From IMG/VR virus record IMGVR_UViG_3300047499_000163: a DNA stretch of 64,000 nucleotides; one strand, given 5' to 3'. The notes under the pieces are model-generated. The model worked only from the letters and a program-made list of their open reading frames with translations, was not told where the DNA came from and made no database searches. This DNA is from an uncultured virus (IMG/VR IMGVR_UViG_3300047499_000163). Taxonomy: Duplodnaviria; Heunggongvirae; Uroviricota; Caudoviricetes. Made by a program: the position numbers and the translations under genes. Positions 1 through 64,000 of this stretch are shown here, in pieces. The number at the start of each line of letters is the position of its first letter. Position 1 is the first letter of the stretch.

Positions 1-301
1 TTTCGCAAACGCAGTGTATCCCCAACTAATAAACAACGGGAACCCTGACCAGATCGGGACGGCGCCGAACATCCAATTTGTCAGGGATGTGCTGTGGCTC
101 TGGCTCACGCCATTCACAGCGCAGCTTGCCACCGGAAGAATGCGCAAAGGCACTCTGAGGTGGATGCAACTAGTGCAAGGAGCGACCGGCAACATGACCT
201 TTGACGGTATGACGTGGGTGAGCCTCTCTTCTATTTCCCCGTTGACCGGCATTCCGTTTATCGTGGGGCCATGGGATGGGGCTACTGTGCCGACCTATTG
301 A
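1..301 (+). CDS. C-terminal end of a putative virion structural protein (paralogue 1, truncated by the window edge)
   Basis: Ends NNGNPDQI...GRMRKG...GPWDGATVPTY, matching the C-termini of the next two ORFs. Confidence 0.8.
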   Translation, partial: FANAVYPQLINNGNPDQIGTAPNIQFVRDVLWLWLTPFTAQLATGRMRKGTLRWMQLVQGATGNMTFDGMTWVSLSSISPLTGIPFIVGPWDGATVPTY

Positions 302-307
302 GACACC

Positions 308-2368
308 ATGGGAAACGCCTACACTCTCAACACGACGCTTTTCAACGCCGCGGAGACCTTCTACGGCCATTGGAAGCTAATTCGTACCATGTTGGCAGCG
401 GGTTATCGCTACAGAGCTAGCGGTAATGGCCAATCGTCAGGGGTGAAGGACACAAGCGCCGACTTCCAGAACGATCTTTGGGGCACTGGTGGCGCCGTGC
501 ACTTGCAGAGCGCCAGCCGTGGAACCGGTTCAGGCTCTGGAGTCTCCATAGCGGCAGCCTCTGCGAGCACTGGAAACTCCACGATCTCTGGAGTTTCCGG
601 ATTCACCTCATCGTCTGTGGGCGACTTCCTGGTCATAACCGGCAGCACTGCGACGGGGGGTCCAGGAACCAGCGGCACCAACAACGGGAACTGGAAGATC
701 GTGTCGCAGACGGGCACGACCGTCACGGTCTACGCTCCGGGAATAGTGGCAGAGACCGGGAATGCCAGCCTCTCTACTGTCGAGCAGTACGGAGGAGCTG
801 ACGGTTCCATCACGACCTACGTAGGAACTGGCAGCCCGCTCATCAACTTCACGACCGGTTCGTTTACCGGTTTCACCGCGAGCGATGTCGGCAACAAGCT
901 GACGATCTTGAATTCCGGGTCGGGCAACAACGGCACATACACCATCGCGCAGTTTGTTTCCAACAACAACGTTCTTCTGTACTCGCCGTCCAATACGAAC
1001 GAAACGGCTCCATTCATCACTGCAAGCGATGCTGGAAATCCGACGCTTCAGTGGGTGGTGGTGGACCCGCGCCAGCAAGGATACCCGCTCTACATCTCCG
1101 CCGCCAACGGACAGGGCGCGTGGTACAACCTCTCCGGGCCGCCCACGCTCAAGATCCCCATCGGGTCGAACGTGTCAACCGGGACGTTCATCCGAGGTGA
1201 AAACATCACGCAGACCACGACGGGCGCTCAGGGCGAACTCCTTGGGTATGAGCCTGATGCGTCAGGCGGCACCGGATATTTGGTGGTCTCTCCGCGCCTT
1301 TACGGAACAGGAGCCCAGGCTACGGGTGTCCGAGGTTGGAACGCTTCGAACAACACGGACACCATCACCGGAGCACTATCGGGAGCGACGGTGACAACAC
1401 CTGCGAACTCGACTCCCATCGCGTACATCTCTGAATGGGTCTGGTGGAAGAACAGCGCCACGTTGGGGCACATCTATCATCAACGCATTGACAGGAATCC
1501 TTCCACAGAAGCGGCCACGTCATTCAGCACGGGCCGTTTTTCGACACTGGCCGCATCCGGAACGGTCACATCGCAAGTGGCTCCGGGGTCTGGAGCGAGC
1601 GCAAACCCAACAACCAACGGATTCCCTACAGTAGGGACGTACGTCGTCATCGGCGGGGCCCAAACCGGAAGTGTCACGACCAGCACAGCTTTTTGGACTC
1701 TCAACACTCCGACCGCTGCTGGCAAGTTCCATTGCCTCGTGGCCAACGCAATTGAAAGCTCTGGAGTGAGCGCAGACGGAAGCTGGAAATACCTGCAGAG
1801 TTGTAACTCCACAGGCTACCAGATAATGTCCTACGACCGCATGGACAATCAAGAGGACGGGGATCTGGACCCGTATCTCCACATCTGCGCGTGGAATGGT
1901 ACCCAAAACGGTGCCCCCAACAGGATCACGCAGACTGGAGGTGCCGGATCTAGCACCGACAATATGAACACGGCCCAGTTGTGGCTCAACAACAGTAACG
2001 AGCACCCGGCCCAAGGCTTCCGCCGTCGAGGACTACCCAACGAGACATACAACTATTTCAGTTTCGCGATTCAGTACGACTTTGCGGCGGCTACTTATCC
2101 TCTCACCGCCAACTCAGGCAATCCGGATCAGGTAGCAACCACTGTCTCGACAGTTTACGTCCGAGAAGCTCCTTGGTTCTACGTCACGCCGTATACTGCA
2201 CAACTTTCGGCGGGTCGCATGCGAAAGGGCCAGCCGCGCTGGATTCACATGATTCAGGGTGGCACTGTCAACGCCACACTTGACTCGTTGCAATGGTTCG
2301 TCGGTTCGTCGACAGCCGTTATGCTTGTAGTCGGTCCTTGGGACGGCGCCACCACACCATCGTTCTGA
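308..2368 (+). CDS. Gly/Ser/Thr-rich putative virion structural or fibre-like protein (paralogue 2)
   Basis: 686 aa, beta-rich low-complexity composition, starts MGNA, ends GPWDGATTPSF, collinear with 2376..4718. Confidence 0.75.
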   Translation: MGNAYTLNTTLFNAAETFYGHWKLIRTMLAAGYRYRASGNGQSSGVKDTSADFQNDLWGTGGAVHLQSASRGTGSGSGVSIAAASASTGNSTISGVSGFTSSSVGDFLVITGSTATGGPGTSGTNNGNWKIVSQTGTTVTVYAPGIVAETGNASLSTVEQYGGADGSITTYVGTGSPLINFTTGSFTGFTASDVGNKLTILNSGSGNNGTYTIAQFVSNNNVLLYSPSNTNETAPFITASDAGNPTLQWVVVDPRQQGYPLYISAANGQGAWYNLSGPPTLKIPIGSNVSTGTFIRGENITQTTTGAQGELLGYEPDASGGTGYLVVSPRLYGTGAQATGVRGWNASNNTDTITGALSGATVTTPANSTPIAYISEWVWWKNSATLGHIYHQRIDRNPSTEAATSFSTGRFSTLAASGTVTSQVAPGSGASANPTTNGFPTVGTYVVIGGAQTGSVTTSTAFWTLNTPTAAGKFHCLVANAIESSGVSADGSWKYLQSCNSTGYQIMSYDRMDNQEDGDLDPYLHICAWNGTQNGAPNRITQTGGAGSSTDNMNTAQLWLNNSNEHPAQGFRRRGLPNETYNYFSFAIQYDFAAATYPLTANSGNPDQVATTVSTVYVREAPWFYVTPYTAQLSAGRMRKGQPRWIHMIQGGTVNATLDSLQWFVGSSTAVMLVVGPWDGATTPSF

Positions 2369-2375
2369 AAGCACC

Positions 2376-4718
2376 ATGGGCAACGCACTCACACCCAATC
2401 TAGTCCTCATCAACTCGGGCGAGTATTTCAACGCTGCGTGGAAGCTCACCAGGACGATGCTGGCCGCGGGTTGGAAGTATTTCGCGAGTGGCAATGGCCA
2501 ATCTGGAGGCGTGGTACAAGCAAACCAGAGCGGTTCTGCCGCGACTCTTTCTGCTCCTGCAAGCAATCTCCAGACCCTGAGTGCCATGTCGCCGGCCAAC
2601 ATCACGGCCGCATGCGTTGGTCAAAAGATTACGATCACAGCAGCTGGCGGCACGGGAAACGTCGGGACGTTTCTCATCACGTCGTTTGTCTCTTCTAGCT
2701 CAGTCACGATCTACAACCCGAGCGGTTCTGCGACAACAGGCACGGTCACGTGGAACTTCATACGTGACCCGGCGCTCGACTTGTGGGGAGTCGACGGTGC
2801 AGTCAATCTGCGCAACGTTCCTAGCGGAGGGTCCGGGTCCGGCACCGGAGTCTTCATTGGTGCAGCTACCGCGTCCACTGGTCAGGCCACCATCACCGGC
2901 GTGAGCGGGTTCTCTCAGAATTTGTCGCCCGGCAGATATCTGACCATCACGGGGTCTACGACCTACGTCGCCAACGGCATCCTCAACTACAGCAACAACG
3001 GCAGTTTTCGCATCGTATCTGTGAACGCCGCTGGAACATCAGTCACTGTCTACGCGCCCCACCTACTTGCCGAAACCACAAGCTCTTCGCTGGCTGTGGT
3101 CGAGCAGTATAGCGGCGCGGACGGCACCATCGGGACTTACTCGACCGTTACAACCGGCCAGAGCTATCTGCTCAATTTCACGACCTCTTCGTTCAACAGT
3201 TTCACCTCGGCTGATGTTGGACGCAGGATCACCATCCTCAACGCCGCCTCTGCTGGTAACCAAAGTACATTCACCATCGCGACTGTGGTCAGCTCGAACA
3301 ACGTACTTCTTTACAGCCCCAACGGTGTAGCCAGCGATACTCCGTCCGGCACGATTCAGTGGGTGGAAACGGACCCGCTTCAGCAATCGTACCCAAGCTA
3401 CTTGCAGTCGGCCAACGGGCAGGGAGCCTGGATCGTTCTCCAAGGACCGGCCATTCTGAAGATCCCCATCGGATCGAACTCCGTGACCGGGACGTTCATC
3501 CGCGGCGAAAACCTCACGCAGTCCACGACCGGGGCGCAAGGGGAACTACTCGGTGTGATCACGGACACGACCGGAGGCACCGGGTACCTTGTTGTGGCTC
3601 CGCGCGTGGGAGGCACCGGTGTGCAGGCATCCTCTACTGCCACATGGGGATGGAACAACTCCGCAAACACGGACACCATCTCAGGCTCCATTTCCGGAGC
3701 CACGGTCACCACGCCGGCCAACTCTACTCCCATCGCCTACGTGCACGAGCTTGTGTTCTGGAAGAACACCGCTGCCCAAGGACACATCTATTACCAGTGC
3801 GTCGACCAAAATACGGCGACCGAATCTGCAGTTTCCTTCAGCACGGGCCGTTTCTCACAGATGGCCAATACCCTGACGACGGTTACCGCGCAGCTGTGCC
3901 CTGGGAGCGTAGCCGGCAACAACCCAACAACTAATGGATTCCCGACCGTGGGGACGCTATGCATGTTGGGGACTGGAGGGTCAGGAGCTGCGTCCACTGG
4001 AGCAGCGCAGTGGCCCGTGGCACATACCACCGCTCTCACCTCTCCAGGAAAAGCGCACCTCATCTGCGCGAACAACATCGAGCAGCAAGGGGTCTCCCCT
4101 GACGGCTCGTGGACGTACATGCAGTCCACCGCCTCGAGCGGATACTCTTGCCTCACGATGCAACGATGCGACAACCAAGAGGATGGTGACCTCGACCCGT
4201 ACGTAACGTCGGCGTTCTCTGGCGGATACGGATATAACTCTGGAGGAACTTCTCCAAGCCGCACTGTCAACTCCAACAACTCCAGCGGTTGGAGCGCCAC
4301 CGACAACATGAACTCCGGCCTCGGGTGGTGGAACGATGGCCGGTACGCCGAGGTGTTCCGTGGCTTCCGGCGCCGCGGTCTCCCCAACGAAACGTTTACA
4401 ACGTTCGTAGGATGCCTGCTTTGGGCGCAGTCTTACAGCGTGGGCATCATCTGGACGAACAACGGGTACCCGGACGAGATAGCGACAGCAGTTCAGGTGA
4501 CGAACCTCCGCGAGCCGGTCTGGCTGGCCGCGGGTTGCACCAACAGCGGCGGCGTTGTCAACCCGCGCATGCGGAAAGGAACGCCGCGCTGGTTTATGAT
4601 TACCTGCGCTGTTCCGGCAAACAGCACTCTCGATGGGCAAAAGTGGATCTCGGCTTCGCCCACGACTGCCATGTTCGTCTTCGGACCATGGGACGGAGCG
4701 ACTGTCCCCAACTTCTAA
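2376..4718 (+). CDS. Gly/Ser/Thr-rich putative virion structural or fibre-like protein (paralogue 3)
   Basis: 780 aa; shares LKIPIGSN, GTFIRGEN, DNQEDGDLDPY, GFRRRGLPNET and GPWDGATxP blocks with the upstream ORF. Confidence 0.75.
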   Translation: MGNALTPNLVLINSGEYFNAAWKLTRTMLAAGWKYFASGNGQSGGVVQANQSGSAATLSAPASNLQTLSAMSPANITAACVGQKITITAAGGTGNVGTFLITSFVSSSSVTIYNPSGSATTGTVTWNFIRDPALDLWGVDGAVNLRNVPSGGSGSGTGVFIGAATASTGQATITGVSGFSQNLSPGRYLTITGSTTYVANGILNYSNNGSFRIVSVNAAGTSVTVYAPHLLAETTSSSLAVVEQYSGADGTIGTYSTVTTGQSYLLNFTTSSFNSFTSADVGRRITILNAASAGNQSTFTIATVVSSNNVLLYSPNGVASDTPSGTIQWVETDPLQQSYPSYLQSANGQGAWIVLQGPAILKIPIGSNSVTGTFIRGENLTQSTTGAQGELLGVITDTTGGTGYLVVAPRVGGTGVQASSTATWGWNNSANTDTISGSISGATVTTPANSTPIAYVHELVFWKNTAAQGHIYYQCVDQNTATESAVSFSTGRFSQMANTLTTVTAQLCPGSVAGNNPTTNGFPTVGTLCMLGTGGSGAASTGAAQWPVAHTTALTSPGKAHLICANNIEQQGVSPDGSWTYMQSTASSGYSCLTMQRCDNQEDGDLDPYVTSAFSGGYGYNSGGTSPSRTVNSNNSSGWSATDNMNSGLGWWNDGRYAEVFRGFRRRGLPNETFTTFVGCLLWAQSYSVGIIWTNNGYPDEIATAVQVTNLREPVWLAAGCTNSGGVVNPRMRKGTPRWFMITCAVPANSTLDGQKWISASPTTAMFVFGPWDGATVPNF

Positions 4719-4721
4719 GCC

Positions 4722-5363
4722 ATGGCAGACCTCGGTAAATCACAACTCCGAGCAAACCAGAATGCCGGAAACTCTCCAGCAGGAGTGACTGGCTATCCTT
4801 TGGGCTCGAGGGGCAACACGTACAATTCGCTGAACACGCAGCTCGATCAGCACAACTTTCCTTCACGAGACTTGCTACTCGCCAGCAAAAGCATTACGCC
4901 GGCGGGATCCAATCCTCCCATTCCGAGCAAAGGTAGTCAGCATCAGTATCGACTGGCCAGCGTCTCTGATGCCACGTTCAAGCAGTCCAAGAACATTGGA
5001 CTAATTAGCCCATCCATCACACCCGCGGGCTTCGGGGCGACTGACACGGCAGGACGAGGGTTCCATTACTACAGCCTCGGTACGACGAAGGATTCTCTTG
5101 CTGGTAGAATCGCACGCTCCGGAGGACTCGTCGGAGGCCAAGCGCTCGAGACGGGTCAGACTCAGGGCGAAACTGGCGGACTCCCCATCGCCGGGACGGG
5201 AGGCACAGCCTCTCACTATTACCTGCGCGCCCAAGACCAAGGCTGCTTGCCGACTCTCACGTACGTCTATTGGGTGTCGACGACGGTCTCGTTGAATAGT
5301 TACCTTGGCGTCAAGCCCTGCGGCGGACCGCTCATCAACCTGACGATCCTCGCCAAGTTCTAG
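4722..5363 (+). CDS. Hypothetical protein, probably in the structural operon
   Basis: 213 aa ORF starting 3 nt after the previous stop. Confidence 0.6.
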   Translation: MADLGKSQLRANQNAGNSPAGVTGYPLGSRGNTYNSLNTQLDQHNFPSRDLLLASKSITPAGSNPPIPSKGSQHQYRLASVSDATFKQSKNIGLISPSITPAGFGATDTAGRGFHYYSLGTTKDSLAGRIARSGGLVGGQALETGQTQGETGGLPIAGTGGTASHYYLRAQDQGCLPTLTYVYWVSTTVSLNSYLGVKPCGGPLINLTILAKF

Positions 5364-5599
5364 CTCTCCATGATGTTGATGACGACCTGCATGTCGCAAT
5401 CTTCCTGCAGGCCATTGCAGTTGAGAGCGTCCGGCTGAGGCGGCTTCTTCGGCGTAGCCATCCCGTACTCGTCGTATTTGCCGGTCGTCAACGCGATGGT
5501 ATCGCACCTGTGGCAGTACCACTCGAAGTACGGGACATCATTGCCGTCGCCACCTGAGCCGTTCGTGCTGCCCTGATACGTCCAGTTGTGGGGCTTCAC
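5360..5599 (-). CDS. Small HxW/CxxC/C zinc-finger protein with C-terminal IMES tag
   Basis: HNW...WYCHRC...CDMQVVINIMES*; GTG start 9 nt after the promoter motif. Confidence 0.7.
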   Translation of the reverse strand: MKPHNWTYQGSTNGSGGDGNDVPYFEWYCHRCDTIALTTGKYDEYGMATPKKPPQPDALNCNGLQEDCDMQVVINIMES

Positions 5600-5608
5600 A
5601 TTTGCAAG

Positions 5609-5632
5609 TACAGTGGGGCACAGGCAAGTTAC
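5609..5632 (-). promoter_or_regulatory. Phage promoter motif GTAA-N16-TGTA (leaderless type)
   Basis: Exact 16-nt spacer; GTG start 9 nt downstream. Confidence 0.6.
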
Positions 5633-6463
5633 GTGAACACAGTAGTAATGGTCTCGGGTGGGTTGGACTCGTTCCTCGCAGCGAACCAATTTCCGAAGGC
5701 AAAGCGGGTTTTCGTGGAATGGGGGCAGCCGTATCTCGAGCTGGAACGTAGAGCTGTAGCTCTGCTGCATCCGGGAGCCGAGGTCGTCCGAGTCGACGGG
5801 GCACCGATTCCTGAGGACTGCTATATTCCGGCGCGCAACCTGATGTTCGCCACCATCGGCGTGCGGTTCGGCTCCGAGATCTGCCTGGCCGGAATGCGGG
5901 ATGAGATGTGCGCGGACAAGTCACCCGACGCATTCCGCGACATGACCGACATCCTGACCAAACAATGCAAAAAGCCAACTCGGGTCTTCAGTCCGTTTTG
6001 GAACGTGACCAAGGCGGAGGCGGTCCGTTCTTACCTGGCCAAGGGCGGAGACCCGGAGCTTCTCTGCCAGACGGTCTCCTGCTACGGGAGCGGCCAGAAG
6101 CCGTGTCTCGACTGCGAGGCGTGCTTCAGGCGGTTCGTCGCGCTCGCGTCCAACGGAGTACCCGTCCCGCGGCCGACAGAGGCCGTAGTGCGTGCCTATG
6201 GACTCAACCGTCTGGTGTCTGCCCCGGCTGCCACAGTGCACGACACTCTTCGGGCGCTCCATCTTTCGGGTTCCCCTGTCCACGCTCTTGAGCTGACCGA
6301 GGATATTCTCGAGCACAATCACCCGTACGAAGGACTCCGTGTCGTGTACACGCCCAAGCGCGACGCGCCCTTGAATCTCATCCAGAAGACCCTCGCCGGC
6401 CACGGATTCCCATTCGACGTGGTCCTGACCGGACACTCAGCGCAGCTCTTTCAATTTTCATAG
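5633..6463 (+). CDS. queC: QueC-like 7-cyano-7-deazaguanine synthase (PP-loop ATPase)
   Basis: SGGLDS PP-loop, YIPARNLMF, SPF...TKAE, and the Zn motif SCY...CxxCxxC. Confidence 0.75.
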   Translation: MNTVVMVSGGLDSFLAANQFPKAKRVFVEWGQPYLELERRAVALLHPGAEVVRVDGAPIPEDCYIPARNLMFATIGVRFGSEICLAGMRDEMCADKSPDAFRDMTDILTKQCKKPTRVFSPFWNVTKAEAVRSYLAKGGDPELLCQTVSCYGSGQKPCLDCEACFRRFVALASNGVPVPRPTEAVVRAYGLNRLVSAPAATVHDTLRALHLSGSPVHALELTEDILEHNHPYEGLRVVYTPKRDAPLNLIQKTLAGHGFPFDVVLTGHSAQLFQFS

Positions 6464-6475
6464 GGGATATCCTGT

Positions 6476-7447
6476 ATGAGGCCCTCTGAAGTCGCCCGCG
6501 TATCTCGTCGCATTGCCCAGCAGGTCAACCGCAGCGCGAATCCGTCCCAGGCTTCCATTCAGCAGGACCTGGCTGATTTGCTCCGGGCTGTCGACGGAGA
6601 TGCAGAGGCCACCAAGAGGCTTTCCTCGAAGTTTGCCTCCGGCATTCCAGCACTCGGGCAGCTCGAGCAGGCGTTCGTCGCCGCGGGCCACGAAGCGCCC
6701 GAGATGTACCAGCTCAAGCGCGGAATGTGGATCGGCAATTTCCAGGGAGTTAAAGTCTTCATCCACACCGCGCCGAACGGGGAAGTGCAGAAGGTTTTGG
6801 TCGCCGGCAAACCCGTCCGCAATTGGGATGAGGCAGTACAGTCGGCCGCCTACCACGTCGCGATGGCCGACAACGGCACCCCAGAGGATCCGGAAGACAT
6901 CGAGGAGGCCACGGAGGCAGTCGGGAGCAGTGTCGTCGAGTGTCCGGGATGTCATGGGCCGGTCGACATCGATACTGATTTCCAGTGCAAGAAGTGCGGC
7001 AAGGAATTCGTGTCGTGTCCGGGTTGTGGTCAGCCCTACGAGATGGAAGACAACGAAGACGACCACTGTCCGATGTGCGGATACTCCTCATGGGGAGAGC
7101 TTTCGGAAGACGTCGCCGACGAGTGGATGGCGTATCTGGTCGATGTGGCCAAGAAGGCCGCCGAGACCCGCAAGCCCGTCCCCATCGATTTCCATGGCTT
7201 CAAAGCCCAGGCTGAGGTCAAAGAGAGCCCTGATGGAATGCTCTTCCACGTCGAGACTCCGGACCACAACGACGCCGACAGCAAGAATCTCGAGGTCTTC
7301 CTTCAAAAGCCGATGGCGATGATTGGCGGCTCTCTCGACGAGTACCTATGGAAGAAATACCACGAACTCAAGCCACCGCTCAAGCCCTACAAGGGCGAGA
7401 TGCCTGCCGACCAGGGTCAGCAGGGTCAAGGCCAACAGCAGCAGTGA
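6476..7447 (+). CDS. Hypothetical protein with a multi-CxxC zinc ribbon
   Basis: CPGC, CKKC, CPGC, CPMC; 323 aa. Confidence 0.65.
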   Translation: MRPSEVARVSRRIAQQVNRSANPSQASIQQDLADLLRAVDGDAEATKRLSSKFASGIPALGQLEQAFVAAGHEAPEMYQLKRGMWIGNFQGVKVFIHTAPNGEVQKVLVAGKPVRNWDEAVQSAAYHVAMADNGTPEDPEDIEEATEAVGSSVVECPGCHGPVDIDTDFQCKKCGKEFVSCPGCGQPYEMEDNEDDHCPMCGYSSWGELSEDVADEWMAYLVDVAKKAAETRKPVPIDFHGFKAQAEVKESPDGMLFHVETPDHNDADSKNLEVFLQKPMAMIGGSLDEYLWKKYHELKPPLKPYKGEMPADQGQQGQGQQQQ

Positions 7448-8355
7448 TGCTCCTCATCGGGTCGCGAGCGACCAAGTTCCATCTTTCCGAGGCGCGCAGC
7501 CCGCTGGATTGGGACTTCATCGCTCCGCCCGAAGAACTGGCCAGATTCTACAAGAATCCTGAACTCCGGCCTGTCGGAAAGCACGATGGGCCCAAGCGCG
7601 ACTTTGCGTACGGACGCACGTACGTGGAGGTCGAGTTGGCTCTCCCGGGTTCTTCCGCCGAGGCTCTCCTTTGGGAGCATGATGGGATGCAGGACACGCC
7701 GTTCGGGCCGGCTTACGTAGCAAGTTTGGACGCCCTTCTACTCCTGAAGCAGTCTCACATTGGCTTCCGCAGGATGTGGCCCAAGCACTTCGCCGATTAC
7801 AAGTTCTTGCAGGCGCACGTGGGGACCATCCCCGTGCGGATGCAACCGATCCTCGACAAACGCGTCGAGGAAACCAAGAAACGTCTGCGTTTTCGGGACA
7901 GAAAGTTCGACATGCCGAACAAGGCATTCTTCGAACAGAGTGCCACCCGTGTGAGGCGCGTCGTCGAACACGACAGCATTCACGAGGCCATCAAACTGGG
8001 TGATGTGCCCGTTTACAAAATGATCAAGGAGGACCAGTCCTCTGCGGCGGTCCTCTTCTCGAAGTTCCAGGAATTGCCCTTCGATCTGAAGGTCAAAAAC
8101 ATGCAGGAAGAATGCATGGCACTCGTCATAGAGCGCCACGCCATCCCTGCCCACCTCGCGAAAGAGCCCATGCGCGAACGCAAATGGGTCGAACTCATCT
8201 TGCGCGGGATGTGCTTCAACTATTTGCCGTTCGACTTCCGGCAGTTCTGCGTAGACTACTTCGAAGTCATCCGCGACACGCTGCCCTGGGGCTTCACCAA
8301 ACGAGCAATCGATCAGCTGATGCCGCAGGCTGCCCTGGCTTCCACCGGGTCGTAA
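7447..8355 (+). CDS. Putative phage nucleotidyltransferase-fold protein
   Basis: N-terminal LIGSRA...DWDFI (GS plus DxD motif), LKQSH, HDSIHE; TGATG overlap with the upstream stop. Confidence 0.55.
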   Translation: MLLIGSRATKFHLSEARSPLDWDFIAPPEELARFYKNPELRPVGKHDGPKRDFAYGRTYVEVELALPGSSAEALLWEHDGMQDTPFGPAYVASLDALLLLKQSHIGFRRMWPKHFADYKFLQAHVGTIPVRMQPILDKRVEETKKRLRFRDRKFDMPNKAFFEQSATRVRRVVEHDSIHEAIKLGDVPVYKMIKEDQSSAAVLFSKFQELPFDLKVKNMQEECMALVIERHAIPAHLAKEPMRERKWVELILRGMCFNYLPFDFRQFCVDYFEVIRDTLPWGFTKRAIDQLMPQAALASTGS

Positions 8356-8549
8356 TATCGACCCGGACGAACGCGCTTGAAGCCGCGAAGCTCCGATTCC
8401 TTCTTGACGCCGAAGACGAACGGGTTCTTGCCGTCGACGACCACCCAGTACAGGATGCCGGAGTCGTGCGACGCGCGAGCCTGCCTAGCCGGCACGGCGA
8501 AGAGTGCGAACACCGCGAGGATGAGCGAGAGGAACGTCCGCCTGAGCAT
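8313..8549 (-). CDS. Small secreted or membrane-anchored protein
   Basis: MLRRTFLSLILAVFALFAVPARQARA signal-like N-terminus. Confidence 0.5.
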   Translation of the reverse strand: MLRRTFLSLILAVFALFAVPARQARASHDSGILYWVVVDGKNPFVFGVKKESELRGFKRVRPGRYYDPVEARAACGIS

Positions 8550-8577
8550 ACCGGCCGATACGACGCCGGCGCGGAAC

Positions 8578-8808
8578 TTACGACGTGTGAATTTTGTACG
8601 CGATGTATTCGTCGCAGTCCATCGAGACTCCGGGCAGGCGAAACTGGTCTCGGTTGCCCGTCATCTCCATCAGTACCACGCGCTTGTCCGCATCTGGTGC
8701 TGTGGGTCCAAGGTGTTTCCAGCCGCAGCGCGTGCAACTCCACGTGTGCTCAGGAGCGGGTGGGATCCCATTCCAGCAGGCGTCGAGTTGCCACTTATGC
8801 TGGCTCAC
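8578..8808 (-). CDS. Small zinc-finger protein with C-terminal IHTS tag
   Basis: HKW...WSCTRC...CDEYIAYKIHTS*; GTGA overlap with the upstream stop. Confidence 0.7.
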   Translation of the reverse strand: MSQHKWQLDACWNGIPPAPEHTWSCTRCGWKHLGPTAPDADKRVVLMEMTGNRDQFRLPGVSMDCDEYIAYKIHTS

Positions 8809-9005
8809 GACTCGTGAATGTCCTTGGCGATCTGCTCGTAGCAATCGGGCTCAATACCGGCTTTCTTCGCCGCGTCGAGCATGGAACTCTTGTCGTCAAA
8901 GACGTCCTTCTGGATGGGACCCTTGCCGCACCTGGTGCACGTATAATGCCGGTACCGGTCGTTGCGCGGCTGCTTCGCTGCAAGTTCCCAGGTGTGGGCG
9001 GCCAT
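8805..9005 (-). CDS. Small zinc-finger protein with C-terminal IHES tag
   Basis: HTW...YTCTRC...CYEQIAKDIHES*. Confidence 0.7.
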   Translation of the reverse strand: MAAHTWELAAKQPRNDRYRHYTCTRCGKGPIQKDVFDDKSSMLDAAKKAGIEPDCYEQIAKDIHES

Positions 9006-9006
9006 A

Positions 9007-9395
9007 TCAGCTCCTCGGAGGTGTCAGAGGGAGGAAGGACACCAGCTTGACCTTACCTGCCTCCTCGGCGACTTTGTAGAAATACTTGTCGTAGCCAAGG
9101 CTGCAGTAGATTTCTTTGTCCCAAAGAATGATCCAGTGACGACAGCTCAAGCCGGTCCACTTGACGTTGATGAGGCAAGGGTCAGTGGCAGGCTTCTTCG
9201 AGGAGATTACAATGCGTTTGTCGGGAACTTGCCAGCCCCGAGAGCGAAGCACACGAATCATGTCGCGTGTCCAGGTCTGACGCCTGTGACCGAAAAACTA
9301 CACGATTCGTCGAGCGAGACGTTCTCGAGCATGGCCACGGCGCACTGGCCGCAAAGGTTCGAATCGCGCGGCTGCAGCACCCAGTTAAGACTCAT
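9007..9395 (-). pseudogene. Frameshifted C39-like cysteine peptidase-fold protein
   Basis: LQPRDSNLCGQCAVAML in one frame, HWIILWD in another; break near 9280-9300. Confidence 0.4.
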
Positions 9396-9407
9396 GGATG
9401 TACTGCA

Positions 9408-10055
9408 CTACCTTGATTGGACACTCCTCGCCGGGCGAGTGCGAATGTCCTCGAAGTTGTCGTCGACGAGGAGCTTGCCGTTCTCCCAAACGGTCACCAT
9501 GGCCGAATCGGGAGAGGGCTTCCTGTCCGGGCGCGAGATGGTCTTGTAGCCATCCTGCGTCAGGATGGTATCCAGCCAGCCCGCAGCACTGGCCTTGTGG
9601 TGATCGGTCGCCGGGTCCTTGTTGAAGGCCACGTGCTCGCCGTTGACTGTGGCGTCCGACCCTTGTACGCGTAACCCTGCATGTCCCGGTTCACCTTCTG
9701 CAGGAGAGCGCTGCCGGAACCGAAGGCGAGATTGCTGGTCGAGAAACCTGCTCGAGCCACCGCCTCCAGGGCTTCGCCAGAAGGTCATCGACTGCGGCAG
9801 CACCATCGTCATCCGTCCGGACTCGGGTGACCCGCAGACGTCCGTCATGAGCACGCTCGTGAAGCTCGCGGACGGCTTCGGCACGATCAAGAACAGAAGG
9901 GGTACAAGGTCCTCAAGAACGTGGCCGTCATCCAGGGCGACGGCATCAACCCCGAAAGCATTCGCGAAATCTCTTCGTCCATCCGTTCTCGACTGCGTTC
10001 TTGAGGTCGTACGAATCCGACACGCATGCGATGAAAGGATACTTCTGTGCGGCGG
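9408..10055 (-). pseudogene. nadV: Nicotinamide phosphoribosyltransferase (NAMPT) remnant, C-terminal half, with an internal inversion and frameshifts
   Basis: Minus strand: ACVSDSYDLKNAV, FGSGSALLQKVNRD, KDPATDHHKAS, VWENGKLL. Plus strand: VIRPDSGDP and GYKVLKNVAVIQGDGI. Confidence 0.85.
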
Positions 10056-10060
10056 GAGCT

Positions 10061-11662
10061 TTACGCGAGTGCGACGTCCCAACCCGCGTCTATCTCTGCG
10101 AGCGTGGGCTGCAGGACGATCACCGGGTCAGGCTTGATGGGTGCCGGTGGCAGCTGGGACGGCAAGGGCTGTGATGGCGGGAGGGGAGCCGGGATGGCCT
10201 TCGGGCCCGTGTAATACATCGCCTGGTCGGCTTTGGCCATCATCGCAGCCAGCGTGGCTATCTTGTTCTGAGTCGCCGCGTTGAGCGGTTTCCCGACAAG
10301 CTGACTGGCCGCAGCAGCCAGGTATGCAGCCGAAGTGGCGCCCGTGCCGGTGGTGGTGGCTGCACTTGAAGTCGGAGGCCATGTGCTGCTGGTGATCTGA
10401 TTGATCTGATTGAATCCGAAGTCCTGGACAGTGTAGATATTACTGCCGGTGAGCGTGTTGGTTCCGATGGTGTAGTTCACCGCCGAGTTGCTGGTGATGT
10501 TGAGGTTCGTGATGCCGGCGGTGTTGTAAACGGCGCCGGTCCACTGCTGAGCCTGCCGTTTCTCCTCGCGGCTCATTGCGGCTTTCCAGAACGGGATTCC
10601 GCGCCAGAGCATGCTCGTCAGGAGCGCTGCACGCTGAATGGAACGCCGGTCTGAGAAGAACTGACTGACGTGTTCTTCGGGCGTCTCTCTCTGCTCGAGA
10701 GTCGCTGCCCAAGCAACGAGGCGAGGCTCGAGTCTCTGCGCATCGTGCAGACTCACCTCTGCGACTTCCTTGCCGTCGCAAAGGTAGACGTGCTCTTGTT
10801 TGCGATACACGAACTTGAACACACCCTCGCGGGTGGACCACTGCTCAAAGGCTTCCTTCGGAGTCCAGACCGTAATGGGAAGCTCCAGCTCGTAGGTGCC
10901 GGTCTTCCAATACTTGGCCAGGTACTCAGTTTCGAGCGCTTCCTCGCGCGCCTTCGCCCGGTTGGGGAAAAGCTGCTGCGGGCGTCTCCGCCACCTTTCG
11001 ACCACGGCCTTTCGCGGCTTGTTTTCTTTCGCGGGGTCGCAATCGACCAAACCCGCTTCCTGGTGGACCACCGCAACGTCCGACTGCGACATGAGCCGGA
11101 ATCGGAAGTTGAAACCGGGCCAGTGCCTCTGGAGGTTACGCGGAATGGAGCCGGCGAATCCGGTGTCGAGGAACAGCTCGTCACCCCGAAATCCGCGTGA
11201 CTCGAGGAACTGACGAATCTGAAGTTTGCTTGTCACATACCGCGACAGCTCGGGAATGAACAGGAACGGAATGCGCCGGCGCGCGCAGCATACGGCGAAC
11301 GTCCAGACGTCTCTCCCTCCAAGGAAAAGCTTGCTGCAGCCTTCCGTGCGGAGAGCGGCCAGCGCCGAGTCCACGGTATCCACGACGATCCTGTGGTGGA
11401 TGCGAGCCGACTCTCGATACTTGGAGTGTCCGCCGTGTGCGCTGACTTCGCGCACATCGAACTCCCACGGAACCTTCAGCTCCATGCAAAGCGTCCAAAG
11501 CTTCTTCAGCTCGGACGGCAAGTGCTCGGGAGCTTGCGGCGACGCTTTGACGGCGAAGGGCTTACCTATCTCGGACGTTCGTTTCTCCGCTGCCATGAAG
11601 GCAGGAAATACGAACTCGTGAAAGTGTTCCCGAAGCCATCTGTTACCGCCGCCGTCGCTCAT
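10061..11662 (-). CDS. Hypothetical protein with a low-complexity Thr/Ala/Pro C-terminus
   Basis: 533 aa; FLGGRD and FLDTGFAGSI motifs; purine-rich GGGAGAAAG before the ATG. Confidence 0.65.
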   Translation of the reverse strand: MSDGGGNRWLREHFHEFVFPAFMAAEKRTSEIGKPFAVKASPQAPEHLPSELKKLWTLCMELKVPWEFDVREVSAHGGHSKYRESARIHHRIVVDTVDSALAALRTEGCSKLFLGGRDVWTFAVCCARRRIPFLFIPELSRYVTSKLQIRQFLESRGFRGDELFLDTGFAGSIPRNLQRHWPGFNFRFRLMSQSDVAVVHQEAGLVDCDPAKENKPRKAVVERWRRRPQQLFPNRAKAREEALETEYLAKYWKTGTYELELPITVWTPKEAFEQWSTREGVFKFVYRKQEHVYLCDGKEVAEVSLHDAQRLEPRLVAWAATLEQRETPEEHVSQFFSDRRSIQRAALLTSMLWRGIPFWKAAMSREEKRQAQQWTGAVYNTAGITNLNITSNSAVNYTIGTNTLTGSNIYTVQDFGFNQINQITSSTWPPTSSAATTTGTGATSAAYLAAAASQLVGKPLNAATQNKIATLAAMMAKADQAMYYTGPKAIPAPLPPSQPLPSQLPPAPIKPDPVIVLQPTLAEIDAGWDVALA

Positions 11663-12056
11663 CTTTCTCCCGGTTCACGCCCCCGGAGAGTTGGGCTGGA
11701 ACTCTCCGGGGGCAACTGCGTCAGACCTTACGGCCTCCCGGCCGCGACCTTTCGGTCTACTGCCTAACTAGCGTTCGACACTGCACTTCGGCCTTCGCTA
11801 TTCCGGATCAGAATCCCATATCCCATCCCGGGATGACTTTCTATGCAATGCTCCAACGCATGCATGATATGTTAGAAAGTCAGAGAAACTGACACACGAC
11901 CAACTATCATCAAATTTATTAGCCTTCGGAAGGGCAAAGACTTGTCTCCGGGGTCTGCGCGGAGATTTCGGCACCTAACTGGCACCTTGAGCCTGCCGGC
12001 CCGTTCACTACAGTGACCGTCTTTAACCCGACGACCAGGGGTACTCGTCCTGAGTC

Positions 12057-12545
12057 CTAGACATTGGACGCAGGAGTCTGCTCGGTCCGAGCGCCGATCT
12101 TTTGCCACCGGACTTTCACAGGATTACCAGACCTGCGGAAGAACGCGAACTCGATGGAATCCGGCTTCTTTTCGGTGACACGGTGCTTCACCTCCTTTCC
12201 TTCGAAATGGCGGATTGCCCGCCTTCGAGTCTTCTTCTTGATTTCGTCGAGCTGCGACTTGGAGCGGCTGCCCTCGTTCGAGAGGGTGCAGATGAGCTTG
12301 GACCCGTCCTTGAGGAGCTTCGGCTTGTCCTCGGTCGGCTTGTCCTCTGGTTTCGCCTCGACGGGCTTCTCTTCCGCGGGCTTGGCCTCGACGGGCTTCT
12401 CGACCGGAGGCTTGGGCTCCGAGCGGTATGGGCCGCTCTTGGGAGGTGTGACCTCTTCCGCCGCCCCACAGAAGGAATCGCGTGCCTTTTCGAAAAGGAC
12501 CTTCCAGAACGTCATGAGCAGCTCCGTGACCTTGTGCATCACCAT
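12057..12545 (-). CDS. Hypothetical protein with EKPVEAKP repeats
   Basis: GGAGG upstream; internal duplication EKPVEAKPAEEKPVEAKP. Confidence 0.55.
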   Translation of the reverse strand: MVMHKVTELLMTFWKVLFEKARDSFCGAAEEVTPPKSGPYRSEPKPPVEKPVEAKPAEEKPVEAKPEDKPTEDKPKLLKDGSKLICTLSNEGSRSKSQLDEIKKKTRRRAIRHFEGKEVKHRVTEKKPDSIEFAFFRRSGNPVKVRWQKIGARTEQTPASNV

Positions 12546-12853
12546 ACACCTCCGGCCAGGTACTCCCCTACGGCGGTTCCGGCCGGACCTACGACTCCAT
12601 GCTTCTGACCCTCGAAGTCCACGTGGCAGATGTTGCAGTCGTGTCGCTTGCACCAGACCTGGAAGCCGATCTTGGTCCAACCGCACTCTACCTTCTGGTA
12701 ATCGGCCGGAGAAACCCCGTCGACGTCCGGATCGTTGCGGGCAGCCTTCTCCTGATACTCCTGCAAGCATTGTCCGCAGTGCATGTAGGCGCCGATTGAG
12801 TTCTCCATCGGGATTTCCCGCTTTTCCTTGGGCATACCAGAAGATACGTCCAA
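12539..12853 (-). CDS. Cys/His-rich hypothetical protein
   Basis: HCGQC...GWTKIGFQVWCKRH...HVDFEGQKH. Confidence 0.6.
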   Translation of the reverse strand: MDVSSGMPKEKREIPMENSIGAYMHCGQCLQEYQEKAARNDPDVDGVSPADYQKVECGWTKIGFQVWCKRHDCNICHVDFEGQKHGVVGPAGTAVGEYLAGGVW

Positions 12854-12904
12854 CCCGACCGGGTTTCCGGGTCACTAGACCCCTGATGAAGTTGGATAGT
12901 CAAG

Positions 12905-13573
12905 ATGACAAGCGCCGCGACCGCTACCCTGTCTCTCCAGTACACGCCGCCCAACGCCGCGGCCAACTCGGGCAACGTGCTGTACCCGGTCGTGGCGAAC
13001 TACAACGCCCAAAACGTGGGCCAGTTCGACATCCTGTCGACCGAAACTGCACCGGTCGTCAACAACGTTCCGTTCGGGAGCGTGACCCAGTGCCTGATGC
13101 TGGTCGTCAAGAACGGGCAGGCGACGGACATCGGAGTCCAGATCAACGGCGGAGTCCAGCTCGCCGGGACGACCGCCTCCATCAGCTTCTCGTCCGGCGT
13201 CAACACCATCACGGGGCTCCAGGGAATGACTTCGGCGATGGTCGGCAAGACCATCACAATCGCTGGGTCGACGACGCCGGCCAACAACGGCACCTTCACA
13301 ATCGTGAGCGTCCCCAGTGCGTCGTCGGTGACTGTCACCAACGCGTCGGGCGCGACCGACTCGAGCGGGGCCGTCGTGTGGGTCCTGCACATGACCCTCG
13401 ACAACTACAAGATCCCGCCGGGCGGCCTCATGATGTTCGCGGCTCCGCAGGCTCCAGGAGTGCCGGCTAGCACGCCGCCCGAGGCTTTCATCTCCTCGTG
13501 CACCATCACGTCGTACGCGGTGCCCGCGGTCAACAACGTCGAGACGATTTCGTACTTCGTCTTCGGGAACTGA
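12905..13573 (+). CDS. Putative structural protein
   Basis: Thr/Ser-rich; ITIAGSTTPANNGTFTIVSV motif also occurs in the 308-4718 paralogues. Confidence 0.6.
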   Translation: MTSAATATLSLQYTPPNAAANSGNVLYPVVANYNAQNVGQFDILSTETAPVVNNVPFGSVTQCLMLVVKNGQATDIGVQINGGVQLAGTTASISFSSGVNTITGLQGMTSAMVGKTITIAGSTTPANNGTFTIVSVPSASSVTVTNASGATDSSGAVVWVLHMTLDNYKIPPGGLMMFAAPQAPGVPASTPPEAFISSCTITSYAVPAVNNVETISYFVFGN

Positions 13574-13575
13574 AC

Positions 13576-13806
13576 ATGAAGAAGCTCGTCCTGCTCCTGG
13601 TTTCGCTCGCGGCTTGCGGTGGGGGACTGCATTCCGAGAGCAAGCAGGACATCGAAAACGCCGCCAAGACATCAGCTGCCGCGTACAGATATATGGACGC
13701 GGACACGCCGGCGGCGGCGCTCATTCGGGCGTCACACTGCGCTGACCAAGCCGTCATTCGCAACGAGGGTCTCGACCCAGTCGATTCGGGCGTCCCGTGT
13801 CAATAG
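13576..13806 (+). CDS. Small lipoprotein
   Basis: MKKLVLLLVSLAAC lipobox. Confidence 0.6.
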   Translation: MKKLVLLLVSLAACGGGLHSESKQDIENAAKTSAAAYRYMDADTPAAALIRASHCADQAVIRNEGLDPVDSGVPCQ

Positions 13807-14090
13807 ACCTCGCCGGCAAGGGCCTGTCGTTCAATGACGCGGTCGTGGCCATCACGACCGAGTACCCGTTCATGTCGGACGCCGACGTCCGTGGGTTCTT
13901 TGCATGCACCGATGACGAGCGTGCGCTCATCGTCCAGACCTACAAGGACGCGGGAAAGATCCCGGGTCCGAGCGGCTGGGAAGTTTTCCTCAAGATCATG
14001 GGCGCGTGCGTCGACATCGCCAACATGGTCATTCCGCTCACGGGCGCCATTCAAGGCATCTACGGCGTCACGCAGCTCGGCAAGGGCTAG
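13797..14090 (+). CDS. Hypothetical protein with a hydrophobic C-terminus
   Basis: 97 aa, overlaps the upstream gene. Confidence 0.55.
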   Translation: MSIDLAGKGLSFNDAVVAITTEYPFMSDADVRGFFACTDDERALIVQTYKDAGKIPGPSGWEVFLKIMGACVDIANMVIPLTGAIQGIYGVTQLGKG

Positions 14091-14141
14091 CTGGTCATCA
14101 CGAAGTGGACCGTCGCCATCCCATTCGAGACTCAAACGATG

Positions 14142-15470
14142 CTAACCGGAGTTAACAACGCTGCTCGATTCCTGTCCAAGAGGAAGTTTCGTCTCGATCT
14201 GAAGATCGGGACCAGCGCTCCCTTGACGACAGGCTGCAACCGCCAGGGCGGCGGCCAGAGCTTCCAGGTTCTTCGCGGCGTTTTCGTCGCGGTCGTGCTC
14301 GGCACCGCAGGCGTCGCACGTCCAGCGCCGCTCGCCGAGCACGAGGTCAGCGTAGACGACGCCGCAGGCAGAGCACGTTTTGCTCGATGGGTAGAAGCGG
14401 TCGGCCCGCACGATGGTGCTTCCGGCGAGCGGCGCCTTGTAGTCGAGTTGGCGTCCAACCTCGGCCATAGCGGCATCCATGATCGACTTGGCGAGCCGGG
14501 TGCGCGCCATGCCCTTGACGCAGAGGTCCTCGATGCCGATCCATCGGAAGCGACGCACGATGCTCGTAGTGAGCTTGTGTGTCACGTCGCGCCGGATGTT
14601 GGCGATCCGCTCGTGCAAGCGGCCGAGCTTCGCCTTGGTCTTCTGCCAGTTCTGACCTCCTCTGATGCGCCGAGACAGCTCCTTGTTGAGCCGTCGCAGC
14701 TTGTCCTCGTACTGCCGCAGGACGCGGGGCGCCTCGACTCGCTCTCCACTGGAGAGCACGGCGAGATCGACGACTCCACGATCGACCCCCACCGCTGCTT
14801 GAGTTTCGCAACGGTGGGGATACGACCAGCGGGACTCGTCGATCTCGACCATGATCGAGACGTACCAGTGACCGGCGCGCTTCGTGAATCGTGCCGAGAG
14901 AATCTTGCCGGGAAAGCGGAGCGCCTCACGTGTGCGCAGCCACCCGAGCTTGGGGAGCTTGATGCGGCGCCCATCGAAGCGGAGGGCTCTGGCTTCGATG
15001 GCGAAGGACGGAGTGCTTCGCTTCTTCGACTTGAACCTCGGATAGCCTGGCTTCTGTCCGAGCTTCACCCGCCGGAAAAAGTGAGAGAAGGCGTTGTCGA
15101 GATCTTGGAGAGCATTGTTTGAGACCGCCCAGGGGATCTCCTTCATCCAGGTGAGGTCCGTGGCCTTGCGAGCATTCAGCTCGGCGTTGAGCGCCCGCCA
15201 GTTCGGCTTACCACCGGCCGCATAGGTGGCCTGCCAGCGAGCAAGTCCCCAGTTGAAAGCGAACCTCGACGTACCCGCGCACCGCTCGAAGAACGTCACC
15301 TGGACGTTGTTCGGATCGAGCACCGTCCGGCACAGCCTCAAATCAGGTGGTTGCCCAGTGACCAACTTTGAGCAACTTCCCGAGTACGGTGAGGAACCAT
15401 GAGGCCGAGTCCTTGGTCGATAATTGCCATGCATACTATGCAGCGTACAAAATTGTACACCATGCCACAT
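14142..15470 (-). CDS. tnpB: RNA-guided endonuclease TnpB (IS200/IS605/IS607 family); true start uncertain, homology begins near 15335
   Basis: RFAFNWGL, GYPRFKSKK, IKLPKLGW, RuvC-I VGVDRG, RuvC-II IGIEDL, Zn finger SSKTCSACG/WTCDACG, RuvC-III DRDENAAKNL. Confidence 0.92.
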   Translation of the reverse strand: MWHGVQFCTLHSMHGNYRPRTRPHGSSPYSGSCSKLVTGQPPDLRLCRTVLDPNNVQVTFFERCAGTSRFAFNWGLARWQATYAAGGKPNWRALNAELNARKATDLTWMKEIPWAVSNNALQDLDNAFSHFFRRVKLGQKPGYPRFKSKKRSTPSFAIEARALRFDGRRIKLPKLGWLRTREALRFPGKILSARFTKRAGHWYVSIMVEIDESRWSYPHRCETQAAVGVDRGVVDLAVLSSGERVEAPRVLRQYEDKLRRLNKELSRRIRGGQNWQKTKAKLGRLHERIANIRRDVTHKLTTSIVRRFRWIGIEDLCVKGMARTRLAKSIMDAAMAEVGRQLDYKAPLAGSTIVRADRFYPSSKTCSACGVVYADLVLGERRWTCDACGAEHDRDENAAKNLEALAAALAVAACRQGSAGPDLQIETKLPLGQESSSVVNSG

Positions 15471-15484
15471 ATTTCTCGAATACC

Positions 15485-15539
15485 TGGCAGGGATCGACGA
15501 AATATATGGCAGGGATCGACGAAATATATGGCAGGGATC
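15485..15539. repeat. 22-bp tandem repeat, 2.5 copies
   Basis: TGGCAGGGATCGACGAAATATA twice, then TGGCAGGGATC. Confidence 0.9.
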
Positions 15540-15544
15540 TACGG

Positions 15545-16384
15545 CTAAGACTCCATGACGTGTTCAACTGCGAGCAGGTCTCGCATTGGACCGCGTTCGC
15601 GTTTCACCGCCTGGCAAAATTGCCGCTGATTGAACCTGTCCCAATTCGCAAGAATGAACTCTTCCATCTTGTCGAGGTCTATGCCAGGGACGTCGGCACA
15701 TACTTGCACAAATATCGTGGGCATGCAGCCTACCTCGAGCAGACACCTCTCCAGGATGGGAACAGCCTCTGGCCGTCCCTCGCAGAGGCGGGCCATGTGA
15801 CGTCCCACGGGATCTCGTGCCTTTAGCAGAAGAAGTGTGATGGTTGCAAACAATGACATTCTATGGGGAAGACGCACGGTCATGTCGACGAGCCGGCCGA
15901 CATCACCTGCATGCGTAGCGATCCAATGCTGAACGGGCACGGGGTTGGTGTTCGGCACGTCGCGCAAGAACATCTCGAAAAATCCGGCATCGAGCCGCTC
16001 ACTCAGTGGTGGGGCTGGAAGATGCTCATACTTTCGTTCCTCGGCTTGCCGCACGAGTTCGTTCTGGATCTCCTGCGCGAGTTCAGGACGAGACTTCGCC
16101 AGCGCCTTCACGGCAAACACGTCGCCCGAACTCCGAACACGCTCGACGATCAGCGCCAGGTCATCGCCCTCGAAGAGGGCTGCCATCTCTGCGCAATAGA
16201 CCGGGTGCTCCTGGAGCGAAGCTATTAGCAACTCGTCCTTCCATTTGGGAAGGAGCTTTCGAAAGCGTGGGTGTCCTCCGAAGAGGCTCACTTCAAGCTT
16301 GATCCAGACTACTCGGTTGACAAACCCCTCTTCGAGGGGCCGCTGCCTGAGCCGGTCGGGGAGTGCTGCATCATCATCGCTCAC
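15545..16384 (-). CDS. Hypothetical protein with C-terminal VMES tag
   Basis: 279 aa ending DLLAVEHVMES*; promoter motif at 16395-16418. Confidence 0.7.
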   Translation of the reverse strand: MSDDDAALPDRLRQRPLEEGFVNRVVWIKLEVSLFGGHPRFRKLLPKWKDELLIASLQEHPVYCAEMAALFEGDDLALIVERVRSSGDVFAVKALAKSRPELAQEIQNELVRQAEERKYEHLPAPPLSERLDAGFFEMFLRDVPNTNPVPVQHWIATHAGDVGRLVDMTVRLPHRMSLFATITLLLLKARDPVGRHMARLCEGRPEAVPILERCLLEVGCMPTIFVQVCADVPGIDLDKMEEFILANWDRFNQRQFCQAVKRERGPMRDLLAVEHVMES

Positions 16385-16394
16385 CCTTGAATGG

Positions 16395-16418
16395 TACGCC
16401 GGCGAATTCTCTACTTAC
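16395..16418 (-). promoter_or_regulatory. Phage promoter motif GTAA-N16-CGTA
   Basis: Exact spacing; GTG start 10 nt downstream. Confidence 0.6.
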
Positions 16419-16684
16419 GACTCCATGACGTAAACCACAACCGCAGCTTCACAAAGGGGGCAGGAGTTTTCGTTGACGCCGAAATCCTTCCAAAGCCTGT
16501 TGTGAGGGCATACGTCTGGCCATTCGAGCTGCTCTTTGGGAGTCACTTGTTCCAAACCCCAGGAGCGCTTGATGTAGCGTCTGTGGCATCTGACGCAGAC
16601 CATCGCTATAACGCGGCTCTTGGTCGCGTCAAGCTCTTCGTCGAGAGCCCATCCACAGACGCACGGATTTCCGAGGAAGCTCAC
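16415..16684 (-). CDS. Cys-rich small protein with C-terminal VMES tag
   Basis: CVC, CVRC, CPH, CPLCEAAVVVYVMES*. Confidence 0.7.
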   Translation of the reverse strand: MSFLGNPCVCGWALDEELDATKSRVIAMVCVRCHRRYIKRSWGLEQVTPKEQLEWPDVCPHNRLWKDFGVNENSCPLCEAAVVVYVMES

Positions 16685-16751
16685 AATTTCGGGCTCCGCC
16701 GGATGTGGACCGGGTTATGGCATAACTGCAGTCGCTCGAGCGGAGACATAA

Positions 16752-17021
16752 TTAGTTCTTGCCCGAATTCCGTACCCCGGCTCTCTGGTGCATGTCCTTC
16801 GGAAGCGTGTTGCGCAAAAAGCAGTCGAGGTGCCACGCCTCGAGGGTAACTTCGCACACCTCGTTTGCAAAGTCCACTTCATGGACCTTGGGCATCACTA
16901 AGCCTTGATCACCCTCGTCGATGTTGGCCGTGCACTTGGGGCATTTCTCACCGACTGGCGTTGAAATGCGGTCCTCCGGCACGCAGAGGTGCGGATTCCA
17001 AGGCTTGCCGAACCACTTCAT
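16752..17021 (-). CDS. Small zinc-binding hypothetical protein
   Basis: CPKC...WHLDC. Confidence 0.55.
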   Translation of the reverse strand: MKWFGKPWNPHLCVPEDRISTPVGEKCPKCTANIDEGDQGLVMPKVHEVDFANEVCEVTLEAWHLDCFLRNTLPKDMHQRAGVRNSGKN

Positions 17022-17329
17022 CGAGAGATCGGTGCTGTCCCGTTGGCCTCGTCGAGGATTGCTTCGATTTCGCGCATGCGGGCGCGCTCTTCGTCGTCCT
17101 TCTTCTGGCACTCGGCGTAGACGGCATCGAAGATTTCACGGGCTCGGTCCTGGAACCTGTCCAGATTCAGGCCGAATCCCTGCGAAAGGCGGCGCCGGAT
17201 TTCGTTGGACGACAGATGTGACAAAAGAGCTTCTCTACCCTTGTGCGAGTAGACGGCCATGTCTGCCATGGCGAGTGCCATCCAGAGTGCTCGTTCCTCG
17301 TCGCGAATCGGTGGTGTCTTGCGACTCAT
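17018..17329 (-). CDS. Hypothetical protein
   Basis: 103 aa, coupled to its neighbours. Confidence 0.55.
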   Translation of the reverse strand: MSRKTPPIRDEERALWMALAMADMAVYSHKGREALLSHLSSNEIRRRLSQGFGLNLDRFQDRAREIFDAVYAECQKKDDEERARMREIEAILDEANGTAPISR

Positions 17330-17338
17330 GCACTGACC

Positions 17339-17746
17339 CTACGACTTCCACTCGGCGTCGAGGGTTCCGGGCTCCACATAAAGCTCGTGGCCTGACACCC
17401 AATTCAGGCAGAATGAGCCGATGTGCACGATGGCGAAGACTTTGACCATCCCGCGAGGCAGCTCCTTCCTGAACCAAGCCTTGGTTTCAGGAAACTGCAT
17501 GAGGCCACGTTTCTTGGCGGAACTCAGTGGGATGATCGTTCCATGTGGGCCAAACACTTCGTCCATCCCTCCCATGGGTTCGAAAACCACCACAGGGATG
17601 GCTCCGGTCGCGGCGATTTGGCGAATTTTCTCAGAACCCGGGAGCATCACTTCATCGACCACCCTCCGTACTACGGCGGCTTCTTCTGGCTTGAGAACCC
17701 AATCGTAGGTGCGTGAAGGCTGCATCTTTTGGGCCATATCAGCCAC
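17339..17746 (-). CDS. Hypothetical protein
   Basis: 135 aa, downstream of the promoter at 17750-17773. Confidence 0.6.
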   Translation of the reverse strand: MADMAQKMQPSRTYDWVLKPEEAAVVRRVVDEVMLPGSEKIRQIAATGAIPVVVFEPMGGMDEVFGPHGTIIPLSSAKKRGLMQFPETKAWFRKELPRGMVKVFAIVHIGSFCLNWVSGHELYVEPGTLDAEWKS

Positions 17747-17749
17747 AAA

Positions 17750-17773
17750 TACGCGAAAGCCCCAGCAGCTTAC
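17750..17773 (-). promoter_or_regulatory. Phage promoter motif GTAA-N16-CGTA
   Basis: Exact spacing, intergenic. Confidence 0.65.
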
Positions 17774-17877
17774 GCTGCCAGGGCCTCCGTGTTCTCAGTA
17801 ATTCCCGCTTCCGGTTACTATGGCCGCTTCCGGTTACTATGGCTTGCGCCAGGGAGTCACGTAACAGGTGAGACCTT

Positions 17878-18585
17878 TCAGCCGAACTTGAGACCGGGCG
17901 CCGAGCGCGTGACGGCCTGGTCGAGAACGGCCTTGAGCGAATCGGGGACGCGCTTGCTCTCCTGCTCGTAGCCCTCGGTCGTCGCGACCTTCGTGGTCGT
18001 GTCGAAGAGATTCTCCATCGAGGTCTCGATCTCGTCGGGCTTGAGCCCGACCTCGGCGAGGATGCCGCGGATCAGCTCCTCGGCGTTCGGCTTGAGCGAC
18101 TTGGTGACCGTCTCGGTGAACAGTCGCGGGAACAGCTCGCCCAGCGCTTCCTTGTTGCCGAGGACGATGTCCTGCTGCACGCTGTACTTGTTGCTGCAGA
18201 TGACGGAGATGTACTGCTTCTCCTTGCCGCCGCCCGGAACGTCGACCTCGTAGGGGACCTTCACCGTCGTGATGTTGGCCTTGAACGTGTCGTTGTAGAG
18301 GCCGCGCTTGGATGAGCCGTATTCGCGAGTTTCGGCCTGCAGGACCTTGAACTCGGCCTCAGCCTTCTCGAGCGCTTCCTTCAGGCCGGCGCATTGGCCC
18401 GCCTTCTCCGCGAACGCCGGATCGAACCCGAGGGTCACGACGTTCTTGGAACCCTTGGCCATCGAAGCGCCGGCGATGGCCGGATCGGTGACCTGCGTGG
18501 AGAGAGCTGCCGCCGCGGCAGCCGGCTTCTTCTGAGAGAGAGCCTTGAGGGCAGACAGCGCGGACGGCTTGCTTTCGGTTGTCAT
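17878..18585 (-). CDS. Hypothetical protein with strong codon bias
   Basis: 235 aa, near-uniform G/C third positions, own promoter and long leader. Confidence 0.75.
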   Translation of the reverse strand: MTTESKPSALSALKALSQKKPAAAAAALSTQVTDPAIAGASMAKGSKNVVTLGFDPAFAEKAGQCAGLKEALEKAEAEFKVLQAETREYGSSKRGLYNDTFKANITTVKVPYEVDVPGGGKEKQYISVICSNKYSVQQDIVLGNKEALGELFPRLFTETVTKSLKPNAEELIRGILAEVGLKPDEIETSMENLFDTTTKVATTEGYEQESKRVPDSLKAVLDQAVTRSAPGLKFG

Positions 18586-18734
18586 GATCGTGCCTTTTCT
18601 CGGAGAGCGGTCATCCGCTTGTGAGACCTTAGCCTCGGTCCGGCACCATTGCCTTATCCTTGGGTCGGCTCGCTGCGGGGACGTTTCCCCTTCTTGGTAC
18701 TGCGACAGGCCGGAACCCCGGCCACACTTAACTC

Positions 18735-18758
18735 TACACTCGTGACGCCCGAGTTTAC
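18735..18758 (-). promoter_or_regulatory. Phage promoter motif GTAA-N16-TGTA
   Basis: Exact spacing, intergenic. Confidence 0.6.
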
Positions 18759-18785
18759 GCCTTGCCTGGTAGGATAACCACCTAC

Positions 18786-18992
18786 CTAACTTTCCATCAC
18801 CTCAGCGACGGCCTGCATGTCGCAATTGAGGCTCACGCCGTACTCGACAATCTCGTTGAGAAGCGGGTAACCCGTCTCGGTCTTGGCTAGCTCGGTTCTG
18901 CACCGAATACACTTCCAGACGAAACCTTCTTTCGTCCCATTCCGCAACGGAATGCGCTGCGCGATCACCCACTTGTGATCGGGGTACTTCAC
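18786..18992 (-). CDS. Small zinc-finger protein with VMES tag
   Basis: HKW...WKCIRC...CDMQAVAEVMES*. Confidence 0.75.
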   Translation of the reverse strand: MKYPDHKWVIAQRIPLRNGTKEGFVWKCIRCRTELAKTETGYPLLNEIVEYGVSLNCDMQAVAEVMES

Positions 18993-19267
18993 GACTCCAT
19001 AACCTCTTGGACCTGCTCCAGACGCGAAACGGTCTTGCGGGCCTCCCGCTGATCTGCGAACTCACCGACGAAATCGCCCGTGAGAAAGTTCACCTGCTGG
19101 CCATCCCGCCGCACGACGATGTGCGGCCGAGGAATGATTGCCTTGAGATCGCTTCCTTCGGCCTGGAACTGCTGATCGAAAATCTCGTAGGTCTCGCCAT
19201 CGTGGAGAGTCTCGATGACGTACGGCGAGCGGATCGAAGCGGTGGCGTGGTAGACGATGTATTTCAT
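18989..19267 (-). CDS. Hypothetical protein with VMES tag
   Basis: MKYIVYH...LEQVQEVMES*. Confidence 0.7.
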   Translation of the reverse strand: MKYIVYHATASIRSPYVIETLHDGETYEIFDQQFQAEGSDLKAIIPRPHIVVRRDGQQVNFLTGDFVGEFADQREARKTVSRLEQVQEVMES

Positions 19268-19599
19268 GCAGACATCACGGCTTCGACGCGCTCCATGTTG
19301 TCCCGGAAGTCCATCACTTCCTCGAAGAGCTTGGCCAGGTACCCGTCGTCTGAGCTGAATTTCTCGTAGCGGGCGCTGACGCTTTCGGGTGTGAACTCTC
19401 GCCCGAACGTGCGAGTCATCTTCTCCGCGACAGCCTTCCAGCCACCTTCCATTTTGATGCGCTGGCCGCCGCGAGTAAAGATATACTCGAAGTCGTCCTT
19501 CTCCTCGTTCCATACCGCCGCTTCGAGCGTGAGGTAGTACAGGAACAAATCGTGCTCGTGGTCGTAGAAGAACTTGCGGGAGGGGCCTCGAACACTCAT
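19264..19599 (-). CDS. Hypothetical protein with VMSA tag variant
   Basis: Ends MERVEAVMSA*. Confidence 0.65.
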   Translation of the reverse strand: MSVRGPSRKFFYDHEHDLFLYYLTLEAAVWNEEKDDFEYIFTRGGQRIKMEGGWKAVAEKMTRTFGREFTPESVSARYEKFSSDDGYLAKLFEEVMDFRDNMERVEAVMSA

Positions 19600-19634
19600 G
19601 ATGCCTGCAAGGAATCGGGCAGGGGACCGGAGCA

Positions 19635-20078
19635 TCAGGGCCAGCAGTCTTGCTGGAGCTGCTTGTAATACTCCGTGGCCTCTTCCCAGGACTTGGCCAC
19701 GAAGGATAGCATGGGGGTCTCGCCGTCCTCGAACATGGCGCGCAGACGCAGCATGTTGACGGGCGTGCTCAGGCAGACCGGCACTCCGTCCTCGTTCTTC
19801 CACACCTCGAAGATGATGCCGTGGAGTTGGTTGTGGGCGTAAGCCTCGGCTGAGGCCGCAGCCCTCTCCTCGAGGAGAGCCCGCATGTACGCGCGAGCGC
19901 AATCCTCGTCGTCCTCCTCGGCCTCCCACTCGTCGGGATCTTCCGCATGCATCCAGCGCATCTCGACGATGCAATCGTCGGCGGCGACCTGCACAATCCT
20001 GTGGACGTGGTCCTGCACGATGGAGTGCAGCTCGCCCTGCCAGATGACTTGCTTGTCCATGCGCCCTCGCGTACTCAC
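19635..20078 (-). CDS. Acidic hypothetical protein
   Basis: 147 aa, GTGA coupling. Confidence 0.6.
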   Translation of the reverse strand: MSTRGRMDKQVIWQGELHSIVQDHVHRIVQVAADDCIVEMRWMHAEDPDEWEAEEDDEDCARAYMRALLEERAAASAEAYAHNQLHGIIFEVWKNEDGVPVCLSTPVNMLRLRAMFEDGETPMLSFVAKSWEEATEYYKQLQQDCWP

Positions 20079-20755
20079 GACAGCATTACACTTGCGACTT
20101 GGAACTCATCCCGGAGCTTCTGCAGGGCAGCCGATATGTCTTCGCCGATCCTGTCATACTTGGCCACGAGATTATGCAGACCCCGCAGCGACTTGTATGG
20201 CAGATATTCGCGTGCCTTGGGATCCAGGGCCTTCTCGAACCACGCATCCATCGAGTAGCCCTTGGGATTGTCGACAGTGCTAAGGTGCGGCGTCTCCTCG
20301 TACTCCTTGAACCACTTGTTCATGAGATTGCGCGCCTTGGTCTCGAAGGACTTCTGCACGTCCTTCGGCATGCGCTTGCGGTCGAAGTCCGTCAGGTCCT
20401 TGAAGCGCTGGCCCACCATCATGTTGAACGGTTCGGGGCTGTACGGAGTGTTGTATTCGGGAGACTTGAGCTTCTCCTTGAGCATCGGGCCGACGCTGCC
20501 GCCGCAGAAGTGCTCGGCCAGAGGATTGGTCATGATCCAGTCGAGAAACTTCGGCGTGAGCACAGCGCGTGTTTCTTCCCACACCACGAGCTCGACGTCC
20601 GCCGTCCCGTTGCCACGAAGCTTGAGCTTCCCGTCGAGGGCCAGCAGCATCTCGTCGGCAACGCCAGTGTTCAGGAAGAACGAGAACAGGCCCCGTAGGA
20701 TGTTTTCCTCGGGCGAGCGCGTGTCGGTGATCAGGAATTCGGTCTCTGCTTTCAT
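20075..20755 (-). CDS. Hypothetical protein with VMLS tag variant
   Basis: Ends DEFQVASVMLS*. Confidence 0.7.
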   Translation of the reverse strand: MKAETEFLITDTRSPEENILRGLFSFFLNTGVADEMLLALDGKLKLRGNGTADVELVVWEETRAVLTPKFLDWIMTNPLAEHFCGGSVGPMLKEKLKSPEYNTPYSPEPFNMMVGQRFKDLTDFDRKRMPKDVQKSFETKARNLMNKWFKEYEETPHLSTVDNPKGYSMDAWFEKALDPKAREYLPYKSLRGLHNLVAKYDRIGEDISAALQKLRDEFQVASVMLS

Positions 20756-20964
20756 GAATCCATCACCTGGCTCACCTTGGCCTCGTCAACTAGACGAAGA
20801 AGTCTCTTGGCGAGATTCTCGGCCTGCTTGAGCGAGAGACGCTGCCGGTCTCGCTTCTGGCGCAGGATGATCTCGATGTCCCGATTGAGGCACCCGGGCT
20901 CCATCCGTGAACACTCCACCACTTTCGTGTGCGGAGCCTTCTTGTATGAGTGCCCGTGCTTCAT
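20752..20964 (-). CDS. Small basic protein with VMDS tag
   Basis: Ends VDEAKVSQVMDS*; ATGA coupling. Confidence 0.65.
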   Translation of the reverse strand: MKHGHSYKKAPHTKVVECSRMEPGCLNRDIEIILRQKRDRQRLSLKQAENLAKRLLRLVDEAKVSQVMDS

Positions 20965-21542
20965 GATTCCATGACCTCTCTTGCGACGACGATGCCCCAC
21001 GCATCGTGAATAACGGAATCATCGAGGTCGTCGCGCCGGAAGAACTCCAGCAGTTCGTTGGCCTTGACCTTGATAGACGCCGTGGCCCTCTGGCTCTCCA
21101 AGAGCTTCACGTATTCGTGGACGGCCTGAGAGGTCGAGAGATCGGTGGCTGTGGTGTAAGGAGTTCCCCTTCCTTCCTTGATGCGCCACGTGTTCTCGCG
21201 GTCGATTTCCTTGCGCATCTTCTCCATGCGAAGAGCGACGCTCTTGATGAGCACCTTGCGAGGGGTCGCCAGCTCCTTCTTGGAGAGTTCGTTCACGCGC
21301 GCGACCCACTCTTGCTCCGTGCGCTCTTTGCAGGAGAACACCAACACGCCCTGGTGGATGGTGACGTAGAGCACGTCGGCACCCTCGGCATACTTGGCCG
21401 TAATCCGCATACCCTGCACGATAGCGCCTGGCTCGTTGGTGTGCAGATACTCGGTGGCCACCTTCTTGAGCTGTTCGCGCATGTCCGCAGCCATCTTGGC
21501 TTTGACGGCGTTCCTCAGCTCCGCGGGCTCGTATGCTCTCAC
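20961..21542 (-). CDS. Hypothetical protein with VMES tag
   Basis: Ends DAWGIVVAREVMES*. Confidence 0.7.
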   Translation of the reverse strand: MRAYEPAELRNAVKAKMAADMREQLKKVATEYLHTNEPGAIVQGMRITAKYAEGADVLYVTIHQGVLVFSCKERTEQEWVARVNELSKKELATPRKVLIKSVALRMEKMRKEIDRENTWRIKEGRGTPYTTATDLSTSQAVHEYVKLLESQRATASIKVKANELLEFFRRDDLDDSVIHDAWGIVVAREVMES

Positions 21543-22078
21543 GACTCCATCACCTCTTTCACTTGTTGAAGGTTCCAGGCGTCGAGCACTTCTTCGCGTG
21601 TGTAGGGCCACGAAGCGAGCGTCTGTTGCAGACGCTCCAATGCTTCTTTGTGATTGGCGGCCTCGAGAATCTTCTGGTTTTCAGCGGCCCTCATGCGAGC
21701 TTTGTCGCGATTCTTCGGATTGGAGAGTGCCTTCTCGAGCAAGGGCTCCAAATCCGGGACGAGAGCACCGGCCACCATCTCGCGACCCGTCCCTCCCATA
21801 GTCCGCGCCACGGCCTCGACAACGCACATAGCTACGTGGATCGGGACCACGGGGCCGCGAGACTGATGCTTGTGCTCAAACTTGTGACCAGCGATCTGGC
21901 CTCGAATGTGCGTGTCGACGATCGTCCCGCGGACGCGTTCCACAGCTTCGAGCGTCATGGTCGGCACGCCGTCGCGAATGAGGTCGAACAGGCGCTTGAA
22001 CGAAGCCTTGGACGGTGAGTGCACCGCCTGATGGTAGAAGCTGTCGAACTCCCGCAGGGCGTGGGCGTAGGGCTTCAC
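21539..22078 (-). CDS. Hypothetical protein with VMES tag
   Basis: Ends TREEVLDAWNLQQVKEVMES*. Confidence 0.7.
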   Translation of the reverse strand: MKPYAHALREFDSFYHQAVHSPSKASFKRLFDLIRDGVPTMTLEAVERVRGTIVDTHIRGQIAGHKFEHKHQSRGPVVPIHVAMCVVEAVARTMGGTGREMVAGALVPDLEPLLEKALSNPKNRDKARMRAAENQKILEAANHKEALERLQQTLASWPYTREEVLDAWNLQQVKEVMES

Positions 22079-22708
22079 GATTCCATCACCTTCCTGACGT
22101 GAGTCTCGCGGAACCACTGCAGGACGTCATCCTCGGTCACGTGGTCCTTGATCTGGTCGAAGAGTTTCTTGACCTCGGCCACGCGGCGCTCCAGATCATC
22201 CCCACCCATTTCCTTCACGTAGATCTTGTGGATCTCTCGCACGAGAGGATCGAGGATGGCGGGGATCGGCAGAGAATACCTGCGTAGCTCGCGAAGCAAT
22301 TGTGCCTCGTAGCTGTTGCTCTGGCGAGGCACGAGATGAGAGATGATCATCGCCTGGACCTTCTTCTCGTCCCACTCCTTGAGGAGCGAATTGCGGCGAT
22401 TGCCCCATTGGGCGGAGAACCAGGTCACGATCCGCCGCGAAGCGACCGAGAGGGTCCGACGAGAGGGTCCGACCGGAGTTGGAGTGGTCGAAGCATAGCT
22501 CCACAGTCCCGCCCGCAACCCGGATCTTCATCTCGTGTCGGTATCCGGTGTTGTGGACGCTGACTTCGGGCGTCGGCAGCAGCGCGAGCTGCTCCAGGAC
22601 TCCCGGTAGAATTTCAGCTTTGCGGCTCGCGCCCACGCTCCACCTCCGTCGATCAGTACGAGCGAGCGGCGCCAACTTGCGCCCTGCGCTAGATGTCGCA
22701 CGAATCAT
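22075..22708 (-). pseudogene. VMES-tag protein split by a 13-bp tandem duplication
   Basis: CGAGAGGGTCCGA twice at 22447-22472 shifts the frame; ends TEDDVLQWFRETHVRKVMES*. Confidence 0.7.
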
Positions 22709-23073
22709 GAGTCGTGCACTCGCCGGCAGATTTCGAGTCGGAGCTGGGTCCTATAATCGAGCCATTCAAACACGAACCTGAGGCCAAGGCTCAAGCAGGT
22801 GGCCGACGCCTGGATTGCACCAACGACGATCGTTGGAATCCAGCCTTTCGGGTGAGGTACTGCAAAGTGATGGGCGATCATCCCGAACATGATCGTCATT
22901 CCGAAGCAGACCATGATCCCTCGGGCGGAGCTTCCCATCTCGTTCCTGATGCGCACTTCAGGAGTACCCAAGTGCCAGCATGTGTTGCACATCACTGGCG
23001 CGTACCAGGGTCTGTTGCAGGTGGTGCAGTTGGAACCCTTACCACGCATCTGGACCTTCGGAGGCCACTCCAT
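22705..23073 (-). CDS. Zinc-ribbon membrane protein with VHDS tag
   Basis: CTTC/CNTC, two hydrophobic segments, ends EICRRVHDS*. Confidence 0.65.
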   Translation of the reverse strand: MEWPPKVQMRGKGSNCTTCNRPWYAPVMCNTCWHLGTPEVRIRNEMGSSARGIMVCFGMTIMFGMIAHHFAVPHPKGWIPTIVVGAIQASATCLSLGLRFVFEWLDYRTQLRLEICRRVHDS

Positions 23074-23077
23074 ATCG

Positions 23078-23223
23078 TACAAAACGCAGGTGCCGACTTG
23101 CCCCGCGTACGCGCCGGCATGGGCAAGATCAAGGACGCCATGATTCGCGAGGAGGACCACTTCGAAGAGAAGATGGCCAATCCCAATGTCGCGCAGGCCG
23201 TAAGGCGCGGAGCGGCGCGCGTA
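23078..23223. promoter_or_regulatory. Cluster of three phage promoter motifs (one minus, two plus)
   Basis: Minus GCAA-N16-TGTA 23078-23101; plus GCAG-N16-CGTA 23086-23109; plus GTAA-N16-CGTA 23200-23223. Confidence 0.65.
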
Positions 23224-23247
23224 CCGGCTGGTGGAGGTGACGCGATC

Positions 23248-24225
23248 ATGGGAATGATGGCAGTTCTGGCGGCCCTGGAGAAGGAAGCCGCCGACAAAGG
23301 CATGACACTGGAGGAGCTGGCCGACGCGGCGGCTCAGGAAGAGGTCTCGGGAGCCATGGCACAAGCAGACCAGTCCGACAAGGAGCTGGACCGCGCGAAG
23401 GCGGCAGCCGCCTCGACGCTCCCCGCGCCCGAGAGCGCACCGGAGGTTCCGGTTGCCGAGGAGTCGGCGCAGGAGCCGACCCTCGACGACAGCGCCTTGC
23501 CGGCGATCGACGCGGCGCGTGCCGCCGAGTTGGCCGAGGTGCCCATCCCCGAGGTGCAGTTCGAGATGCCGCCCCAGCAGTACATGAAGAAGGGGCAGCA
23601 CCACACCTTGGTGTTCCAGGGCGTCTGCTCCAACTGCGCGCACTGCGCCATGAAGCTCACCGACGCGGTGTCCATCGAGCGCGGTCTCGGCCCCGTCTGC
23701 AGCAAGCGAGGCTACCTCGAGGACCCGACCGATCCGGACGAGAACCAGGCCATCATCGACCTGGCCGAGTACCCGCAGCTCGTCGAGTTCCTCATGAAGA
23801 ACTACAAGCCGCAGGGCGTCCGCGGCCTGATGAACGGGCTGGTCAAGATCTGCTCGCTCAACCGCCGCTCCCCAGTGCACCCGGCGTGCTGCGACGCCAT
23901 CGAGTCGCTCGGCTACAAGCGTCTCGCGAGCACGCTCCGCGAGAGCCTCGCCGTCATCGAGATCAAGGAGCACGACGACAAGACCTACAACGTGTGGGTC
24001 AAGAAGTCCGAGTTCCAGTGGCAGTGGCTGCGGGACCTGCAGCAGAAGATCCCCGGCACGTACCGCTCGGCGCAGTACAAGGGCATCCTCGTCCCCAAGT
24101 CGGCCAAGCAGATGCTGTGGGCCATCATCCTCGAGCACTACGATGGCCTCTGCGCCAAGGTGCCGGCCGAGGGCGGCGGCAAGAAGACGGTCAAGATCCT
24201 GCCGAAGGTCGCCAAGGCGTCCTAG
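23248..24225 (+). CDS. Protein with an acidic N-terminus and DUF6011-like zinc finger (alternative in-frame start at 23119)
   Basis: CAHCAMKLTDAVSIERGLGPVC motif; GGAGGTG Shine-Dalgarno before the ATG at 23248. Confidence 0.7.
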   Translation: MGMMAVLAALEKEAADKGMTLEELADAAAQEEVSGAMAQADQSDKELDRAKAAAASTLPAPESAPEVPVAEESAQEPTLDDSALPAIDAARAAELAEVPIPEVQFEMPPQQYMKKGQHHTLVFQGVCSNCAHCAMKLTDAVSIERGLGPVCSKRGYLEDPTDPDENQAIIDLAEYPQLVEFLMKNYKPQGVRGLMNGLVKICSLNRRSPVHPACCDAIESLGYKRLASTLRESLAVIEIKEHDDKTYNVWVKKSEFQWQWLRDLQQKIPGTYRSAQYKGILVPKSAKQMLWAIILEHYDGLCAKVPAEGGGKKTVKILPKVAKAS

Positions 24226-24428
24226 CCGCAAGTTACCCTGCGCGGCTGCGCCACCTCCAATTCCGTCGCCGCGGGGTTGGTCTTCGCCCTGGTTCGCTTT
24301 GCGGGCCGGGGCGAAGCCGTATTCGCGTTCGGCGTCCGTCGCCTCCTTCCACGATTGACGAACGACGAACGGGGTGGTTTATTCGTCGTTGCTCGTCGAA
24401 TGTACCGTTCGGCAGGAGGTCAATCGTC

Positions 24429-24866
24429 ATGGATGAAGAGACTGAGTTGAACACCCTTGTGGACCTGGTGAAGGACCACGGTCAGCCGATCTCTTCCCCG
24501 AAGCTGGGGAAGCTTTTCACACAAAAGACCGGCATCACTTACAAAGATGCAGGGATCTACCGCCGTTGCCAGAAGGCAATCGGCAAGGGCAAGCCCCTCA
24601 TCCAGGTCCAGGACAACGGGCAACCGCGGTGGGACTACGCGGGCAGGAACGGAGTCGCCGAGGAGCGAGCAGCACGCCCTGTATCCAACGGCAACGGGCA
24701 AAAGAAGGAACTGACGGACCAGCAGAAAGCCAAGGTCCAAGACACGAAGGCGATGTTCTCACGGATCGTGGAGGCTCTCGAGAGAAACGACATCTCGGAA
24801 GCGTTGTCGTACAAAATCCCAGCCGATGCCCTCCTCGGCCAACTCAAACACCTCATGGAGAACTAG
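24429..24866 (+). CDS. Hypothetical protein, possibly winged-helix
   Basis: AGGAGGT Shine-Dalgarno; ends LKHLMEN*. Confidence 0.6.
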   Translation: MDEETELNTLVDLVKDHGQPISSPKLGKLFTQKTGITYKDAGIYRRCQKAIGKGKPLIQVQDNGQPRWDYAGRNGVAEERAARPVSNGNGQKKELTDQQKAKVQDTKAMFSRIVEALERNDISEALSYKIPADALLGQLKHLMEN

Positions 24867-24868
24867 TC

Positions 24869-25132
24869 ATGGACCGCATCGATCACAAGATGATGGACGC
24901 ACTCGGCGGGAAGAACACCCAATGGCGCGGAGAGCCATGGATTGCTCGCGCCGCAGGCGTCGTGGACGAAGAGGCTCGCAAGCGCCTCGCTGTACTCGAG
25001 CACCACGGTTATGTTCAGCGGAGCAGGGATGGTCTCCGAACAGTGTGGCGCACCACAGCCGCTTCGCTCATGAAGTACCGGCGCGAGCGAGCGGCCATCC
25101 AGACGACGAAGATCCCCGCCGTGGGTACGTAG
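24869..25132 (+). CDS. Small winged-helix-like DNA-binding protein
   Basis: IARAAGVVDEEARKRLAVLEHHGYVQR pattern. Confidence 0.5.
   Translation: MDRIDHKMMDALGGKNTQWRGEPWIARAAGVVDEEARKRLAVLEHHGYVQRSRDGLRTVWRTTAASLMKYRRERAAIQTTKIPAVGT
25108..25131 (+). promoter_or_regulatory. Phage promoter motif GAAG-N16-CGTA in front of the tRNA-like RNA
   Basis: Exact spacing; RNA 5' end 8 nt downstream. Confidence 0.5.
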
Positions 25133-25139
25133 TCCTCGT

Positions 25140-25249
25140 GCCGGCGTCTGGTGGCCAAGAGTTGTAGGTCCCGCAGCGAAGTAACTGTAACCTACGAACG
25201 GTGAAAAGCAGCGGTGCTCTTGGAGAGGGTTCGAGTCCCTCCGCCGGTT
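25140..25249 (+). ncRNA. tRNA-like structured RNA (acceptor stem and T-arm, no D-stem, enlarged anticodon-position domain)
   Basis: GCCGGCG/CGCCGGT 7-bp stem; GAGGG-TTCGAGT-CCCTC T-arm; CCAAGAG/CTCTTGG helix; inner GTAGGT/ACCTAC hairpin. Confidence 0.7.
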
Positions 25250-25258
25250 TCAGGATTT

Positions 25259-25459
25259 ATGCGGCACGACTGGAAAGAGAACTACAATATCGACTGCACG
25301 TCGATAATCTGGTCGTGTCGGCAGTGCGGCGCTCGGTTCGTTGTCATGAAGAACCGGTGCGACTTCCACTCTCCTGACGAGGACGAAGAGCTTCTCGAGA
25401 AGCATTCCATCTCGCTTGATTGCGACGTACAAATCGCCAGGCAGGTGATGGAGTCCTAA
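25259..25459 (+). CDS. Small zinc-finger protein with VMES tag
   Basis: HDW...WSCRQC...CDVQIARQVMES*. Confidence 0.75.
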   Translation: MRHDWKENYNIDCTSIIWSCRQCGARFVVMKNRCDFHSPDEDEELLEKHSISLDCDVQIARQVMES

Positions 25460-25785
25460 GACTGCATCACGTCGGCCACCATGTACTCCTCTCGAGAGCA
25501 CTCCTCGACAAGCTCGTAGTTGAGGACCTTCGGGTCTCCGTGCTCGTCGCACCGGCCGAAGTACATCTTTTCGCCGGGAGCCGGTGTTCCTCCAGCCTCG
25601 TAGGTCTGGTCGCGCTTTGTCTTGAAGAACCGCGTAGCCTTTTGGCGATGCTTCTGTTTCTCGACGTCCCAGCAGTCAGGATGGTTGCACTGAACTACAC
25701 GACCTTCCAGTGCTTCCAGCTCCAGTCCGTCATGAACTTGTGAGCCCACGTCTGCACGACCGGTCCACCGGGCTGAGCCACCCAC
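25456..25785 (-). CDS. Cys/His protein with VMQS tag (start uncertain)
   Basis: CNHPDC...RCDEH...SREEYMVADVMQS*. Confidence 0.55.
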   Translation of the reverse strand: MGGSARWTGRADVGSQVHDGLELEALEGRVVQCNHPDCWDVEKQKHRQKATRFFKTKRDQTYEAGGTPAPGEKMYFGRCDEHGDPKVLNYELVEECSREEYMVADVMQS

Positions 25786-25918
25786 CCTTCGTTGGTGGCG
25801 ATGAGGTCGACCTTCTCCTCACCATCACCGTACGTAAAGGGTGAACGAAGCCAGCCTTCTGGTACTCGTTGAGGGACTTCACCTCGTCATTGGTCCAGGG
25901 CGCGTCGCTTCTTTCCAC

Positions 25919-26533
25919 TTAGCATTCCATCGTGTGCTTGACGAAAGCCAACTCTACCAACTCCCGGATCTCGTCGTCGGAGAGTCCCTGGGAGATGGCG
26001 AACTGGATGTTGTTGCTGAGGGCGGCCTTGACCTTCTTGACGAGGCGCTCCTTGCGAGCCGTCTTGTGCTTGCCGGCTCCTGCGCAGTCGCCGATAGCCT
26101 GGACGGCCGCGCGGTGAAGCTCGTGGATTCTGGAGTTCGAGTTCATGACGCCAAGCTTCTTCAGCTCGGTCATGAGGTCGTCTTCGAAGGCGCCCCAATC
26201 AGAAGAGCGCCCGGTCTCCTTGCGGCACTGCTTCTTGGACCACTGGACGGTGCGGAACACGTCCTGGAAGAAGTTGTGGAGCGAAGGGCCGGACGTCTTC
26301 TTGGCGGCCACCGACTCGGCGTCTTGCACGGTCATCGACAGGTAGCCGAGCCCGTGGGCGCCGTCCGGGTCTGTCCACGCGATCCGGACCTGGACCCGGT
26401 GCTGCGCCCGCGAGGGCGTCGCGGTCTTGACCTCGGCGACCTGGACGCGGTGCGCGAGCAGCGCGGCGTGCCGCTCGGTGACGTTGGATGGGACCAGTAT
26501 GACGTCTTTCGCGGGCTTCTTCTTGGCTGCCAT
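25919..26533 (-). CDS. Hypothetical protein with TMEC tag variant
   Basis: Ends LSDDEIRELVELAFVKHTMEC*. Confidence 0.7.
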   Translation of the reverse strand: MAAKKKPAKDVILVPSNVTERHAALLAHRVQVAEVKTATPSRAQHRVQVRIAWTDPDGAHGLGYLSMTVQDAESVAAKKTSGPSLHNFFQDVFRTVQWSKKQCRKETGRSSDWGAFEDDLMTELKKLGVMNSNSRIHELHRAAVQAIGDCAGAGKHKTARKERLVKKVKAALSNNIQFAISQGLSDDEIRELVELAFVKHTMEC

Positions 26534-27292
26534 CTACGCCTCCATCACCTCGAGTACGCTGGCGTACCGATAGATCTCCTCGTACATCCGCTGCACGACT
26601 CCATCCTCGATGAACCATTGAGGAGAGGTGTTCTGCAAGTCGAGAGTGCGAGCCGTCATCTGAACGAACTTCCCTCCCGATGCTGATTGGGCGTCGCTGA
26701 GGTCGACTCCCTCCCGCACCATCAGGCGCGCGAGCCGCTCGGAGAACAACTTGGCCGACTCCTTGGCCTTCTCGGCAGGAGCCTTGGAGAGGTTGGGGAA
26801 GACGTGAACCGTCTTGTTGTTCGAGTTCTCGATGAACGACAGATGGTTCTTGTTGATGCGGATGGTGCCGAGATGCTGCTCTTCCTCGAAGAACTGGAGA
26901 GTCCCCGCGGGATCCACCTGGCGGGCGACCTGGCCTCTGCAGTAGAGCGGGATCTGAATGCAAGGATGGCCGCTGTACTTGGTGTGCTCGGCCTCCTTGA
27001 AGACGAGCTGCAGGTTGCCAAGCGGTGGCAAGTCGGCGCGCGAGAACGGCTGCCGCTTCTGCAGCATGGCGAATCGCACCGAATGACCCATCTGCCCTCG
27101 TCCGCCGTCGTACCACTGAGCCGATTCCGGGCCTGCCACAGGCGCGCGGCCCTCGAAATAGCCCTGAGTGCGAATGGCGTCGAGGGCGACTTTGGCCTGC
27201 TCCCCGAGCGCGACCATCCTTTCGAGCTGCTCGACAGCCCTATCGCACGCCTCGTCGTCCGAGTGCATGTCCACGCTGAACCCGTGCGGCAT
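26534..27292 (-). CDS. Hypothetical protein with VMEA tag
   Basis: Ends YASVLEVMEA*; CGTA plus GGAGGTG upstream. Confidence 0.7.
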   Translation of the reverse strand: MPHGFSVDMHSDDEACDRAVEQLERMVALGEQAKVALDAIRTQGYFEGRAPVAGPESAQWYDGGRGQMGHSVRFAMLQKRQPFSRADLPPLGNLQLVFKEAEHTKYSGHPCIQIPLYCRGQVARQVDPAGTLQFFEEEQHLGTIRINKNHLSFIENSNNKTVHVFPNLSKAPAEKAKESAKLFSERLARLMVREGVDLSDAQSASGGKFVQMTARTLDLQNTSPQWFIEDGVVQRMYEEIYRYASVLEVMEA

Positions 27293-27322
27293 ACAGCACA
27301 CCTCCGCTGATCGCTACGCGCG

Positions 27323-28035
27323 CTATGCACTTGCGCTTTGCGTCACGGGATGCCAGAGCTTCCAGCACTCGACGATCTCGGGCTCGTATCTCTCGAGCCG
27401 ATTGCCGATCTTGTCGGAGTGCTTCATCAGGCGGAACCCGTCGACGAACTTGACCTTGTTCTTTTGGCGCCAGTGGGGCTGCAGGTGGAAGACCTCGACT
27501 CCACGGAACGCGAGATAATCCGAGATCATCGACCGGTGGCAGCGCCAGTATACGGCCTCACAGCACATGAACCCGAGGTCCTCTTTCTTGCCGCGCTCGA
27601 CGAGACGATCGCAGTCTTCGAGGAACTCGGGCAATGTCATGAAGTACGAATAGTCGTACAGCCGACGTTGGTCCACTTCGGACGAATATGCGGCAAGGCG
27701 AGTTGCGAGCTTTCCACGGCGTCGGGGAAGTTTTTGCCGATGCGCTGTTTGGGGAACTTCCCTCGAGCGTAGACGTGCAAGTCGACTCCCTTGGGCTCGA
27801 AGTCCACCGCAAGCCGCTCGTGGCGCCTGTCCCACCCGCCAAGACCTGGCCACCATTCGTAGCCAATCCCGGCCTCGGGAAGCCAGCGCTGCATCTCTCG
27901 GCGCTCGTACTGAGCCCAGCGGCTTTCCGGATGAGACCGGACGTCGATCACGGTCGAGATGCGGCCCTTGAGGCTGGCCGTGAAGGCTTCTTGAGAGTAA
28001 TTCGAGTGTCCGATCGAGAAGAGCGCCACGCTCAC
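27323..28035 (-). pseudogene. DUF488 family protein, frameshifted near 27660
   Basis: FSIGHSN, IDVRSHPES, YEWWPGLGG, then FMCCEAVYWRCHRSMISDYL in another frame. Confidence 0.75.
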
Positions 28036-28048
28036 CTCCGCGCGTCCG

Positions 28049-28072
28049 TACGTGCCCGCGCCCGCGGGCTAC
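28049..28072 (-). promoter_or_regulatory. Phage promoter motif GTAG-N16-CGTA
   Basis: Exact spacing, followed by GGAGGTG. Confidence 0.6.
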
Positions 28073-28431
28073 GCGCGCCCGTGCCGGGCCGCACGGGCGA
28101 GGGCCAGGCGGCGCTCGCCGCCCGAGTTGAGCCAGCGGACGAACGCGCGAGCCAGCCAGCCGACCGTGCCGGCCTCCTCGTCCATTCCTTCCGACCGAGA
28201 CGGGTCCTCTTTCAGGAATGCCTTCCAACAAGTGCGCATGCGCTTGAGGTAGAACGAATCGTCGCCGAACATCGAGAAGACGATAGGTCCGCTCGTTCCG
28301 TCCTCGTAGGACAGAATGGCATGGGCGCACTTGAAGCTGCTGCCGTAGCGGATGATTCTGATGTAATCGTTGCGCTCGCCCTTCACGGGGACGATCTCAG
28401 CTGGCTTCTCGACGAACTTCTTTGCGGCCAT
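28069..28431 (-). CDS. Hypothetical protein
   Basis: MAAKKFVEKP..., 120 aa. Confidence 0.55.
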   Translation of the reverse strand: MAAKKFVEKPAEIVPVKGERNDYIRIIRYGSSFKCAHAILSYEDGTSGPIVFSMFGDDSFYLKRMRTCWKAFLKEDPSRSEGMDEEAGTVGWLARAFVRWLNSGGERRLALARAARHGRA

Positions 28432-28568
28432 TCTGACGGGCCTTCCTCTTCGCAGCCATATTGACGCGCTTGCGCTTGGACGGCTTGCGGTTGACGATGT
28501 TGGATTTCTTGACGCCGCAGCACCCCAGGCGCAGGTCTTGGAGTCGGACCGCTTGTGGCCGTAGGGCT

Positions 28569-28805
28569 TCATGCTGAGAACTCGTGCTCGCAGCCGTTGG
28601 TGTTGAAGACGGGGTTCTTGGGGTGGAGACCGCACTTAGTGCACAGGGCCTTCTTCGGGTCCTTCTTGGGCTGCACCGGCTTGGCCTTCTCGGCTTCCTC
28701 CGGGAACTCGTGATGCAGGCCGTACGTGCAACCGTGCCCGGGGTTGTCCTTGCACCACGGCGTCGGATCGTTCGGACTCTTGAGGCAGAAGGTGCAGATG
28801 TTCAT
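28569..28805 (-). CDS. Small Cys/His-rich zinc-binding protein
   Basis: CTFC, CTKCGLH, CEHEF. Confidence 0.6.
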   Translation of the reverse strand: MNICTFCLKSPNDPTPWCKDNPGHGCTYGLHHEFPEEAEKAKPVQPKKDPKKALCTKCGLHPKNPVFNTNGCEHEFSA

Positions 28806-29125
28806 GCGTCGACCTTGGGAGAACTGTATCGAGTCTCCTTGGCCCTCCGGATGCGCTCGAGAACGGACTCCTTGGACCCATGCCAGAAGAAGATATTCGT
28901 TCCCTCGCCGTCCGGCGAGTGATAAGTCGCCGTCCAGATGGGGCCACGGGATGACCTCGCCATCTTAGCGACTTCCCGGACTTGCTGAACCTGGTAGTCC
29001 TCGCTTGCCGAGAGACAGACCCAGGCGTCGCACCACTGAGGGCGATCCTGGTACCTGCGCTGCCAGTTGGTATTGAGCATGTCCCGGAGTGCCAGGGTGA
29101 TCTCGAAGGACTTGGCGACGGGCAT
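28802..29125 (-). CDS. Hypothetical protein
   Basis: GAGGT Shine-Dalgarno, ATGA coupling. Confidence 0.55.
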   Translation of the reverse strand: MPVAKSFEITLALRDMLNTNWQRRYQDRPQWCDAWVCLSASEDYQVQQVREVAKMARSSRGPIWTATYHSPDGEGTNIFFWHGSKESVLERIRRAKETRYSSPKVDA

Positions 29126-29708
29126 GACTACCTCACCGCGAAGCTGGTGCCGATCCCCGGCTTGGGCAGGTGCTTCTTGGCCTGCCGGTGCTTGCCCTGC
29201 TCGACGTGCAGATCGCTCATGCCGACGTAGACGGAAGCCACACTTTGCGCGCGGATCCCATGATGGCGAAGAAGCTTCACCATCCACGTCGTGCCGGGAC
29301 CTCCCTCAGATGCCTTGAGGTACGTCCCGAAGTAGACGACCGGACGCTTCATGCGCCCGGCTTCCTGGCCTTGCGCGCGGCCTTGCGCTTCTCCAGGTCG
29401 ATGGCCTTGCACACGGCGTCGCGGGCGAGGATGCCGACGCGCTGACCAATGTACTGCTCGACGACGTTCTCGATGGCCTTGCCCGTGAGCGTACCCTCGA
29501 TGGCCCTCGTGATGGCCTCGTCGAGGCGTTTGCTGCCCTCCTCGGTCTTGAAGTACGCCTGCAGGCGGTCCTGCACCTCCTTGACGAGAGTTGTGGTAGG
29601 TCGCCTCCTCCGCGACGTTCACGAGCACCTTGTCGAGCACGCTGTACATGGGCATTTCTCCGAACGGGAACATCCTGACCAGAACGCCGGGAGGGAAGTA
29701 GGGGTCCA

Positions 29709-30068
29709 TCAGACGAGCTTGAGGCCGCCGGTGTCGGCAACCGTCTCGCCGCCGTCGATGACCATCTGGCAGAACTCGTCCTCCGAGATGATCTTGATGC
29801 GGTTCTTCTCCGCCTCGATGAGCTTGGACGACTTGGTGGCGGAGACCGTGCTCCCCTTGTTCCAGTCGCGATTCGTGATGAGGAAGTTCACGCCCCACCG
29901 GGGACGGGGCTCGAACTTGCCGCCCGCCGTCTCGATGATCTTGACGATGACGTCGCGGGGCCTGCCGAGATGCCCGGTGATGCTGAAGGTCTTGCCCTTC
30001 AGCGCGTTGCTCACCTCCATCACCTCGATGACGCACCACATGTCGCTGTGTTCGTTAGCACGAGCCAT
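29709..30068 (-). CDS. Stand-alone BRCT domain protein (LigA C-terminal type)
   Basis: LKGKTFSITGHL...IETAGGK...SSKLIEAEK...IKIISEDEF. Confidence 0.85.
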   Translation of the reverse strand: MARANEHSDMWCVIEVMEVSNALKGKTFSITGHLGRPRDVIVKIIETAGGKFEPRPRWGVNFLITNRDWNKGSTVSATKSSKLIEAEKNRIKIISEDEFCQMVIDGGETVADTGGLKLV

Positions 30069-30089
30069 TGGCTCACCTCCACTGATCGG

Positions 30090-30113
30090 TACGTGCCGAC
30101 CCGTCCGACCTGC
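30090..30113 (-). promoter_or_regulatory. Phage promoter motif GCAG-N16-CGTA plus Shine-Dalgarno
   Basis: Exact spacing, then CCGATCAGTGGAGGTG. Confidence 0.7.
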
Positions 30114-30158
30114 GCCCTACATTAGACTTCCATTACCTCACACGTAAAAGTAGAGTCA

Positions 30159-30704
30159 ATGGAAAGTATTGGTCTCGCCCCTGGAATGGAACTGTGCATC
30201 GCTTGTGGACCGAAACCTCGGTCTCATTTCGGAGTCGACTCTCGATGCGCGAACGGCCTCAAACGACGATGCAAGCTTTGTGAATCAGAATACCAGAAGC
30301 AACATCGTAAGAAAAACAAGAAGGCATATGCCTCCCGTTCCAAGAGATGGCGAGAGACTCATGCAGAGCAACGAACTGCAACAGCTCGCGCTTACCGCGA
30401 GAAGATGAGGACGGAGGCTTTCCAAGCCTACAGTCCTGGAGAGATCAAGTGTTCTTGCCATGGATGTGATTCCAAGGAACCGAAGTTCCTTGGAATCGAT
30501 CACATAAATGGTGGTGGCCGCAAGCACCGCGAAGAAATTAGGAAGTCCAAGCGGGGCGGCGGGCTTGGCATTTACTCATGGCTCCGCCAACAGGGGTACC
30601 CACCCGGGTACAGAGTTCTTTGCCACAATTGCAATATGGCAGTAGGACTGTATGGTAAATGCCCACACGAGCATGGACTTATGGTGCGCTCCAAGACCAC
30701 TTGA
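30159..30704 (+). CDS. HNH-type (His-Cys) endonuclease
   Basis: LGIDHINGGG...HR, YRVLCHNCN; lower GC; antisense to its neighbours. Confidence 0.8.
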   Translation: MESIGLAPGMELCIACGPKPRSHFGVDSRCANGLKRRCKLCESEYQKQHRKKNKKAYASRSKRWRETHAEQRTATARAYREKMRTEAFQAYSPGEIKCSCHGCDSKEPKFLGIDHINGGGRKHREEIRKSKRGGGLGIYSWLRQQGYPPGYRVLCHNCNMAVGLYGKCPHEHGLMVRSKTT

Positions 30705-31032
30705 GTCGTGGTTTGCCGACGCGCTGCTCGATCTTCGCGATTTGGATGAGATCTTCGTATCGCCCGTGACCGCACAGGGTTGTGAGGATGGGATTGCTGA
30801 GCGAATACGGAACGTAGTCCCGGTATTGGAGCGCACCGCACTTCGGGCACTGGAGCCAGAGCCGGACGTAGTTGCCGGTCGGCATCCTGTTCTTCTTCTG
30901 CAGGTCTCGAACGGATTGTTGCAGAACGGCGAAAGCCGACTGCCTGGCCTTCAGGTCGTCCTTCTTGGCAGACTCCAAGACCTCCTCAGGCGTCCGGTCC
31001 AGGGCGCGGCGAGCAGCGAGCAGCGCGTTCAT
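30679..31032 (-). CDS. Zinc-ribbon hypothetical protein
   Basis: CPKC...LCGH. Confidence 0.55.
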   Translation of the reverse strand: MNALLAARRALDRTPEEVLESAKKDDLKARQSAFAVLQQSVRDLQKKNRMPTGNYVRLWLQCPKCGALQYRDYVPYSLSNPILTTLCGHGRYEDLIQIAKIEQRVGKPRLKWSWSAP

Positions 31033-31037
31033 GAGGA

Positions 31038-31481
31038 CTACGACTCCATCACGATCTTGACCGCCTTGACGCGATCCCTGTAGAACGAGTCGACGGCCAA
31101 GTCGTACTCGATCTCGCACGCATCCGAGAGCTTGCACCAGAAGCGCTGGTTTCTGGCCATCTTCTCACCCTGCATCACCTTCCACATGATGCTGTCGTAG
31201 TCGATCTCGTTGGCATCGCCGTCTGCCTTGAGACGGCTCTTGTTCTGCGTGCGGATGTACACGCGATCGCACTCGAGCACGGTCCCTGCGGGCAGGGATG
31301 CCTGCACCTTCTTGAGGTTGTGGCTCCGGTCGTAGGCTCCCCAGGAGTCGCCCTTCCCTGGCTTGTAGAGCCCTCGGGCCTCGGCGAACTTCATGTTCCG
31401 GCTCTCGAGATAGAGAGTGAACTCCCAGGGAGCGGTCAGCGTCAGGCGGTCACCACACGCGGGGATGAACAACTTGGCCAT
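31038..31481 (-). CDS. Hypothetical protein with VMES tag
   Basis: Ends VKAVKIVMES*; ATG 9 nt after GCAG-N16-TGTA (31491-31514). Confidence 0.75.
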   Translation of the reverse strand: MAKLFIPACGDRLTLTAPWEFTLYLESRNMKFAEARGLYKPGKGDSWGAYDRSHNLKKVQASLPAGTVLECDRVYIRTQNKSRLKADGDANEIDYDSIMWKVMQGEKMARNQRFWCKLSDACEIEYDLAVDSFYRDRVKAVKIVMES

Positions 31482-31522
31482 GTCGATCCATACAACCGAC
31501 CGGCCGCGACCTGCGCTTGCGC

Positions 31523-31826
31523 TCAGTCCTCGACTGCCACGAGCTTGCCGTAGATGCCGTTGGCGCCAACCCACCCGTTGACATGGCCCTTATTGTTCCC
31601 GATCTGGAACCTACCGTCTTGCACGGCCTTGACCAGGTGAAGGAATTCCCTGCCATATACTTTGCAGAGGACTACATCCCCCTGGCTGAACGGTCTTGGG
31701 GTCCACAGGAGCCACGGTGCACAATTGCCCGCTCTCCACTCGGCCGCGCATCGAGTTACCATGCGGCCGAAATTGGACGGTCTGCCCGTTCCTCAGCTTG
31801 GCGATATGTGCCGTGGCCCAACCCAT
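31523..31826 (-). pseudogene. S24/S26 peptidase-like small protein, frameshifted near 31685
   Basis: RPHGNSM, then GDVVLCKV...LHLV...GNN in another frame. Confidence 0.6.
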
Positions 31827-31827
31827 G

Positions 31828-32067
31828 TCAGGACTCCATTACTTCCCGAGCGATAGCATCTCCGCAAGAGGTCTGCGCGCCGGGACCGGACCAGTTTTTC
31901 CACTGGACGCCGCATTTGTCGGCGATGGCGGCGAGCCCGCACACCTCACACCGGAAAGACACCCGGACCTGAGGGTCCAGCCCACCCTTGTACTCCCGGT
32001 GCCTGTAGAACGTGTGCCCGTTGTGACGGGCTCTGTGCGCCTGGCGCCACTGAGGTCGAGGGATCAC
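31828..32067 (-). CDS. Small zinc-finger protein with VMES tag
   Basis: HTF...FRCEVC...CGDAIAREVMES*. Confidence 0.7.
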   Translation of the reverse strand: MIPRPQWRQAHRARHNGHTFYRHREYKGGLDPQVRVSFRCEVCGLAAIADKCGVQWKNWSGPGAQTSCGDAIAREVMES

Positions 32068-32525
32068 AGTCTTCTGCCGGCTACCCAATCGGCCACCACC
32101 TGTCTGGCATTGGGCACATTCACCCAATAAGCCATACTACCGCCTGGCTCGAAGTGGAAGAGGAAAAGCAGCACGTTGGACTTGGCGCCGATTTCCTCCC
32201 CGAGCTTGGCGCACATACGCTGGAGCCGCACCCGGTCGTATGACTCGAAGGGGTCCTGGGCAGCGGTCTCCGGGTCGATGTATGGCTCGAACTCCTCCTT
32301 GTCGGTGAGAGTCGACAGTTGCTTCTGAATCTCCCGGATTTCCCGGTCGCTTTTCTTGAGCCATTCGCGGAACATCTTTTGAACGTCCTCGCGACGTGCG
32401 TTCGAGACGTATGCCGCCACCCTGTTCTTCTGCACGAACAGGGCGAATCCGAAAGGCCAAATTTGCGACTCGATATACCGAGCGAGCTTGGTGAGATCGT
32501 CCCGCAGGCCGGCGTTCATCTTCAT
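32064..32525 (-). CDS. Hypothetical protein with an internal duplication
   Basis: AAYVSNARREDV and MAYWVNVPNARQVV. Confidence 0.6.
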   Translation of the reverse strand: MKMNAGLRDDLTKLARYIESQIWPFGFALFVQKNRVAAYVSNARREDVQKMFREWLKKSDREIREIQKQLSTLTDKEEFEPYIDPETAAQDPFESYDRVRLQRMCAKLGEEIGAKSNVLLFLFHFEPGGSMAYWVNVPNARQVVADWVAGRRL

Positions 32526-33358
32526 GATTCCATGACCTTGCGCACCTGGGCCAACTGCTGCGTTGAAACGATATCCTCGAGTTCGACAAGAGAAATGTCG
32601 GCCCGGTTCTGCGTGGTGAACCTGGCGAACTTCTCTATCTCGTCGTAGCCGAGCTTGAAGAAGGCGAGAATCGCCTCGGGCGGCGTGTCGATGAGGCCCT
32701 TGCTGCTGAGAAGGAACTTGCTGAGCTTCTCGCGGAACACCTCGCGCTCGGCCTCACCCTTCTTGCCGAACTGCTCGTCGACTATCTCGTCGAGATTGTT
32801 CTGCACGCGCGACCATTCGGCGCGGGTCGCATCGACGATGCGCTGCCAGTTGTCGCCGCAGTCGTGTTTGAAGGCGTCGACGAGTTCTCCCATGAAGCCA
32901 TCGTACAGGTTCGGCAGGTTCCCCGACCTGTAGAAATGGATGTGGCCCCAATGAAAGTAGAGGTGCGGGAACTCGGGCTCTCGCACGCGGGCGGTTCCGC
33001 GGTAGGTCTCGTGCGTGTCGTCCACGTCGGTCACGTTCTCGACGAGCATTCTCTTCTTGCCGTGAACGAGAATCACCTGCGGCATCACCCACCGGTGCTT
33101 GTGGTGAAAGGCGTGCTTGGCCTGGCCGCTCTTGGCTCGTAGGACCTTGGGCTTCTCGATCTTCACCGAGCAAGCACGCAGGAAGTTTACGAACTCCTGG
33201 ATGTGCCGCTTGTTCTCGACCAGAGTGCCGTCTTCTTCCTGGATGGACTTCTGATCGCCGCCGTACCTGGTGTTGCGGATGCGCTCGGCTCGGTCCCGAC
33301 TCCAAAAGTGCTGAATCTTGGCGAAGACCTCGGCGACCGTCTTGTGCTCGTCGGACAC
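32522..33358 (-). CDS. Hypothetical protein with VMES tag
   Basis: Ends QLAQVRKVMES*; promoter GGAA-N16-CGTA at 33379-33402 plus Shine-Dalgarno. Confidence 0.75.
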   Translation of the reverse strand: MSDEHKTVAEVFAKIQHFWSRDRAERIRNTRYGGDQKSIQEEDGTLVENKRHIQEFVNFLRACSVKIEKPKVLRAKSGQAKHAFHHKHRWVMPQVILVHGKKRMLVENVTDVDDTHETYRGTARVREPEFPHLYFHWGHIHFYRSGNLPNLYDGFMGELVDAFKHDCGDNWQRIVDATRAEWSRVQNNLDEIVDEQFGKKGEAEREVFREKLSKFLLSSKGLIDTPPEAILAFFKLGYDEIEKFARFTTQNRADISLVELEDIVSTQQLAQVRKVMES

Positions 33359-33427
33359 GCGCAACCTCCACGGATCGATACGCCCCGGCTGGTGCAACTT
33401 CCGCGCGCCGGCGTTCTCGCGCGCGAG

Positions 33428-33712
33428 TTATGTGTCCATCACCACGTGAGCAATGAGTTCGTTACAGGTGAGCCCCTCCATCGTCTTGGTAGGAGATGGC
33501 TCTTTTGTCTCCGAGTAGACTTTGCTGCCGCACCTCGTGCAAAACCAGTGCGGGCGGTCGCGGATCCCACCCCATAGGTTGCGAAACTCCCAAACGTGGT
33601 GGTCTGCCGTCGAATCCATGCTACAAATATGGCACATAAGTCGAAGCCCAGCATCCTTGGGAGGAGCCGGGCTTTGAAATCTCTGTCCTAATCGGACTTC
33701 GTGTGCGCACAC
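33428..33712 (-). CDS. Small zinc-finger protein with VMDT tag (start uncertain)
   Basis: HVW...WFCTRC...CNELIAHVVMDT*. Confidence 0.65.
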   Translation of the reverse strand: MCAHEVRLGQRFQSPAPPKDAGLRLMCHICSMDSTADHHVWEFRNLWGGIRDRPHWFCTRCGSKVYSETKEPSPTKTMEGLTCNELIAHVVMDT

Positions 33713-34017
33713 TAGTTAAGGACTGGAATGGGCTTTCGCCTACCCTCCAGCTACCCTCAACGGAGTTTTAGGAAATGCCGAATTGAATGCCACTTCATGC
33801 GAACCCAAGTCGCGATGAAGCCTGCACTTGAAAGGGCAGTGACAGCGGCCGCGGTCTCGTCAGGAGGCATGAGGTTCCTCCGGAAGAACTCCCGGAACTT
33901 CCGCCCGAGGAGGAGCCGCCTCCAGTCGGAGCCGGGCTCGGGCTCGGTCCACTCGAACACGCCGCACATACCAGAAGAGTCAGAACGGAAAATAGCATTG
34001 CTGCCTCCACCGATCGA

Positions 34018-34041
34018 TACGCGCGGACGTGCGCGATCTAC
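34018..34041 (-). promoter_or_regulatory. Phage promoter motif GTAG-N16-CGTA plus Shine-Dalgarno
   Basis: Exact spacing, then TCGATCGGTGGAGG. Confidence 0.7.
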
Positions 34042-34117
34042 GCCTCGCGTGCTCCTCTTTTCACAAATAGAGCATATTCCATTTCATTTATTCCAACATT
34101 AGGGTTAGGGTCAGTTT

Positions 34118-35025
34118 ATGGCGTGCAAAATTCATTCAAAAGGGCCATTCCTCAAGAGTGGAAAGTGCAAACCATGCCAGACAGAGTACAACCGGCAGCA
34201 TTATCTTGATCAGAAGGCCGGCATCGTTCGGAAGAAACCAGTCGTCGAACGAATCTGCACGATTCATCCTGCCGCTCTTATTTGGAAAAACGGCAATTGC
34301 AAATCTTGCTATCTCGTCCAATGGCGCAAGGAAAACCCCGAGAAATGCGCCGAGTTAGAGGCTGCTCGCGACCCTGAACAGAGAAAAGCACATCATAGAC
34401 GATCGCACCACAAGCGACGAGAGGTTATTCTCCCTGCTCAAAGACAACGCAATCTAAATCGCAAAATCGAGGCGATCGCCCATTATTCACACGGGACGAT
34501 GAAATGTGCTCTCTGTCCCGAGAAGACGCTCTCGGATTAGATCATATCGATGGGAAAGGCGGAGAACACAGGAGAAAAATTGGTACGGGTGGAACTGCAA
34601 AAATGTGGCTATGGGCTAAGAAGAATAACTTGCCCACCATGTTTCGCGTTCTATGTCATAACTGTAATTGGATAGCTAGTATTAGATCAAATAATGGTGG
34701 GAAAGCAGCACGGCTCGATGCGGCTCTCAAACTACAAACATTATCTCATTATTCGGAAGGAGAGCCAACATGCGCGATATGCACATACAAAGATATCCGG
34801 GCGCTGTCGATTGATCACCCAAATTCAAATGGCGCTGAACATAGACGTCAGCTTGGCGTAGTTGGCGGTTCTCAGTTCTACCGCCGTCTACGCCAAGCTG
34901 AATTTCCGCTTGGTTTTCGCGTTCTGTGCTATAGCTGCAATCTATGCCGCTACATCGAACAGAAGAGAATTGATCCTACGTTCGCACGGGGCGCAAAGAG
35001 CACACCCGGCCGAAGTTCGGCTTGA
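34118..35025 (+). pseudogene. Two-domain HNH-type endonuclease, frameshifted near 34535
   Basis: LDHIDGKG...FRVLCHNCN and LSIDHPNSNG...FRVLCYSCN; low GC. Confidence 0.75.
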
Positions 35026-36475
35026 ACTGCCTGTCGTTTGTGATTATCCACAAGACATCGCAATGGGGCCTGAGATTCAGCGGGATGTGGCCGCAGTCTC
35101 CGTCCGTGATGATGACCACGAGGTCGAAGTCCTTGCCGAGCTTGGTCGGCAGCTCCTCGAAGAACTGGTCGAACACCGTGCCTCCGCGGCCGATGACCTT
35201 CGTGCGGCGCAGGTCCGTGCTCTTGGTGATCCGCACGACGCCCTCCCAATGGGGCGCGGCGTCGCAGGGGACCACGTAGCCCTCGGTGTTGTCGCCGCAG
35301 AGCTGGAGTTCCTTGAGGCCGTTCGCGATATCCTCGTCGCTCATCGACCCGGAGGTGTCCAGCATGGCCACCCACTTGGGCTTGAAGTCATGCTTCTTCG
35401 GCTGGTAGATGGGCGGCTTCTGCGCCATGCCGCGGCGCTTGAACCGCTTCCAGTCGTTCTTGTTGCCGACGTCGATCGCCTTGCGCTGGAAGCAGTGGCG
35501 GATGATGTCGCGTGGGGAGAGCTGGGGCTTCTTCAGCTCGGCCAGGGCCGACTCCACCTCGGAGGGGACCGTGCCGCGCATCTGCGTGGCCGCTTCGGCT
35601 GCACGCATCATGTCGCCGAGGGTCTCGTCCCGCGTCTGCTGCGAGGGCAGGTGCGAGTCCATGGGGCCGTAAGGCGAGTAGTCCGGGGGAGCACCGCACT
35701 TGGGGCAGGAGTGGGGACCCCACGGGTCGCCCTCCTTGAGGTTGGCAATGTCTGCCGGCGACGGCTTGGGCTCGAACTTCGACTGCCCCGTCTTGGGGTT
35801 GATGCTCATGGCGCCGCAGCCACCGTTGCGCTCCTTGCAGCGCCGGGGGCTGTTCTGCTTGGCGACCTGGATCTGGTCGTAGATCGTCTCGGGCGACATG
35901 CCCACGCACGTCGGATCGGCGAAGCACCCGTGGTCCGGCAGATCGGGACCCTTACCGGCGAACCAGTCGATGAGGTTCTGGAGCGTGATCGGGTTGCCGA
36001 GAGGGCCTCCCCACAGCTTGTACTTCTGGTCGCGCTTCGTCTTGACGTGATCCTGCTCGATCACCGCGTTGACGATGTAGTCGCACGACACGTTCCAGTC
36101 CTTCTGATTCTTGCCCGCCGCACGCTCGTCGCTGCAGTGGAAGAAGAGGACGTGGAAGCTCTCGTGCGACATGACCGTCGAGCACTGGTTCTCGTCCAGG
36201 CTCGACAGGAACGTCGGGTTCCAGAAGAATGCCTTGCCGTTGGTGGCCGCCGTGTCGATCGGGTGCCCGTACATCTCGGTCGCGAGATAGTGCGGCTTGG
36301 GGCCAGCCAGGGCGAACAGGAACGGGTTGCCGCCACTCTCGGGCTTGCGGAACAGCCTCGTCATCGTCGACGAGATCTTGTCCTGCAAGTCCTTGAGCTG
36401 TCGCGGTGAGGCCGTCAGATTGCTCGGGTCCTGGAGCCGAGCGATCCCTCCGACGAACGTAGACGACGATCCCAT
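34976..36475 (-). CDS. DUF2201-type HEXXH metallopeptidase plus VWA-like domain protein
   Basis: TAATNG, HESFH, WNVSCDYIVN, MIDAS motif LDTSGSM, GRGGTVF, IITDG; promoter GGAA-N16-CGTA at 36500-36523. Confidence 0.85.
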   Translation of the reverse strand: MGSSSTFVGGIARLQDPSNLTASPRQLKDLQDKISSTMTRLFRKPESGGNPFLFALAGPKPHYLATEMYGHPIDTAATNGKAFFWNPTFLSSLDENQCSTVMSHESFHVLFFHCSDERAAGKNQKDWNVSCDYIVNAVIEQDHVKTKRDQKYKLWGGPLGNPITLQNLIDWFAGKGPDLPDHGCFADPTCVGMSPETIYDQIQVAKQNSPRRCKERNGGCGAMSINPKTGQSKFEPKPSPADIANLKEGDPWGPHSCPKCGAPPDYSPYGPMDSHLPSQQTRDETLGDMMRAAEAATQMRGTVPSEVESALAELKKPQLSPRDIIRHCFQRKAIDVGNKNDWKRFKRRGMAQKPPIYQPKKHDFKPKWVAMLDTSGSMSDEDIANGLKELQLCGDNTEGYVVPCDAAPHWEGVVRITKSTDLRRTKVIGRGGTVFDQFFEELPTKLGKDFDLVVIITDGDCGHIPLNLRPHCDVLWIITNDRQFKPNFGRVCSLRPVRT

Positions 36476-36669
36476 ATGCGATCCACCTCCACCGATCGGT
36501 ACGCGCGGACGCGCGCGGTTTCCGCCTGATTTTACATCCTGATACGCAAAGGCCCGTCTCCCAAGTGGCGACCCTTCCGAATCATCGCATCGGGTCTCTT
36601 GGAAAACGGGCCGGTTGAAGCCTCTCTGAAGTTTCAATTATCCAATTGATTAGCAGCGCTCGTTCGAAA

Positions 36670-36847
36670 TGTCGCCATTTCAGCTTCACGTGCACTCGAA
36701 GCGAGCCGCTCCCCAATTATCGACGGTGGGGACCTGATAGCTACAGTCATAACATGACAGCCTCCACGGACCTGAAGTTTCACATCATACATTAATCTTC
36801 AAAATGATCCGGTGTGTCGCCATTTCAGTTTCACGTGCACCCGAAGC
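36670..36847. repeat. Two 33-bp direct repeats (31/33 identical) 145 bp apart, with a degenerate copy between them
   Basis: TGTCGCCATTTCAG(C/T)TTCACGTGCAC(T/C)CGAAGC at 36670 and 36815. Confidence 0.85.
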
Positions 36848-36939
36848 CACTCTGAGTGCCCTCAACGGACTGCTTATCTCTATTCACACATTGCCCACTC
36901 ATGGGGCGTCAACAAAACCGTACACAAACGCCGTAGCAT

Positions 36940-37329
36940 TTACGCTGACATGACTTCATAGACTTCAGCGTGTTGCATCTTTTTGAGCAGGATGAGTGCG
37001 GTCTTGCGGAGTTTTCCCTGATTCTGCAACGAACACTTGTAACTGAAAAATAGCGCTGATGAAGCAAGAGGGAAAGTGTCGAGCAGTTTGTCCCGATTGA
37101 TTCTGTAAACCGTGATGTTCAACTGACCAGCGCCGGTCAGAACTTGCAGAATATAGGTATTGTCTCGAAGCTCAACGAGCAAGGAGTCACGCAACGATCC
37201 GAAACTTGCCCCAAGCTCACTGGTGCGCACTTCGGGGTCGCGGCGCAGCGCGCGAGCGAACGCCTCGCGTGCCTGGTCGCGTGCGGCGTCGAGGCGCCGC
37301 GGGACGGCGGGACGGACGCGGGCGGTCAC
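36940..37329 (-). CDS. Hypothetical protein with VMSA tag
   Basis: Ends AEVYEVMSA*; GTG 9 nt after the motif at 37339-37362. Confidence 0.65.
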   Translation of the reverse strand: MTARVRPAVPRRLDAARDQAREAFARALRRDPEVRTSELGASFGSLRDSLLVELRDNTYILQVLTGAGQLNITVYRINRDKLLDTFPLASSALFFSYKCSLQNQGKLRKTALILLKKMQHAEVYEVMSA

Positions 37330-37369
37330 GTCGGCCCGTACGCGCGGGCGCGCGGAACTCCCGGGCACT

Positions 37370-37645
37370 TCACCCGAGGAGTGTTCGGAGCCATACCTTG
37401 AATTTGTCGAGGCGGCACCGGATGGTTCCTTCGATGGAGTTGACAAGTCCGGTAACAGCAGCGGCCTTTGTGCTGCCGTAACTGAAGAAATAATCCTCAC
37501 CATCTGCGAGCTTCTTACTCTTGTCAGCGTGGGCGTCTGCCACGAAACCGAAGGCGTGGTCTTTACGAACACTCACTTCGTAGTCCACGTCAAAGGCAGA
37601 CTTCAAAGCGGTCCGGATGAGTTCGAGGCGCTCCTCGGTTTTCAC
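37370..37645 (-). CDS. Hypothetical protein
   Basis: 91 aa, coupled to the upstream gene. Confidence 0.5.
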   Translation of the reverse strand: MKTEERLELIRTALKSAFDVDYEVSVRKDHAFGFVADAHADKSKKLADGEDYFFSYGSTKAAAVTGLVNSIEGTIRCRLDKFKVWLRTLLG

Positions 37646-37893
37646 TTCAAGATGCCCCGACGCAAGAGTTTTTGCCGAGCCATCTCGCGTTCCTTGGCGA
37701 CCAACTCGTCATCGCCATCGTTCATGCTATCGTACTTCCCCTCGTAGAAGCCCAATAAGTGCTCGTCGTCCATCTCGGTGGGCACGAACTGGTAGGTGCA
37801 CGGGACTGCGAGGATACTTGTCGGAAGAGGGCCAGCCTTTTCGCAAGCCTCGAAAAACTCTTTCCGAAGCTGGGCTTTGCGTTCAGGATTCAT
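37642..37893 (-). CDS. Hypothetical protein
   Basis: 83 aa; start overlaps the VHES tail of the upstream gene. Confidence 0.55.
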   Translation of the reverse strand: MNPERKAQLRKEFFEACEKAGPLPTSILAVPCTYQFVPTEMDDEHLLGFYEGKYDSMNDGDDELVAKEREMARQKLLRRGILK

Positions 37894-38083
37894 GGACGGC
37901 TTTGAGGACGAGTTCGGTGCAACCGATTTTCTCGACGTCGTCGAGGCCCTCCCAATTCATCGCCATGCCGCGAACCGTATCTGGTCTCTTGCGGTGATAG
38001 AGGGGAGGAGGTTGGTTTCGCAGATAGACCTTCTCGAGGCACTTGGTGCATTGCCAATCATGCTCTGCGAGTTCGTCTCTCAT
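37883..38083 (-). CDS. Small zinc-finger protein with VHES tag
   Basis: HDWQCTKC...CTELVLKAVHES*. Confidence 0.7.
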   Translation of the reverse strand: MRDELAEHDWQCTKCLEKVYLRNQPPPLYHRKRPDTVRGMAMNWEGLDDVEKIGCTELVLKAVHES

Positions 38084-38703
38084 GGCTTCGCTGTTCCCAG
38101 CAGAACGGCCCGGCCGTCCATCACCTGAAAGTACGATACAATGGTCTTCCGCTTCTTGGCCTCCTCCTCCGATCTCGAGCGAAGATGGCCGACGTTGAAG
38201 ACAGTGACCCGGTACGTTTGGCTCCAAAATCCGAGCAGGTAAGTCATCGGAAGTTTTTCTTGTGTGACTCGGAGACGTGCCTGTCACGGAGGAGCCCCGT
38301 AAGCTTGCGCCAACCGAGCAGACCGTGCAGGTTCCACACAGTGCCATCATCCTCTACGATGGACAGGCTGGCACCAAACACGAGTGTCTTCTGCCCCTTC
38401 GTCTTCGGGCGAAGCGGGAATTCCTTCTGCACCCGCGTGTCAACCATCACCTGCCCGTCCGGAGTCTGTAGTAGGACTCTGAAACCCATGTGACCAGAAT
38501 ACAGACGAGGGGAGCCACTTTGCGGCAGCTCCACTCGCCGGGTCGTCGGCGTCTTGGCGTCAGTCCTTCATCGCCTTGCATTGAATCCGTGAAGGGCTTG
38601 GTTTTCGAATACCTGACCCCACCGCATCTAGAACACTGCCACGTTCTGTCGTAATGCCCAGACGGGCTGGGAGCTTCGATATTTTCCCAAAGATGACCGG
38701 CCA

Positions 38704-38712
38704 TGGTATAAT
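38704..38712 (+). promoter_or_regulatory. Sigma70-type extended -10 element (TGnTATAAT) before the HNH gene
   Basis: TGGTATAAT, with the ATG at 38721 8 nt downstream. Confidence 0.45.
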
Positions 38713-38720
38713 ACTCTTAC

Positions 38721-39362
38721 ATGAACAGCAAGTTCGTCAAGTTGGATTACGATACTTCGAAAGAACGCCAATGTTCGCGCCACGGCGTCCAGCCCATCAG
38801 CGCATATTACAAGTGCGCGGGCAAGAGCCGACACGGGAAGGCTATTGACGTCTACCGCTGCATCCTCTGCACGGGCGAGCGCCGAGCGGCCAGGCATGCG
38901 GCGAATCCCGGAGAGTCGCGCAAGAGCGTCAAGAAATGGCGCAAGAAAAACCCGGACAAACTGCGGCTCATCAACGGGAAATACTACAAAGTAAACAGAG
39001 TCAAACTCAACGCGGCCTACAAGAAACAACGCGATAAGAATCGACTTATCTGCATTGTGCACTATGGTGGTCCTGAACCCAAATGCGCATGCTGCGGAGA
39101 AAACCGCCTCGAGTTCCTCTCAATTGATCACATCAAAGGGAAAGGCAACGCCCATCGAAAGGAAATCAAGCGGTGGGGCTCGACCTTCTACAAGTGGCTG
39201 ATCCAGAACCGGTTCCCGCGGGGATTCCGAGTCCTCTGCCACAACTGCAATTTCTCCCTCGGGGCGTATGGATATTGTCCGCATACGCACGAGGGGCCTG
39301 CCAGTCTCCCGGCAGACCCCTCGGTGGGTCTTGTTGCTGAACGGTCGGTCAGTCCTTCATAG
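38721..39362 (+). CDS. HNH-type (His-Cys) endonuclease
   Basis: CACC, LSIDHIKGKG...HR, FRVLCHNCN. Confidence 0.8.
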   Translation: MNSKFVKLDYDTSKERQCSRHGVQPISAYYKCAGKSRHGKAIDVYRCILCTGERRAARHAANPGESRKSVKKWRKKNPDKLRLINGKYYKVNRVKLNAAYKKQRDKNRLICIVHYGGPEPKCACCGENRLEFLSIDHIKGKGNAHRKEIKRWGSTFYKWLIQNRFPRGFRVLCHNCNFSLGAYGYCPHTHEGPASLPADPSVGLVAERSVSPS

Positions 39363-40470
39363 CTTTACGGACGTTGAGGTATACCTGCATCACTTCCGGG
39401 ATCTGGGTCAGCTTAAAGTCCTGGATGAGCTTCATGTTCAGCGTGGACTTCACCGCGCCGATCTGGAACTCCGCCGAGAGCGTCCGGATCCATCCGAAGA
39501 CGTGCTTGGCGCCCTTCTGGACGGTCTCGATCTGCTTGTCGGCCAGGGTCTTGGGGGTCTTGCGGCACTCCTGGGCCACCATGTCGACGGCGGAGATCGC
39601 GCAGACGAGCTGCTTGTCGATGGTCATGTCGTTCGTGGGAGGAGCCTTGCCCTTCTCCCACAGCTCGTCGACCATCGGCTCGACGTGGCGGTAGTAGTCC
39701 AGCCAGGTGCGGAACTTGACGGCCGCTGCCGTTCCGACACGGCCCGCCACGAGCATCGACTGGAAGTCGACCGAGTGGACCTTCGGGTCCGTCTGGTTCA
39801 GCTCGGACGCCGCCTGCGCCCACGAGCGGGGAGAGGGCCGGCAGTACGCCGTGGGGTCGCCCTCGGTGGGCGGCATGCACAGGTACTCCTGGTGCTTGCT
39901 GAGGAAGCCGATGACGAGGGGGTTGACGTTGTTGTCCTGCGCCCACTCGCGCCACGACTCGAACGAGTGCGTCAGTTTGTAGACCTTGCACCGGTTCGTG
40001 AGCGCCATCGAGATCGGCTGCGAGAACGCGCCCTCCTCCGGGAGGTTGCCCGTCGCGACGATGGCCTGAATGTCGAGCGGCGTGCCGTTGATGCTGTGGA
40101 ACTGGAACAGCTCCAAGAGCGGGTTCTGCAGCTCGGGCTTGGCCTTGTCCAGCTCGTCGACGATGAGGACGTACCGCTTGCGGGTCGACTCGTCCTGCGA
40201 GGTGTCGGCTCGCGGGAGGAACTTCGGCGTGGCGTAGTCCACGCGCTTGTCGTCGGTGATGATGGGGAGGCCGATGAGGTCGGGCGCTTCGAGCACCGAC
40301 AGGTTCAAGTAGATGCCCGTGAAGCTGTTGCGGGCGCATGCCTGCTGCGCCATCTCGGTTTTGCCAGTGCCGGCCATGCCGAGCACGAGCAGGTTGTTGC
40401 GCGTCTTGATGTTGAAGTCCAGCACCTGCGCGTAGGTGGCCTGGTCGATCTCGTGAACGTTGGTCAGCAC
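39349..40470 (-). CDS. AAA+ ATPase (MoxR/AAA_5-like), likely partner of the VWA protein
   Basis: Walker A GMAGTGKT, Walker B LIVDE, ATGN, LTNR, PSPRSW; promoter at 40520-40543. Confidence 0.88.
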   Translation of the reverse strand: MLTNVHEIDQATYAQVLDFNIKTRNNLLVLGMAGTGKTEMAQQACARNSFTGIYLNLSVLEAPDLIGLPIITDDKRVDYATPKFLPRADTSQDESTRKRYVLIVDELDKAKPELQNPLLELFQFHSINGTPLDIQAIVATGNLPEEGAFSQPISMALTNRCKVYKLTHSFESWREWAQDNNVNPLVIGFLSKHQEYLCMPPTEGDPTAYCRPSPRSWAQAASELNQTDPKVHSVDFQSMLVAGRVGTAAAVKFRTWLDYYRHVEPMVDELWEKGKAPPTNDMTIDKQLVCAISAVDMVAQECRKTPKTLADKQIETVQKGAKHVFGWIRTLSAEFQIGAVKSTLNMKLIQDFKLTQIPEVMQVYLNVRKAMKD

Positions 40471-40589
40471 TTGGTCATTCCTCCGTGTGCGTGGCGGGAG
40501 CGCCACCTCCACCGATCAGTACGCGCCGCACCCGACAACTTCCGGCCGCGCGCCGGGTTATTTTGAAACTGTCGTGACCCAACTCTACA

Positions 40590-40775
40590 CTAAGACTCAT
40601 GCACCGGCTCGACGACGAATATCTCGTACGGAATCTCTTCATAGAACACTGCGCTGCCTTGGAGAGCACGTTTCAGCTCGCCAGCGTGCGTCGAGCATCT
40701 TGCTTCGTAACGAATCGGCCGCTGCCTGATTCGGAAGAAGTGATCGGCCTCAGTGAGACCTTTGCTCAGGAGCAC
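40590..40775 (-). CDS. Small protein with VHES tag
   Basis: RCSTH...EIFVVEPVHES*. Confidence 0.55.
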   Translation of the reverse strand: MLLSKGLTEADHFFRIRQRPIRYEARCSTHAGELKRALQGSAVFYEEIPYEIFVVEPVHES

Positions 40776-40833
40776 CGTTCTTCGTCTTCTTTGAAGCGAT
40801 AGTTACAACGGACCGTGCGAGTTTCCGGGTCGA

Positions 40834-41013
40834 TCATGACTCCATGATTTTGCGAACTATCCGCTCTTCCCAGTAGCCCGCAACGGGACAGTCCCTCTCG
40901 TCGGGAGGGTCCTTCTTTTCCAAAAGAGAATGCCGGTAACACAACGGCCTGGTACTCTCGTGGAAGACGACGCGCATGGCGCCGTCCGGCAGCTTGAATG
41001 CGTATTGCCTCAA
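40834..41013 (-). CDS. Small protein with IMES tag
   Basis: Ends WEERIVRKIMES*. Confidence 0.6.
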   Translation of the reverse strand: MRQYAFKLPDGAMRVVFHESTRPLCYRHSLLEKKDPPDERDCPVAGYWEERIVRKIMES

Positions 41014-41219
41014 GACTCCATCACCTCTTGCACAGCGTACTCCTCGAGGAGGGCCGGCGTCCATGGAGACGTCTGCACGCCATCCTCCTCTGCGCAAACA
41101 CCAAAGTAGGGAACGAGGCGCCGGTATTCTCCTGAACGCTTCTCGTGGAACCGGGTGCTATACCTCCGCGGCGACACGTTCGTCCGGTGTGACGGAGCTT
41201 GGCAGTCGGGCAGCTTCAC
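41010..41219 (-). CDS. Small protein with VMES tag
   Basis: Ends EEYAVQEVMES*. Confidence 0.65.
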   Translation of the reverse strand: MKLPDCQAPSHRTNVSPRRYSTRFHEKRSGEYRRLVPYFGVCAEEDGVQTSPWTPALLEEYAVQEVMES

Positions 41220-41532
41220 GACTCCATCACCTGGAACACGATAGATCGCGGGTACGCTTGCACGATGGCATCTTCGACGGCCTGCCTATCGGTGAAGAAT
41301 ACAGAGAGCTTGGCGCCGCTGCCGTACGACAGGTCTGCCCGCCAGTATTGCTCCTTGACTAGCACGTGCAATGCGCGCTCGAACCCGGACCGCTGCGCGT
41401 GTTCCGCCTGGTCGAACTTGTCCACGACGGTGGGCACTCCTTCGCGAACTTGACGACATCCAACTTCTTCTTTGCAGTGGCGTAAGCCGCCTGCAAGAGC
41501 TGGCTCGTCTTGTGGCAGTAGTCCCAGCTCAC
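41216..41532 (-). CDS. Protein with VMES tag (probable frameshift near the 5' end)
   Basis: Ends RSIVFQVMES*. Confidence 0.55.
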
Positions 41533-42110
41533 GACTCCATGACCTCACGCGCGAAGGTCTCGCGCCACATCTGCAGGACTTCATCCTCGGACAACAGGTC
41601 GTCGTGGTCCTTGAACACGTCGCGGATTCGCGCCATCAGGCGTTCCTTGTCGGCAGCACGCTTGGTGTTGAACCGGGCGCGGATGGGTGCGAGCTTCTTC
41701 TCGTCCTGGAGCGCTGCCGCAGAGGAATTCTCGATGCTGGCTAGCTGCATTGCCACTTCATCCTGAGGCAGGAGCGGCAGAATCTTCTCGGCGAAGACCT
41801 CGCTCAGCGGATTCCCACCGAGCGCGTGCGCGATGATGTGGCGGAACGCGATGGACTTGTGGATTTTGTAGGTCTTGCCCCGATGCCGTATGTTGACCTT
41901 GACCATCGGGGTCCGGTCGTACATGACGATGTTAGCGTCGCCCACCTTGCCGTGCAGGAAAATGTCGACCGCCTCTTCGAGGGCGTCGCACTCCTGGGGC
42001 CTTCCCGTGCACTGCATCACCTCCTGCACCACCCTCTCGATGGCCTGCGATAGTGGCGAGGCGAGGATCGTGACAAGGGTCTTCTGTTGTTTTGGACTGA
42101 CGGCTCTCAT
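41529..42110 (-). CDS. Hypothetical protein with VMES tag
   Basis: Ends LSEDEVLQMWRETFAREVMES*. Confidence 0.75.
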   Translation of the reverse strand: MRAVSPKQQKTLVTILASPLSQAIERVVQEVMQCTGRPQECDALEEAVDIFLHGKVGDANIVMYDRTPMVKVNIRHRGKTYKIHKSIAFRHIIAHALGGNPLSEVFAEKILPLLPQDEVAMQLASIENSSAAALQDEKKLAPIRARFNTKRAADKERLMARIRDVFKDHDDLLSEDEVLQMWRETFAREVMES

Positions 42111-42372
42111 TTAGTTGTCCCACAGCGATTGCATGACTTGTTCTTCGATACGGCGCTCCTGGGGAGAGCGCTTGTGATCCTGGTACTCACGAAGAGTCCA
42201 GCCGATCTCCTGGAGCTTGGCATCGACAGCAAGCAGATATGCTTGGTGCGCGAGGACCGCCTCTCGGAGCTGAGCCTTGGTCATGTGTGAACCCGTGCAC
42301 TTGGGCGCGGCACGGCGAGTCTCTTCCATGAAGATCTCCACCGCACGCTTCCAGGTTTCCGGATTCCCCACG

Positions 42373-43077
42373 TCACGACTCCATGATCTCGTGGCAGACG
42401 AACTCGTCCATCGCCATCTTGAGCACGTGCGGCTTGGCGACAGATGAGAACTTGAGCAGGACCGACTTGATCTCGTCGGCGATGCACCGCTCGTGGAAGG
42501 TGACCTTCTCCTGCGCGAAGGCATCCGATGCGAGCGCGGAGCGCATCGCCTGACGGATCTTCTCCTGCGTCTTGGACATCTTGTCCATGAGCACCTCGGA
42601 CAGGTGCCGGCGCACGTAGACGGACCACTTGTTGTCGAGCTTGGACGACCTGTCGCCATCCTTGTTTCGACCGAGCAGCGTCTCCTTCTTGCAGAAGTAG
42701 GTCGGGCACGCCTTGGTGTTGAAGTTGCGGTCGACGATGCCGTCCAGCTCGTCGTCGTCGCAGAGAGTCGAGAGCGAAACGATCCAGTCGTTGGGGTCCT
42801 GCCACACCTCCTCGATGTGGTCCTTGCCGTCCGCCTTCTTGCCCCAATCGACCAGCAGCCGATGGACGGGCGGCGCGACGTTCTTCTTCTTGAGCGGATC
42901 CGTCTCGTGGTCCGACCCGCCCGGGATGAACCTCCAGCCGGCGACGTTCGCCTGGTCCAGCTTCTCGGAGAGACGGACGACGTAGTCCTTGAAGTCCTGC
43001 GTGGCCACCAGGTGGCTGCAGACTTTGTCGTAGCTCTTCACGCCCTTGACAGGGCCGCGCGTGTGCTCGGCGGTCAT
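42373..43077 (-). CDS. Hypothetical protein with IMES tag
   Basis: Ends MDEFVCHEIMES*; promoter GTAG-N16-CGTA at 43096-43119 plus Shine-Dalgarno. Confidence 0.75.
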   Translation of the reverse strand: MTAEHTRGPVKGVKSYDKVCSHLVATQDFKDYVVRLSEKLDQANVAGWRFIPGGSDHETDPLKKKNVAPPVHRLLVDWGKKADGKDHIEEVWQDPNDWIVSLSTLCDDDELDGIVDRNFNTKACPTYFCKKETLLGRNKDGDRSSKLDNKWSVYVRRHLSEVLMDKMSKTQEKIRQAMRSALASDAFAQEKVTFHERCIADEIKSVLLKFSSVAKPHVLKMAMDEFVCHEIMES

Positions 43078-43371
43078 TGTGCCTCCACCGATCGGTACGC
43101 GCCGCGCCCGATAACCTACGCCTTGGCCTCGCCAATAGGTCGAATTTTTGCTCCCTGCGCTTCGAGCGAGCCCCCAATCTCTTTGCGACATCTTTCGCAA
43201 AGATATGCCAGCTCCTCGCCGTCATCGGCCACGAACTTCGGCGGTTCGCAGATGGCCAGCAGTCCTTTGACGGTCAGAGTTTTCTCATCGATTTCCGGAG
43301 CCTTCGGATGCATGTCACGCAGCCGGCGCTCGTTCTCGCGCGCGATGCGCGACCTGCGGGAACAGACCTTT

Positions 43372-43569
43372 TCAGCCATGGGGAATAGGATCAGCAATAC
43401 ACTGCCAGGCGCAGGTCTTGTCGTCGCAGAGGCACACGAGCACCTTTGGTTTCGAGCACTTGGGAAGGGGGACATGACACAGAGAGGCCCCTTCCGCGTC
43501 CTGCGCGTCCTGCGTGGAGAGCAGGACGAAGACGGCCAGGAGTGCCACGACGAATCCCACTTGCTTCAT
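43372..43569 (-). CDS. Small secreted Cys-rich protein
   Basis: Signal peptide followed by six Cys. Confidence 0.5.
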   Translation of the reverse strand: MKQVGFVVALLAVFVLLSTQDAQDAEGASLCHVPLPKCSKPKVLVCLCDDKTCAWQCIADPIPHG

Positions 43570-43574
43570 GCGCT

Positions 43575-43862
43575 CTACGTGTCCATGAAGATCTTGGGAG
43601 GTGCCTTGAGCTTGAAGGTCGCGCACTGCTGCGCGATGAACTCGTTCCAGCGCTGGAAGGTCTTGTTGAGGAAGCGCTCGTTCGAGTCGGTCGCCTCCCA
43701 CTTGCCCGTGAAGCAGCCGGCGACCGAAATCCGGCGCTTCTTGAACTCAGCCCTCTCCTGGTCGTTGATGAGGTTCAGCTCGATGAAATCGGCCATTTCG
43801 GTGTCATCGAGCAGGCCCAGCTCGTTGCACTCGAGGAACTCCTCCAGGTCTGCCTTCTTCAC
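43575..43862 (-). CDS. Hypothetical protein ending FMDT
   Basis: GTGA coupling, GGAG upstream. Confidence 0.55.
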   Translation of the reverse strand: MKKADLEEFLECNELGLLDDTEMADFIELNLINDQERAEFKKRRISVAGCFTGKWEATDSNERFLNKTFQRWNEFIAQQCATFKLKAPPKIFMDT

Positions 43863-44557
43863 GACTTCTGCTCCTCCGACTGGTTGGTCTCGGCGTCGGC
43901 GAGCAGCTGGTCGAGGGCATCCTTGAAGCCGGTGTTCTTGGCGACGCGGGTCATGCCCTCGGGAACGACCACTTCCTTCTTGGGCTTGCCCTCCATCCTG
44001 TTCGGGTTGACGTGGGCTGGGGGCGAGATATGACCCGCGCCCGCGGTCGGCGTCTGCCCGGGTTGTAGCGGCGCGGCGTACGGCGGCGGAGGCGGCGCGT
44101 TGGGCAGGGGCGCGATCGGCACACCCACGACAGGCGCACCGAGCGGCGCGGCCACTGTCGACAGAGGACCACCGCAGTTGTTGCAGAACTTGCCCGACAG
44201 ACCGCTGATGCCGCAGGAGTTGCATACCTGCGTCGAAACGGTCGACGTCTGGACACCGCCTGCGTTCCAGTCGATGTCGCCTGTTGCGGGATCGTAGGTG
44301 GCTCCCTCGAGCCACTCCCCCTGATGCGGGTGCCCGTGCACGACATTGGTCGCCCACAAGTTGCCGGTCTTGCGAGGCTTGGCCAGCAAGATGGTGGAGT
44401 TCGGTCCAGCGAGCGAGTAGTCGTAGTCGAGCTTCGTCTGGTTGGCGCCGGACGTGCTGTCGTCGAGTTGGTTCTCGAACTCTCCGAAAACGCTGTCTTC
44501 GGCGAGCTGGATGGCTTCGTGCGTCGACAGTGGGCGCTCGTTCGGAAACTGTGCCAT
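43859..44557 (-). CDS. Zinc-ribbon, Pro-rich hypothetical protein
   Basis: CNSCG...KFCNNCG, PPPPP; AAGGAG upstream. Confidence 0.7.
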   Translation of the reverse strand: MAQFPNERPLSTHEAIQLAEDSVFGEFENQLDDSTSGANQTKLDYDYSLAGPNSTILLAKPRKTGNLWATNVVHGHPHQGEWLEGATYDPATGDIDWNAGGVQTSTVSTQVCNSCGISGLSGKFCNNCGGPLSTVAAPLGAPVVGVPIAPLPNAPPPPPYAAPLQPGQTPTAGAGHISPPAHVNPNRMEGKPKKEVVVPEGMTRVAKNTGFKDALDQLLADAETNQSEEQKS

Positions 44558-44896
44558 GGACTATTCCTTCTCCTTGTCACCCTCGGTCAGGAGGGGCGGA
44601 ACCGTGACGGGAGGCGTTCCCTCCCCGAGGGCCTTGTAGCCGGCCTGCATGCGCCTCTTTGACAGTGAGTTGCTTGACTTGTTTGGCCATGATTCCTTAC
44701 CTCGGCCAGTTCCTTGGCCGGATGATGACTGTGTCCTCAGTGATACCGTAGACGGCGCAGACGCGGCGATGCTCTCTTTCCCAAAACTTCTTTGCGGCCT
44801 CGCCAGGAGCCGGCTCTCGATTGCAAAGAATGGGGATGGTCACCCATGCGCCGTCTCGGTAGACGCACGCCTCCATCTCCACGGAAGGGGTGCCGT

Positions 44897-45235
44897 TCAC
44901 GCGCGCTGAACCCCCGGGTGCACGAAATCGGTCTCTGCCGTGGCGCGCAGAGGGAAGTACGTTCCCACGAACTTATAGCCGCGCTCGCGGTACGTGTCGT
45001 AGCGACCACCCTCGAGGATGATGCTCACGTCCCAATCGGCGCCACGAGCCAGGCTGTACATCTGGTCGGCGAGCCACTGGGTGTAGGGCTCCTCGCGGCC
45101 CACGAACTCGCGGAGCTTCTCGACGAGCATGTCCCGGTCGAGCAGCGCCCAATTCGGGAAGTCATGCATCCAACTCCCGCCGATCTCGAAGATCTGCTTC
45201 TGCGGGTGCGCGACGAGGAACGCTGACGTGCCCAT
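44897..45235 (-). CDS. Hypothetical protein
   Basis: Promoter GTAG-N16-CGTA at 45254-45277 plus GGAGGTGG. Confidence 0.65.
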   Translation of the reverse strand: MGTSAFLVAHPQKQIFEIGGSWMHDFPNWALLDRDMLVEKLREFVGREEPYTQWLADQMYSLARGADWDVSIILEGGRYDTYRERGYKFVGTYFPLRATAETDFVHPGVQRA

Positions 45236-45307
45236 GCCACCTCCACCGATCGGTACGCGGCGAGCCGCACAACCTACGGGCCGGGCCGGGCCGGGCAGGC
45301 CGCTGAG

Positions 45308-45523
45308 TTATGATTCCATCACCTGGAAAGCGACATACTCCTCGCATGTCACCTTTAAGACACCGCGCTTGCGATCGCCCACGTCCAGCTTGAGATCGTC
45401 AGGTGGCTTTTGCCAGTCCTCCAGGCGGATGCCACACTTCTGGCATTTCCAGATAGGAGGATGGCGTCTGCCGCGACGTCCGCCGTTGGGGCGCGCGACA
45501 AAGGTGTTTTGCCACTCGTGCAT
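45308..45523 (-). CDS. Small zinc-finger protein with VMES tag
   Basis: HEW...WKCQKC...CEEYVAFQVMES*. Confidence 0.75.
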   Translation of the reverse strand: MHEWQNTFVARPNGGRRGRRHPPIWKCQKCGIRLEDWQKPPDDLKLDVGDRKRGVLKVTCEEYVAFQVMES

Positions 45524-46112
45524 TAGGTAGGGATTTGCTCACCGCGTCGTGCGGCGGCGAAGGTCTCCCGGGCCTTGCTCTCGAGCGCGACTGATCTGCA
45601 GACGAACAGGTCGGCGGTCTTGCGGACTTCTGCAGCGTCCTCGTGAAGACCAGCTTTCGCAAGCTTGTCGGCGACGGCGCGCATCCTTGACGATATCGTC
45701 GATCTTGCGCGCGCACTCGCTGGCGACGGGGATTTGCCTGCCCTTGATCATGCTCGGCCTCAGTCGTAGCTGGCAACGAAGAGCTTGCCACTCTTCGTGC
45801 GGATGATGCATCGCTGCCGGGAGGAGTCGCGGAAGTACGCGCCGGTGATGGGCTCGATGCAGACGACCTCCGCGTCGAAGTCCAGTTCGTGCTTGAATGG
45901 CAGACCAGCTGCCGCCTTCTCGAACTCCTCTTTGGTTGCAGCAACGCTCACTCGCGACCTCCTTGGCTTGTGTACACGACCTCGTCCTTGACGAAGAAAC
46001 CGGGGTCGTCCACGAGCGCAATCACCCTCTCGGGGTGATTGGAATTCGGCCTCCTGCGCGGCTTCCGCGAGGAACTCGAATTGTTTGTCGGGGCTCTTCT
46101 CCAGCCGGAATC

Positions 46113-47396
46113 TCACTCGTAGTCCCTCACGGCGATGAACGAGGCGCACTTGGGGCGCCCGTCCTTGGTCAGTTCCGTGTAGCTGTACGTGACCACGGAC
46201 CCGATGGCCGGGGGCTTTTCGCGCAGCTCCACCGTCTTGGCGTTGAGCTGGAAGGTCGTGCCGTTGGGCATCCGCATGTTGAGCGAGCCCACCAGGCCCT
46301 TGAACTGGCCCTTGGTGCTCTTCTCGTAGCCGATGACCTCGGCCTCGGCGTCCTGGAACAGCTTGAGCTTGAGCAGGGTCGCCGATCGGCGCGCTTCGTA
46401 GAGGCTGCCGGGCTTGCGGAGCATGAGCCCCTCGGCGCCCAGGGCCACCACCCGCTTGAGTTCGGCGATCAGGTCCTTGTGGGACTTCACTGGAGAGTGC
46501 GTGTGCACCTCCATGTATGGGATCTTGGAGCCGGCCTTGAGGGCGTGCAGGGCGGCCATGCGCGCCTCGAACACCCCGCCGTGCTTGGGCATGTCGAAGG
46601 TGACGTACTTGACCTGCTTCCAGCGATCCCCTGAATCCATCGAGCGAACGATGGAGAGGGTCTCCTGGAACATCTGGCGGCCCATCCAAAGCTCGCCGTC
46701 GAGCGGGTGATCGGGCAGACCCGCCTTGAACCAAGCGGGCGCGTAGAAGACGTTGCCCTGGCGGGAGATGAAGTCCTTGCCATTCCAGTAGCCACGCACG
46801 CCGTCGAGCTTCTCGGAGCAGTGCCACCCCGTGGGATCCAGGTCGTCGAAGTCGTCGTACTTCTGCGCGAGCAGCAGCGGCGGGCCGTTGATCTTGGCCT
46901 TCTCGTCCTGACGCAGGCTCCTGCCCTCGGCAGCAGCGCGGTCGATGAGGCTCTGCTTGTAGGCGGCCTCGGGGTCCATGCCCATTGCCGGATGATTCTC
47001 GGCCGCGCGCTCGGTGTCCGTCTTCTGCGGGACACCCGAAACCTTCTTGCCGAACACCGCAGCCAGCACCTCGTCCGGAGACTCCTCGACAGACGAAGTG
47101 CCGGCGGCACCCACCCCCACCGGAGCCAGACCTGGCACAGCGGGAGTGGGTGCCTTCGTCGCAACCGCAGCGGGCAAGGCCGCGGAAGCGCCGCCGACGT
47201 TTGAAGATGCACCGTAGGGAGGCTTTTGGCCCATCACCTGAACGGTGTGCTTGCAGAACTTGAGGTTGACCGCTGCTGCCTTGCAGTTCTTCCAGCTCGG
47301 GCAAGTGCAGACCACCACACCGCCCTTCATGTAGATGCGGTACGGGCTGGCGCCGGAACCCTGGATGAAGGTCTCTTGTCCTTCGGTCAGCGGCAT
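46113..47396 (-). CDS. lig: ATP-dependent DNA ligase with an N-terminal SWIM zinc finger
   Basis: CTCPSW...CKH; motif I SEKLDGVR, LDGELW, VTFD, EGLMLR, LLKLK, OB fold; promoter at 47419-47442. Confidence 0.92.
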   Translation of the reverse strand: MPLTEGQETFIQGSGASPYRIYMKGGVVVCTCPSWKNCKAAAVNLKFCKHTVQVMGQKPPYGASSNVGGASAALPAAVATKAPTPAVPGLAPVGVGAAGTSSVEESPDEVLAAVFGKKVSGVPQKTDTERAAENHPAMGMDPEAAYKQSLIDRAAAEGRSLRQDEKAKINGPPLLLAQKYDDFDDLDPTGWHCSEKLDGVRGYWNGKDFISRQGNVFYAPAWFKAGLPDHPLDGELWMGRQMFQETLSIVRSMDSGDRWKQVKYVTFDMPKHGGVFEARMAALHALKAGSKIPYMEVHTHSPVKSHKDLIAELKRVVALGAEGLMLRKPGSLYEARRSATLLKLKLFQDAEAEVIGYEKSTKGQFKGLVGSLNMRMPNGTTFQLNAKTVELREKPPAIGSVVTYSYTELTKDGRPKCASFIAVRDYE

Positions 47397-47594
47397 GCGT
47401 CGCTCCTCTCCCGATCCGTACACGCGCGCGGGGCGGACCTGCGCTCCGCGTCAGCCATCCCCTGGGTCCCTTCCAGAAAATGGCGTAAGGCGCGGCATCG
47501 CGCCTGACAACCCACTCGCTCGGAGCGTCGTCGAGCCTGGCCATGTGCCAATCGTGCATGAGAATGGCGGCCTCGCGGGCGCGTTGCAATAGGG

Positions 47595-47836
47595 TCACGA
47601 CTCCATAACCTCTTCGACGAGGGCCTCGTTGATGGCGGCTTGCAGCCGCTCGACTGGCACCTTTTTGACCAGGAACCGGATCTCTCGACGGAAGAGTTCA
47701 AGCGCTCGGCCTCGGCCTCGTTGGCACCAGCCTGCACGTACTTCTCGATGATCTCCTTGCGAGACTCGATGTCTGCACGTGCGCTGCTCATGAACAGAGA
47801 GCGGTCTTTGTCGAGTATGCCGCGCTGTCTGCTCAT
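47595..47836 (-). pseudogene. VMES-tag protein with a frameshift near 47690
   Basis: MSRQRGIL... then EIRFLVKKVPVERLQAAINEALVEEVMES* in another frame. Confidence 0.6.
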
Positions 47837-48036
47837 GATTCCATCACTTGCCGGGCGACAACCAGGTCGCAATCCTCGGTCCTGTGCGGTTGGTCCGCGT
47901 CGTCCGGGCACACCCCTCGCTCGAGATGGACGGTCTTGCCGCATCTGTCGCAGCCCCACACCGTCAGGTGGCTCAGCATTCCCCGGGGAGGAAATGGCCG
48001 AGGCGAATGGTTGATGTGCCAGCGATGGGGTGTCAC
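47833..48036 (-). CDS. Small zinc-finger protein with VMES tag
   Basis: HRW...WGCDRC...CDLVVARQVMES*. Confidence 0.75.
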   Translation of the reverse strand: MTPHRWHINHSPRPFPPRGMLSHLTVWGCDRCGKTVHLERGVCPDDADQPHRTEDCDLVVARQVMES

Positions 48037-48279
48037 TCAGTAGTTCTCGTCCAGATACTCATCCAACTCGGCGGGCATGTAGCCGGCCTTCTTGGCGGCG
48101 TCGCACACGGTCTGAGGGACGCCCTTGTTGACCAGATCGACGAACGATCTGGCGCCTGTGAGATCGCTTCGCGAGAAGGACACCCCGTCGAAGGTCCAGC
48201 CCTGCTCTTCGGGACGACGACCTTTGTTCCAGGGACGGACCACCGGACGAATCTGAGGGACGGTGGTTGCTGCGCTCAT
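48037..48279 (-). CDS. Hypothetical protein (leaderless)
   Basis: ATG 9 nt after GTGG-N16-CGTA at 48289-48312. Confidence 0.6.
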   Translation of the reverse strand: MSAATTVPQIRPVVRPWNKGRRPEEQGWTFDGVSFSRSDLTGARSFVDLVNKGVPQTVCDAAKKAGYMPAELDEYLDENY

Positions 48280-49102
48280 GCAGCGGGCTACGCGGGCGGT
48301 CGGGCGATCCACGGACGGCGGGCCGGGCGAGGCGGCGAGAGGCGCACGGAGCAGCCATGGAGCGCGGGCGCGACCGGGCCGGACGGGCGCACGGCGCCGA
48401 TCAGATTCCCTCCTCCTCGAGGAGTTCCTCCGGCGTCTTGCCGATCATGCCGTACTCCTTGATGATGATCCCGACGTGTGCCATCAGAGTGAGCTTGAGA
48501 GACGCCTTGTACTTGGGGTCGAATCTGCGCGACTGCAGCACCTTCAGCCGCGTCAGAGCCATATATGCCAGGGTTTTGTGTTCGGGGTCGGGGGAGTTCT
48601 TACAGACGTACTCCAAGAACCATCCGAGCTTGAACTTCTCGCTCATCCCTTCACCGTGCTGTTGATGGCGAAGTCCTTGGCGATCGCCCAATCCTTCTCG
48701 GGTTTGGGGGCGTGCCGGAAGTCCAGCAGGCACTTGCCGTCTTCCAGAGGCTCGGGGCACGGGTAGCCTCGGGAGAAATCCAGAAGCTCCTTCATGGCCT
48801 GGTCCTTCGCCGCGTCCGCGGCACGGGCCATTGCCACGTATCCCAGCTCGTGCTGACGCACCTGCTGGCGCTCGTTGACGGACAGGCCGGCTTGCCAGGT
48901 GTTGTTCCAGCGGAAGTACATCAGGACAGCTCCTTCGGGTCGGTTGCGGGCTCGCGGTCTTCGTCGACCATGAAGCTCATGCGGAAAGCGAAGAGTCGGG
49001 AATCATCCTTGGGCATCAGGCGCACGGCCTCGTCGTAGGTGAAGCCGATGGCCTGCAGGTAGTTGAGGACAGTTCGCCGGTAGTCGGCCACCTGAGCGGG
49101 AG

Positions 49103-49522
49103 TCATCGGGATACCTCGACAGTCTGCCGCAGACCGAGCGTCTCTCCGGTTGCCGTGGCGAACAGCGACAGGATGTTCTCCTGACCCGGCGGAATGGTGA
49201 TGAAGACAACACCACCCTCCTCCCGCACGTATCTGGTCATCGCCTTGGAGATATCCGGCAGAAGCTGGAGATTGGCCTGGTGCACATCGTCGAGGATGAT
49301 GCCGACGTTCTCGGGCAGCTTGTCGAGCAGCCCCATGTTGGTCTCGTCGAGAGTCCCGGCGTTGATGGTGACGGCCTCCCTGCCGAGACGCCGGATAGCC
49401 ATGTCCGAGAGCCACACCTTGCCGGAGCCATAGACGCCGACGACCACCACAGCAACGTGATGGCCCGCGGCCTCGACGAGTTTCGAGACCACCTCTTCAT
49501 TCCTCTTCATCACGGCTTCCAT
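49103..49522 (-). CDS. Small degenerate P-loop (AAA-like) protein
   Basis: VVGVYGSGKV and IILDDV; AAGGAG upstream. Confidence 0.5.
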   Translation of the reverse strand: MEAVMKRNEEVVSKLVEAAGHHVAVVVVGVYGSGKVWLSDMAIRRLGREAVTINAGTLDETNMGLLDKLPENVGIILDDVHQANLQLLPDISKAMTRYVREEGGVVFITIPPGQENILSLFATATGETLGLRQTVEVSR

Positions 49523-49985
49523 GTTGCTCCTTCTCAGATTGGAGACAATTGCTTTGGCCTTGGTCCATCCGCACACGATCCTGATGCAGGATCGGTGCAG
49601 GCCCTCAGTGTAGATGTGAAGCCCTCCGGAAGAGGACCACTGCGCGACGCGCTCCAGGCCATCCTCTTCCCACACAACCACGGCTCCATACGCGCCGAGC
49701 TGGACCCAATCCCCGGTGGGTTCTTGAGGCCGGAATTCCGGGCTCTGGAAGCAGGAGTGGCGGAGGTCCTTCGCGGTCATGCCCTCTTCTCGAGCAGGCT
49801 CACTTCGATTTCGGCGAGGGCCAGGAGCTTTGCCATCTCCTGCCATTTGCAGTCGAGCCGGCACACGGGCACGGTCTCTTTCTCGCCGGTGGAAGTCCCC
49901 TGCGTGATCGTCGTCTTCTCGCAGCAGTCCTCGGGCCAGACCTTCATCATCTGGCGACGGACTGCCTCGACGGCGGCCAGTGCAC

Positions 49986-50351
49986 TCACGCGCCGACTGC
50001 CTTGTAGTACCCCACGGCGCGCACAGTGATCTTCTCGCCGCCGAAGTCCTCGATGAGGGGAGTGCAGCCGGCGTAGAACTCGACCGCCTTGGTGATGAGC
50101 TGCTTGAAGAGCTTGCGGTCCTCGCGCCCCTGCGGCGCCTTGATGCGCGCGTAGATGGGGTTCTTCCAGTTGGCCTTGTCGGCCACCAGGTCGAAGAACG
50201 GCTTGTACATCATCTGCTCGGGGAGCAGCTCGGGCGGGCGCGGCGCTTCGTCGAGGAGACCTGGCTCGGTCACGACTTCGAGGGTCTCGTGGAGATTCAG
50301 CTCCACGACGTCCGGTCCAGCGCTCCCATGCTTGCAGCTTCCGTTGCACAT
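49986..50351 (-). CDS. Hypothetical protein
   Basis: NWKNPI...AVEFYAG...VRAVGYY; promoter at 50373-50396 plus Shine-Dalgarno. Confidence 0.65.
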   Translation of the reverse strand: MCNGSCKHGSAGPDVVELNLHETLEVVTEPGLLDEAPRPPELLPEQMMYKPFFDLVADKANWKNPIYARIKAPQGREDRKLFKQLITKAVEFYAGCTPLIEDFGGEKITVRAVGYYKAVGA

Positions 50352-50425
50352 CGCTCCACCTCCACCGATCGATACGCGCCGACCGGCGCAATCTGCGCCC
50401 TGCGTGGGAGGAGCGGCTGGACTAT

Positions 50426-50623
50426 TCAGTCCATATGGATTTTCATGACGAGGGCCACGTCGCAATCCTGGCCTGCAGCCACCACTTCATGGTCCTTGTG
50501 CGGGTCGAATCCCTTGTAGAGGGTGGTGCCCCAACCGCACCTGTGGCAACGCCACCTGACACTAGTGGGTCCGCCGAGAGCAGACCGCCACTCGGATTCT
50601 TGAACCCACTCGTGCGGCTTCAT
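50426..50623 (-). CDS. Small zinc-finger protein with IHMD tag variant
   Basis: HEW...WRCHRC...CDVALVMKIHMD*. Confidence 0.7.
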   Translation of the reverse strand: MKPHEWVQESEWRSALGGPTSVRWRCHRCGWGTTLYKGFDPHKDHEVVAAGQDCDVALVMKIHMD

Positions 50624-51093
50624 CGCTTCCTGCTAGGGAGCCTCTTCCAGAATCCCACGGCAAACATGCCAATCGTGACCACAGCTACGATCTGCAGGGG
50701 CATGGTCGTGTCGCTGTCGATCCACGCTTCGCGGATCTTCTGGATAGACCCCTCTTTCCCGTTCATGTCGAACCAGATCATCCAGAACACTGGTCGAAGA
50801 AGACCCCGAGCAACAGGCCGAGCGCGTAGACGGCCCGTGGCGACGGGACCTTCACCACGTTTTTGCGCGGAGACTCCAGCCCTTCTTCTTGAGCCATGCC
50901 TGCAGTTCCTCCCAGCTTGCGGATGTACCCCGGTCCGGCGCGTTTGCCGTCTCCCGGAAGTACATGTCGTACACCTTGTCGAAGCGCAGACCTCCCACGG
51001 GAGGCTGCGGCTCTCCGCGCAGATCGAGGGTGCCGTCCTCGAATCGGCGCTCGATGATGACCATCTGGTCGCCGCGGAACGGCTGCATGCTCA

Positions 51094-51606
51094 TCAGAAC
51101 GGAACCTCCAGAGTGACGGCATACGCCGCGAATGCCGCGGGGCTGTCGTCGCGCATGTCGGGGTCGCTCATGAACGCGGCCTCCTCCTGCTCGCGCTCGC
51201 GCTGGGCGAAGGCAGCCTTGTCGCGGAGATCCTGCTCGCGCTGGCGCTTGTCGGCCTGCTCCTGCAACCACTCCTTGGCGCGCTGCACGGCCTCCGTCAG
51301 GCGGATGTTGAGCCGGTCGAGAACGGACTGCACCGAGTGCACCCGCATCACGGGCTGGAACTTGCCCACGCCGAAGGAGCGCGAGCCGTTGTCCCACACG
51401 ACACAGCAGCGAATGGCGTCGCGACCCGCGGCGCGCACAGCGGTCGCGCCGTCGCGGATGCTCGTGTAGACCTTGATCATCAGGCTGGGATCCACTTGGG
51501 AGCGTTTGATGTAGACCACCTCGTCGCGCTGCTTGGTGCGCGAATAGCCCTTCTTCTGCAGGAAGGCTTCGAGATCTTGAGCGGGAACCGCGATGAAGTT
51601 GGCCAT
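51094..51606 (-). CDS. Hypothetical protein
   Basis: IKVYTSI...GRDAIR; promoter at 51627-51650 plus GGAGG. Confidence 0.7.
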   Translation of the reverse strand: MANFIAVPAQDLEAFLQKKGYSRTKQRDEVVYIKRSQVDPSLMIKVYTSIRDGATAVRAAGRDAIRCCVVWDNGSRSFGVGKFQPVMRVHSVQSVLDRLNIRLTEAVQRAKEWLQEQADKRQREQDLRDKAAFAQREREQEEAAFMSDPDMRDDSPAAFAAYAVTLEVPF

Positions 51607-51894
51607 AGGTTGCCTCCGCCCACCGATACGGCGCGGACCGTGTGATCTCGCTTTTTCGTTGTCCGATCATAGTATGACAACGGTTTGCGAGAAGTGCAGT
51701 GCGATTGTGCGCCATTCAATCCCTTTACAGCGGGAATTCTCCTGTGTTGAGCCATGTTGCGAGGACCCATGCCGTGAGACATCGGTCCGTTGCGGTCGAT
51801 CCCGCGGCCGGTGTCGTGGTCCCTGAGGTAGACGTCTCCCTTGTGCTGGCGGGGTCTGAGAGAAACCCTTCTATGGGTGAAACGGAACTGCCTG

Positions 51895-52824
51895 CTAACC
51901 GCCTGAGGCGGGCCACGGGTGATACGTTTCGCGCGCCTTCACTGAGGCGAATTCCAGCGGCTTTGAGGGTTCGAAGATGGCCGCTGTGAGGCGATAGCCG
52001 AAACAACAACCAGTGTCGACTCCGACGGTGAATGGACTCCCGTCTTGCAAGTCGATGCGCGGCACACCTCGCTGGGAGATGTGTCCGTGGATAACGCGCT
52101 GCGGCCCCTTCCACGCCTGCTGCCAAGCAACGGTGTGGTCGGGCTGCTCGAACGTAGTCGTATATGCTTTGGGCCGGCGTTTCTGCTCGACGACGGGCGG
52201 AAGCCCTTTCGCAATACGCTCCTTCTGCCGAGCCTCGCGCTTGGCGATGGCTTCCGGTGTCATCGCTCGTGCGGGGTCCGAATTGCCGTGAGGACGAACG
52301 GTCTCCATCGACTCGGGGATGGGGACCTTCTTCATTCCGACAAACTCGCCGGTCTTTTCGTCGACCCACCGGATGCGTGTCACGCGGTCGGATTTCTGCT
52401 CCGACAGGGGTTTGGGTTCAAACCCCGCGTGCACGCAGATCCAGTTGTCGCCAAGGTCGAGCCACAGCGGCAGGCTGTCCATCCAGGCCAGCTCCTCGTC
52501 AGAGAAGCTCATCCACTGAGAGAGCGTTGGCTCTTCGGGTCTGCGCATTTCGTTGGCAGGGCCACCGGCCAGAGCACGCGCCTCTTTCTGGCGGAACTCG
52601 ACGACCTTCTGCTCGTGGTTGCCCTTGGCAGACTCGGCCCCTCGCCGCATGAGGTCCATCACGTACTGGACAGTCTCCCTCGGATACGGGCCACGGTCGA
52701 CAAAATCGCCCACGAACACCAGGCGATCCTTGCCAGGACGATACTCCACGAGCTGGACAAGCTCCATCAGCTCATCCAGACACGCGTGCACGTCGCCGAT
52801 GACGATGGTACGGGGCATGGGCAT
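51895..52824 (-). CDS. Calcineurin-like metallophosphoesterase (ApaH/PrpE-like)
   Basis: GDVHA, VGDFVDRGP, GNHE, VHAG, HGH, DTGCCFG; promoter at 52832-52855. Confidence 0.9.
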   Translation of the reverse strand: MPMPRTIVIGDVHACLDELMELVQLVEYRPGKDRLVFVGDFVDRGPYPRETVQYVMDLMRRGAESAKGNHEQKVVEFRQKEARALAGGPANEMRRPEEPTLSQWMSFSDEELAWMDSLPLWLDLGDNWICVHAGFEPKPLSEQKSDRVTRIRWVDEKTGEFVGMKKVPIPESMETVRPHGNSDPARAMTPEAIAKREARQKERIAKGLPPVVEQKRRPKAYTTTFEQPDHTVAWQQAWKGPQRVIHGHISQRGVPRIDLQDGSPFTVGVDTGCCFGYRLTAAIFEPSKPLEFASVKARETYHPWPASGG

Positions 52825-52868
52825 AACCCGATACGTTACACCCCGCGCGATCTGCGATTGTGCCGGCG

Positions 52869-53078
52869 CTAGGATTCCATGATTTCGGCCACGATGGTCA
52901 GATCATTGAACTCGTCGCATGGCCACCGGCCAAATACTTCTTCGATCTGATACGGCACGGCCTTCTTCGTGGTCTTGTCACGTACGAAGCGCATACTGCA
53001 CCGGCGGCAGACCACCGTCTCCACATCGAGATACGTTTGCACCACCTCGAAGTCGTGACCTTTGTCGTCGAGGCTCAT
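52869..53078 (-). CDS. Small zinc-finger protein with IMES tag
   Basis: HDF...VCRRC...CDEFNDLTIVAEIMES*. Confidence 0.7.
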   Translation of the reverse strand: MSLDDKGHDFEVVQTYLDVETVVCRRCSMRFVRDKTTKKAVPYQIEEVFGRWPCDEFNDLTIVAEIMES

Positions 53079-53240
53079 GACTCCATCACCACGCGGACGA
53101 TCTCGTCATGTAGAGCAGACTGGAGATGCTCCCCGAGCTTGACACAGTGCCGCTACACGCCGTAGCTCGAGCTGGATCTTGGGGTCTTCCCTGAACTTGC
53201 GAGCCCCGATACGGAGCTGGTGCAGTCGAGCTTGTGCATG
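53075..53240 (-). pseudogene. Frameshifted small VMES-tag protein
   Basis: Ends HDEIVRVVMES*; promoter at 53262-53285. Confidence 0.5.
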
Positions 53241-53293
53241 TGCACCACTTCCGCCGATCGGTACGCGCGGATGGGCCGGGTCTGCGCTTGGCG

Positions 53294-53512
53294 TCAGGCT
53301 TCCATCACCTTGTACACGATCATCTCTTCACAAGACAGATACGCCGTCTCGTTGGGTTCCTTCTTGACGTGCATCTTCTCGTCGGGAGCTGGCGCCGAAT
53401 GCCTGTGGGTCTCGTAACCGCAGTTGCCGCAGACGAACACCTGGCGACTCTCGTTGCCGAAGTTGTCCTTCGAATAGGGGAACCGCCCCGTGGCCTGCCA
53501 GTCGTGGTTCAT
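53294..53512 (-). CDS. Small zinc-finger protein with VMEA tag
   Basis: HDW...FVCGNC...CEEMIVYKVMEA*. Confidence 0.7.
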   Translation of the reverse strand: MNHDWQATGRFPYSKDNFGNESRQVFVCGNCGYETHRHSAPAPDEKMHVKKEPNETAYLSCEEMIVYKVMEA

Positions 53513-54038
53513 GACTCGCGAAGCGTGCCTACTCCGTCCGAGAAGACCCATGATGCGTTCGACGACGAACTCGTCGACGCAATCCCCGAAGATCTTGCGC
53601 CAGTCATCCAGCGAGAAGCCGGACGTGTTCTTCTGATACATGAGCCGCTTGATATCCGATTTCACGGACACCAGGCGCCGCTCCTTGTCCTCGGCTTTGG
53701 CGAGAGTCTTCGGGTCAGGAACCTCGCTGGCGGGGACAACTGTCACGAGCTTGACGTGCCCTCGCAGATTACGCACGCGCGTTTCTCTGTGGCCTAGGTC
53801 CTCACCCACGGCAGCAGACTGGCCTGCATGACGGGACCGTGCAGTTGGCAGAACCCGAACACGTCGTGGTACCGGGCCTCGCGCAGACGGTACGGGAAAA
53901 GCTCCGAGTATTCGGCCCGCAAGAACACGTCGATGTTGCGCCCACACGGCTTCGTTGACGTCCACTTCACGAGCTTGCCCGTGATGGCATCTTTGGCCCC
54001 GTGGACCTCACCATCAACGCGGTAGACGCACTTTGTGC

Positions 54039-54257
54039 TCAAATGCGACCCGCGAGGCGCTGCTCGCCTTCGCGCTCCATCTGGATCTCGGCCACGCGAC
54101 TGTTCTCGCGGATGGTGCGTCTGTCGTCGTGTGGCGCGCACATCCAGGGGATGCCGTCATCGTCGAGACACGATTTCTCCTCGACCGTGAGGTACCCGAC
54201 TGTCTGGCAGCCAGGATGGGTGCACTTGACGCGCTTCTTGCCTCGGTTGTGGGACAC
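54039..54257 (-). CDS. Small zinc-binding protein
   Basis: CTHPGC...WMCAPH; promoter at 54278-54301 plus Shine-Dalgarno. Confidence 0.6.
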   Translation of the reverse strand: MSHNRGKKRVKCTHPGCQTVGYLTVEEKSCLDDDGIPWMCAPHDDRRTIRENSRVAEIQMEREGEQRLAGRI

Positions 54258-54874
54258 GCACCACCTCCGCCCGCTGATACGCGCGGAGGCGCCCGATCTG
54301 CTACTTGCTTCGGATGATGATGCTCGAGTGCCGGCGCCTCGTGGAGGAGGCTCTCGTCAGCAGCTCGCATACCTTCATCGAGAGCCTGGCCAGAACCGCG
54401 AGCTGGTCGGCAGTCATCCTCTCGACAGTCGTGTTTGCGATGTCCTCGAACTCGTCGTCCGGAAGAAGACCGAGCTTACGGGCGGTCTTGAGAGTACCGA
54501 GCGCAGCCTCGCGCAAAGCGGCATTTTCGACCGCGTCTCTCGGAACTATCGCTAGGCGTTGCATGTCCCTCCCCGGACCGCCCGCGCGGTCCTCAGTCGT
54601 AATCGCCGTCGTCGTCGAGAATGATCACACTTCCGTCGTTGCGCACCACCGCTGCGGAGTCGTCCGGGTCTATGTCCAGTCGGAACTGCCGCTGGGTGTC
54701 CTCACAGGACGGCGGCGGCAAGGTGTCCGCAGAACGGGTATTCGGCTCGGGATACATCATAGCCTTTCCGATTTTACAGGCATAAGGCGGCGAACGCACG
54801 AAGAAGTTACAGCCGAAGGTGAGTCTGGCCCTTTTGTAGCGCTCGTTGTGCCTGGCAAGGCGTGGGGAGACACC

Positions 54875-55066
54875 GTGAATCTGGTCGCGCATGACTGGCA
54901 CCAGGTGCCCGCCGCGTTCAATAAGTGGCAGTGCTCCAAGTGCGGGTGCGCGGTCGCATCTGGCTGCAGACCTCCGGCTTTCCACGAGGTCCTCACTTTC
55001 CAGGATGGTCAAGAGTTCCTAGGAAACTGCGCCGAGATTCAGGTCTGGCAAGTGATGCTGGCCTGA
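54875..55066 (+). CDS. Small zinc-finger protein with VMLA tag variant
   Basis: HDW...WQCSKC...CAEIQVWQVMLA*. Confidence 0.65.
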   Translation: MNLVAHDWHQVPAAFNKWQCSKCGCAVASGCRPPAFHEVLTFQDGQEFLGNCAEIQVWQVMLA

Positions 55067-55076
55067 AATACACGAA

Positions 55077-55110
55077 AGCCCGCCGGCCTTGTTCAGGACA
55101 CGGCGGGCTC
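55077..55110. terminator. Hairpin between convergent genes
   Basis: AGCCCGCCG...CGGCGGGCT inverted repeat. Confidence 0.55.
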
Positions 55111-55116
55111 GTGAAT

Positions 55117-55215
55117 TCAGTGCTTCTTGACGGCCGGCTTCTTCGCGGCGACCTTGCCCGCCTTCTTGGTGGTCTTGGTCTTCGCAGCCGGTGCCTTCTT
55201 GCTCTTCGTTGCCAT
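55117..55215 (-). CDS. Very small Lys/Ala-rich histone-like basic protein
   Basis: MATKSKKAPAAKTKTTKKAGKVAAKKPAVKKH; AAGGAG Shine-Dalgarno. Confidence 0.65.
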   Translation of the reverse strand: MATKSKKAPAAKTKTTKKAGKVAAKKPAVKKH

Positions 55216-55504
55216 GGTGTTCTCCTTCGTGCGAGCTGCACGTGAGCACACTCTACTGAGTGAATCACTCAGCGGAGAGCAGAGACACCACGGCTTCGAG
55301 GTGCGAGACCTCGCGACGAATCTCGAGCATGCCCCAAGGAACGGCGCAAACGGTGACTTCCATGAGGGAGCCCCACACGTCGAAGACCTCGGCGGCAGAG
55401 CCTCCGTGCTCGCGCACGTCATCTCTCAAGAAGTCAACCGCCTGCTCCAGAGCCTCTGGAGAGCGGATCTTACGGAAGGTAAAGACGGTTCGCCATGTGG
55501 CGCC

Positions 55505-55684
55505 TCACGACTCCATGATTTCTTTGACGATACGCAGGTCGCACTCGCCGACCTGAGGTTTGTGCTTGGAGCTACACTCTTCACCGCAACGAGTGCAACG
55601 CCACAGAGGCGCTCCGAAGGCCACGGCGATGGCTTGCCCGAGGGTCAGCGGCTTCTTGGCGAGCCTCTCCCACTGATGCTTCAC
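55505..55684 (-). CDS. Small zinc-finger protein with IMES tag
   Basis: HQW...WRCTRC...CDLRIVKEIMES*. Confidence 0.75.
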   Translation of the reverse strand: MKHQWERLAKKPLTLGQAIAVAFGAPLWRCTRCGEECSSKHKPQVGECDLRIVKEIMES

Positions 55685-55882
55685 AGCTCGCGCGAAGCCT
55701 ACACCTCGGCCACGGGCTCGTCGTGCTCGTTCGGCCCGTATCCTCTGGACTCCATTCTGGCCGACAACGTGACCTGATGGGCTTGCCTTTGCCTTTGCCG
55801 TGGCGCTTCTCGATCCACTCGGTGACGGCTTCTTTGACGTCGTCATCCGAGAGGTCGAAGGTCTGCGTCGACTTGCTCTTGC

Positions 55883-56302
55883 TCATGACTCCATCACGTC
55901 CATGGCGATCTGCTCGCCGCAGTTGGGGTTGAGGTTCACCTTGGCGCACGCCTGGGCGAGGGTCTCGCTTCGCTGGACGTTGACCTGCCTCAGGCAGCTC
56001 TCGCAGCGCCACACGTAGTAGTCGTCCTCGTAGATGGCGTCCTGGATGGTCTTCCACTTGTGGTTGCCGTAGTCGGGCTCCTCTTCCGGGAGGGTTTTGG
56101 CGTCGTCCGACTCGGCCATCTGGTCAAGCATGGCATCGAACGGGCTCTTCTCGACCAGCGCGCCGCCGTGCCCGATGAGATGGGCGTACGGGTCCGGAGG
56201 GCCAGCGGGGGCCTCGGGCGCGGCCTCCTTCGCGGCCTCGGGCGCGGCCTCGGGCTGTGGCGCCTTGTCGAGGCTCTCCAGGAACTTGTCGAAATCGCTC
56301 AC
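55883..56302 (-). CDS. Zinc-finger VMES-tag protein with an acidic N-terminal extension
   Basis: HKW...WRCESC...CGEQIAMDVMES*; promoter at 56323-56346. Confidence 0.75.
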   Translation of the reverse strand: MSDFDKFLESLDKAPQPEAAPEAAKEAAPEAPAGPPDPYAHLIGHGGALVEKSPFDAMLDQMAESDDAKTLPEEEPDYGNHKWKTIQDAIYEDDYYVWRCESCLRQVNVQRSETLAQACAKVNLNPNCGEQIAMDVMES

Positions 56303-56593
56303 GGGCCACCTCCGATCGCCGATACGCGGGCGACGCCATAGCTTACGCTGGCGACGCCGGCGTGGCAGCAGTTACGTTCTCGATGGTAAGTTCAAGAGTG
56401 ATCGTCCAATGCACTGCCGCAGGATGCGGCCGGCAAGAACCCTTACGCCAGGGGGCTTACGGTATGCCATTTCTTCCTCGAGGATGGCTGAGACTCTTCC
56501 GACATACCACCCAGGGAATCGAGGGAATAGTATGCCAGGTCTGCGCCGCGAGGATGATCGCGCGCGAGGACGCCTGGATGGAACGCCACAGAC

Positions 56594-57556
56594 CTAGCCG
56601 TTGACCCTATCCCAGGGCTCGACGTACGGGATGCCGAGCACCTTGTACAGGTCGTGCTCGTCGGCACCTCCAAGCCGGGCTGTGGCCTTGCCGTCATCCA
56701 CGCGCCAGATGCCGTACTCGTTGATGAGCATGCCCTTCGAGATCGCCATCTTGCGAAGCTCGATGTTGTGGGCCGTGCTGCCCGTGGCGTAGTTGAGTGC
56801 TGACCCGTACGACTCGGGCGGCACCAGCCACAGGTCCACCTGCATCGTACGACCCTGGTACGTGAAGCGAATCGAGCCCCGATTCTCGCCACGCGAGATC
56901 TTGGTGCCGATCTTCACGAACTCGTCGAGGAGAATGTCGCGGTCCTTCTCGTCAGCGCAGCACCCGACAATATCCACGTCCTTCGAGTCCACCGCGCGCC
57001 TGCGGATGCTGCCACAGACCTCGAAGCGGAAGGAATCCACGTTGTTCTTGATCGCCTCGCTTCTGGCGATGATGAGATTCAGCTCTTCGACGACGTACTG
57101 CGCGAGGGCCTTCGCCTCGGCGTGCGGCACGCGGGCTTTCTTCACGGCGAAGAGCACCGCGTCGCGCCGCTTGTCGTCGAGCTTGCCTTCCTGCGCCGCC
57201 TTCACCAGCTCGTCGAAATTGTGGATACCTTCGGCGTGGAACTTGAGGGCGGTCTTCGGACCGATACCATCCACCTTGGTCATGGACAGGGCCTCGATGG
57301 GCACGTTTGCCGACAGACCCTGCAAGCGCTTCGAAGTACCGGTCTCGAGGAAATCCCGGATAACCTCGGCGACAGACTCTCCGATCCCGGAGATTGCCCG
57401 CGGGTCGGTGTATCGGATGCCGCGGGATTCGAGCACGAGAGCCTCAGCGGCCTCCTCGAATGCCTTGATCTTGAAGCGATTGGGCTTGGCCTCGAGAGCC
57501 ATAGCCATGCTGATTGCCTGACGAAGGGCGCCGTACTTGTTGCTCATCATCATCAT
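56594..57556 (-). CDS. polX: Family X DNA polymerase (no PHP domain)
   Basis: HhH motifs SGIG and DGIGPKT, CGSIRR...KDVDIV, QVDL, YATGSTAHN, INEYG. Confidence 0.92.
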   Translation of the reverse strand: MMMMSNKYGALRQAISMAMALEAKPNRFKIKAFEEAAEALVLESRGIRYTDPRAISGIGESVAEVIRDFLETGTSKRLQGLSANVPIEALSMTKVDGIGPKTALKFHAEGIHNFDELVKAAQEGKLDDKRRDAVLFAVKKARVPHAEAKALAQYVVEELNLIIARSEAIKNNVDSFRFEVCGSIRRRAVDSKDVDIVGCCADEKDRDILLDEFVKIGTKISRGENRGSIRFTYQGRTMQVDLWLVPPESYGSALNYATGSTAHNIELRKMAISKGMLINEYGIWRVDDGKATARLGGADEHDLYKVLGIPYVEPWDRVNG

Positions 57557-57993
57557 CGCCGCCACCTCCACCAGCCGGTACGCCAGTGGAGGCAGCACTT
57601 CTTGGCGCGGTAGTGGATCTGGCTGAGCAGGGACTCGTTCGAGTGGCGGTACTTGTCCTCCGAGTCGGTGTGAACGCCAAGCTCTTTGGCGATGAGTTCC
57701 ATCAGGGCGCGCTCCTGCGCCTGCTCGGGCGAGAGCTTCTTGGGCTTGGCCATCAGGTGATCTCCTTGATGGTCTTGCTGTCCTTGTGGAACGTGACGGC
57801 GCGGCGGACGTATTTGCCCTTGACCAGCTCCATCACGTTCCAGTCGACCACCACGTCTTCGGTGGTGCTGGCGGTCCGCATGGGAACCGCGGCGAGGGCA
57901 CGCCCCACGGCGGTCAGGTCTTCGCACGGGACGGCCTCGACGGCCTCCGCGTCCACGAGATCCGTGCGCCAGTGATGGTGATGACCAGGTACT

Positions 57994-58359
57994 TCACGAT
58001 GCGGTCTCCTTCTTGCGGCAGAACAGCCGCACGAGCATGCCCGGTCCGGCGTTGCGGCCCGAGTAGGTCTTGCCGTTGTAGGTCGCGCGCCACGAGAACA
58101 TCTCGACGCGAGAGTGCCCGAAGACCCAGCGCTTGTACGAAGAGACGAGCTTCACCGGGGCAATCACCTTGCCCTCGAAGTTCGTCAGGTCGTACCGGCC
58201 GTCCTCGCGGCGGGTGATGTAGCAGGCGATGTAGCCCTGCGCCTCGTCGATGACCGCCCCGAGGTTTGTGAACTCCCGGCCCTCGTGGATGAGGGTGGCC
58301 ACTTCGACGTCGGCGCCGTTGGACGATTTCTGATGCTCCACTCGGAACTGCAGGGCCAT
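57994..58359 (-). CDS. Hypothetical protein
   Basis: Promoter at 58381-58404 plus GGAGGTGG. Confidence 0.65.
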   Translation of the reverse strand: MALQFRVEHQKSSNGADVEVATLIHEGREFTNLGAVIDEAQGYIACYITRREDGRYDLTNFEGKVIAPVKLVSSYKRWVFGHSRVEMFSWRATYNGKTYSGRNAGPGMLVRLFCRKKETAS

Positions 58360-58416
58360 GGGGCCACCTCCGCCGATCGGTACGCGCGGCCGCAACCGAC
58401 TCCCGGCTCGACTGGG

Positions 58417-58839
58417 CTAGTGCCTATTATCAGGCCGCCGGGTGATTCTCCAGTAGATGAGGCTGCCCGGGGTGCCTATTGGACCAATGCGCTTCGAAGC
58501 GCAGGTGCAGGAACCGGGGCACCGTGAACAGCAAGGGTTCAGATTTTCGAAATCATGGCCCTTAGCGTTGTCAATGCGGTCAAGGCCTATCAGGACAGAA
58601 CCATCTCCACAATATTTACACGGCTGCAGAATGAGTTCTATGACCTGGTCCCTTGTTAGGATCGGTTTACCAAGACCGTTTCTCCGGTCTTGGGCGCGAG
58701 CGCCATACCAAACAACTTGGTCCCGAGTCCTCCGGGCTTTTGACCGGTGCTTCGGTTTCCAAGTGCCAGCTATCCGTTTCCGTTTCTTGCCGGCAGCGAA
58801 CTCGGGACCAACCCAGCCCTTCCGGTTCTTGACCCTCAC
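58417..58839 (-). CDS. HNH endonuclease-like protein fused to a foreign C-terminus
   Basis: PCKYCG...IGLDRIDNAKGH...NLNPCCSRC, then SLIYWRITRRPDNRH. Confidence 0.65.
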   Translation of the reverse strand: MRVKNRKGWVGPEFAAGKKRKRIAGTWKPKHRSKARRTRDQVVWYGARAQDRRNGLGKPILTRDQVIELILQPCKYCGDGSVLIGLDRIDNAKGHDFENLNPCCSRCPGSCTCASKRIGPIGTPGSLIYWRITRRPDNRH

Positions 58840-59108
58840 TCGATGCTTCGGATGGACTGTCCGTCCTTCTCGAAGACGACAGCGCGGCGCACAGTCGTCT
58901 TGCCGGTGGGCTTGTCGAGAACCTCGAAGACGGCCCATTCGGCGCCCTTCTTCTCCGACTTCTTGAGGGCCATGGCCACGTCGACGAAGTCCTTGCAGAG
59001 GACGACGTCCACGCGATCGGTCACTTCGAGTTCCTCGGGCTCGATGCCCTCGCAGACACCGGCGTCCGGATCTTCGACCTTCTTGACGCTGACGACGATG
59101 AAGTTCAT
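58836..59108 (-). CDS. Hypothetical protein
   Basis: 90 aa, coupled on both sides. Confidence 0.6.
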   Translation of the reverse strand: MNFIVVSVKKVEDPDAGVCEGIEPEELEVTDRVDVVLCKDFVDVAMALKKSEKKGAEWAVFEVLDKPTGKTTVRRAVVFEKDGQSIRSIE

Positions 59109-59300
59109 CTAGGCCACCTTGTCCTTTGCCGGAGCCCACGGGGCGGGCGCCGTCGTGCGGCACACCTCCGTGCCGCGTTCGTCGTCCAGCTCCATCACGT
59201 CGACGACGATGAGGTTGGTCTTGCGGTTGACGAACAGGACGACCTCGCGGCCGTCTTCCAGCTTCGTCCGGAACCGCCGGATGCCCTTGATACCAGCCAT
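59109..59300 (-). CDS. Hypothetical protein
   Basis: Promoter at 59323-59346 plus GGAGGTGG. Confidence 0.6.
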   Translation of the reverse strand: MAGIKGIRRFRTKLEDGREVVLFVNRKTNLIVVDVMELDDERGTEVCRTTAPAPWAPAKDKVA

Positions 59301-59359
59301 GAATTCCACCTCCACCTGCCGGTACGCGCCGCGTGCTCGGGTCTGCGCCTCGTATTGGG

Positions 59360-59536
59360 CTAGTGGCGGTTGCGCCACGAGCGGGTGATCCGCCAGTAGA
59401 CGAGGTTCGCCAAATGGCGCTGACTCCACGAGGATTCGAAGTGCAGCTTGAGGTACCGGGCGAGCTTCTCCAGATACGCACGTTTGGACCTAATCAGGTC
59501 GCCGCGCCTCAAAGCCTCGGGAGCCAGAAAGCTCAT
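59360..59536 (-). CDS. Small basic protein
   Basis: Ends LHFESSWSQRHLANLVYWRITRSWRNRH*. Confidence 0.6.
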   Translation of the reverse strand: MSFLAPEALRRGDLIRSKRAYLEKLARYLKLHFESSWSQRHLANLVYWRITRSWRNRH

Positions 59537-60123
59537 GACAGCATCACTGTCGCAACAGCAATCAGGTCCTCCAGCTCTTGCTTGGAAGGGAAGGGCCTGT
59601 CGACCGTGAACATATTGTCCACTATGACGGCGAGATGCCGGACGTACTCGCTGCAACCGAGGGCCTTCTGGCAGATATCCGCAAGCGAGTTGTGCGTCAG
59701 ATGGCGGGCCTTGCGGTCCTGCTCCTTGATGTGGATGAGACCGCGCACGATGCCTTCCGGACCGAGTTCCTTGGCAAACTGACTCAGGCCGTCCGGGTAT
59801 CCGATACGCCAGATGGTCTCCTGTATGAGATCTTCCGGAATAGGCAGACCCCTTTGCTTGCAGACGTTGCGGTATTTCTTGGCGTTGGTGATGAGCGACC
59901 GAGAAGTCTTGCCTCCGAACTTGGGGTCGCTCATGCGCCGGTCGAGGTACGCCTGCAGCGCCTCCCTCGGGTCGCACACCTGGCACTTGCGCAGATGCTT
60001 GAGGACGGCTCCGTACAGGATCTGGTTGTCGACGATGAAGCTCGACACCGGGCCGGTCTTCGTCTCTTTCGAGGTCCGACCGTCCTTCCGACCCTCCACG
60101 GTGATTTCGCAGTTCAGACCCAT
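59533..60123 (-). CDS. Hypothetical protein with VMLS tag
   Basis: HLRKCQVC; ends ELEDLIAVATVMLS*. Confidence 0.65.
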   Translation of the reverse strand: MGLNCEITVEGRKDGRTSKETKTGPVSSFIVDNQILYGAVLKHLRKCQVCDPREALQAYLDRRMSDPKFGGKTSRSLITNAKKYRNVCKQRGLPIPEDLIQETIWRIGYPDGLSQFAKELGPEGIVRGLIHIKEQDRKARHLTHNSLADICQKALGCSEYVRHLAVIVDNMFTVDRPFPSKQELEDLIAVATVMLS

Positions 60124-60386
60124 TCGACCCCTAGGCACGATAGCACATCGGCCAGCCAGGAGCCCTGCTTCTCGGGATCGTCGCCGAGCCCCATCCCGCC
60201 GAGCTTGTCGGCGTACTCGTTCCAGACCCACTGGAGCTTGTCCCACAGCTCGTCGCGGGTCAGCGAGTCGTTGCCCATGATGGGGTCGTTGCCGAACGTG
60301 AACTTGTCGATACCCTGAGCGTCCCAGGCTTGGTCGAACTGTTCTCGCGTCGGCATTTCACCGTATGTCATCGTAAACAGGGCCAC
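60114..60386 (-). CDS. Acidic hypothetical protein
   Basis: Promoter at 60407-60430 plus GGAGGTG. Confidence 0.6.
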   Translation of the reverse strand: MALFTMTYGEMPTREQFDQAWDAQGIDKFTFGNDPIMGNDSLTRDELWDKLQWVWNEYADKLGGMGLGDDPEKQGSWLADVLSCLGVEWV

Positions 60387-60704
60387 CGCGCACCTCCACG
60401 CGCCCGTACGCGTGCGCGTACTCGATCGACGCCCGGCACCAATGTCCTTCGGATCGCGCGGGCTCGGGCGCGTTTGTGAAGGTGGTTGTTTCTCTAAGAG
60501 AGAATTTCAAAATCCACAAAATTAATAAAGTGATGACTGAATGAAATACCTCATCGTCCGCAAAAATATTTGGCTGCATTTAGTGCATGACCAAAGATTT
60601 TTACTCTTTTCAATCCAATTGTGACCAGGTTCTTCTTCCATATAGTTGATCCTACACAGGACGGAAGCCCGAGCAGCCGGCGCGTATCAGGAACCGCTGA
60701 ACCA

Positions 60705-61226
60705 TCAAGTAATTTGTGCAAACGGTTTTCGAAGTTGAGGAATACCATTGGGTGTTTGATGATAGCTCCGTTCCTCAACTTTTTTGATCTGCTGGCAGTT
60801 TGCACATAACACCTGGAATCCAGATGGAAGATTGCGGTCAAGCCATTTATAGAAATTGACACCTTGTCCAATTTCTTTCCGGTGTCGGTTTCCTCCTCCA
60901 TTAATATGATCTATGGTCAAGGCCCTCATATCATCGAATCCACATACACACCGCGGATGGGGACCACCATAGTGCAAGAAAACTCGATATTTACATTCGT
61001 AATATCGTGCAAGACATGCGGCGTTATGAGCTTCTCGATATGTATCTCGCTCGGTTGCGTAATGACCACGCTTCTCACGACGAGCTATCGTACGTCGTTC
61101 ATTCCGGCAAAGCTTGCACTCATGAAACTTGCCGTCTCTAGTAAAGCTACTGTTGCCAAAATCATTGATGGTTTTGCGTTTATCACATCTGGTACAACGC
61201 TTCTTCGACATATTCTGAGTCACCAT
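60705..61226 (-). CDS. HNH-type (His-Cys) endonuclease
   Basis: CTRC, LTIDHINGGGNRHR, FQVLCANC; low GC. Confidence 0.8.
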   Translation of the reverse strand: MVTQNMSKKRCTRCDKRKTINDFGNSSFTRDGKFHECKLCRNERRTIARREKRGHYATERDTYREAHNAACLARYYECKYRVFLHYGGPHPRCVCGFDDMRALTIDHINGGGNRHRKEIGQGVNFYKWLDRNLPSGFQVLCANCQQIKKVEERSYHQTPNGIPQLRKPFAQIT

Positions 61227-61252
61227 AAAAAGATGATTCTCGGGAGAGAAAC

Positions 61253-61447
61253 GTGATCACCTGCGAACTGCATCTGATGATGGGGCCATTCCCCGACAGA
61301 TGCGACAGTGAAGCTGAATACTTCTACCAAGTGGGTGGCAGTTATCCTGAATATCACGCCCGCTGCAAACGACACCCGATGAACATGGAGGTCTGGAAGC
61401 CGGTCTCCAAGGAGCAGTATGTCTTCGGCTCTGTCATGGATTCCTAA
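61253..61447 (+). CDS. Small Cys/His protein with VMDS tag
   Basis: ARCKRH...VSKEQYVFGSVMDS*. Confidence 0.65.
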   Translation: MITCELHLMMGPFPDRCDSEAEYFYQVGGSYPEYHARCKRHPMNMEVWKPVSKEQYVFGSVMDS

Positions 61448-61622
61448 ATGCGACTTCTGCGGGAACACCGCTTGTAAGTTTTACAAGGCCCACCGTCGAA
61501 ACGCCTGGGAGCAGACGAAATACTTCGCTTGCTGCAATCTCCATAAGAATCCGATCAGAGACGATTCCGAAGGAGAGGTTTCCATCGACGAGTATGTTAT
61601 CGCAGGAATCCACGACTCGTGA
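61419..61622 (+). CDS. Small Cys/His protein with IHDS tag
   Basis: CDFC...CCNLH...VSIDEYVIAGIHDS*. Confidence 0.65.
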   Translation: MSSALSWIPKCDFCGNTACKFYKAHRRNAWEQTKYFACCNLHKNPIRDDSEGEVSIDEYVIAGIHDS

Positions 61623-61685
61623 AGATGGAAAGTTAGATGGCTCTCAATCCTTCTCGTCATTTTTGGGGTAAACCAGCTTACACAT

Positions 61686-61895
61686 TTGTTCCATCATGTC
61701 AGGACACAAGAATCTTTCCAACACCGGAAGTTCAAAGACGTCAGGCTCACCCTGCGAGACGGGACTGTTCACACGCCAGTCAACGGCTGGAAGTGCAAGC
61801 GGTGCGGCCACATCTGGTGGGACTGCACGCCGCCTCGGCCGAGAGCCGAGCCCATTTGCCATATGCTCATCGTGAGCAAAGTGATGGAATCATGA
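61686..61895 (+). CDS. Small zinc-finger protein with VMES tag (start uncertain)
   Basis: WKCKRC...CHMLIVSKVMES*. Confidence 0.6.
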   Translation: MFHHVRTQESFQHRKFKDVRLTLRDGTVHTPVNGWKCKRCGHIWWDCTPPRPRAEPICHMLIVSKVMES

Positions 61896-62182
61896 ACGAA
61901 CGGGACTACAGCGAAGCGGTGTACGACTGGCGAAGGACGGGCCGGCAGGACGCCGCGAACGTGATGGACCCGAACGAGATCGAGGACCGTCTCGGCAAGG
62001 AGCCCTCTGCTGCGGCCGTCAAGAAGTGGCTGCTCGAGGAGACGGATCCCGAGATCTACCTCGAAATGCCCGGGGATGTCACGGAGGAGCAGAAGAAGGG
62101 CCTGCTCGATGCATGGGCGGATGGCTGGTCGGCGTACGCTTCGCATGCCATGGTCGGAAGGCCAAGGCCGGAGGATTCGTGA
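61892..62182 (+). CDS. Acidic hypothetical protein
   Basis: ATGA coupling. Confidence 0.55.
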   Translation: MNERDYSEAVYDWRRTGRQDAANVMDPNEIEDRLGKEPSAAAVKKWLLEETDPEIYLEMPGDVTEEQKKGLLDAWADGWSAYASHAMVGRPRPEDS

Positions 62183-62463
62183 CAGAGGAGTTGCCCTCAA
62201 TCCAGTGCGACTACTGCTGGGGAGATTCGCCGTCGCAGCAAGTACCGGACCGAGGGAGCCGGTGCCCGCACGAGGCCGAGCTTTTCTACATGATAAAATG
62301 TCGCCCCAACAGGCGAGATACCATGGAGGTCGCCCGGAGGCTCGGCCGCGACTTGTATATCTCGGCAAGGTGCCCGGCGCATCCGCGAGCGGATTCCACG
62401 CTCTTCGAGCGCCAGCCCATCAGCCGGGCCGAGTACCTGGTCGCTGAAGTGATGGAGTCGTGA
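62179..62463 (+). CDS. Cys/His protein with VMES tag
   Basis: CDYC...ARCPAH...ISRAEYLVAEVMES*. Confidence 0.7.
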   Translation: MTEELPSIQCDYCWGDSPSQQVPDRGSRCPHEAELFYMIKCRPNRRDTMEVARRLGRDLYISARCPAHPRADSTLFERQPISRAEYLVAEVMES

Positions 62464-62687
62464 CAAGCCCCATCCGCCCCGACCAGCACGATTGGAGGAA
62501 GGGAGGAAGGCTCCGCTTGCCAGCGGACGTGCGTCCAGGAAAGCCCGCCCTGTGGCTCTACTCGTGCAGGAAATGCGGTCACTCGACCGCGGCGCAGTTC
62601 CAACCGAGCCGGAACGCAAAAGTCCAGCTCAAAAGCGGGAACTTCTCCTGCGATGAGTACCTAGCGCGCAGGATCCACGAGAGCTGA
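62460..62687 (+). CDS. Small zinc-finger protein with IHES tag
   Basis: HDW...YSCRKC...CDEYLARRIHES*. Confidence 0.75.
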   Translation: MTSPIRPDQHDWRKGGRLRLPADVRPGKPALWLYSCRKCGHSTAAQFQPSRNAKVQLKSGNFSCDEYLARRIHES

Positions 62688-62690
62688 GGG

Positions 62691-63029
62691 TCACTCCTCG
62701 CCGCGAGCCCGGCGCTTCTCGTGAGATACCCGGCCGCCGACGCGACCCGCGCGCCTGGCCTCTTCCGAAGTGAACTCGTGAGCGGTGCCTGCTCGGTGGG
62801 CAGCCTTGCCGCCTTTGCGGGCAATCTCGGACACGAGCTTGCGGTCCATGGCCGCAAAGCCGCGGGGTCGGGATTTGTCCGAATAGGGACCGGGCTGGGA
62901 CCGAGGGGCTTCTTTCGCGGCAGGAGTCTCGGCCACGGTGTCCAGACCGTGGCATTCGGAGAACTTCTTGCCGGAAGCGCAGGGGCAAAGGTCTGAGGGA
63001 GCGGGCATCGCCTGCCACTCTACACTCAT
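62691..63029 (-). CDS. SEC-C motif plus KGG-repeat stress protein
   Basis: DLCPCASGKKFSECHG and RGFAAMD...EIARKGG...AHEFTSEEARRAG. Confidence 0.75.
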   Translation of the reverse strand: MSVEWQAMPAPSDLCPCASGKKFSECHGLDTVAETPAAKEAPRSQPGPYSDKSRPRGFAAMDRKLVSEIARKGGKAAHRAGTAHEFTSEEARRAGRVGGRVSHEKRRARGEE

Positions 63030-63957
63030 TCGAAGGTGCGCTCGTCTGGATGGGCTTGGAGAAATTCCGCCAGAACGTTGGGCAGAAGCCCCTCTCCGAC
63101 ATCTTCGCCGTTGATGGTCTGCGGGGTGAACGCCACGTATTTGTTGCCGAACTCCTGCATGAGCTTGGTCTGAAATTGTTTGTCCTGCAGAAGCGTGCAG
63201 GATCTCGTCGTCGGAGATGGAACTCTCTTCCGATTCCGGCTCCATGTCGGCTGGTCCGACGAATTCTATCGACGCCGTGGCGTCAGAGCTGTCGGTATTC
63301 TTCCAATCGTAGTCCAGCTCGGCAAAGCAGAGGACCTTGACATCGGGGCTCTTGCCATTCCACGCAAGCCGGGTGCGACTTGCGATACGCAGATTTGGCC
63401 AACGCGCGCGTGCCACGCGCATAGCAGCAAGGGGTACAAGCCTACCTGCAGACGACGGCGATGATGGCCGAGGGAAGATACGAGACGTAGCACTCTTCGT
63501 CAGCGTCGCCCACGACGCGCACGAGGTATCCGCCGAGGTCGGTGTTGTTGACGGTGAAGTTGCAGAGCGAGAGCTTGGCGCGGCCGACTTCTTGCGAACC
63601 GTGGCGCCCGCCGAGGACGGGAGAGAGGAACTGCACGTCCACATACTCGGGCGTCAGGGCCTTGCACTCGACGAGACCGGGATAGTGGTCCGACAGTTCT
63701 TCGAAAAGGCGCTGCAGACGGTCCTGCATCCCCACGTCAGCCATGGCCGAGGGTACGGCGCGCGAGGTCGCGTTTCCGTCCGAGCTGCGCCGAAGATGCT
63801 CGGACTGGATCAATTTCAACAATTTCTCGCGGGTTCTGGAAGGTGCGCGCGAGACCAGCTTGGAAAACCCGCCTTCGGGGTTCTTCGCAGCATGCAGCAC
63901 CTGCATGCTTGGAGCGACCTATTGTTTCATTATGTCGTACCGTCTCCTACACAGTCT

Positions 63958-64000
63958 TCAGGAGGTCATGACCTGCCAGGCAACGAAGTCGCCGAGAGTG
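63958..64000 (-). CDS. C-terminal fragment of a tag-family protein (VMTS)
   Basis: ...LGDFVAWQVMTS*, truncated by the window edge. Confidence 0.5.
   Translation of the reverse strand, partial: TLGDFVAWQVMTS

What the first reader, a model, noticed from the sequence alone, without database searches (positions are those of the whole stretch)
5360..64000. About 45-50 unrelated phage proteins share one C-terminal tag, [VI]-[MH]-[ED]-S-stop: a candidate adaptor or sorting system
Seen directly (numbers are stop-codon coordinates): VMES* at 15545, 16415, 18786, 18989, 20961, 21539, 22075, 25459, 31038, 31828, 32522, 41010, 41216, 41529, 45308, 47595, 47833, 53075, 55883, 61895 and 62463. IMES* at 5360, 40834, 42373, 52869 and 55505. 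[VI]H[ED]S* at 8805, 22705, 37883, 40590, 61622 and 62687. Close variants are VMDS, VMQS, VMEA, VMSA, VMLS, VMDT, VMTS, IHTS, IHMD, TMEC and VMLA. The tag is usually preceded by a small hydrophobic pair at positions -8/-7, consistent with a 12-residue amphipathic helix. The carriers range from about 60 to 280 aa, lie on both strands, and include zinc fingers, helical proteins and a membrane protein. None of the recognisable enzymes (ligase, PolX, QueC, AAA+, HNH) carries it. Inference: a variable N-terminal domain plus a constant terminal docking helix is the logic of adaptor families such as F-box/PRANC-type proteins. These proteins may all bind one hub (protease/AAA+ machine, RNA polymerase or sigma, a PDZ/TPR protein) or use one route (capsid packaging, compartment import, timed degradation). 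I do not recognise this motif from any described phage system.
Basis: partly seen in the sequence, partly recalled or inferred. Interest (0 to 1): 0.92.

Follow-up and report, generated by a model that had tools for sequence, protein, structure and literature searches.

The report
Shared tail tag on giant-phage proteins
A group of uncultured giant bacterial viruses ends about a third of its small accessory proteins with the same short helical tail, which resembles the address labels that bacteria use to load enzymes into protein compartments, so it probably brings these proteins to one common place or partner that is still unknown.

Summary
All 32 listed stop coordinates carry [VI][MH][ED]S-stop. 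The window holds 35 such ends against 0.07 expected, and about 47 with close variants, out of roughly 125 genes. Selection acts on the protein: third codon positions vary freely, Ser uses both TCN and AGY, and nothing is conserved after the stop. The tail is modular. One beta-domain family has 93 tailed and 19 tail-less members of 120. Carriers include a zinc-ribbon family (17-19 of 47) and, in relatives, ankyrin-repeat proteins and a RuvC-like resolvase. It is lineage-wide in uncultured 150-440 kb phages with 51-67% GC, reaching 70 pattern hits in one genome. It forms an amphipathic helix and scores like the EutC microcompartment encapsulation peptide. No known shell, protease, PDZ or clamp gene was found in relatives. 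The scan's notes hold no earlier record of this tail, only different shared tails in other huge phages.

The parts
5360..5770 (-). tail carrier, zinc-ribbon (HCCC) family, ends IMES (Ser = AGC)
8578..8844 (-). tail carrier, zinc-ribbon family, ends IHTS
8805..9005 (-). tail carrier, zinc-ribbon family, ends IHES
9385..9453 (-). intact tail codons (..IKVVQYIHES-stop) one frame off, just past the end of the NAMPT-like gene 9408-10082
15545..16384 (-). tail carrier, 279 aa, ends VMES
16415..16684 (-). tail carrier, Cys-rich, ends VMES
18786..18992 (-). tail carrier, zinc-ribbon family (folded model), ends VMES (Ser = AGT)
18989..19267 (-). tail carrier, ends VMES
19264..19599 (-). tail carrier, variant VMSA
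20075..20755 (-). tail carrier, variant VMLS
20752..20964 (-). tail carrier, ends VMDS
20961..21542 (-). tail carrier, helical 'W-type' tail, ends VMES
21539..22078 (-). tail carrier, W-type tail, ends VMES
22075..22428 (-). tail carrier, W-type tail, ends VMES
22705..23073 (-). tail carrier with CxxC..CxxC and two hydrophobic stretches (likely membrane protein), ends VHDS; start uncertain
25259..25459 (+). tail carrier, zinc-ribbon family, ends VMES; overlaps the end of the convergent carrier 25456-25749
25456..25749 (-). tail carrier, variant VMQS
25919..26533 (-). tail carrier, variant TMEC
26534..27292 (-). tail carrier, variant VMEA; orthologue in L001 ends VMNA
31038..31481 (-). tail carrier, beta-rich domain (phrog_22676-like) plus appended helix, ends VMES; family has tailed and tail-less forms
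31828..32088 (-). tail carrier, zinc-ribbon family, ends VMES
32522..33358 (-). tail carrier, 278 aa, ends VMES; 84%-identical relative keeps the tail
33428..33619 (-). tail carrier, zinc-ribbon family, variant VMDT
36940..37329 (-). tail carrier, variant VMSA
37883..38083 (-). tail carrier, zinc-ribbon family, ends VHES
40590..40775 (-). tail carrier, ends VHES
40834..41097 (-). tail carrier, ends IMES
41010..41219 (-). tail carrier, ends VMES
41216..41437 (-). tail carrier, ends VMES
41529..42110 (-). tail carrier, W-type tail, ends VMES
42373..43077 (-). tail carrier, ends IMES; orthologue in L001 ends IMEN
45308..45523 (-). tail carrier, zinc-ribbon family, ends VMES
47595..47836 (-). tail carrier broken by a frame change in this strain; a contig of another run has 10 more letters behind 47697, which puts start and tail in one frame
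47833..48036 (-). tail carrier, zinc-ribbon family, ends VMES
50426..50623 (-). zinc-ribbon family member with decayed tail IHMD
52869..53078 (-). tail carrier, zinc-ribbon family, ends IMES
53075..53149 (-). tail codons (..VVMES-stop) in a 25-codon open frame; upstream coding looks one frame off; no indel seen in another run
53294..53776 (-). tail carrier, zinc-ribbon domain at C-terminus, variant VMEA
54305..55066 (+). ORF with zinc-ribbon domain at C-terminus, variant VMLA; start uncertain, not kept by my gene caller
55505..55684 (-). tail carrier, zinc-ribbon family, ends IMES
55883..56302 (-). tail carrier, acidic N-terminus plus zinc-ribbon, ends VMES
59533..60123 (-). tail carrier, variant VMLS; relatives in L004 and L007
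61253..61447 (+). tail carrier, CxxC..CxxH type, ends VMDS
61419..61622 (+). tail carrier, CxxC..CxxH type, ends IHDS
61686..61895 (+). tail carrier, zinc-ribbon family, ends VMES
62026..62463 (+). tail carrier, CxxC..CxxH type, ends VMES; start uncertain
62460..62687 (+). tail carrier, zinc-ribbon family, ends IHES (Ser = AGC)
34976..36475 (-). candidate reader only, binding untested: zincin-like peptidase fused to a VWA domain with intact HExxH and MIDAS residues; embedded in the carrier arrays and conserved in tail-bearing relatives
39349..40470 (-). candidate partner of the VWA protein, untested: MoxR-type AAA+ ATPase (AAA_5)

Best explanation
The tail is a portable, protein-level address or docking helix. 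It is 12-18 residues long and amphipathic. Hydrophobic residues sit at -8, -7, -4 and -3, and it ends in [VI]-[MHL]-[ED]-[SA]-COOH. A clade of uncultured huge phages has appended it to many different protein bodies: zinc ribbons, a beta domain, helical proteins, ankyrin repeats, a resolvase and a membrane protein.

I think it works like a bacterial-microcompartment encapsulation peptide. The hydrophobic face of the helix would bind one common surface, either a phage-made assembly or the helices of other carriers. All carriers would then be gathered in one place in the infected cell or in the forming particle.

Shown here:
- enrichment far above chance;
- selection at the protein level;
- strict C-terminal position;
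- modular gain or loss of the tail;
- spread across the phage lineage;
- a predicted amphipathic helix;
- sequence likeness to the EutC peptide.

Inferred only: that the tail binds anything, that carriers co-assemble, and where they go.
For: Enrichment:
- 35 strict tails against 0.07 expected, and 35 of the 40 six-frame occurrences lie at a stop.

Protein-level selection:
- Information at third codon positions is 0.09-0.58 bits, against 1.2-2.0 bits at first and second positions.
- Ser uses TCN and AGY.
- Nothing is conserved after the stop.
- The peptide is unchanged in relatives of 51-67% GC.

Modularity:
- In the family of 31038-31481, 93 of 120 members carry ..YRDRVKxxKxV[MHL]E[SAGT] and 19 stop at ..YRDRK.
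- In the AF2 model the beta domain has pLDDT above 90 and the terminal helix 134-146 about 67.
- phrog_22676 ends about 19 residues before this protein does.

Diversity of bodies:
- BLASTP gives 46 components of 47 once tails are removed.
- Five ankyrin-repeat carriers in L004.
- A RuvC-like resolvase with the tail in G004.

Lineage:
- Strict/relaxed carriers in about 20 kb: L005 23/31, L002 15/22, and L009 (which has the tail-less orthologue) 0/0.
- Whole-record pattern hits against control: G004 70 vs 0, G002 34 vs 1, G003 16 vs 0, G006 14 vs 0, G007 4 vs 0.

Helix:
- DSSP helices at residues 57-66 and 134-146.
- Helical hydrophobic moment 1.06 against 0.71 for other gene ends (p = 5e-6).
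- Pro+Gly 7 of 456 against 140 of 1020.

Likeness to encapsulation peptides:
- EutC1-19 is MDQKQIEEIVRSVMASMGQ (PMC3299773, passages).
- Its window QIEEIVRSVMAS scores 16.3 bits on the tail matrix, inside the carriers' own range of 11.3-31.4.
- It is reached by 0 of 58,926 and 0 of 69,511 control windows, and by 1 of 200,000 random 19-mers.

What is known of encapsulation peptides:
- They are terminal amphipathic helices of about 18 residues, found on packaged but not on free homologues, at the N- or the C-terminus (PMC4594438, passages).
- They bundle and drive co-condensation of different cargo (PMC12339742, PMC7221423, passages).
Against: - No binding, co-assembly or localisation was tested, and the complex prediction could not be run.
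- No shell gene of a known kind was found in related records. BMC PF00936 gave 0 of 6, encapsulin PF04454 gave 0 of 6, and the phiKZ nuclear shell protein gave 0 of 5 with its own record as positive control.
- Encapsulation peptides show little sequence conservation. Here the last four residues are nearly invariant and nothing ever follows them, which fits a specific pocket that reads a free C-terminus at least as well.
- In the zinc-ribbon family the helix starts at the fourth zinc ligand with no linker, and may pack on its own domain.
- Glu(-10) and Arg/Lys(-6), which would match the published salt-bridge pair, occur together in only 12 of 106 tails.
- I noticed the EutC likeness from recall and tested it afterwards, so its significance is inflated by choice.
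- EutC has Ala where the tail has Glu (-5.8 bits).
Confidence: 0.5

Rival explanations
1. Capsid cargo label. The tail loads an arsenal of small effector proteins into the phage head, in the way encapsulin cargo-loading peptides or the T4 capsid targeting sequence do. The proteins would then be ejected with the DNA into the next cell. This is one specific destination within the best explanation, listed apart because it makes different predictions.
For: - C-terminal position on many small, fast-evolving proteins, including ankyrin repeats.
- The capsid is the only shell these genomes are sure to encode, and no other known shell was found.
- The [VI]-x-E followed by a small residue resembles the T4-type prohead protease site (recalled, not from a call).
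- A zincin-VWA/MoxR pair, proposed by others to act in virion assembly and processing (PMC7824862, passages), sits in the arrays.
Against: - Carriers lie among DNA-metabolism genes in long co-directional arrays of small genes, which in known phages are mostly early genes (inference; no expression data).
- A membrane protein and a resolvase are odd cargo.
- No T4-type protease was found (but the control was silent).
- The encapsulin peptide consensus (recalled) is not similar.
Confidence: 0.12
2. Plug for the phage's own MoxR-VWA-zincin machine. The Glu at -2 or the free carboxylate binds the metal of the VWA MIDAS site. Carriers, or host proteins held by them, would then be remodelled or cut.
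For: - The zincin-VWA gene (34976-36475) and the MoxR gene (39349-40470) lie inside the carrier arrays.
- The VWA protein is found in 4 of 4 complete tail-bearing genomes at 51-75% identity and in G001 at 60%. It was not found in G007, which has the tail-less orthologue.
- HExxH and all MIDAS residues are invariant in 46 sequences.
- Ankyrin plus tail fits an adaptor.
- MIDAS sites binding a Glu or a C-terminal carboxylate are known from other systems (recalled, not from a call).
Against: - The same gene pair occurs, at 22-28% identity, in many phages with no sign of the tail.
- G007 is only 67% complete.
- Binding was never tested.
Confidence: 0.12
3. Degradation or stability signal. The tail is read by a host AAA+ or C-terminal protease, or blocks one, to time the life of early proteins.
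For: - Strict need for the free C-terminus.
- A small last residue and a hydrophobic residue at -3, loosely as in ssrA-type tags (recalled).
- Carriers look like short-lived accessory proteins.
Against:
- A mere degron needs no conserved three-turn amphipathic helix.
- The acidic -2 residue is unlike known ClpX tags (recalled).
Confidence: 0.1
4. No tag at all. The tail is the inherited C-terminal helix of one huge, fast-diverging paralogue family, kept for folding.
For: - 17-19 of 47 carriers are one zinc-ribbon family in which the helix follows the last Cys directly.
- 395 cluster representatives of that family exist, and most of the 112 short ones end in the tail.
Against: - The tail sits on ankyrin repeats, a RuvC-like enzyme and a beta domain that also exists without it.
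- The last four residues are far better kept than the bodies. Mean column identity is 15% in A1.
Confidence: 0.05
5. A nucleotide-level signal (ribosome-binding site or translational coupling, recombination site, RNA element) that merely happens to be translated.
For: - Many ends read ..GGAGTC(A/G)TGA, with a possible overlapping start.
Against: - Third positions are free, and the His, AGY-Ser and GAA variants lose GGAG.
- Four-base stop/start overlaps are seen for 10 of 36 tail genes against 16 of 85 others, and 19 of 36 tail genes are followed by gaps of 31 bases or more.
- Nothing is conserved downstream.
Confidence: 0.01

Closest known systems
Encapsulation peptides of bacterial microcompartments, above all EutC(1-19) of Salmonella (PMC3299773; PMC4594438; PMC12339742)
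   Same: - A short terminal amphipathic helix.
- Portable between unrelated proteins.
- Present on some homologues and absent from others.
- A paired-hydrophobic pattern.
- The EutC core IEEIVRSVMAS scores 16.3 bits on the tail matrix, above every control window.
   Different: - No microcompartment shell gene in 6 related phage records.
- The tail is always at the very C-terminus and its last four residues are nearly invariant.
- Often there is no linker.
- There are dozens of carriers per genome, and they are not metabolic enzymes.
Encapsulin cargo-loading peptides and the T4 capsid targeting sequence (both recalled, not from a call)
   Same: - A short terminal label that puts diverse proteins inside an HK97-fold shell.
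- The encapsulin label is also C-terminal.
   Different: - No sequence likeness that I could test.
- No encapsulin shell and no T4-type protease found (control silent).
- The T4 label is N-terminal.
   Same: - A variable binding domain plus a constant C-terminal docking element.
- Ankyrin-repeat carriers exist in relative L004.
   Different: - Pfam found only ankyrin families on those proteins, with no PRANC or F-box.
- The tail is 12-18 residues, not a domain.
- No ubiquitin system is implied.
SspB-type adaptor tails and ssrA-type C-terminal degrons for ClpX (recalled)
   Same: - A free C-terminal peptide read by one machine.
- Many clients.
   Different: - The tail has an acidic -2 residue and a helix.
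- No phage ClpP or Lon.
- No stability data.
Other shared C-terminal tails noted by this scan in other huge phages (e1-5347349, e1-5468189, e1-5947260; unchecked AI notes)
   Same: - Dozens of small, fast-evolving phage proteins end in one short peptide.
   Different: - The peptides are different (K-[YW]-R-S-I-D-[DE], a helix ending Asp-Phe, Arg-Tyr).
- The phage lineages are different.
- None of the notes is this tail.
Lineage-specific zinc-ribbon expansions in jumbo phages, e.g. about 35 copies in Bacillus phage G (PMC7824862, passages)
   Same: - A large expansion of small zinc-ribbon proteins in a giant phage.
   Different: - No shared tail is described there.
- Here the tail extends beyond the zinc-ribbon family.

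Membership tests
BMC encapsulation peptide | 15-20 residue terminal stretch predicted to be an amphipathic alpha-helix | tested here: met
   AF2 helices at 57-66 and 134-146. Hydrophobic moment 1.06 vs 0.71, p = 5e-6. Pro+Gly 7/456 vs 140/1020.
BMC encapsulation peptide | joined to the functional domain by a poorly conserved linker | tested here: inconclusive
   There is a short connector in the 31038 family (residues 128-133). There is none in the zinc-ribbon family, where the helix begins at the last Cys.
BMC encapsulation peptide | present on packaged homologues, absent from free homologues | tested here: met
   The analogous pattern is seen: 93 tailed, 19 short and 8 other of 120 homologues. 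Packaging itself is not shown.
BMC encapsulation peptide | encoded with microcompartment shell proteins (Pfam BMC domain) | tested here: not met
   PF00936 gave 0 of 6 related phage records, and the control rang in 2 of 14 genomes. The window's Pfam scan showed none. The host genome is unknown.
BMC encapsulation peptide | binds shell tiles or drives cargo co-aggregation | not testable with these tools
Encapsulin cargo-loading peptide | an encapsulin shell gene nearby | tested here: not met
   PF04454 gave 0 of 6 records, and the control rang in 3 genomes.
Phage-nucleus (chimallin) import cargo | the phage encodes a chimallin-type shell | tested here: not met
   The phiKZ gp54 protein matched 0 of 5 related records and its own record. 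This was a single-sequence search, so distant forms could be missed.
ANK-PRANC / F-box adaptors | a C-terminal PRANC or F-box domain | tested here: not met
   Only ankyrin Pfam families were found on the five L004 proteins.
   PF00574, PF05362, PF13180 and PF03572 each gave 0 of 5 records, with controls ringing. A host reader is not testable.
Sliding-clamp-binding tails | the phage encodes a clamp | tested here: inconclusive
   PF00712 gave 0 of 5. PF02916 gave 0 of 5, but its control was silent.
MIDAS ligand of a MoxR-VWA machine | a VWA partner with an intact MIDAS, co-occurring with the tail | tested here: inconclusive
   MIDAS D-x-S-x-S, T and D are invariant. The protein is present in 5 of 5 tail-bearing records searched and was not found in G007. 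A distant copy exists in the tail-less phage XaC1.
HCCC zinc-ribbon family (unnamed; no Pfam or PHROG) | H-x-W ... C-x-x-C ... C followed by the tail helix | tested here: met
   This holds for 17-19 of 47 carriers only. H6, C28, C31 and C57 are invariant. The profile without the tail hits 17 of 47. No Pfam or PHROG match.

The most novel reading that the evidence does not exclude
A clade of uncultured 150-440 kb phages runs its own protein-sorting system. An encapsulation-peptide-like C-terminal helix marks 70 or more proteins per genome for one phage-made assembly, which could be a condensate or 'factory', a new kind of shell, or the head interior as a store of ejected effectors. This would be the first linear sorting signal known for a phage-infected cell. 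Ankyrin and zinc-ribbon carriers would serve as the arms that bring host targets along.
Probability: 0.3. Interest if true: 0.9.

Novelty: new variant of a known kind. Interest (0 to 1): 0.8.

Why it matters
- Hundreds of 'dark' proteins of huge phages would gain a common property, as clients of one route or partner. They would also gain a simple recognisable mark.
- A 16-residue peptide would become a direct bait for finding an unknown phage machine or compartment.
- It would be a portable tag for synthetic biology.
- It would show that terminal address peptides, known from microcompartments, encapsulins and the T4 head, are used on a proteome-wide scale by viruses of bacteria.
- Together with the different tails this scan noted in other huge phages, it hints at a general design principle of giant phage genomes.

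Tried and rejected
- **Whole genome of the window:** none is held.
- **Nucleotide search of isolate phages:** blastn gave only a 57-base ligase match.
- **Isolate relatives by protein:** the zincin-VWA protein and the 31038 protein matched only distant, tail-less relatives (XaC1, nickie, RHph_X66). XaC1 has 4 pattern hits against 4 control hits.
- **Pfam on carriers:** nothing over the curated cut-offs for 44 window carriers. For 110 carriers of relatives, only ankyrin was found.
- **PHROGs on carriers:** only phrog_22676 and phrog_159.
- **Foldseek of the zinc-ribbon model:** only weak NrdR and WRKY zinc-ribbon rows, E of 0.1 or more.
- **Profile of 104 tails against PDB sequences:** 0 hits at E up to 10.
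- **Reader and shell candidates:** S77, ClpP, Lon, PDZ_2, S41, beta-clamp, gp45-like, BMC shell, encapsulin and chimallin were not found in relatives. The S77 and gp45-like controls were silent.
- **NAMPT-like gene:** not found in 5 relatives, so whether that enzyme normally bears the tail stays open.
- **Conserved non-carrier gene 17878-18585:** the Atlas shows only widespread viral hypotheticals.
- **TnpB as a host clue:** the best match is 66% on a 4-kb contig of a Rhodobacterales bin, which is not conclusive.
- **tRNAs:** none.
- **Sigma-70-like promoters in 15000-34900:** 3 found against 4.2 expected, so no timing clue.
- **Expression:** no RNA holder listed.
- **Complex prediction (zincin-VWA with the 31038 protein, Mg and Zn):** queue full twice, then not available. 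Nothing was folded.
- **Tree of the 31038 family:** the short forms cluster (19 short among 33 leaves under their common ancestor, support 0.79) but are not one clean clade.
- **Cluster look-up of 9 proteins:** no organism names.
- **Literature:** searches found no description of this tail.

Full report
**What is there**

The window has about 60% GC. It holds about 125 genes, mostly small, on the minus strand and without database matches.

A six-frame scan of all 2532 stops finds 35 preceded by [VI][MH][ED]S. The motif occurs only 40 times in all frames, so it is almost confined to protein ends. Thirty third-order Markov simulations give 0.07 such ends, with a maximum of 1. The five internal occurrences lie in frames that do not look coding.

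A relaxed pattern gives 49 ORFs. I dropped two as chance, leaving 47. My own codon-usage gene caller keeps 38 of these among 123 genes. The tail therefore marks roughly a third of the genes between 5.3 and 64 kb.

**Protein or DNA?**

The evidence points to the protein.

- Over 87 strict carriers (34 in the window, 53 in relatives), first and second codon positions of the last four codons carry 1.2-2.0 bits and third positions 0.09-0.58 bits.
- Ser is coded by TCG, TCA, TCC, TCT, AGC and AGT.
- All three stop codons are used.
- Nothing is conserved after the stop.
- Relatives of 51% to 67% GC keep the peptide while switching GAG to GAA.
- Four-base stop/start overlaps follow 10 of 36 tail genes and 16 of 85 other genes. 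Nineteen of 36 tail genes are followed by 31 bases or more.

A ribosome-binding or coupling signal is thereby excluded as the cause.

**Extent of the motif**

Beyond the last four residues, -7 is V/A/I in 77 of 87 carriers and -8 is I/V/L in 53. Position -10 is mostly E or L, -11 is D/E/R, and -12 is C in 24 carriers.

Compared with other gene ends, the last 12 residues have a higher helical hydrophobic moment (1.06 against 0.71, p = 5e-6). They almost lack Pro and Gly: 7 of 456 against 140 of 1020.

**Who carries it**

With the tail removed, BLASTP links only two of the 47 bodies. The bodies are nevertheless not all unrelated. Nineteen share the pattern H-x-W...C-x-x-C-G...C followed by the tail, with the four ligands invariant. 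A profile of this family built without the tail finds 17 of 47.

This profile matches 395 cluster representatives among 1.84 billion proteins. Of the 112 short ones listed, 35 end VMES, 10 IMES, 7 VMDS and 5 VHES.

The AF2 model (pLDDT 76.6) is a three-stranded zinc ribbon with the tail as its final helix. Its only structural neighbours are weak NrdR and WRKY zinc-ribbon rows. The family has no Pfam or PHROG entry.

The other carriers are of several kinds:

- a small CxxC..CxxH group;
- helical proteins with a longer 'W-type' tail;
- a probable membrane protein (22705-23073);
- singletons.

**The tail is an add-on**

The protein 31038-31481 has 120 listed homologues. Of these, 93 end ..YRDRVKxxKxV[MHL]E[SAGT], 19 end at ..YRDRK, and 8 are other forms.

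Close orthologues swap Met, His and Leu at -3. An 81%-identical protein has VHES where the window has VMES.

The AF2 model gives a confident beta domain and a less confident terminal helix, with pLDDT about 67. PHROG 22676 ends about 19 residues before the protein does.

The relative that has the tail-less form (L009, 312 kb record) shows no carrier in 20 kb. Its whole record has 4 pattern hits.

**The lineage**

Relatives found through the zincin-VWA and the 31038 proteins are uncultured viral contigs of 158-436 kb. Four of them have terminal repeats and are rated complete.

| Locus (about 20 kb) | Strict carriers | Relaxed carriers |
|---|---|---|
| L005 | 23 | 31 |
| L002 | 15 | 22 |
| L004 | 3 | 12 |
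| L007 | 3 | 11 |

A loose DNA pattern was run over whole records. It also admits a few non-tail codons, and it misses Asp and AGY-Ser.

| Record | Hits | Control |
|---|---|---|
| G004 | 70 | 0 |
| G002 | 34 | 1 |
| G003 | 16 | 0 |
| G006 | 14 | 0 |
| G001 | 11 | 2 |

In G004 the carriers are densest at 8-95 kb but occur all round the genome. Twenty such dispersed carriers that I fetched are again small proteins of 72-263 aa.

Two findings in relatives change the picture:

- Five neighbouring ankyrin-repeat proteins in L004 end in a tail variant..VQKVM[SGN][AT].
- A RuvC-like resolvase in G004 matches phrog_159 over residues 1-154 (E = 5e-15). It carries an 87-residue extension ending ..VKEVMES.

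No isolate phage in the held collection shows the tail.

**Broken copies**

Three tails do not follow an intact frame.

- **47595.** The start at 47836 and the tail are two bases out of step. A contig of another run has ten more letters behind 47697, which brings them into one frame. The window's strain therefore carries a deleted allele of a real gene.
- **53075.** Another run shows the same sequence as the window.
- **9385.** A perfect tail lies one frame off, just beyond the stop of the NAMPT-like gene. Whether that enzyme is normally tagged stays open, because the relatives lack the gene.

**What it resembles**

The consensus ..E-x-[IVL]-[VA]-[RK]-x-V-M-E-S is close to the N-terminal peptide that sends EutC into the ethanolamine microcompartment. 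That peptide is MDQKQIEEIVRSVMASMGQ (PMC3299773, passages read).

On a 12-position matrix built from 106 strict tails, its best window scores 16.3 bits. Carriers score 11.3-31.4 with a median of 24.3. The controls all fall short:

- none of 58,926 windows of non-carrier proteins (maximum 14.1);
- none of 69,511 windows of bacterial and phage ORFs (none reaches even 12);
- 1 of 200,000 random 19-mers.

I noticed the likeness from recall and tested it afterwards, so the figure overstates the surprise.

Encapsulation peptides are defined as terminal, roughly 18-residue amphipathic helices. They sit on packaged but not on free homologues, at either terminus (PMC4594438, passages). They form bundles through their hydrophobic face and make different cargo proteins co-aggregate or condense (PMC12339742 and PMC7221423, passages).

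The phage tail meets the helix, terminal-position and with/without-homologue criteria. It fails the criterion of an accompanying shell: no BMC-domain gene in 6 records. Encapsulin and chimallin shells were not found either. The tail is also far more conserved, and more strictly terminal, than encapsulation peptides are.

**Who reads it?**

This is unknown. No ClpP, Lon, PDZ, S41, T4-type protease or clamp gene was found in five related records. Two of those searches had silent controls.

The only conserved machine inside the arrays is a MoxR AAA+ ATPase together with a zincin-like peptidase fused to a VWA domain.

- Its HExxH and MIDAS residues are invariant in 46 sequences.
- It is present in all five tail-bearing records searched and was not found in the tail-less G007, which is 67% complete.
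- The pair also exists, much diverged, in many phages without the tail.
- Others have proposed a role for it in virion assembly (PMC7824862, passages).

**Verdict**

The finding is real and wider than reported. It is a portable C-terminal helix that a whole clade of huge phages puts on a large share of its accessory proteins.

The best-supported mechanism is a common docking or co-assembly handle of the encapsulation-peptide kind (about 0.5). Its destination and partner are open. The main rivals are a capsid-cargo label, a plug for the MoxR-VWA-zincin machine, and a degron.

My four literature searches found no description of it. The scan's own notes hold different tails in other huge phages but not this one.

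Noticed in passing
window 2-301, 308-2368, 2376-4718 (+): Three consecutive ORFs end in ..GPWDGAT[VT]P[TSN][YF]. The two complete ones (686 and 780 aa) are paralogues, 52% identical over 654 residues. They have no Pfam or PHROG match and may be fibre-like proteins.
   Followed up: partly
window 14142-15470 (-): A TnpB/IS605 OrfB-type gene (OrfB_IS605, Cas12f1-like TNB and HTH domains) lies inside the phage genome. Its best genomic relative is 66% identical, on a 4-kb contig binned to Rhodobacterales.
   Followed up: partly
window 7348-8355 (+): A DUF7277 + DUF7275 protein (phrog_2141). Here the upstream gene 6476-7447 ends in a Gln-rich stretch.
   Followed up: no
window 9385-9453 (-): Perfect tail codons lie one frame off, directly behind the stop of the NAMPT-like gene 9408-10082. 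This could be a broken fusion, an assembly indel or a programmed shift. It is not resolved.
   Followed up: partly
window 47595-47836 (-): A 10-letter length difference between strains behind 47697 decides whether this carrier gene is in frame. The window and its likely source runs have the out-of-frame form.
   Followed up: yes
window 25456-25459; G001 43563-43579; G004 266511-266534: Convergent carrier genes overlap by their last codons and stops. This gives a near-palindromic junction and is seen in three genomes.
   Followed up: no
window 42111-42371 (-): This gene ends ..EQVMQSLWDN, a tail-like VMQS followed by four more residues. It may be a tail that lost its stop.
   Followed up: no
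window 17878-18585 (-): A non-carrier gene (235 aa, GC3 0.89) inside the arrays is the best-conserved neighbour, 47-61% identical in L001, L002, L004 and L007. It belongs to widespread viral hypothetical clusters of unknown function.
   Followed up: partly
window 49357-49359: Contigs of two runs that may be the source carry a 5-letter insertion variant here at about half the depth, which suggests strain heterogeneity.
   Followed up: no

Follow-up and report, generated by a model that had tools for sequence, protein, structure and literature searches.

An RNA element of 110 nt lies between two small co-oriented genes of an uncultured giant phage associated with moss. It combines an acceptor stem and a T arm with a 7-bp helix that encloses a structured body. 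The element is a non-alanine mimic of the top half of tRNA and is probably under selection. As the best explanation we tentatively propose that it is a processing signal, used by RNase P and then by RNase Z, in an operon transcript of the phage, like the t-elements of mitochondria. The window, i.e. the whole stretch of DNA analysed (64,000 nt), belongs to a virus record of 127,914 bases, which is approximately 51% complete and was found in moss metagenomes. The features of the locus are:

24429..24866, + strand: opening gene of the local cassette, coding for 145 aa; low-confidence models show a winged-helix-like domain at the N terminus
24869..25132, + strand: upstream gene, 87 aa; winged helix-turn-helix (HTH), FaeA-like (E 4.5e-4), with its TAG 7 nt 5' of the element
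25140..25249, + strand: tRNA-like element, predicted mature form from G1 to discriminator U73, 110 nt (sequence and folding)
25140..25146, + strand: 5' strand of the acceptor, GCCGGCG, with G1·U72 and C3-G70 and no G3·U70 (sequence and folding)
25147..25154, + strand: stemless D-linker TCTGGTGG, 8 nt, containing GG (sequence)
25155..25223, + strand: 7-bp helix CCAAGAG/CTCTTGG (strands 25155-25161 and 25217-25223) around a 55-nt body, in the position of tmRNA helix 2 (folding)
25162..25197, + strand: inner hairpin with internal loop, GTAGGT/ACCTAC (25164-25169 and 25190-25195) and GCAG/CTGT, with the 8-nt loop CGAAGTAA (folding)
25225..25241, + strand: canonical T arm GAGGG-TTCGAGT-CCCTC (sequence)
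25242..25252, + strand: 3' strand of the acceptor, CGCCGGT (25242-25248), then U73 U74 C75 A76; no CCA and no C74 (sequence)
25252..25255, + strand: AGGA word, weakly Shine-Dalgarno-like, 3 nt 5' of the downstream ATG (sequence)
25259..25459, + strand: downstream gene, 66 aa, with CxxC and a C-terminal VMES tag; its ATG is 9 nt past the discriminator

Gene setting

The element is located far from the tRNA array of the phage, within a small + strand gene run in the order DUF6011 gene, 145-aa winged-helix-like gene, 87-aa winged-HTH gene, element and 66-aa CxxC protein. It likely reads as part of an operon and would be co-transcribed with its neighbour genes. A promoter of its own, as claimed in the original prediction, was not supported: a sigma-70 scan of 23500-27000 yielded no sites (0.5 expected), and positions 25108-25132 lie inside the upstream ORF. 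A repeated motif, CGTAY-N8-10-GGAGG, which is likely a phage promoter or leader signal, occurred in 19 loose copies, the nearest on the + strand at 23220 and none upstream of the element. This repeated motif (GCGCGTAYCGATCGGTGGAGGTGG) was found just 5' of start codons at 22660-60410 of the window, mostly on the - strand, and also in the relatives L379 and L381. Contigs assembled from two RNA runs covered only 24507-24689 locally, and such a contig gap proves nothing. The region 24700-25800 showed no differences among four DNA runs, two of which are possibly the source of the record.

The downstream gene had been described as a tagged zinc-finger gene. Its VMES tag is real, whereas the zinc finger comes down to the CxxC and the Cys/His spacing; the 66-aa protein had no Pfam match under E 0.01 (best E 0.08). 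A C-terminal M-[EDQLHN]-[SACDET], mostly VMES and written in varied codons, was present in 42 of 1260 ORFs (at least 40 aa) genome-wide and in the window at 15545-62463. Relatives of the downstream protein were found on a 242-kb contig (98% identical) and on two short contigs (86% identical), and the neighbour proteins used as queries returned no loci in IMG/VR. Domain and model searches showed no RNA-binding domain in the neighbour proteins. For the 145-aa protein, an RNA-binding domain of the LOTUS/OST-HTH kind was not supported; its models resemble ordinary winged helices. Elsewhere in the window (27323-28035, - strand), a DUF488 domain extended over two ORFs that overlap in different frames, through either a frameshift or a split of the gene.

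Structure of the element

Sequence inspection and folding placed the acceptor, the T arm, the 8-nt linker, the CCAAGAG/CTCTTGG helix with its body of about 55 nt and the GTAGGT...ACCTAC hairpin exactly where the original prediction had them. Its statements that a normal anticodon loop and an encoded CCA are lacking were likewise borne out, the acceptor being followed by TTCA. The acceptor consisted of six Watson-Crick pairs and G1·U72, and the 7-bp helix of seven Watson-Crick pairs, with one unpaired A as the connector between this helix and the T arm. All 19 core pairs were intact, and the helix was in exact register. In the predicted fold of the 110-nt RNA, the pair probabilities were 0.83-1.0 for the acceptor, T stem and 7-bp helix (0.97-1.0 for the helix alone), and the inner 55-nt body was well paired. 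The minimum-energy fold of 25130-25260 was the tRNA-like structure (z = -2.67), and none of 200 shuffles was equally stable. In the window, the element alone fitted a loose descriptor built from an acceptor, a linker with GG, a helix of 6 bp and a T arm; 300 dinucleotide-shuffled windows gave one match, both strands included.

The best predicted fold of a 211-nt precursor with 50 nt of extra flank on each side was an alternative one. In folds of 131-140 nt the upstream GTCCT was paired with AGGA, and in the longer precursor AGGA was 75-92% unpaired. The tRNA-like structure would presumably form in vivo, and the GG of the linker likely contacts the T loop at the elbow. The longest complement to the 55-nt body found in the antisense target search was 12-13 nt, which is the chance level.

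An ordinary tRNA was rejected, as no cloverleaf with a D arm and a 7-nt anticodon loop was obtained and neither ARAGORN nor RF00005 gave a call. A hand-built cloverleaf-like alternative was about 27 kcal worse (-16.9 vs -43.8 kcal/mol), with a D-arm pair probability of 0. A tRNA with an intron or insertion was also rejected: the 55-nt body matched no intron family at E<=10, and on inspection AAGAG-TT-GTA taken as an anticodon arm gave no bulge-helix-bulge. Since ARAGORN and Rfam gave no call in the window at gathering score, the element is neither a tRNA nor a member of a known Rfam family.

Comparison with the tRNAs and tRNA-framed RNAs of the phage

The record contains 51 ARAGORN tRNA calls, which lie outside the window. 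Only seven of them encode CCA, so its lack in the element is ordinary here. C74 was present in 50 of the 51 calls, where the element has U73-U74; C74 alone is the main block to RNase Z. G1·U72 occurred in nine calls, including all four tRNA-Arg calls, and is therefore local style rather than decay. The T arm of the element was identical over 19 nt to that of the phage's tRNA-Leu(CAG) (G000:C1:23727-23745). A 52-nt similarity at G000:C1:18167-18217 lacked a T arm and was treated as chance.

The same record carries, also outside the window, an EF-Tu gene (G000:C1:40970-42139, - strand; E 1.6e-161), located inside the tRNA array, and several non-canonical tRNA-framed RNAs. At G000:C1:29900-31100 (- strand), tandem tRNA-framed RNAs had a 7-bp acceptor and a T arm 104-115 nt apart with CCTCGGAC...CAGYAGWGCYCACAAGC in common. 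CCTCGGAC was present there in eight copies and CAGYAGWGCYCACAAGC in seven copies in the genome. This family matched no Rfam family at gathering score and is possibly more novel than the element. Three further RNAs (G000:C1:10198-10291, 17216-17331 and 18329-18397, - strand) had alanine-type acceptors (GGGGCU, G3·U70, A73) and abnormal or missing anticodon arms, the first of them ending in ACCA; they are better candidates than the element for DS6A-like tmRNA or tRNA-Ala mimics. In addition, a tRNA with a group I intron (G000:C1:39250-39552, - strand; 94 bits) and a tRNA-Arg-like gene with a 181-nt insertion without Rfam match at gathering score (G000:C1:10295-10568, - strand) were detected. In a related megaphage (G003), ARAGORN called a tRNA with a CUA anticodon (L382:1799-1873) near tRNAs with long insertions.

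Search for homologues

The search used patterns derived from the linker and T loop and covered IMG/VR, JGI metagenomes, GTDB and GenBank phages. In IMG/VR, one pattern returned no loci and others returned 120 loci sampled from approximately 1600, 54 loci and 84 loci, with no close homologue among them. GTDB yielded no loci and then seven, with a T arm in none of the seven, and GenBank phages yielded T-arm and chance matches only. A one-sequence model had no match in five cultured or named phage records. The search of JGI metagenomes gave 93 loci (79 distinct) with one candidate, L283.

L283 is located on a 2.2-kb contig of a T7-like phage unrelated to that of the window, 5 nt past the TAG of an 85-aa ORF behind primase/helicase and 63 nt 5' of a DNA polymerase gene. 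In T7, RNase III sites lie in this part of the genome. Among the 79 distinct pattern matches, only L283 had at least six acceptor, four T-stem and five helix pairs in register, and it ranked first of them in an alignment of the inner region, which the patterns did not force (z 2.8, equalled by 1 of 300 shuffles). It differed from the element by eight two-sided pair changes (two in the acceptor, four in the helix, one in the inner region and one in the T stem) and two broken pairs, counted on two sequences only, aligned to the structure, of which L283 had been chosen by its pairing. The inner hairpin of the element and L283 had TCCCG..GCGWAGT in common, a motif defined post hoc, and the identity of the linker TCTGGTGG was forced by the search pattern. 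L283 scored 25 bits on the model vs 23.8 for the next match. Its tRNA-like fold was 3.5 kcal above its own minimum-energy fold (helix probability 0.01; z -0.44), and it keeps C74, unlike the element. On balance, L283 is quite probably a distant homologue.

Three distant relatives of the phage (G001-G003, 46-64% identity), found via neighbouring proteins, lacked the three small genes and the element beside the DUF6011 gene, and the one-sequence model matched none of these three whole records, all of which are fragments and one a bounded record. The element is absent from all three and therefore dispensable or recent.

Several other loci were rejected as homologues. L136/L161, L176/L306 and L257 had CGTCTGGTGGC behind the acceptor in common, and none of them scored as a homologue. 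L136 and L176, in tRNA arrays, kept an anticodon-like hairpin and an ACAGCAA motif; the phage tRNA arrays of L136, L176 and L306 contained many tRNA-framed RNAs with this hairpin and ACAGCAA insert. L257:1491-1568 (- strand) was a tRNA-like element of 78 nt that lacked a D arm; it started with the same CGTCTGGTGGC but had a different body. L343/L300 were tRNA-Gly with an insertion. An unannotated T arm in Stenotrophomonas phage Mendera, a cultured phage, belonged to a tRNA with a long extra arm: a tRNA-like gene with an extra arm of approximately 50 nt between tRNA-Val and tRNA-Met (L406:1408-1528; Mendera 82267-82387). The literature search, whose scope took in few subscription papers, turned up neither this element nor t-elements of phages, and the linker TCTGGTGG had no match in six supplement files of Fremin 2023 (PMC10690425).

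Proposed processing signal and alternative explanations

If the element serves in processing, the cut by host RNase P would fall at G25140 and leave an upstream message ending 7 nt past its stop codon. RNase Z would likely cut after U25249, which would set free the 110-nt RNA and leave the downstream message a leader of 9 nt. With RNase P alone, the folded element would stay on the downstream mRNA as a protective 5' structure. We infer both cuts, and their effect on expression, from several lines of evidence. The 12-bp stack of acceptor and T stem is intact together with the T loop, whereas the element carries neither an anticodon nor marks for aminoacylation. It takes up 110 of the 126 nt that separate the co-oriented genes, and no promoter was found. 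It has U73-U74, where nearly all tRNAs of the phage have C74, and RNase Z acts on CCA-less precursors. The probable homologue L283 is also situated just past a stop codon, at a gene border, and plant mitochondria provide a precedent in their t-elements.

The element keeps the substrate features described for the two enzymes. RNase P measures the stack of T stem and acceptor and needs the T loop, the D loop being apparently dispensable in the account of PMC4919913. RNase Z is described as cutting CCA-less precursors after the discriminator and as blocked by CCA (PMC1874595, PMC4919913). On CCA-less substrates bacterial RNase P is impaired but not abolished, and it cuts them in vivo (PMC1874595); the phage RNAs M3 and C4, along with some mRNAs, are stated to be cut by it as well (PMC11143913). 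Against a processing signal, bacterial RNase P should be slowed by the lack of C74/C75. None of the three distant relatives has the element, the best fold of the 211-nt precursor is an alternative one, and the homology of L283, which has C74 and lies 63 nt from the next gene, is insecure. Of the three functions offered in the original prediction, the RNase P/Z processing signal nevertheless fits the evidence best. A decoy for SmpB was weakened, because G3·U70, A73 and a 13-nt D-loop with UCGAC are missing and because better alanine-type candidates exist elsewhere in the genome, and a decoy for anticodon nucleases is unlikely, because the element has no anticodon loop.

A pure cut signal needs no structured body of 55 nt. 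Because the processing signal leaves this body unexplained, its main rival, in which the released RNA is the product, keeps some probability, although we consider it rather unlikely. After the RNase P/Z cuts and CCA addition, the RNA would act in trans as an uncharged tRNA-shaped decoy or sponge. It might bind a protein reading the elbow or acceptor end, such as a factor for tRNA quality control or an anti-phage enzyme that targets tRNAs, with the 55-nt body possibly serving as the binding module. The well-paired body and the TCCCG..GCGWAGT common with L283 are more than a cut signal needs, and the phage is rich in tRNA-shaped RNAs (51 tRNA calls, EF-Tu and the non-canonical tRNA-framed RNAs). 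Against this, the element belongs to a small operon away from the tRNA array and no promoter was found, anticodon nucleases are poor targets for an RNA without an anticodon loop, and no partner was found (TROVE/Rsr was not in the 51%-complete genome). A wider hypothesis, which we think unlikely, is a mobile family of phage RNA modules common to the megaphage and the T7-like phage. Its tRNA top-half scaffold would allow excision from any operon by host RNase P/Z, and the released RNA would show the inner motif TCCCG..GCGWAGT to a host protein, e.g. an anti-phage tRNA-sensing enzyme. The element would instead be a non-functional or nearly neutral relic, e.g. a rearranged tRNA piece in a recent three-gene insertion, with a lower probability. 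Its absence from all three distant relatives fits a relic, as do the T arm identical to that of a tRNA-Leu of the same genome, TTCA being one change from NCCA, and the lack of a close homologue in IMG/VR, JGI metagenomes, GTDB and GenBank phages by the patterns used. The intact 19 of 19 core pairs, a 7-bp helix in exact register without counterpart in tRNA, G1·U72 as the usual style of the phage (9 of 51 calls) and compensatory changes in the probable homologue L283 speak against a relic.

Two further alternatives were given still less weight. A tag-less tmRNA derivative, by analogy with mycobacteriophage DS6A, might titrate SmpB and damp host trans-translation, which we regard as very unlikely. 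DS6A (JN698994) encodes a domain-only, tag-less tmRNA, as reported in PMC4131195 and PMC11915505, and offers a precedent; the linker of that RNA also contains TGGTGG. The element has the topology of the tRNA-like domain in tmRNA, and tmRNA is its lowest-E Rfam match, but ordinary tRNAs of the phage reach 15-36 bits on the tmRNA model. The DS6A RNA, at 34.7 bits, keeps G3·U70 and A73 as well as a D-loop of 13 nt that ends in UCGAC. The element shows C3-G70, U73 and a linker of 8 nt in which UCGAC is missing; the alanine-acceptor RNAs elsewhere in the genome fit the role better. SmpB was not found in the 51%-complete genome. Least probable of all, the element could stay uncut in the downstream gene's leader as a cis-regulatory tRNA mimic, to which a protein would bind and so gate translation. 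It ends 9 nt 5' of the ATG, and the AGGA word, which is paired with GTCCT in the 131-140-nt folds, would be freed by 5' cleavage. However, AGGA was mostly unpaired (75-92%) in the longer precursor, L283 lies 63 nt from its next gene, which is an unrelated one, and no RNA-binding domain was shown for the neighbours.

If the processing signal is real, phages use tRNA look-alikes as operon punctuation and borrow host RNase P/Z as mitochondria do. The element also shows that a weak score on the tmRNA model does not count as evidence that RNAs of this kind descend from tmRNA. Being small, it lends itself to cleavage tests that do not need the phage, either in vitro or in E. coli. Its importance is limited by a single uncertain homologue and by its being known from sequence and predicted fold.

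Comparison with known systems

The original prediction was right about the architecture of the tmRNA tRNA-like domain (RF00023). Like that domain and the DS6A RNA, the element has an acceptor formed by its terminal ends, a stemless D-loop with GG, a long helix (helix 2) instead of the anticodon arm and a canonical T arm. It is also, as claimed, far shorter than tmRNA (110 nt vs 230-400 nt), and like the DS6A RNA it is short, phage-borne and intergenic. It differs from both in its U73, U74, 8-nt linker and 1-nt connector, and in lacking G3·U70, UCGAC and a tag frame. All three frames of the 55-nt body contained a stop, and neither a tag reading frame nor the pseudoknots were present. The tmRNA model was the lowest-E Rfam match of the element (15 bits, E 6.6e-4; cut-off 47). 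This score carries no weight, because ordinary tRNAs of the phage score as high or higher on the model; tRNAs are described as its commonest false positives by Nawrocki 2025 (PMC11915505). G3·U70 is stated in PMC3968760 to be conserved in all ssrA genes. In shape the element thus resembles the tRNA-like domain, yet it does not qualify as a tmRNA. In print, anticodon-less tRNA mimics of phages are represented by that of DS6A (PMC4131195), and N4 has a 62-nt D-armless fold with ACCA.

Bacterial Y RNAs of the YrlA type, which occur with Rsr/TROVE, are likewise non-tRNAs that carry a tRNA-mimicking T arm and a D-like loop. The ends of YrlA make up the Ro-binding stem rather than an acceptor. The Y RNA model did not match the element at E<=10, and a TROVE/Rsr gene was absent from the 51%-complete genome, whose incompleteness makes this a weak gene test. 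Allo-tRNAs and irregular tRNAs are, as portrayed in PMC5389517, tRNA-framed RNAs of peat and soil communities, some of which are thought to be non-translational. They have a cloverleaf with an anticodon and 8/4 or 9/3 stems, whereas the element is 7/5 and has neither a D stem nor an anticodon arm.

In setting, the element resembles t-elements and mascRNA (RF01684), which have a non-canonical tRNA shape and a conserved T arm and lie at gene borders with RNase P/RNase Z cuts. In plant mitochondria, t-elements direct these cuts to mRNA ends, as described in PMC1920247. The element shows the feature given there, namely a tRNA-like fold that lies at a gene border and has a GGTTCRANYCC T arm. The mascRNA model scored 24.6 bits (cut-off 42.5), covering only the 3' part and in another register. 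The element differs from both in belonging to a bacteriophage and in being known from sequence and predicted fold, and the likeness implies no sequence homology.
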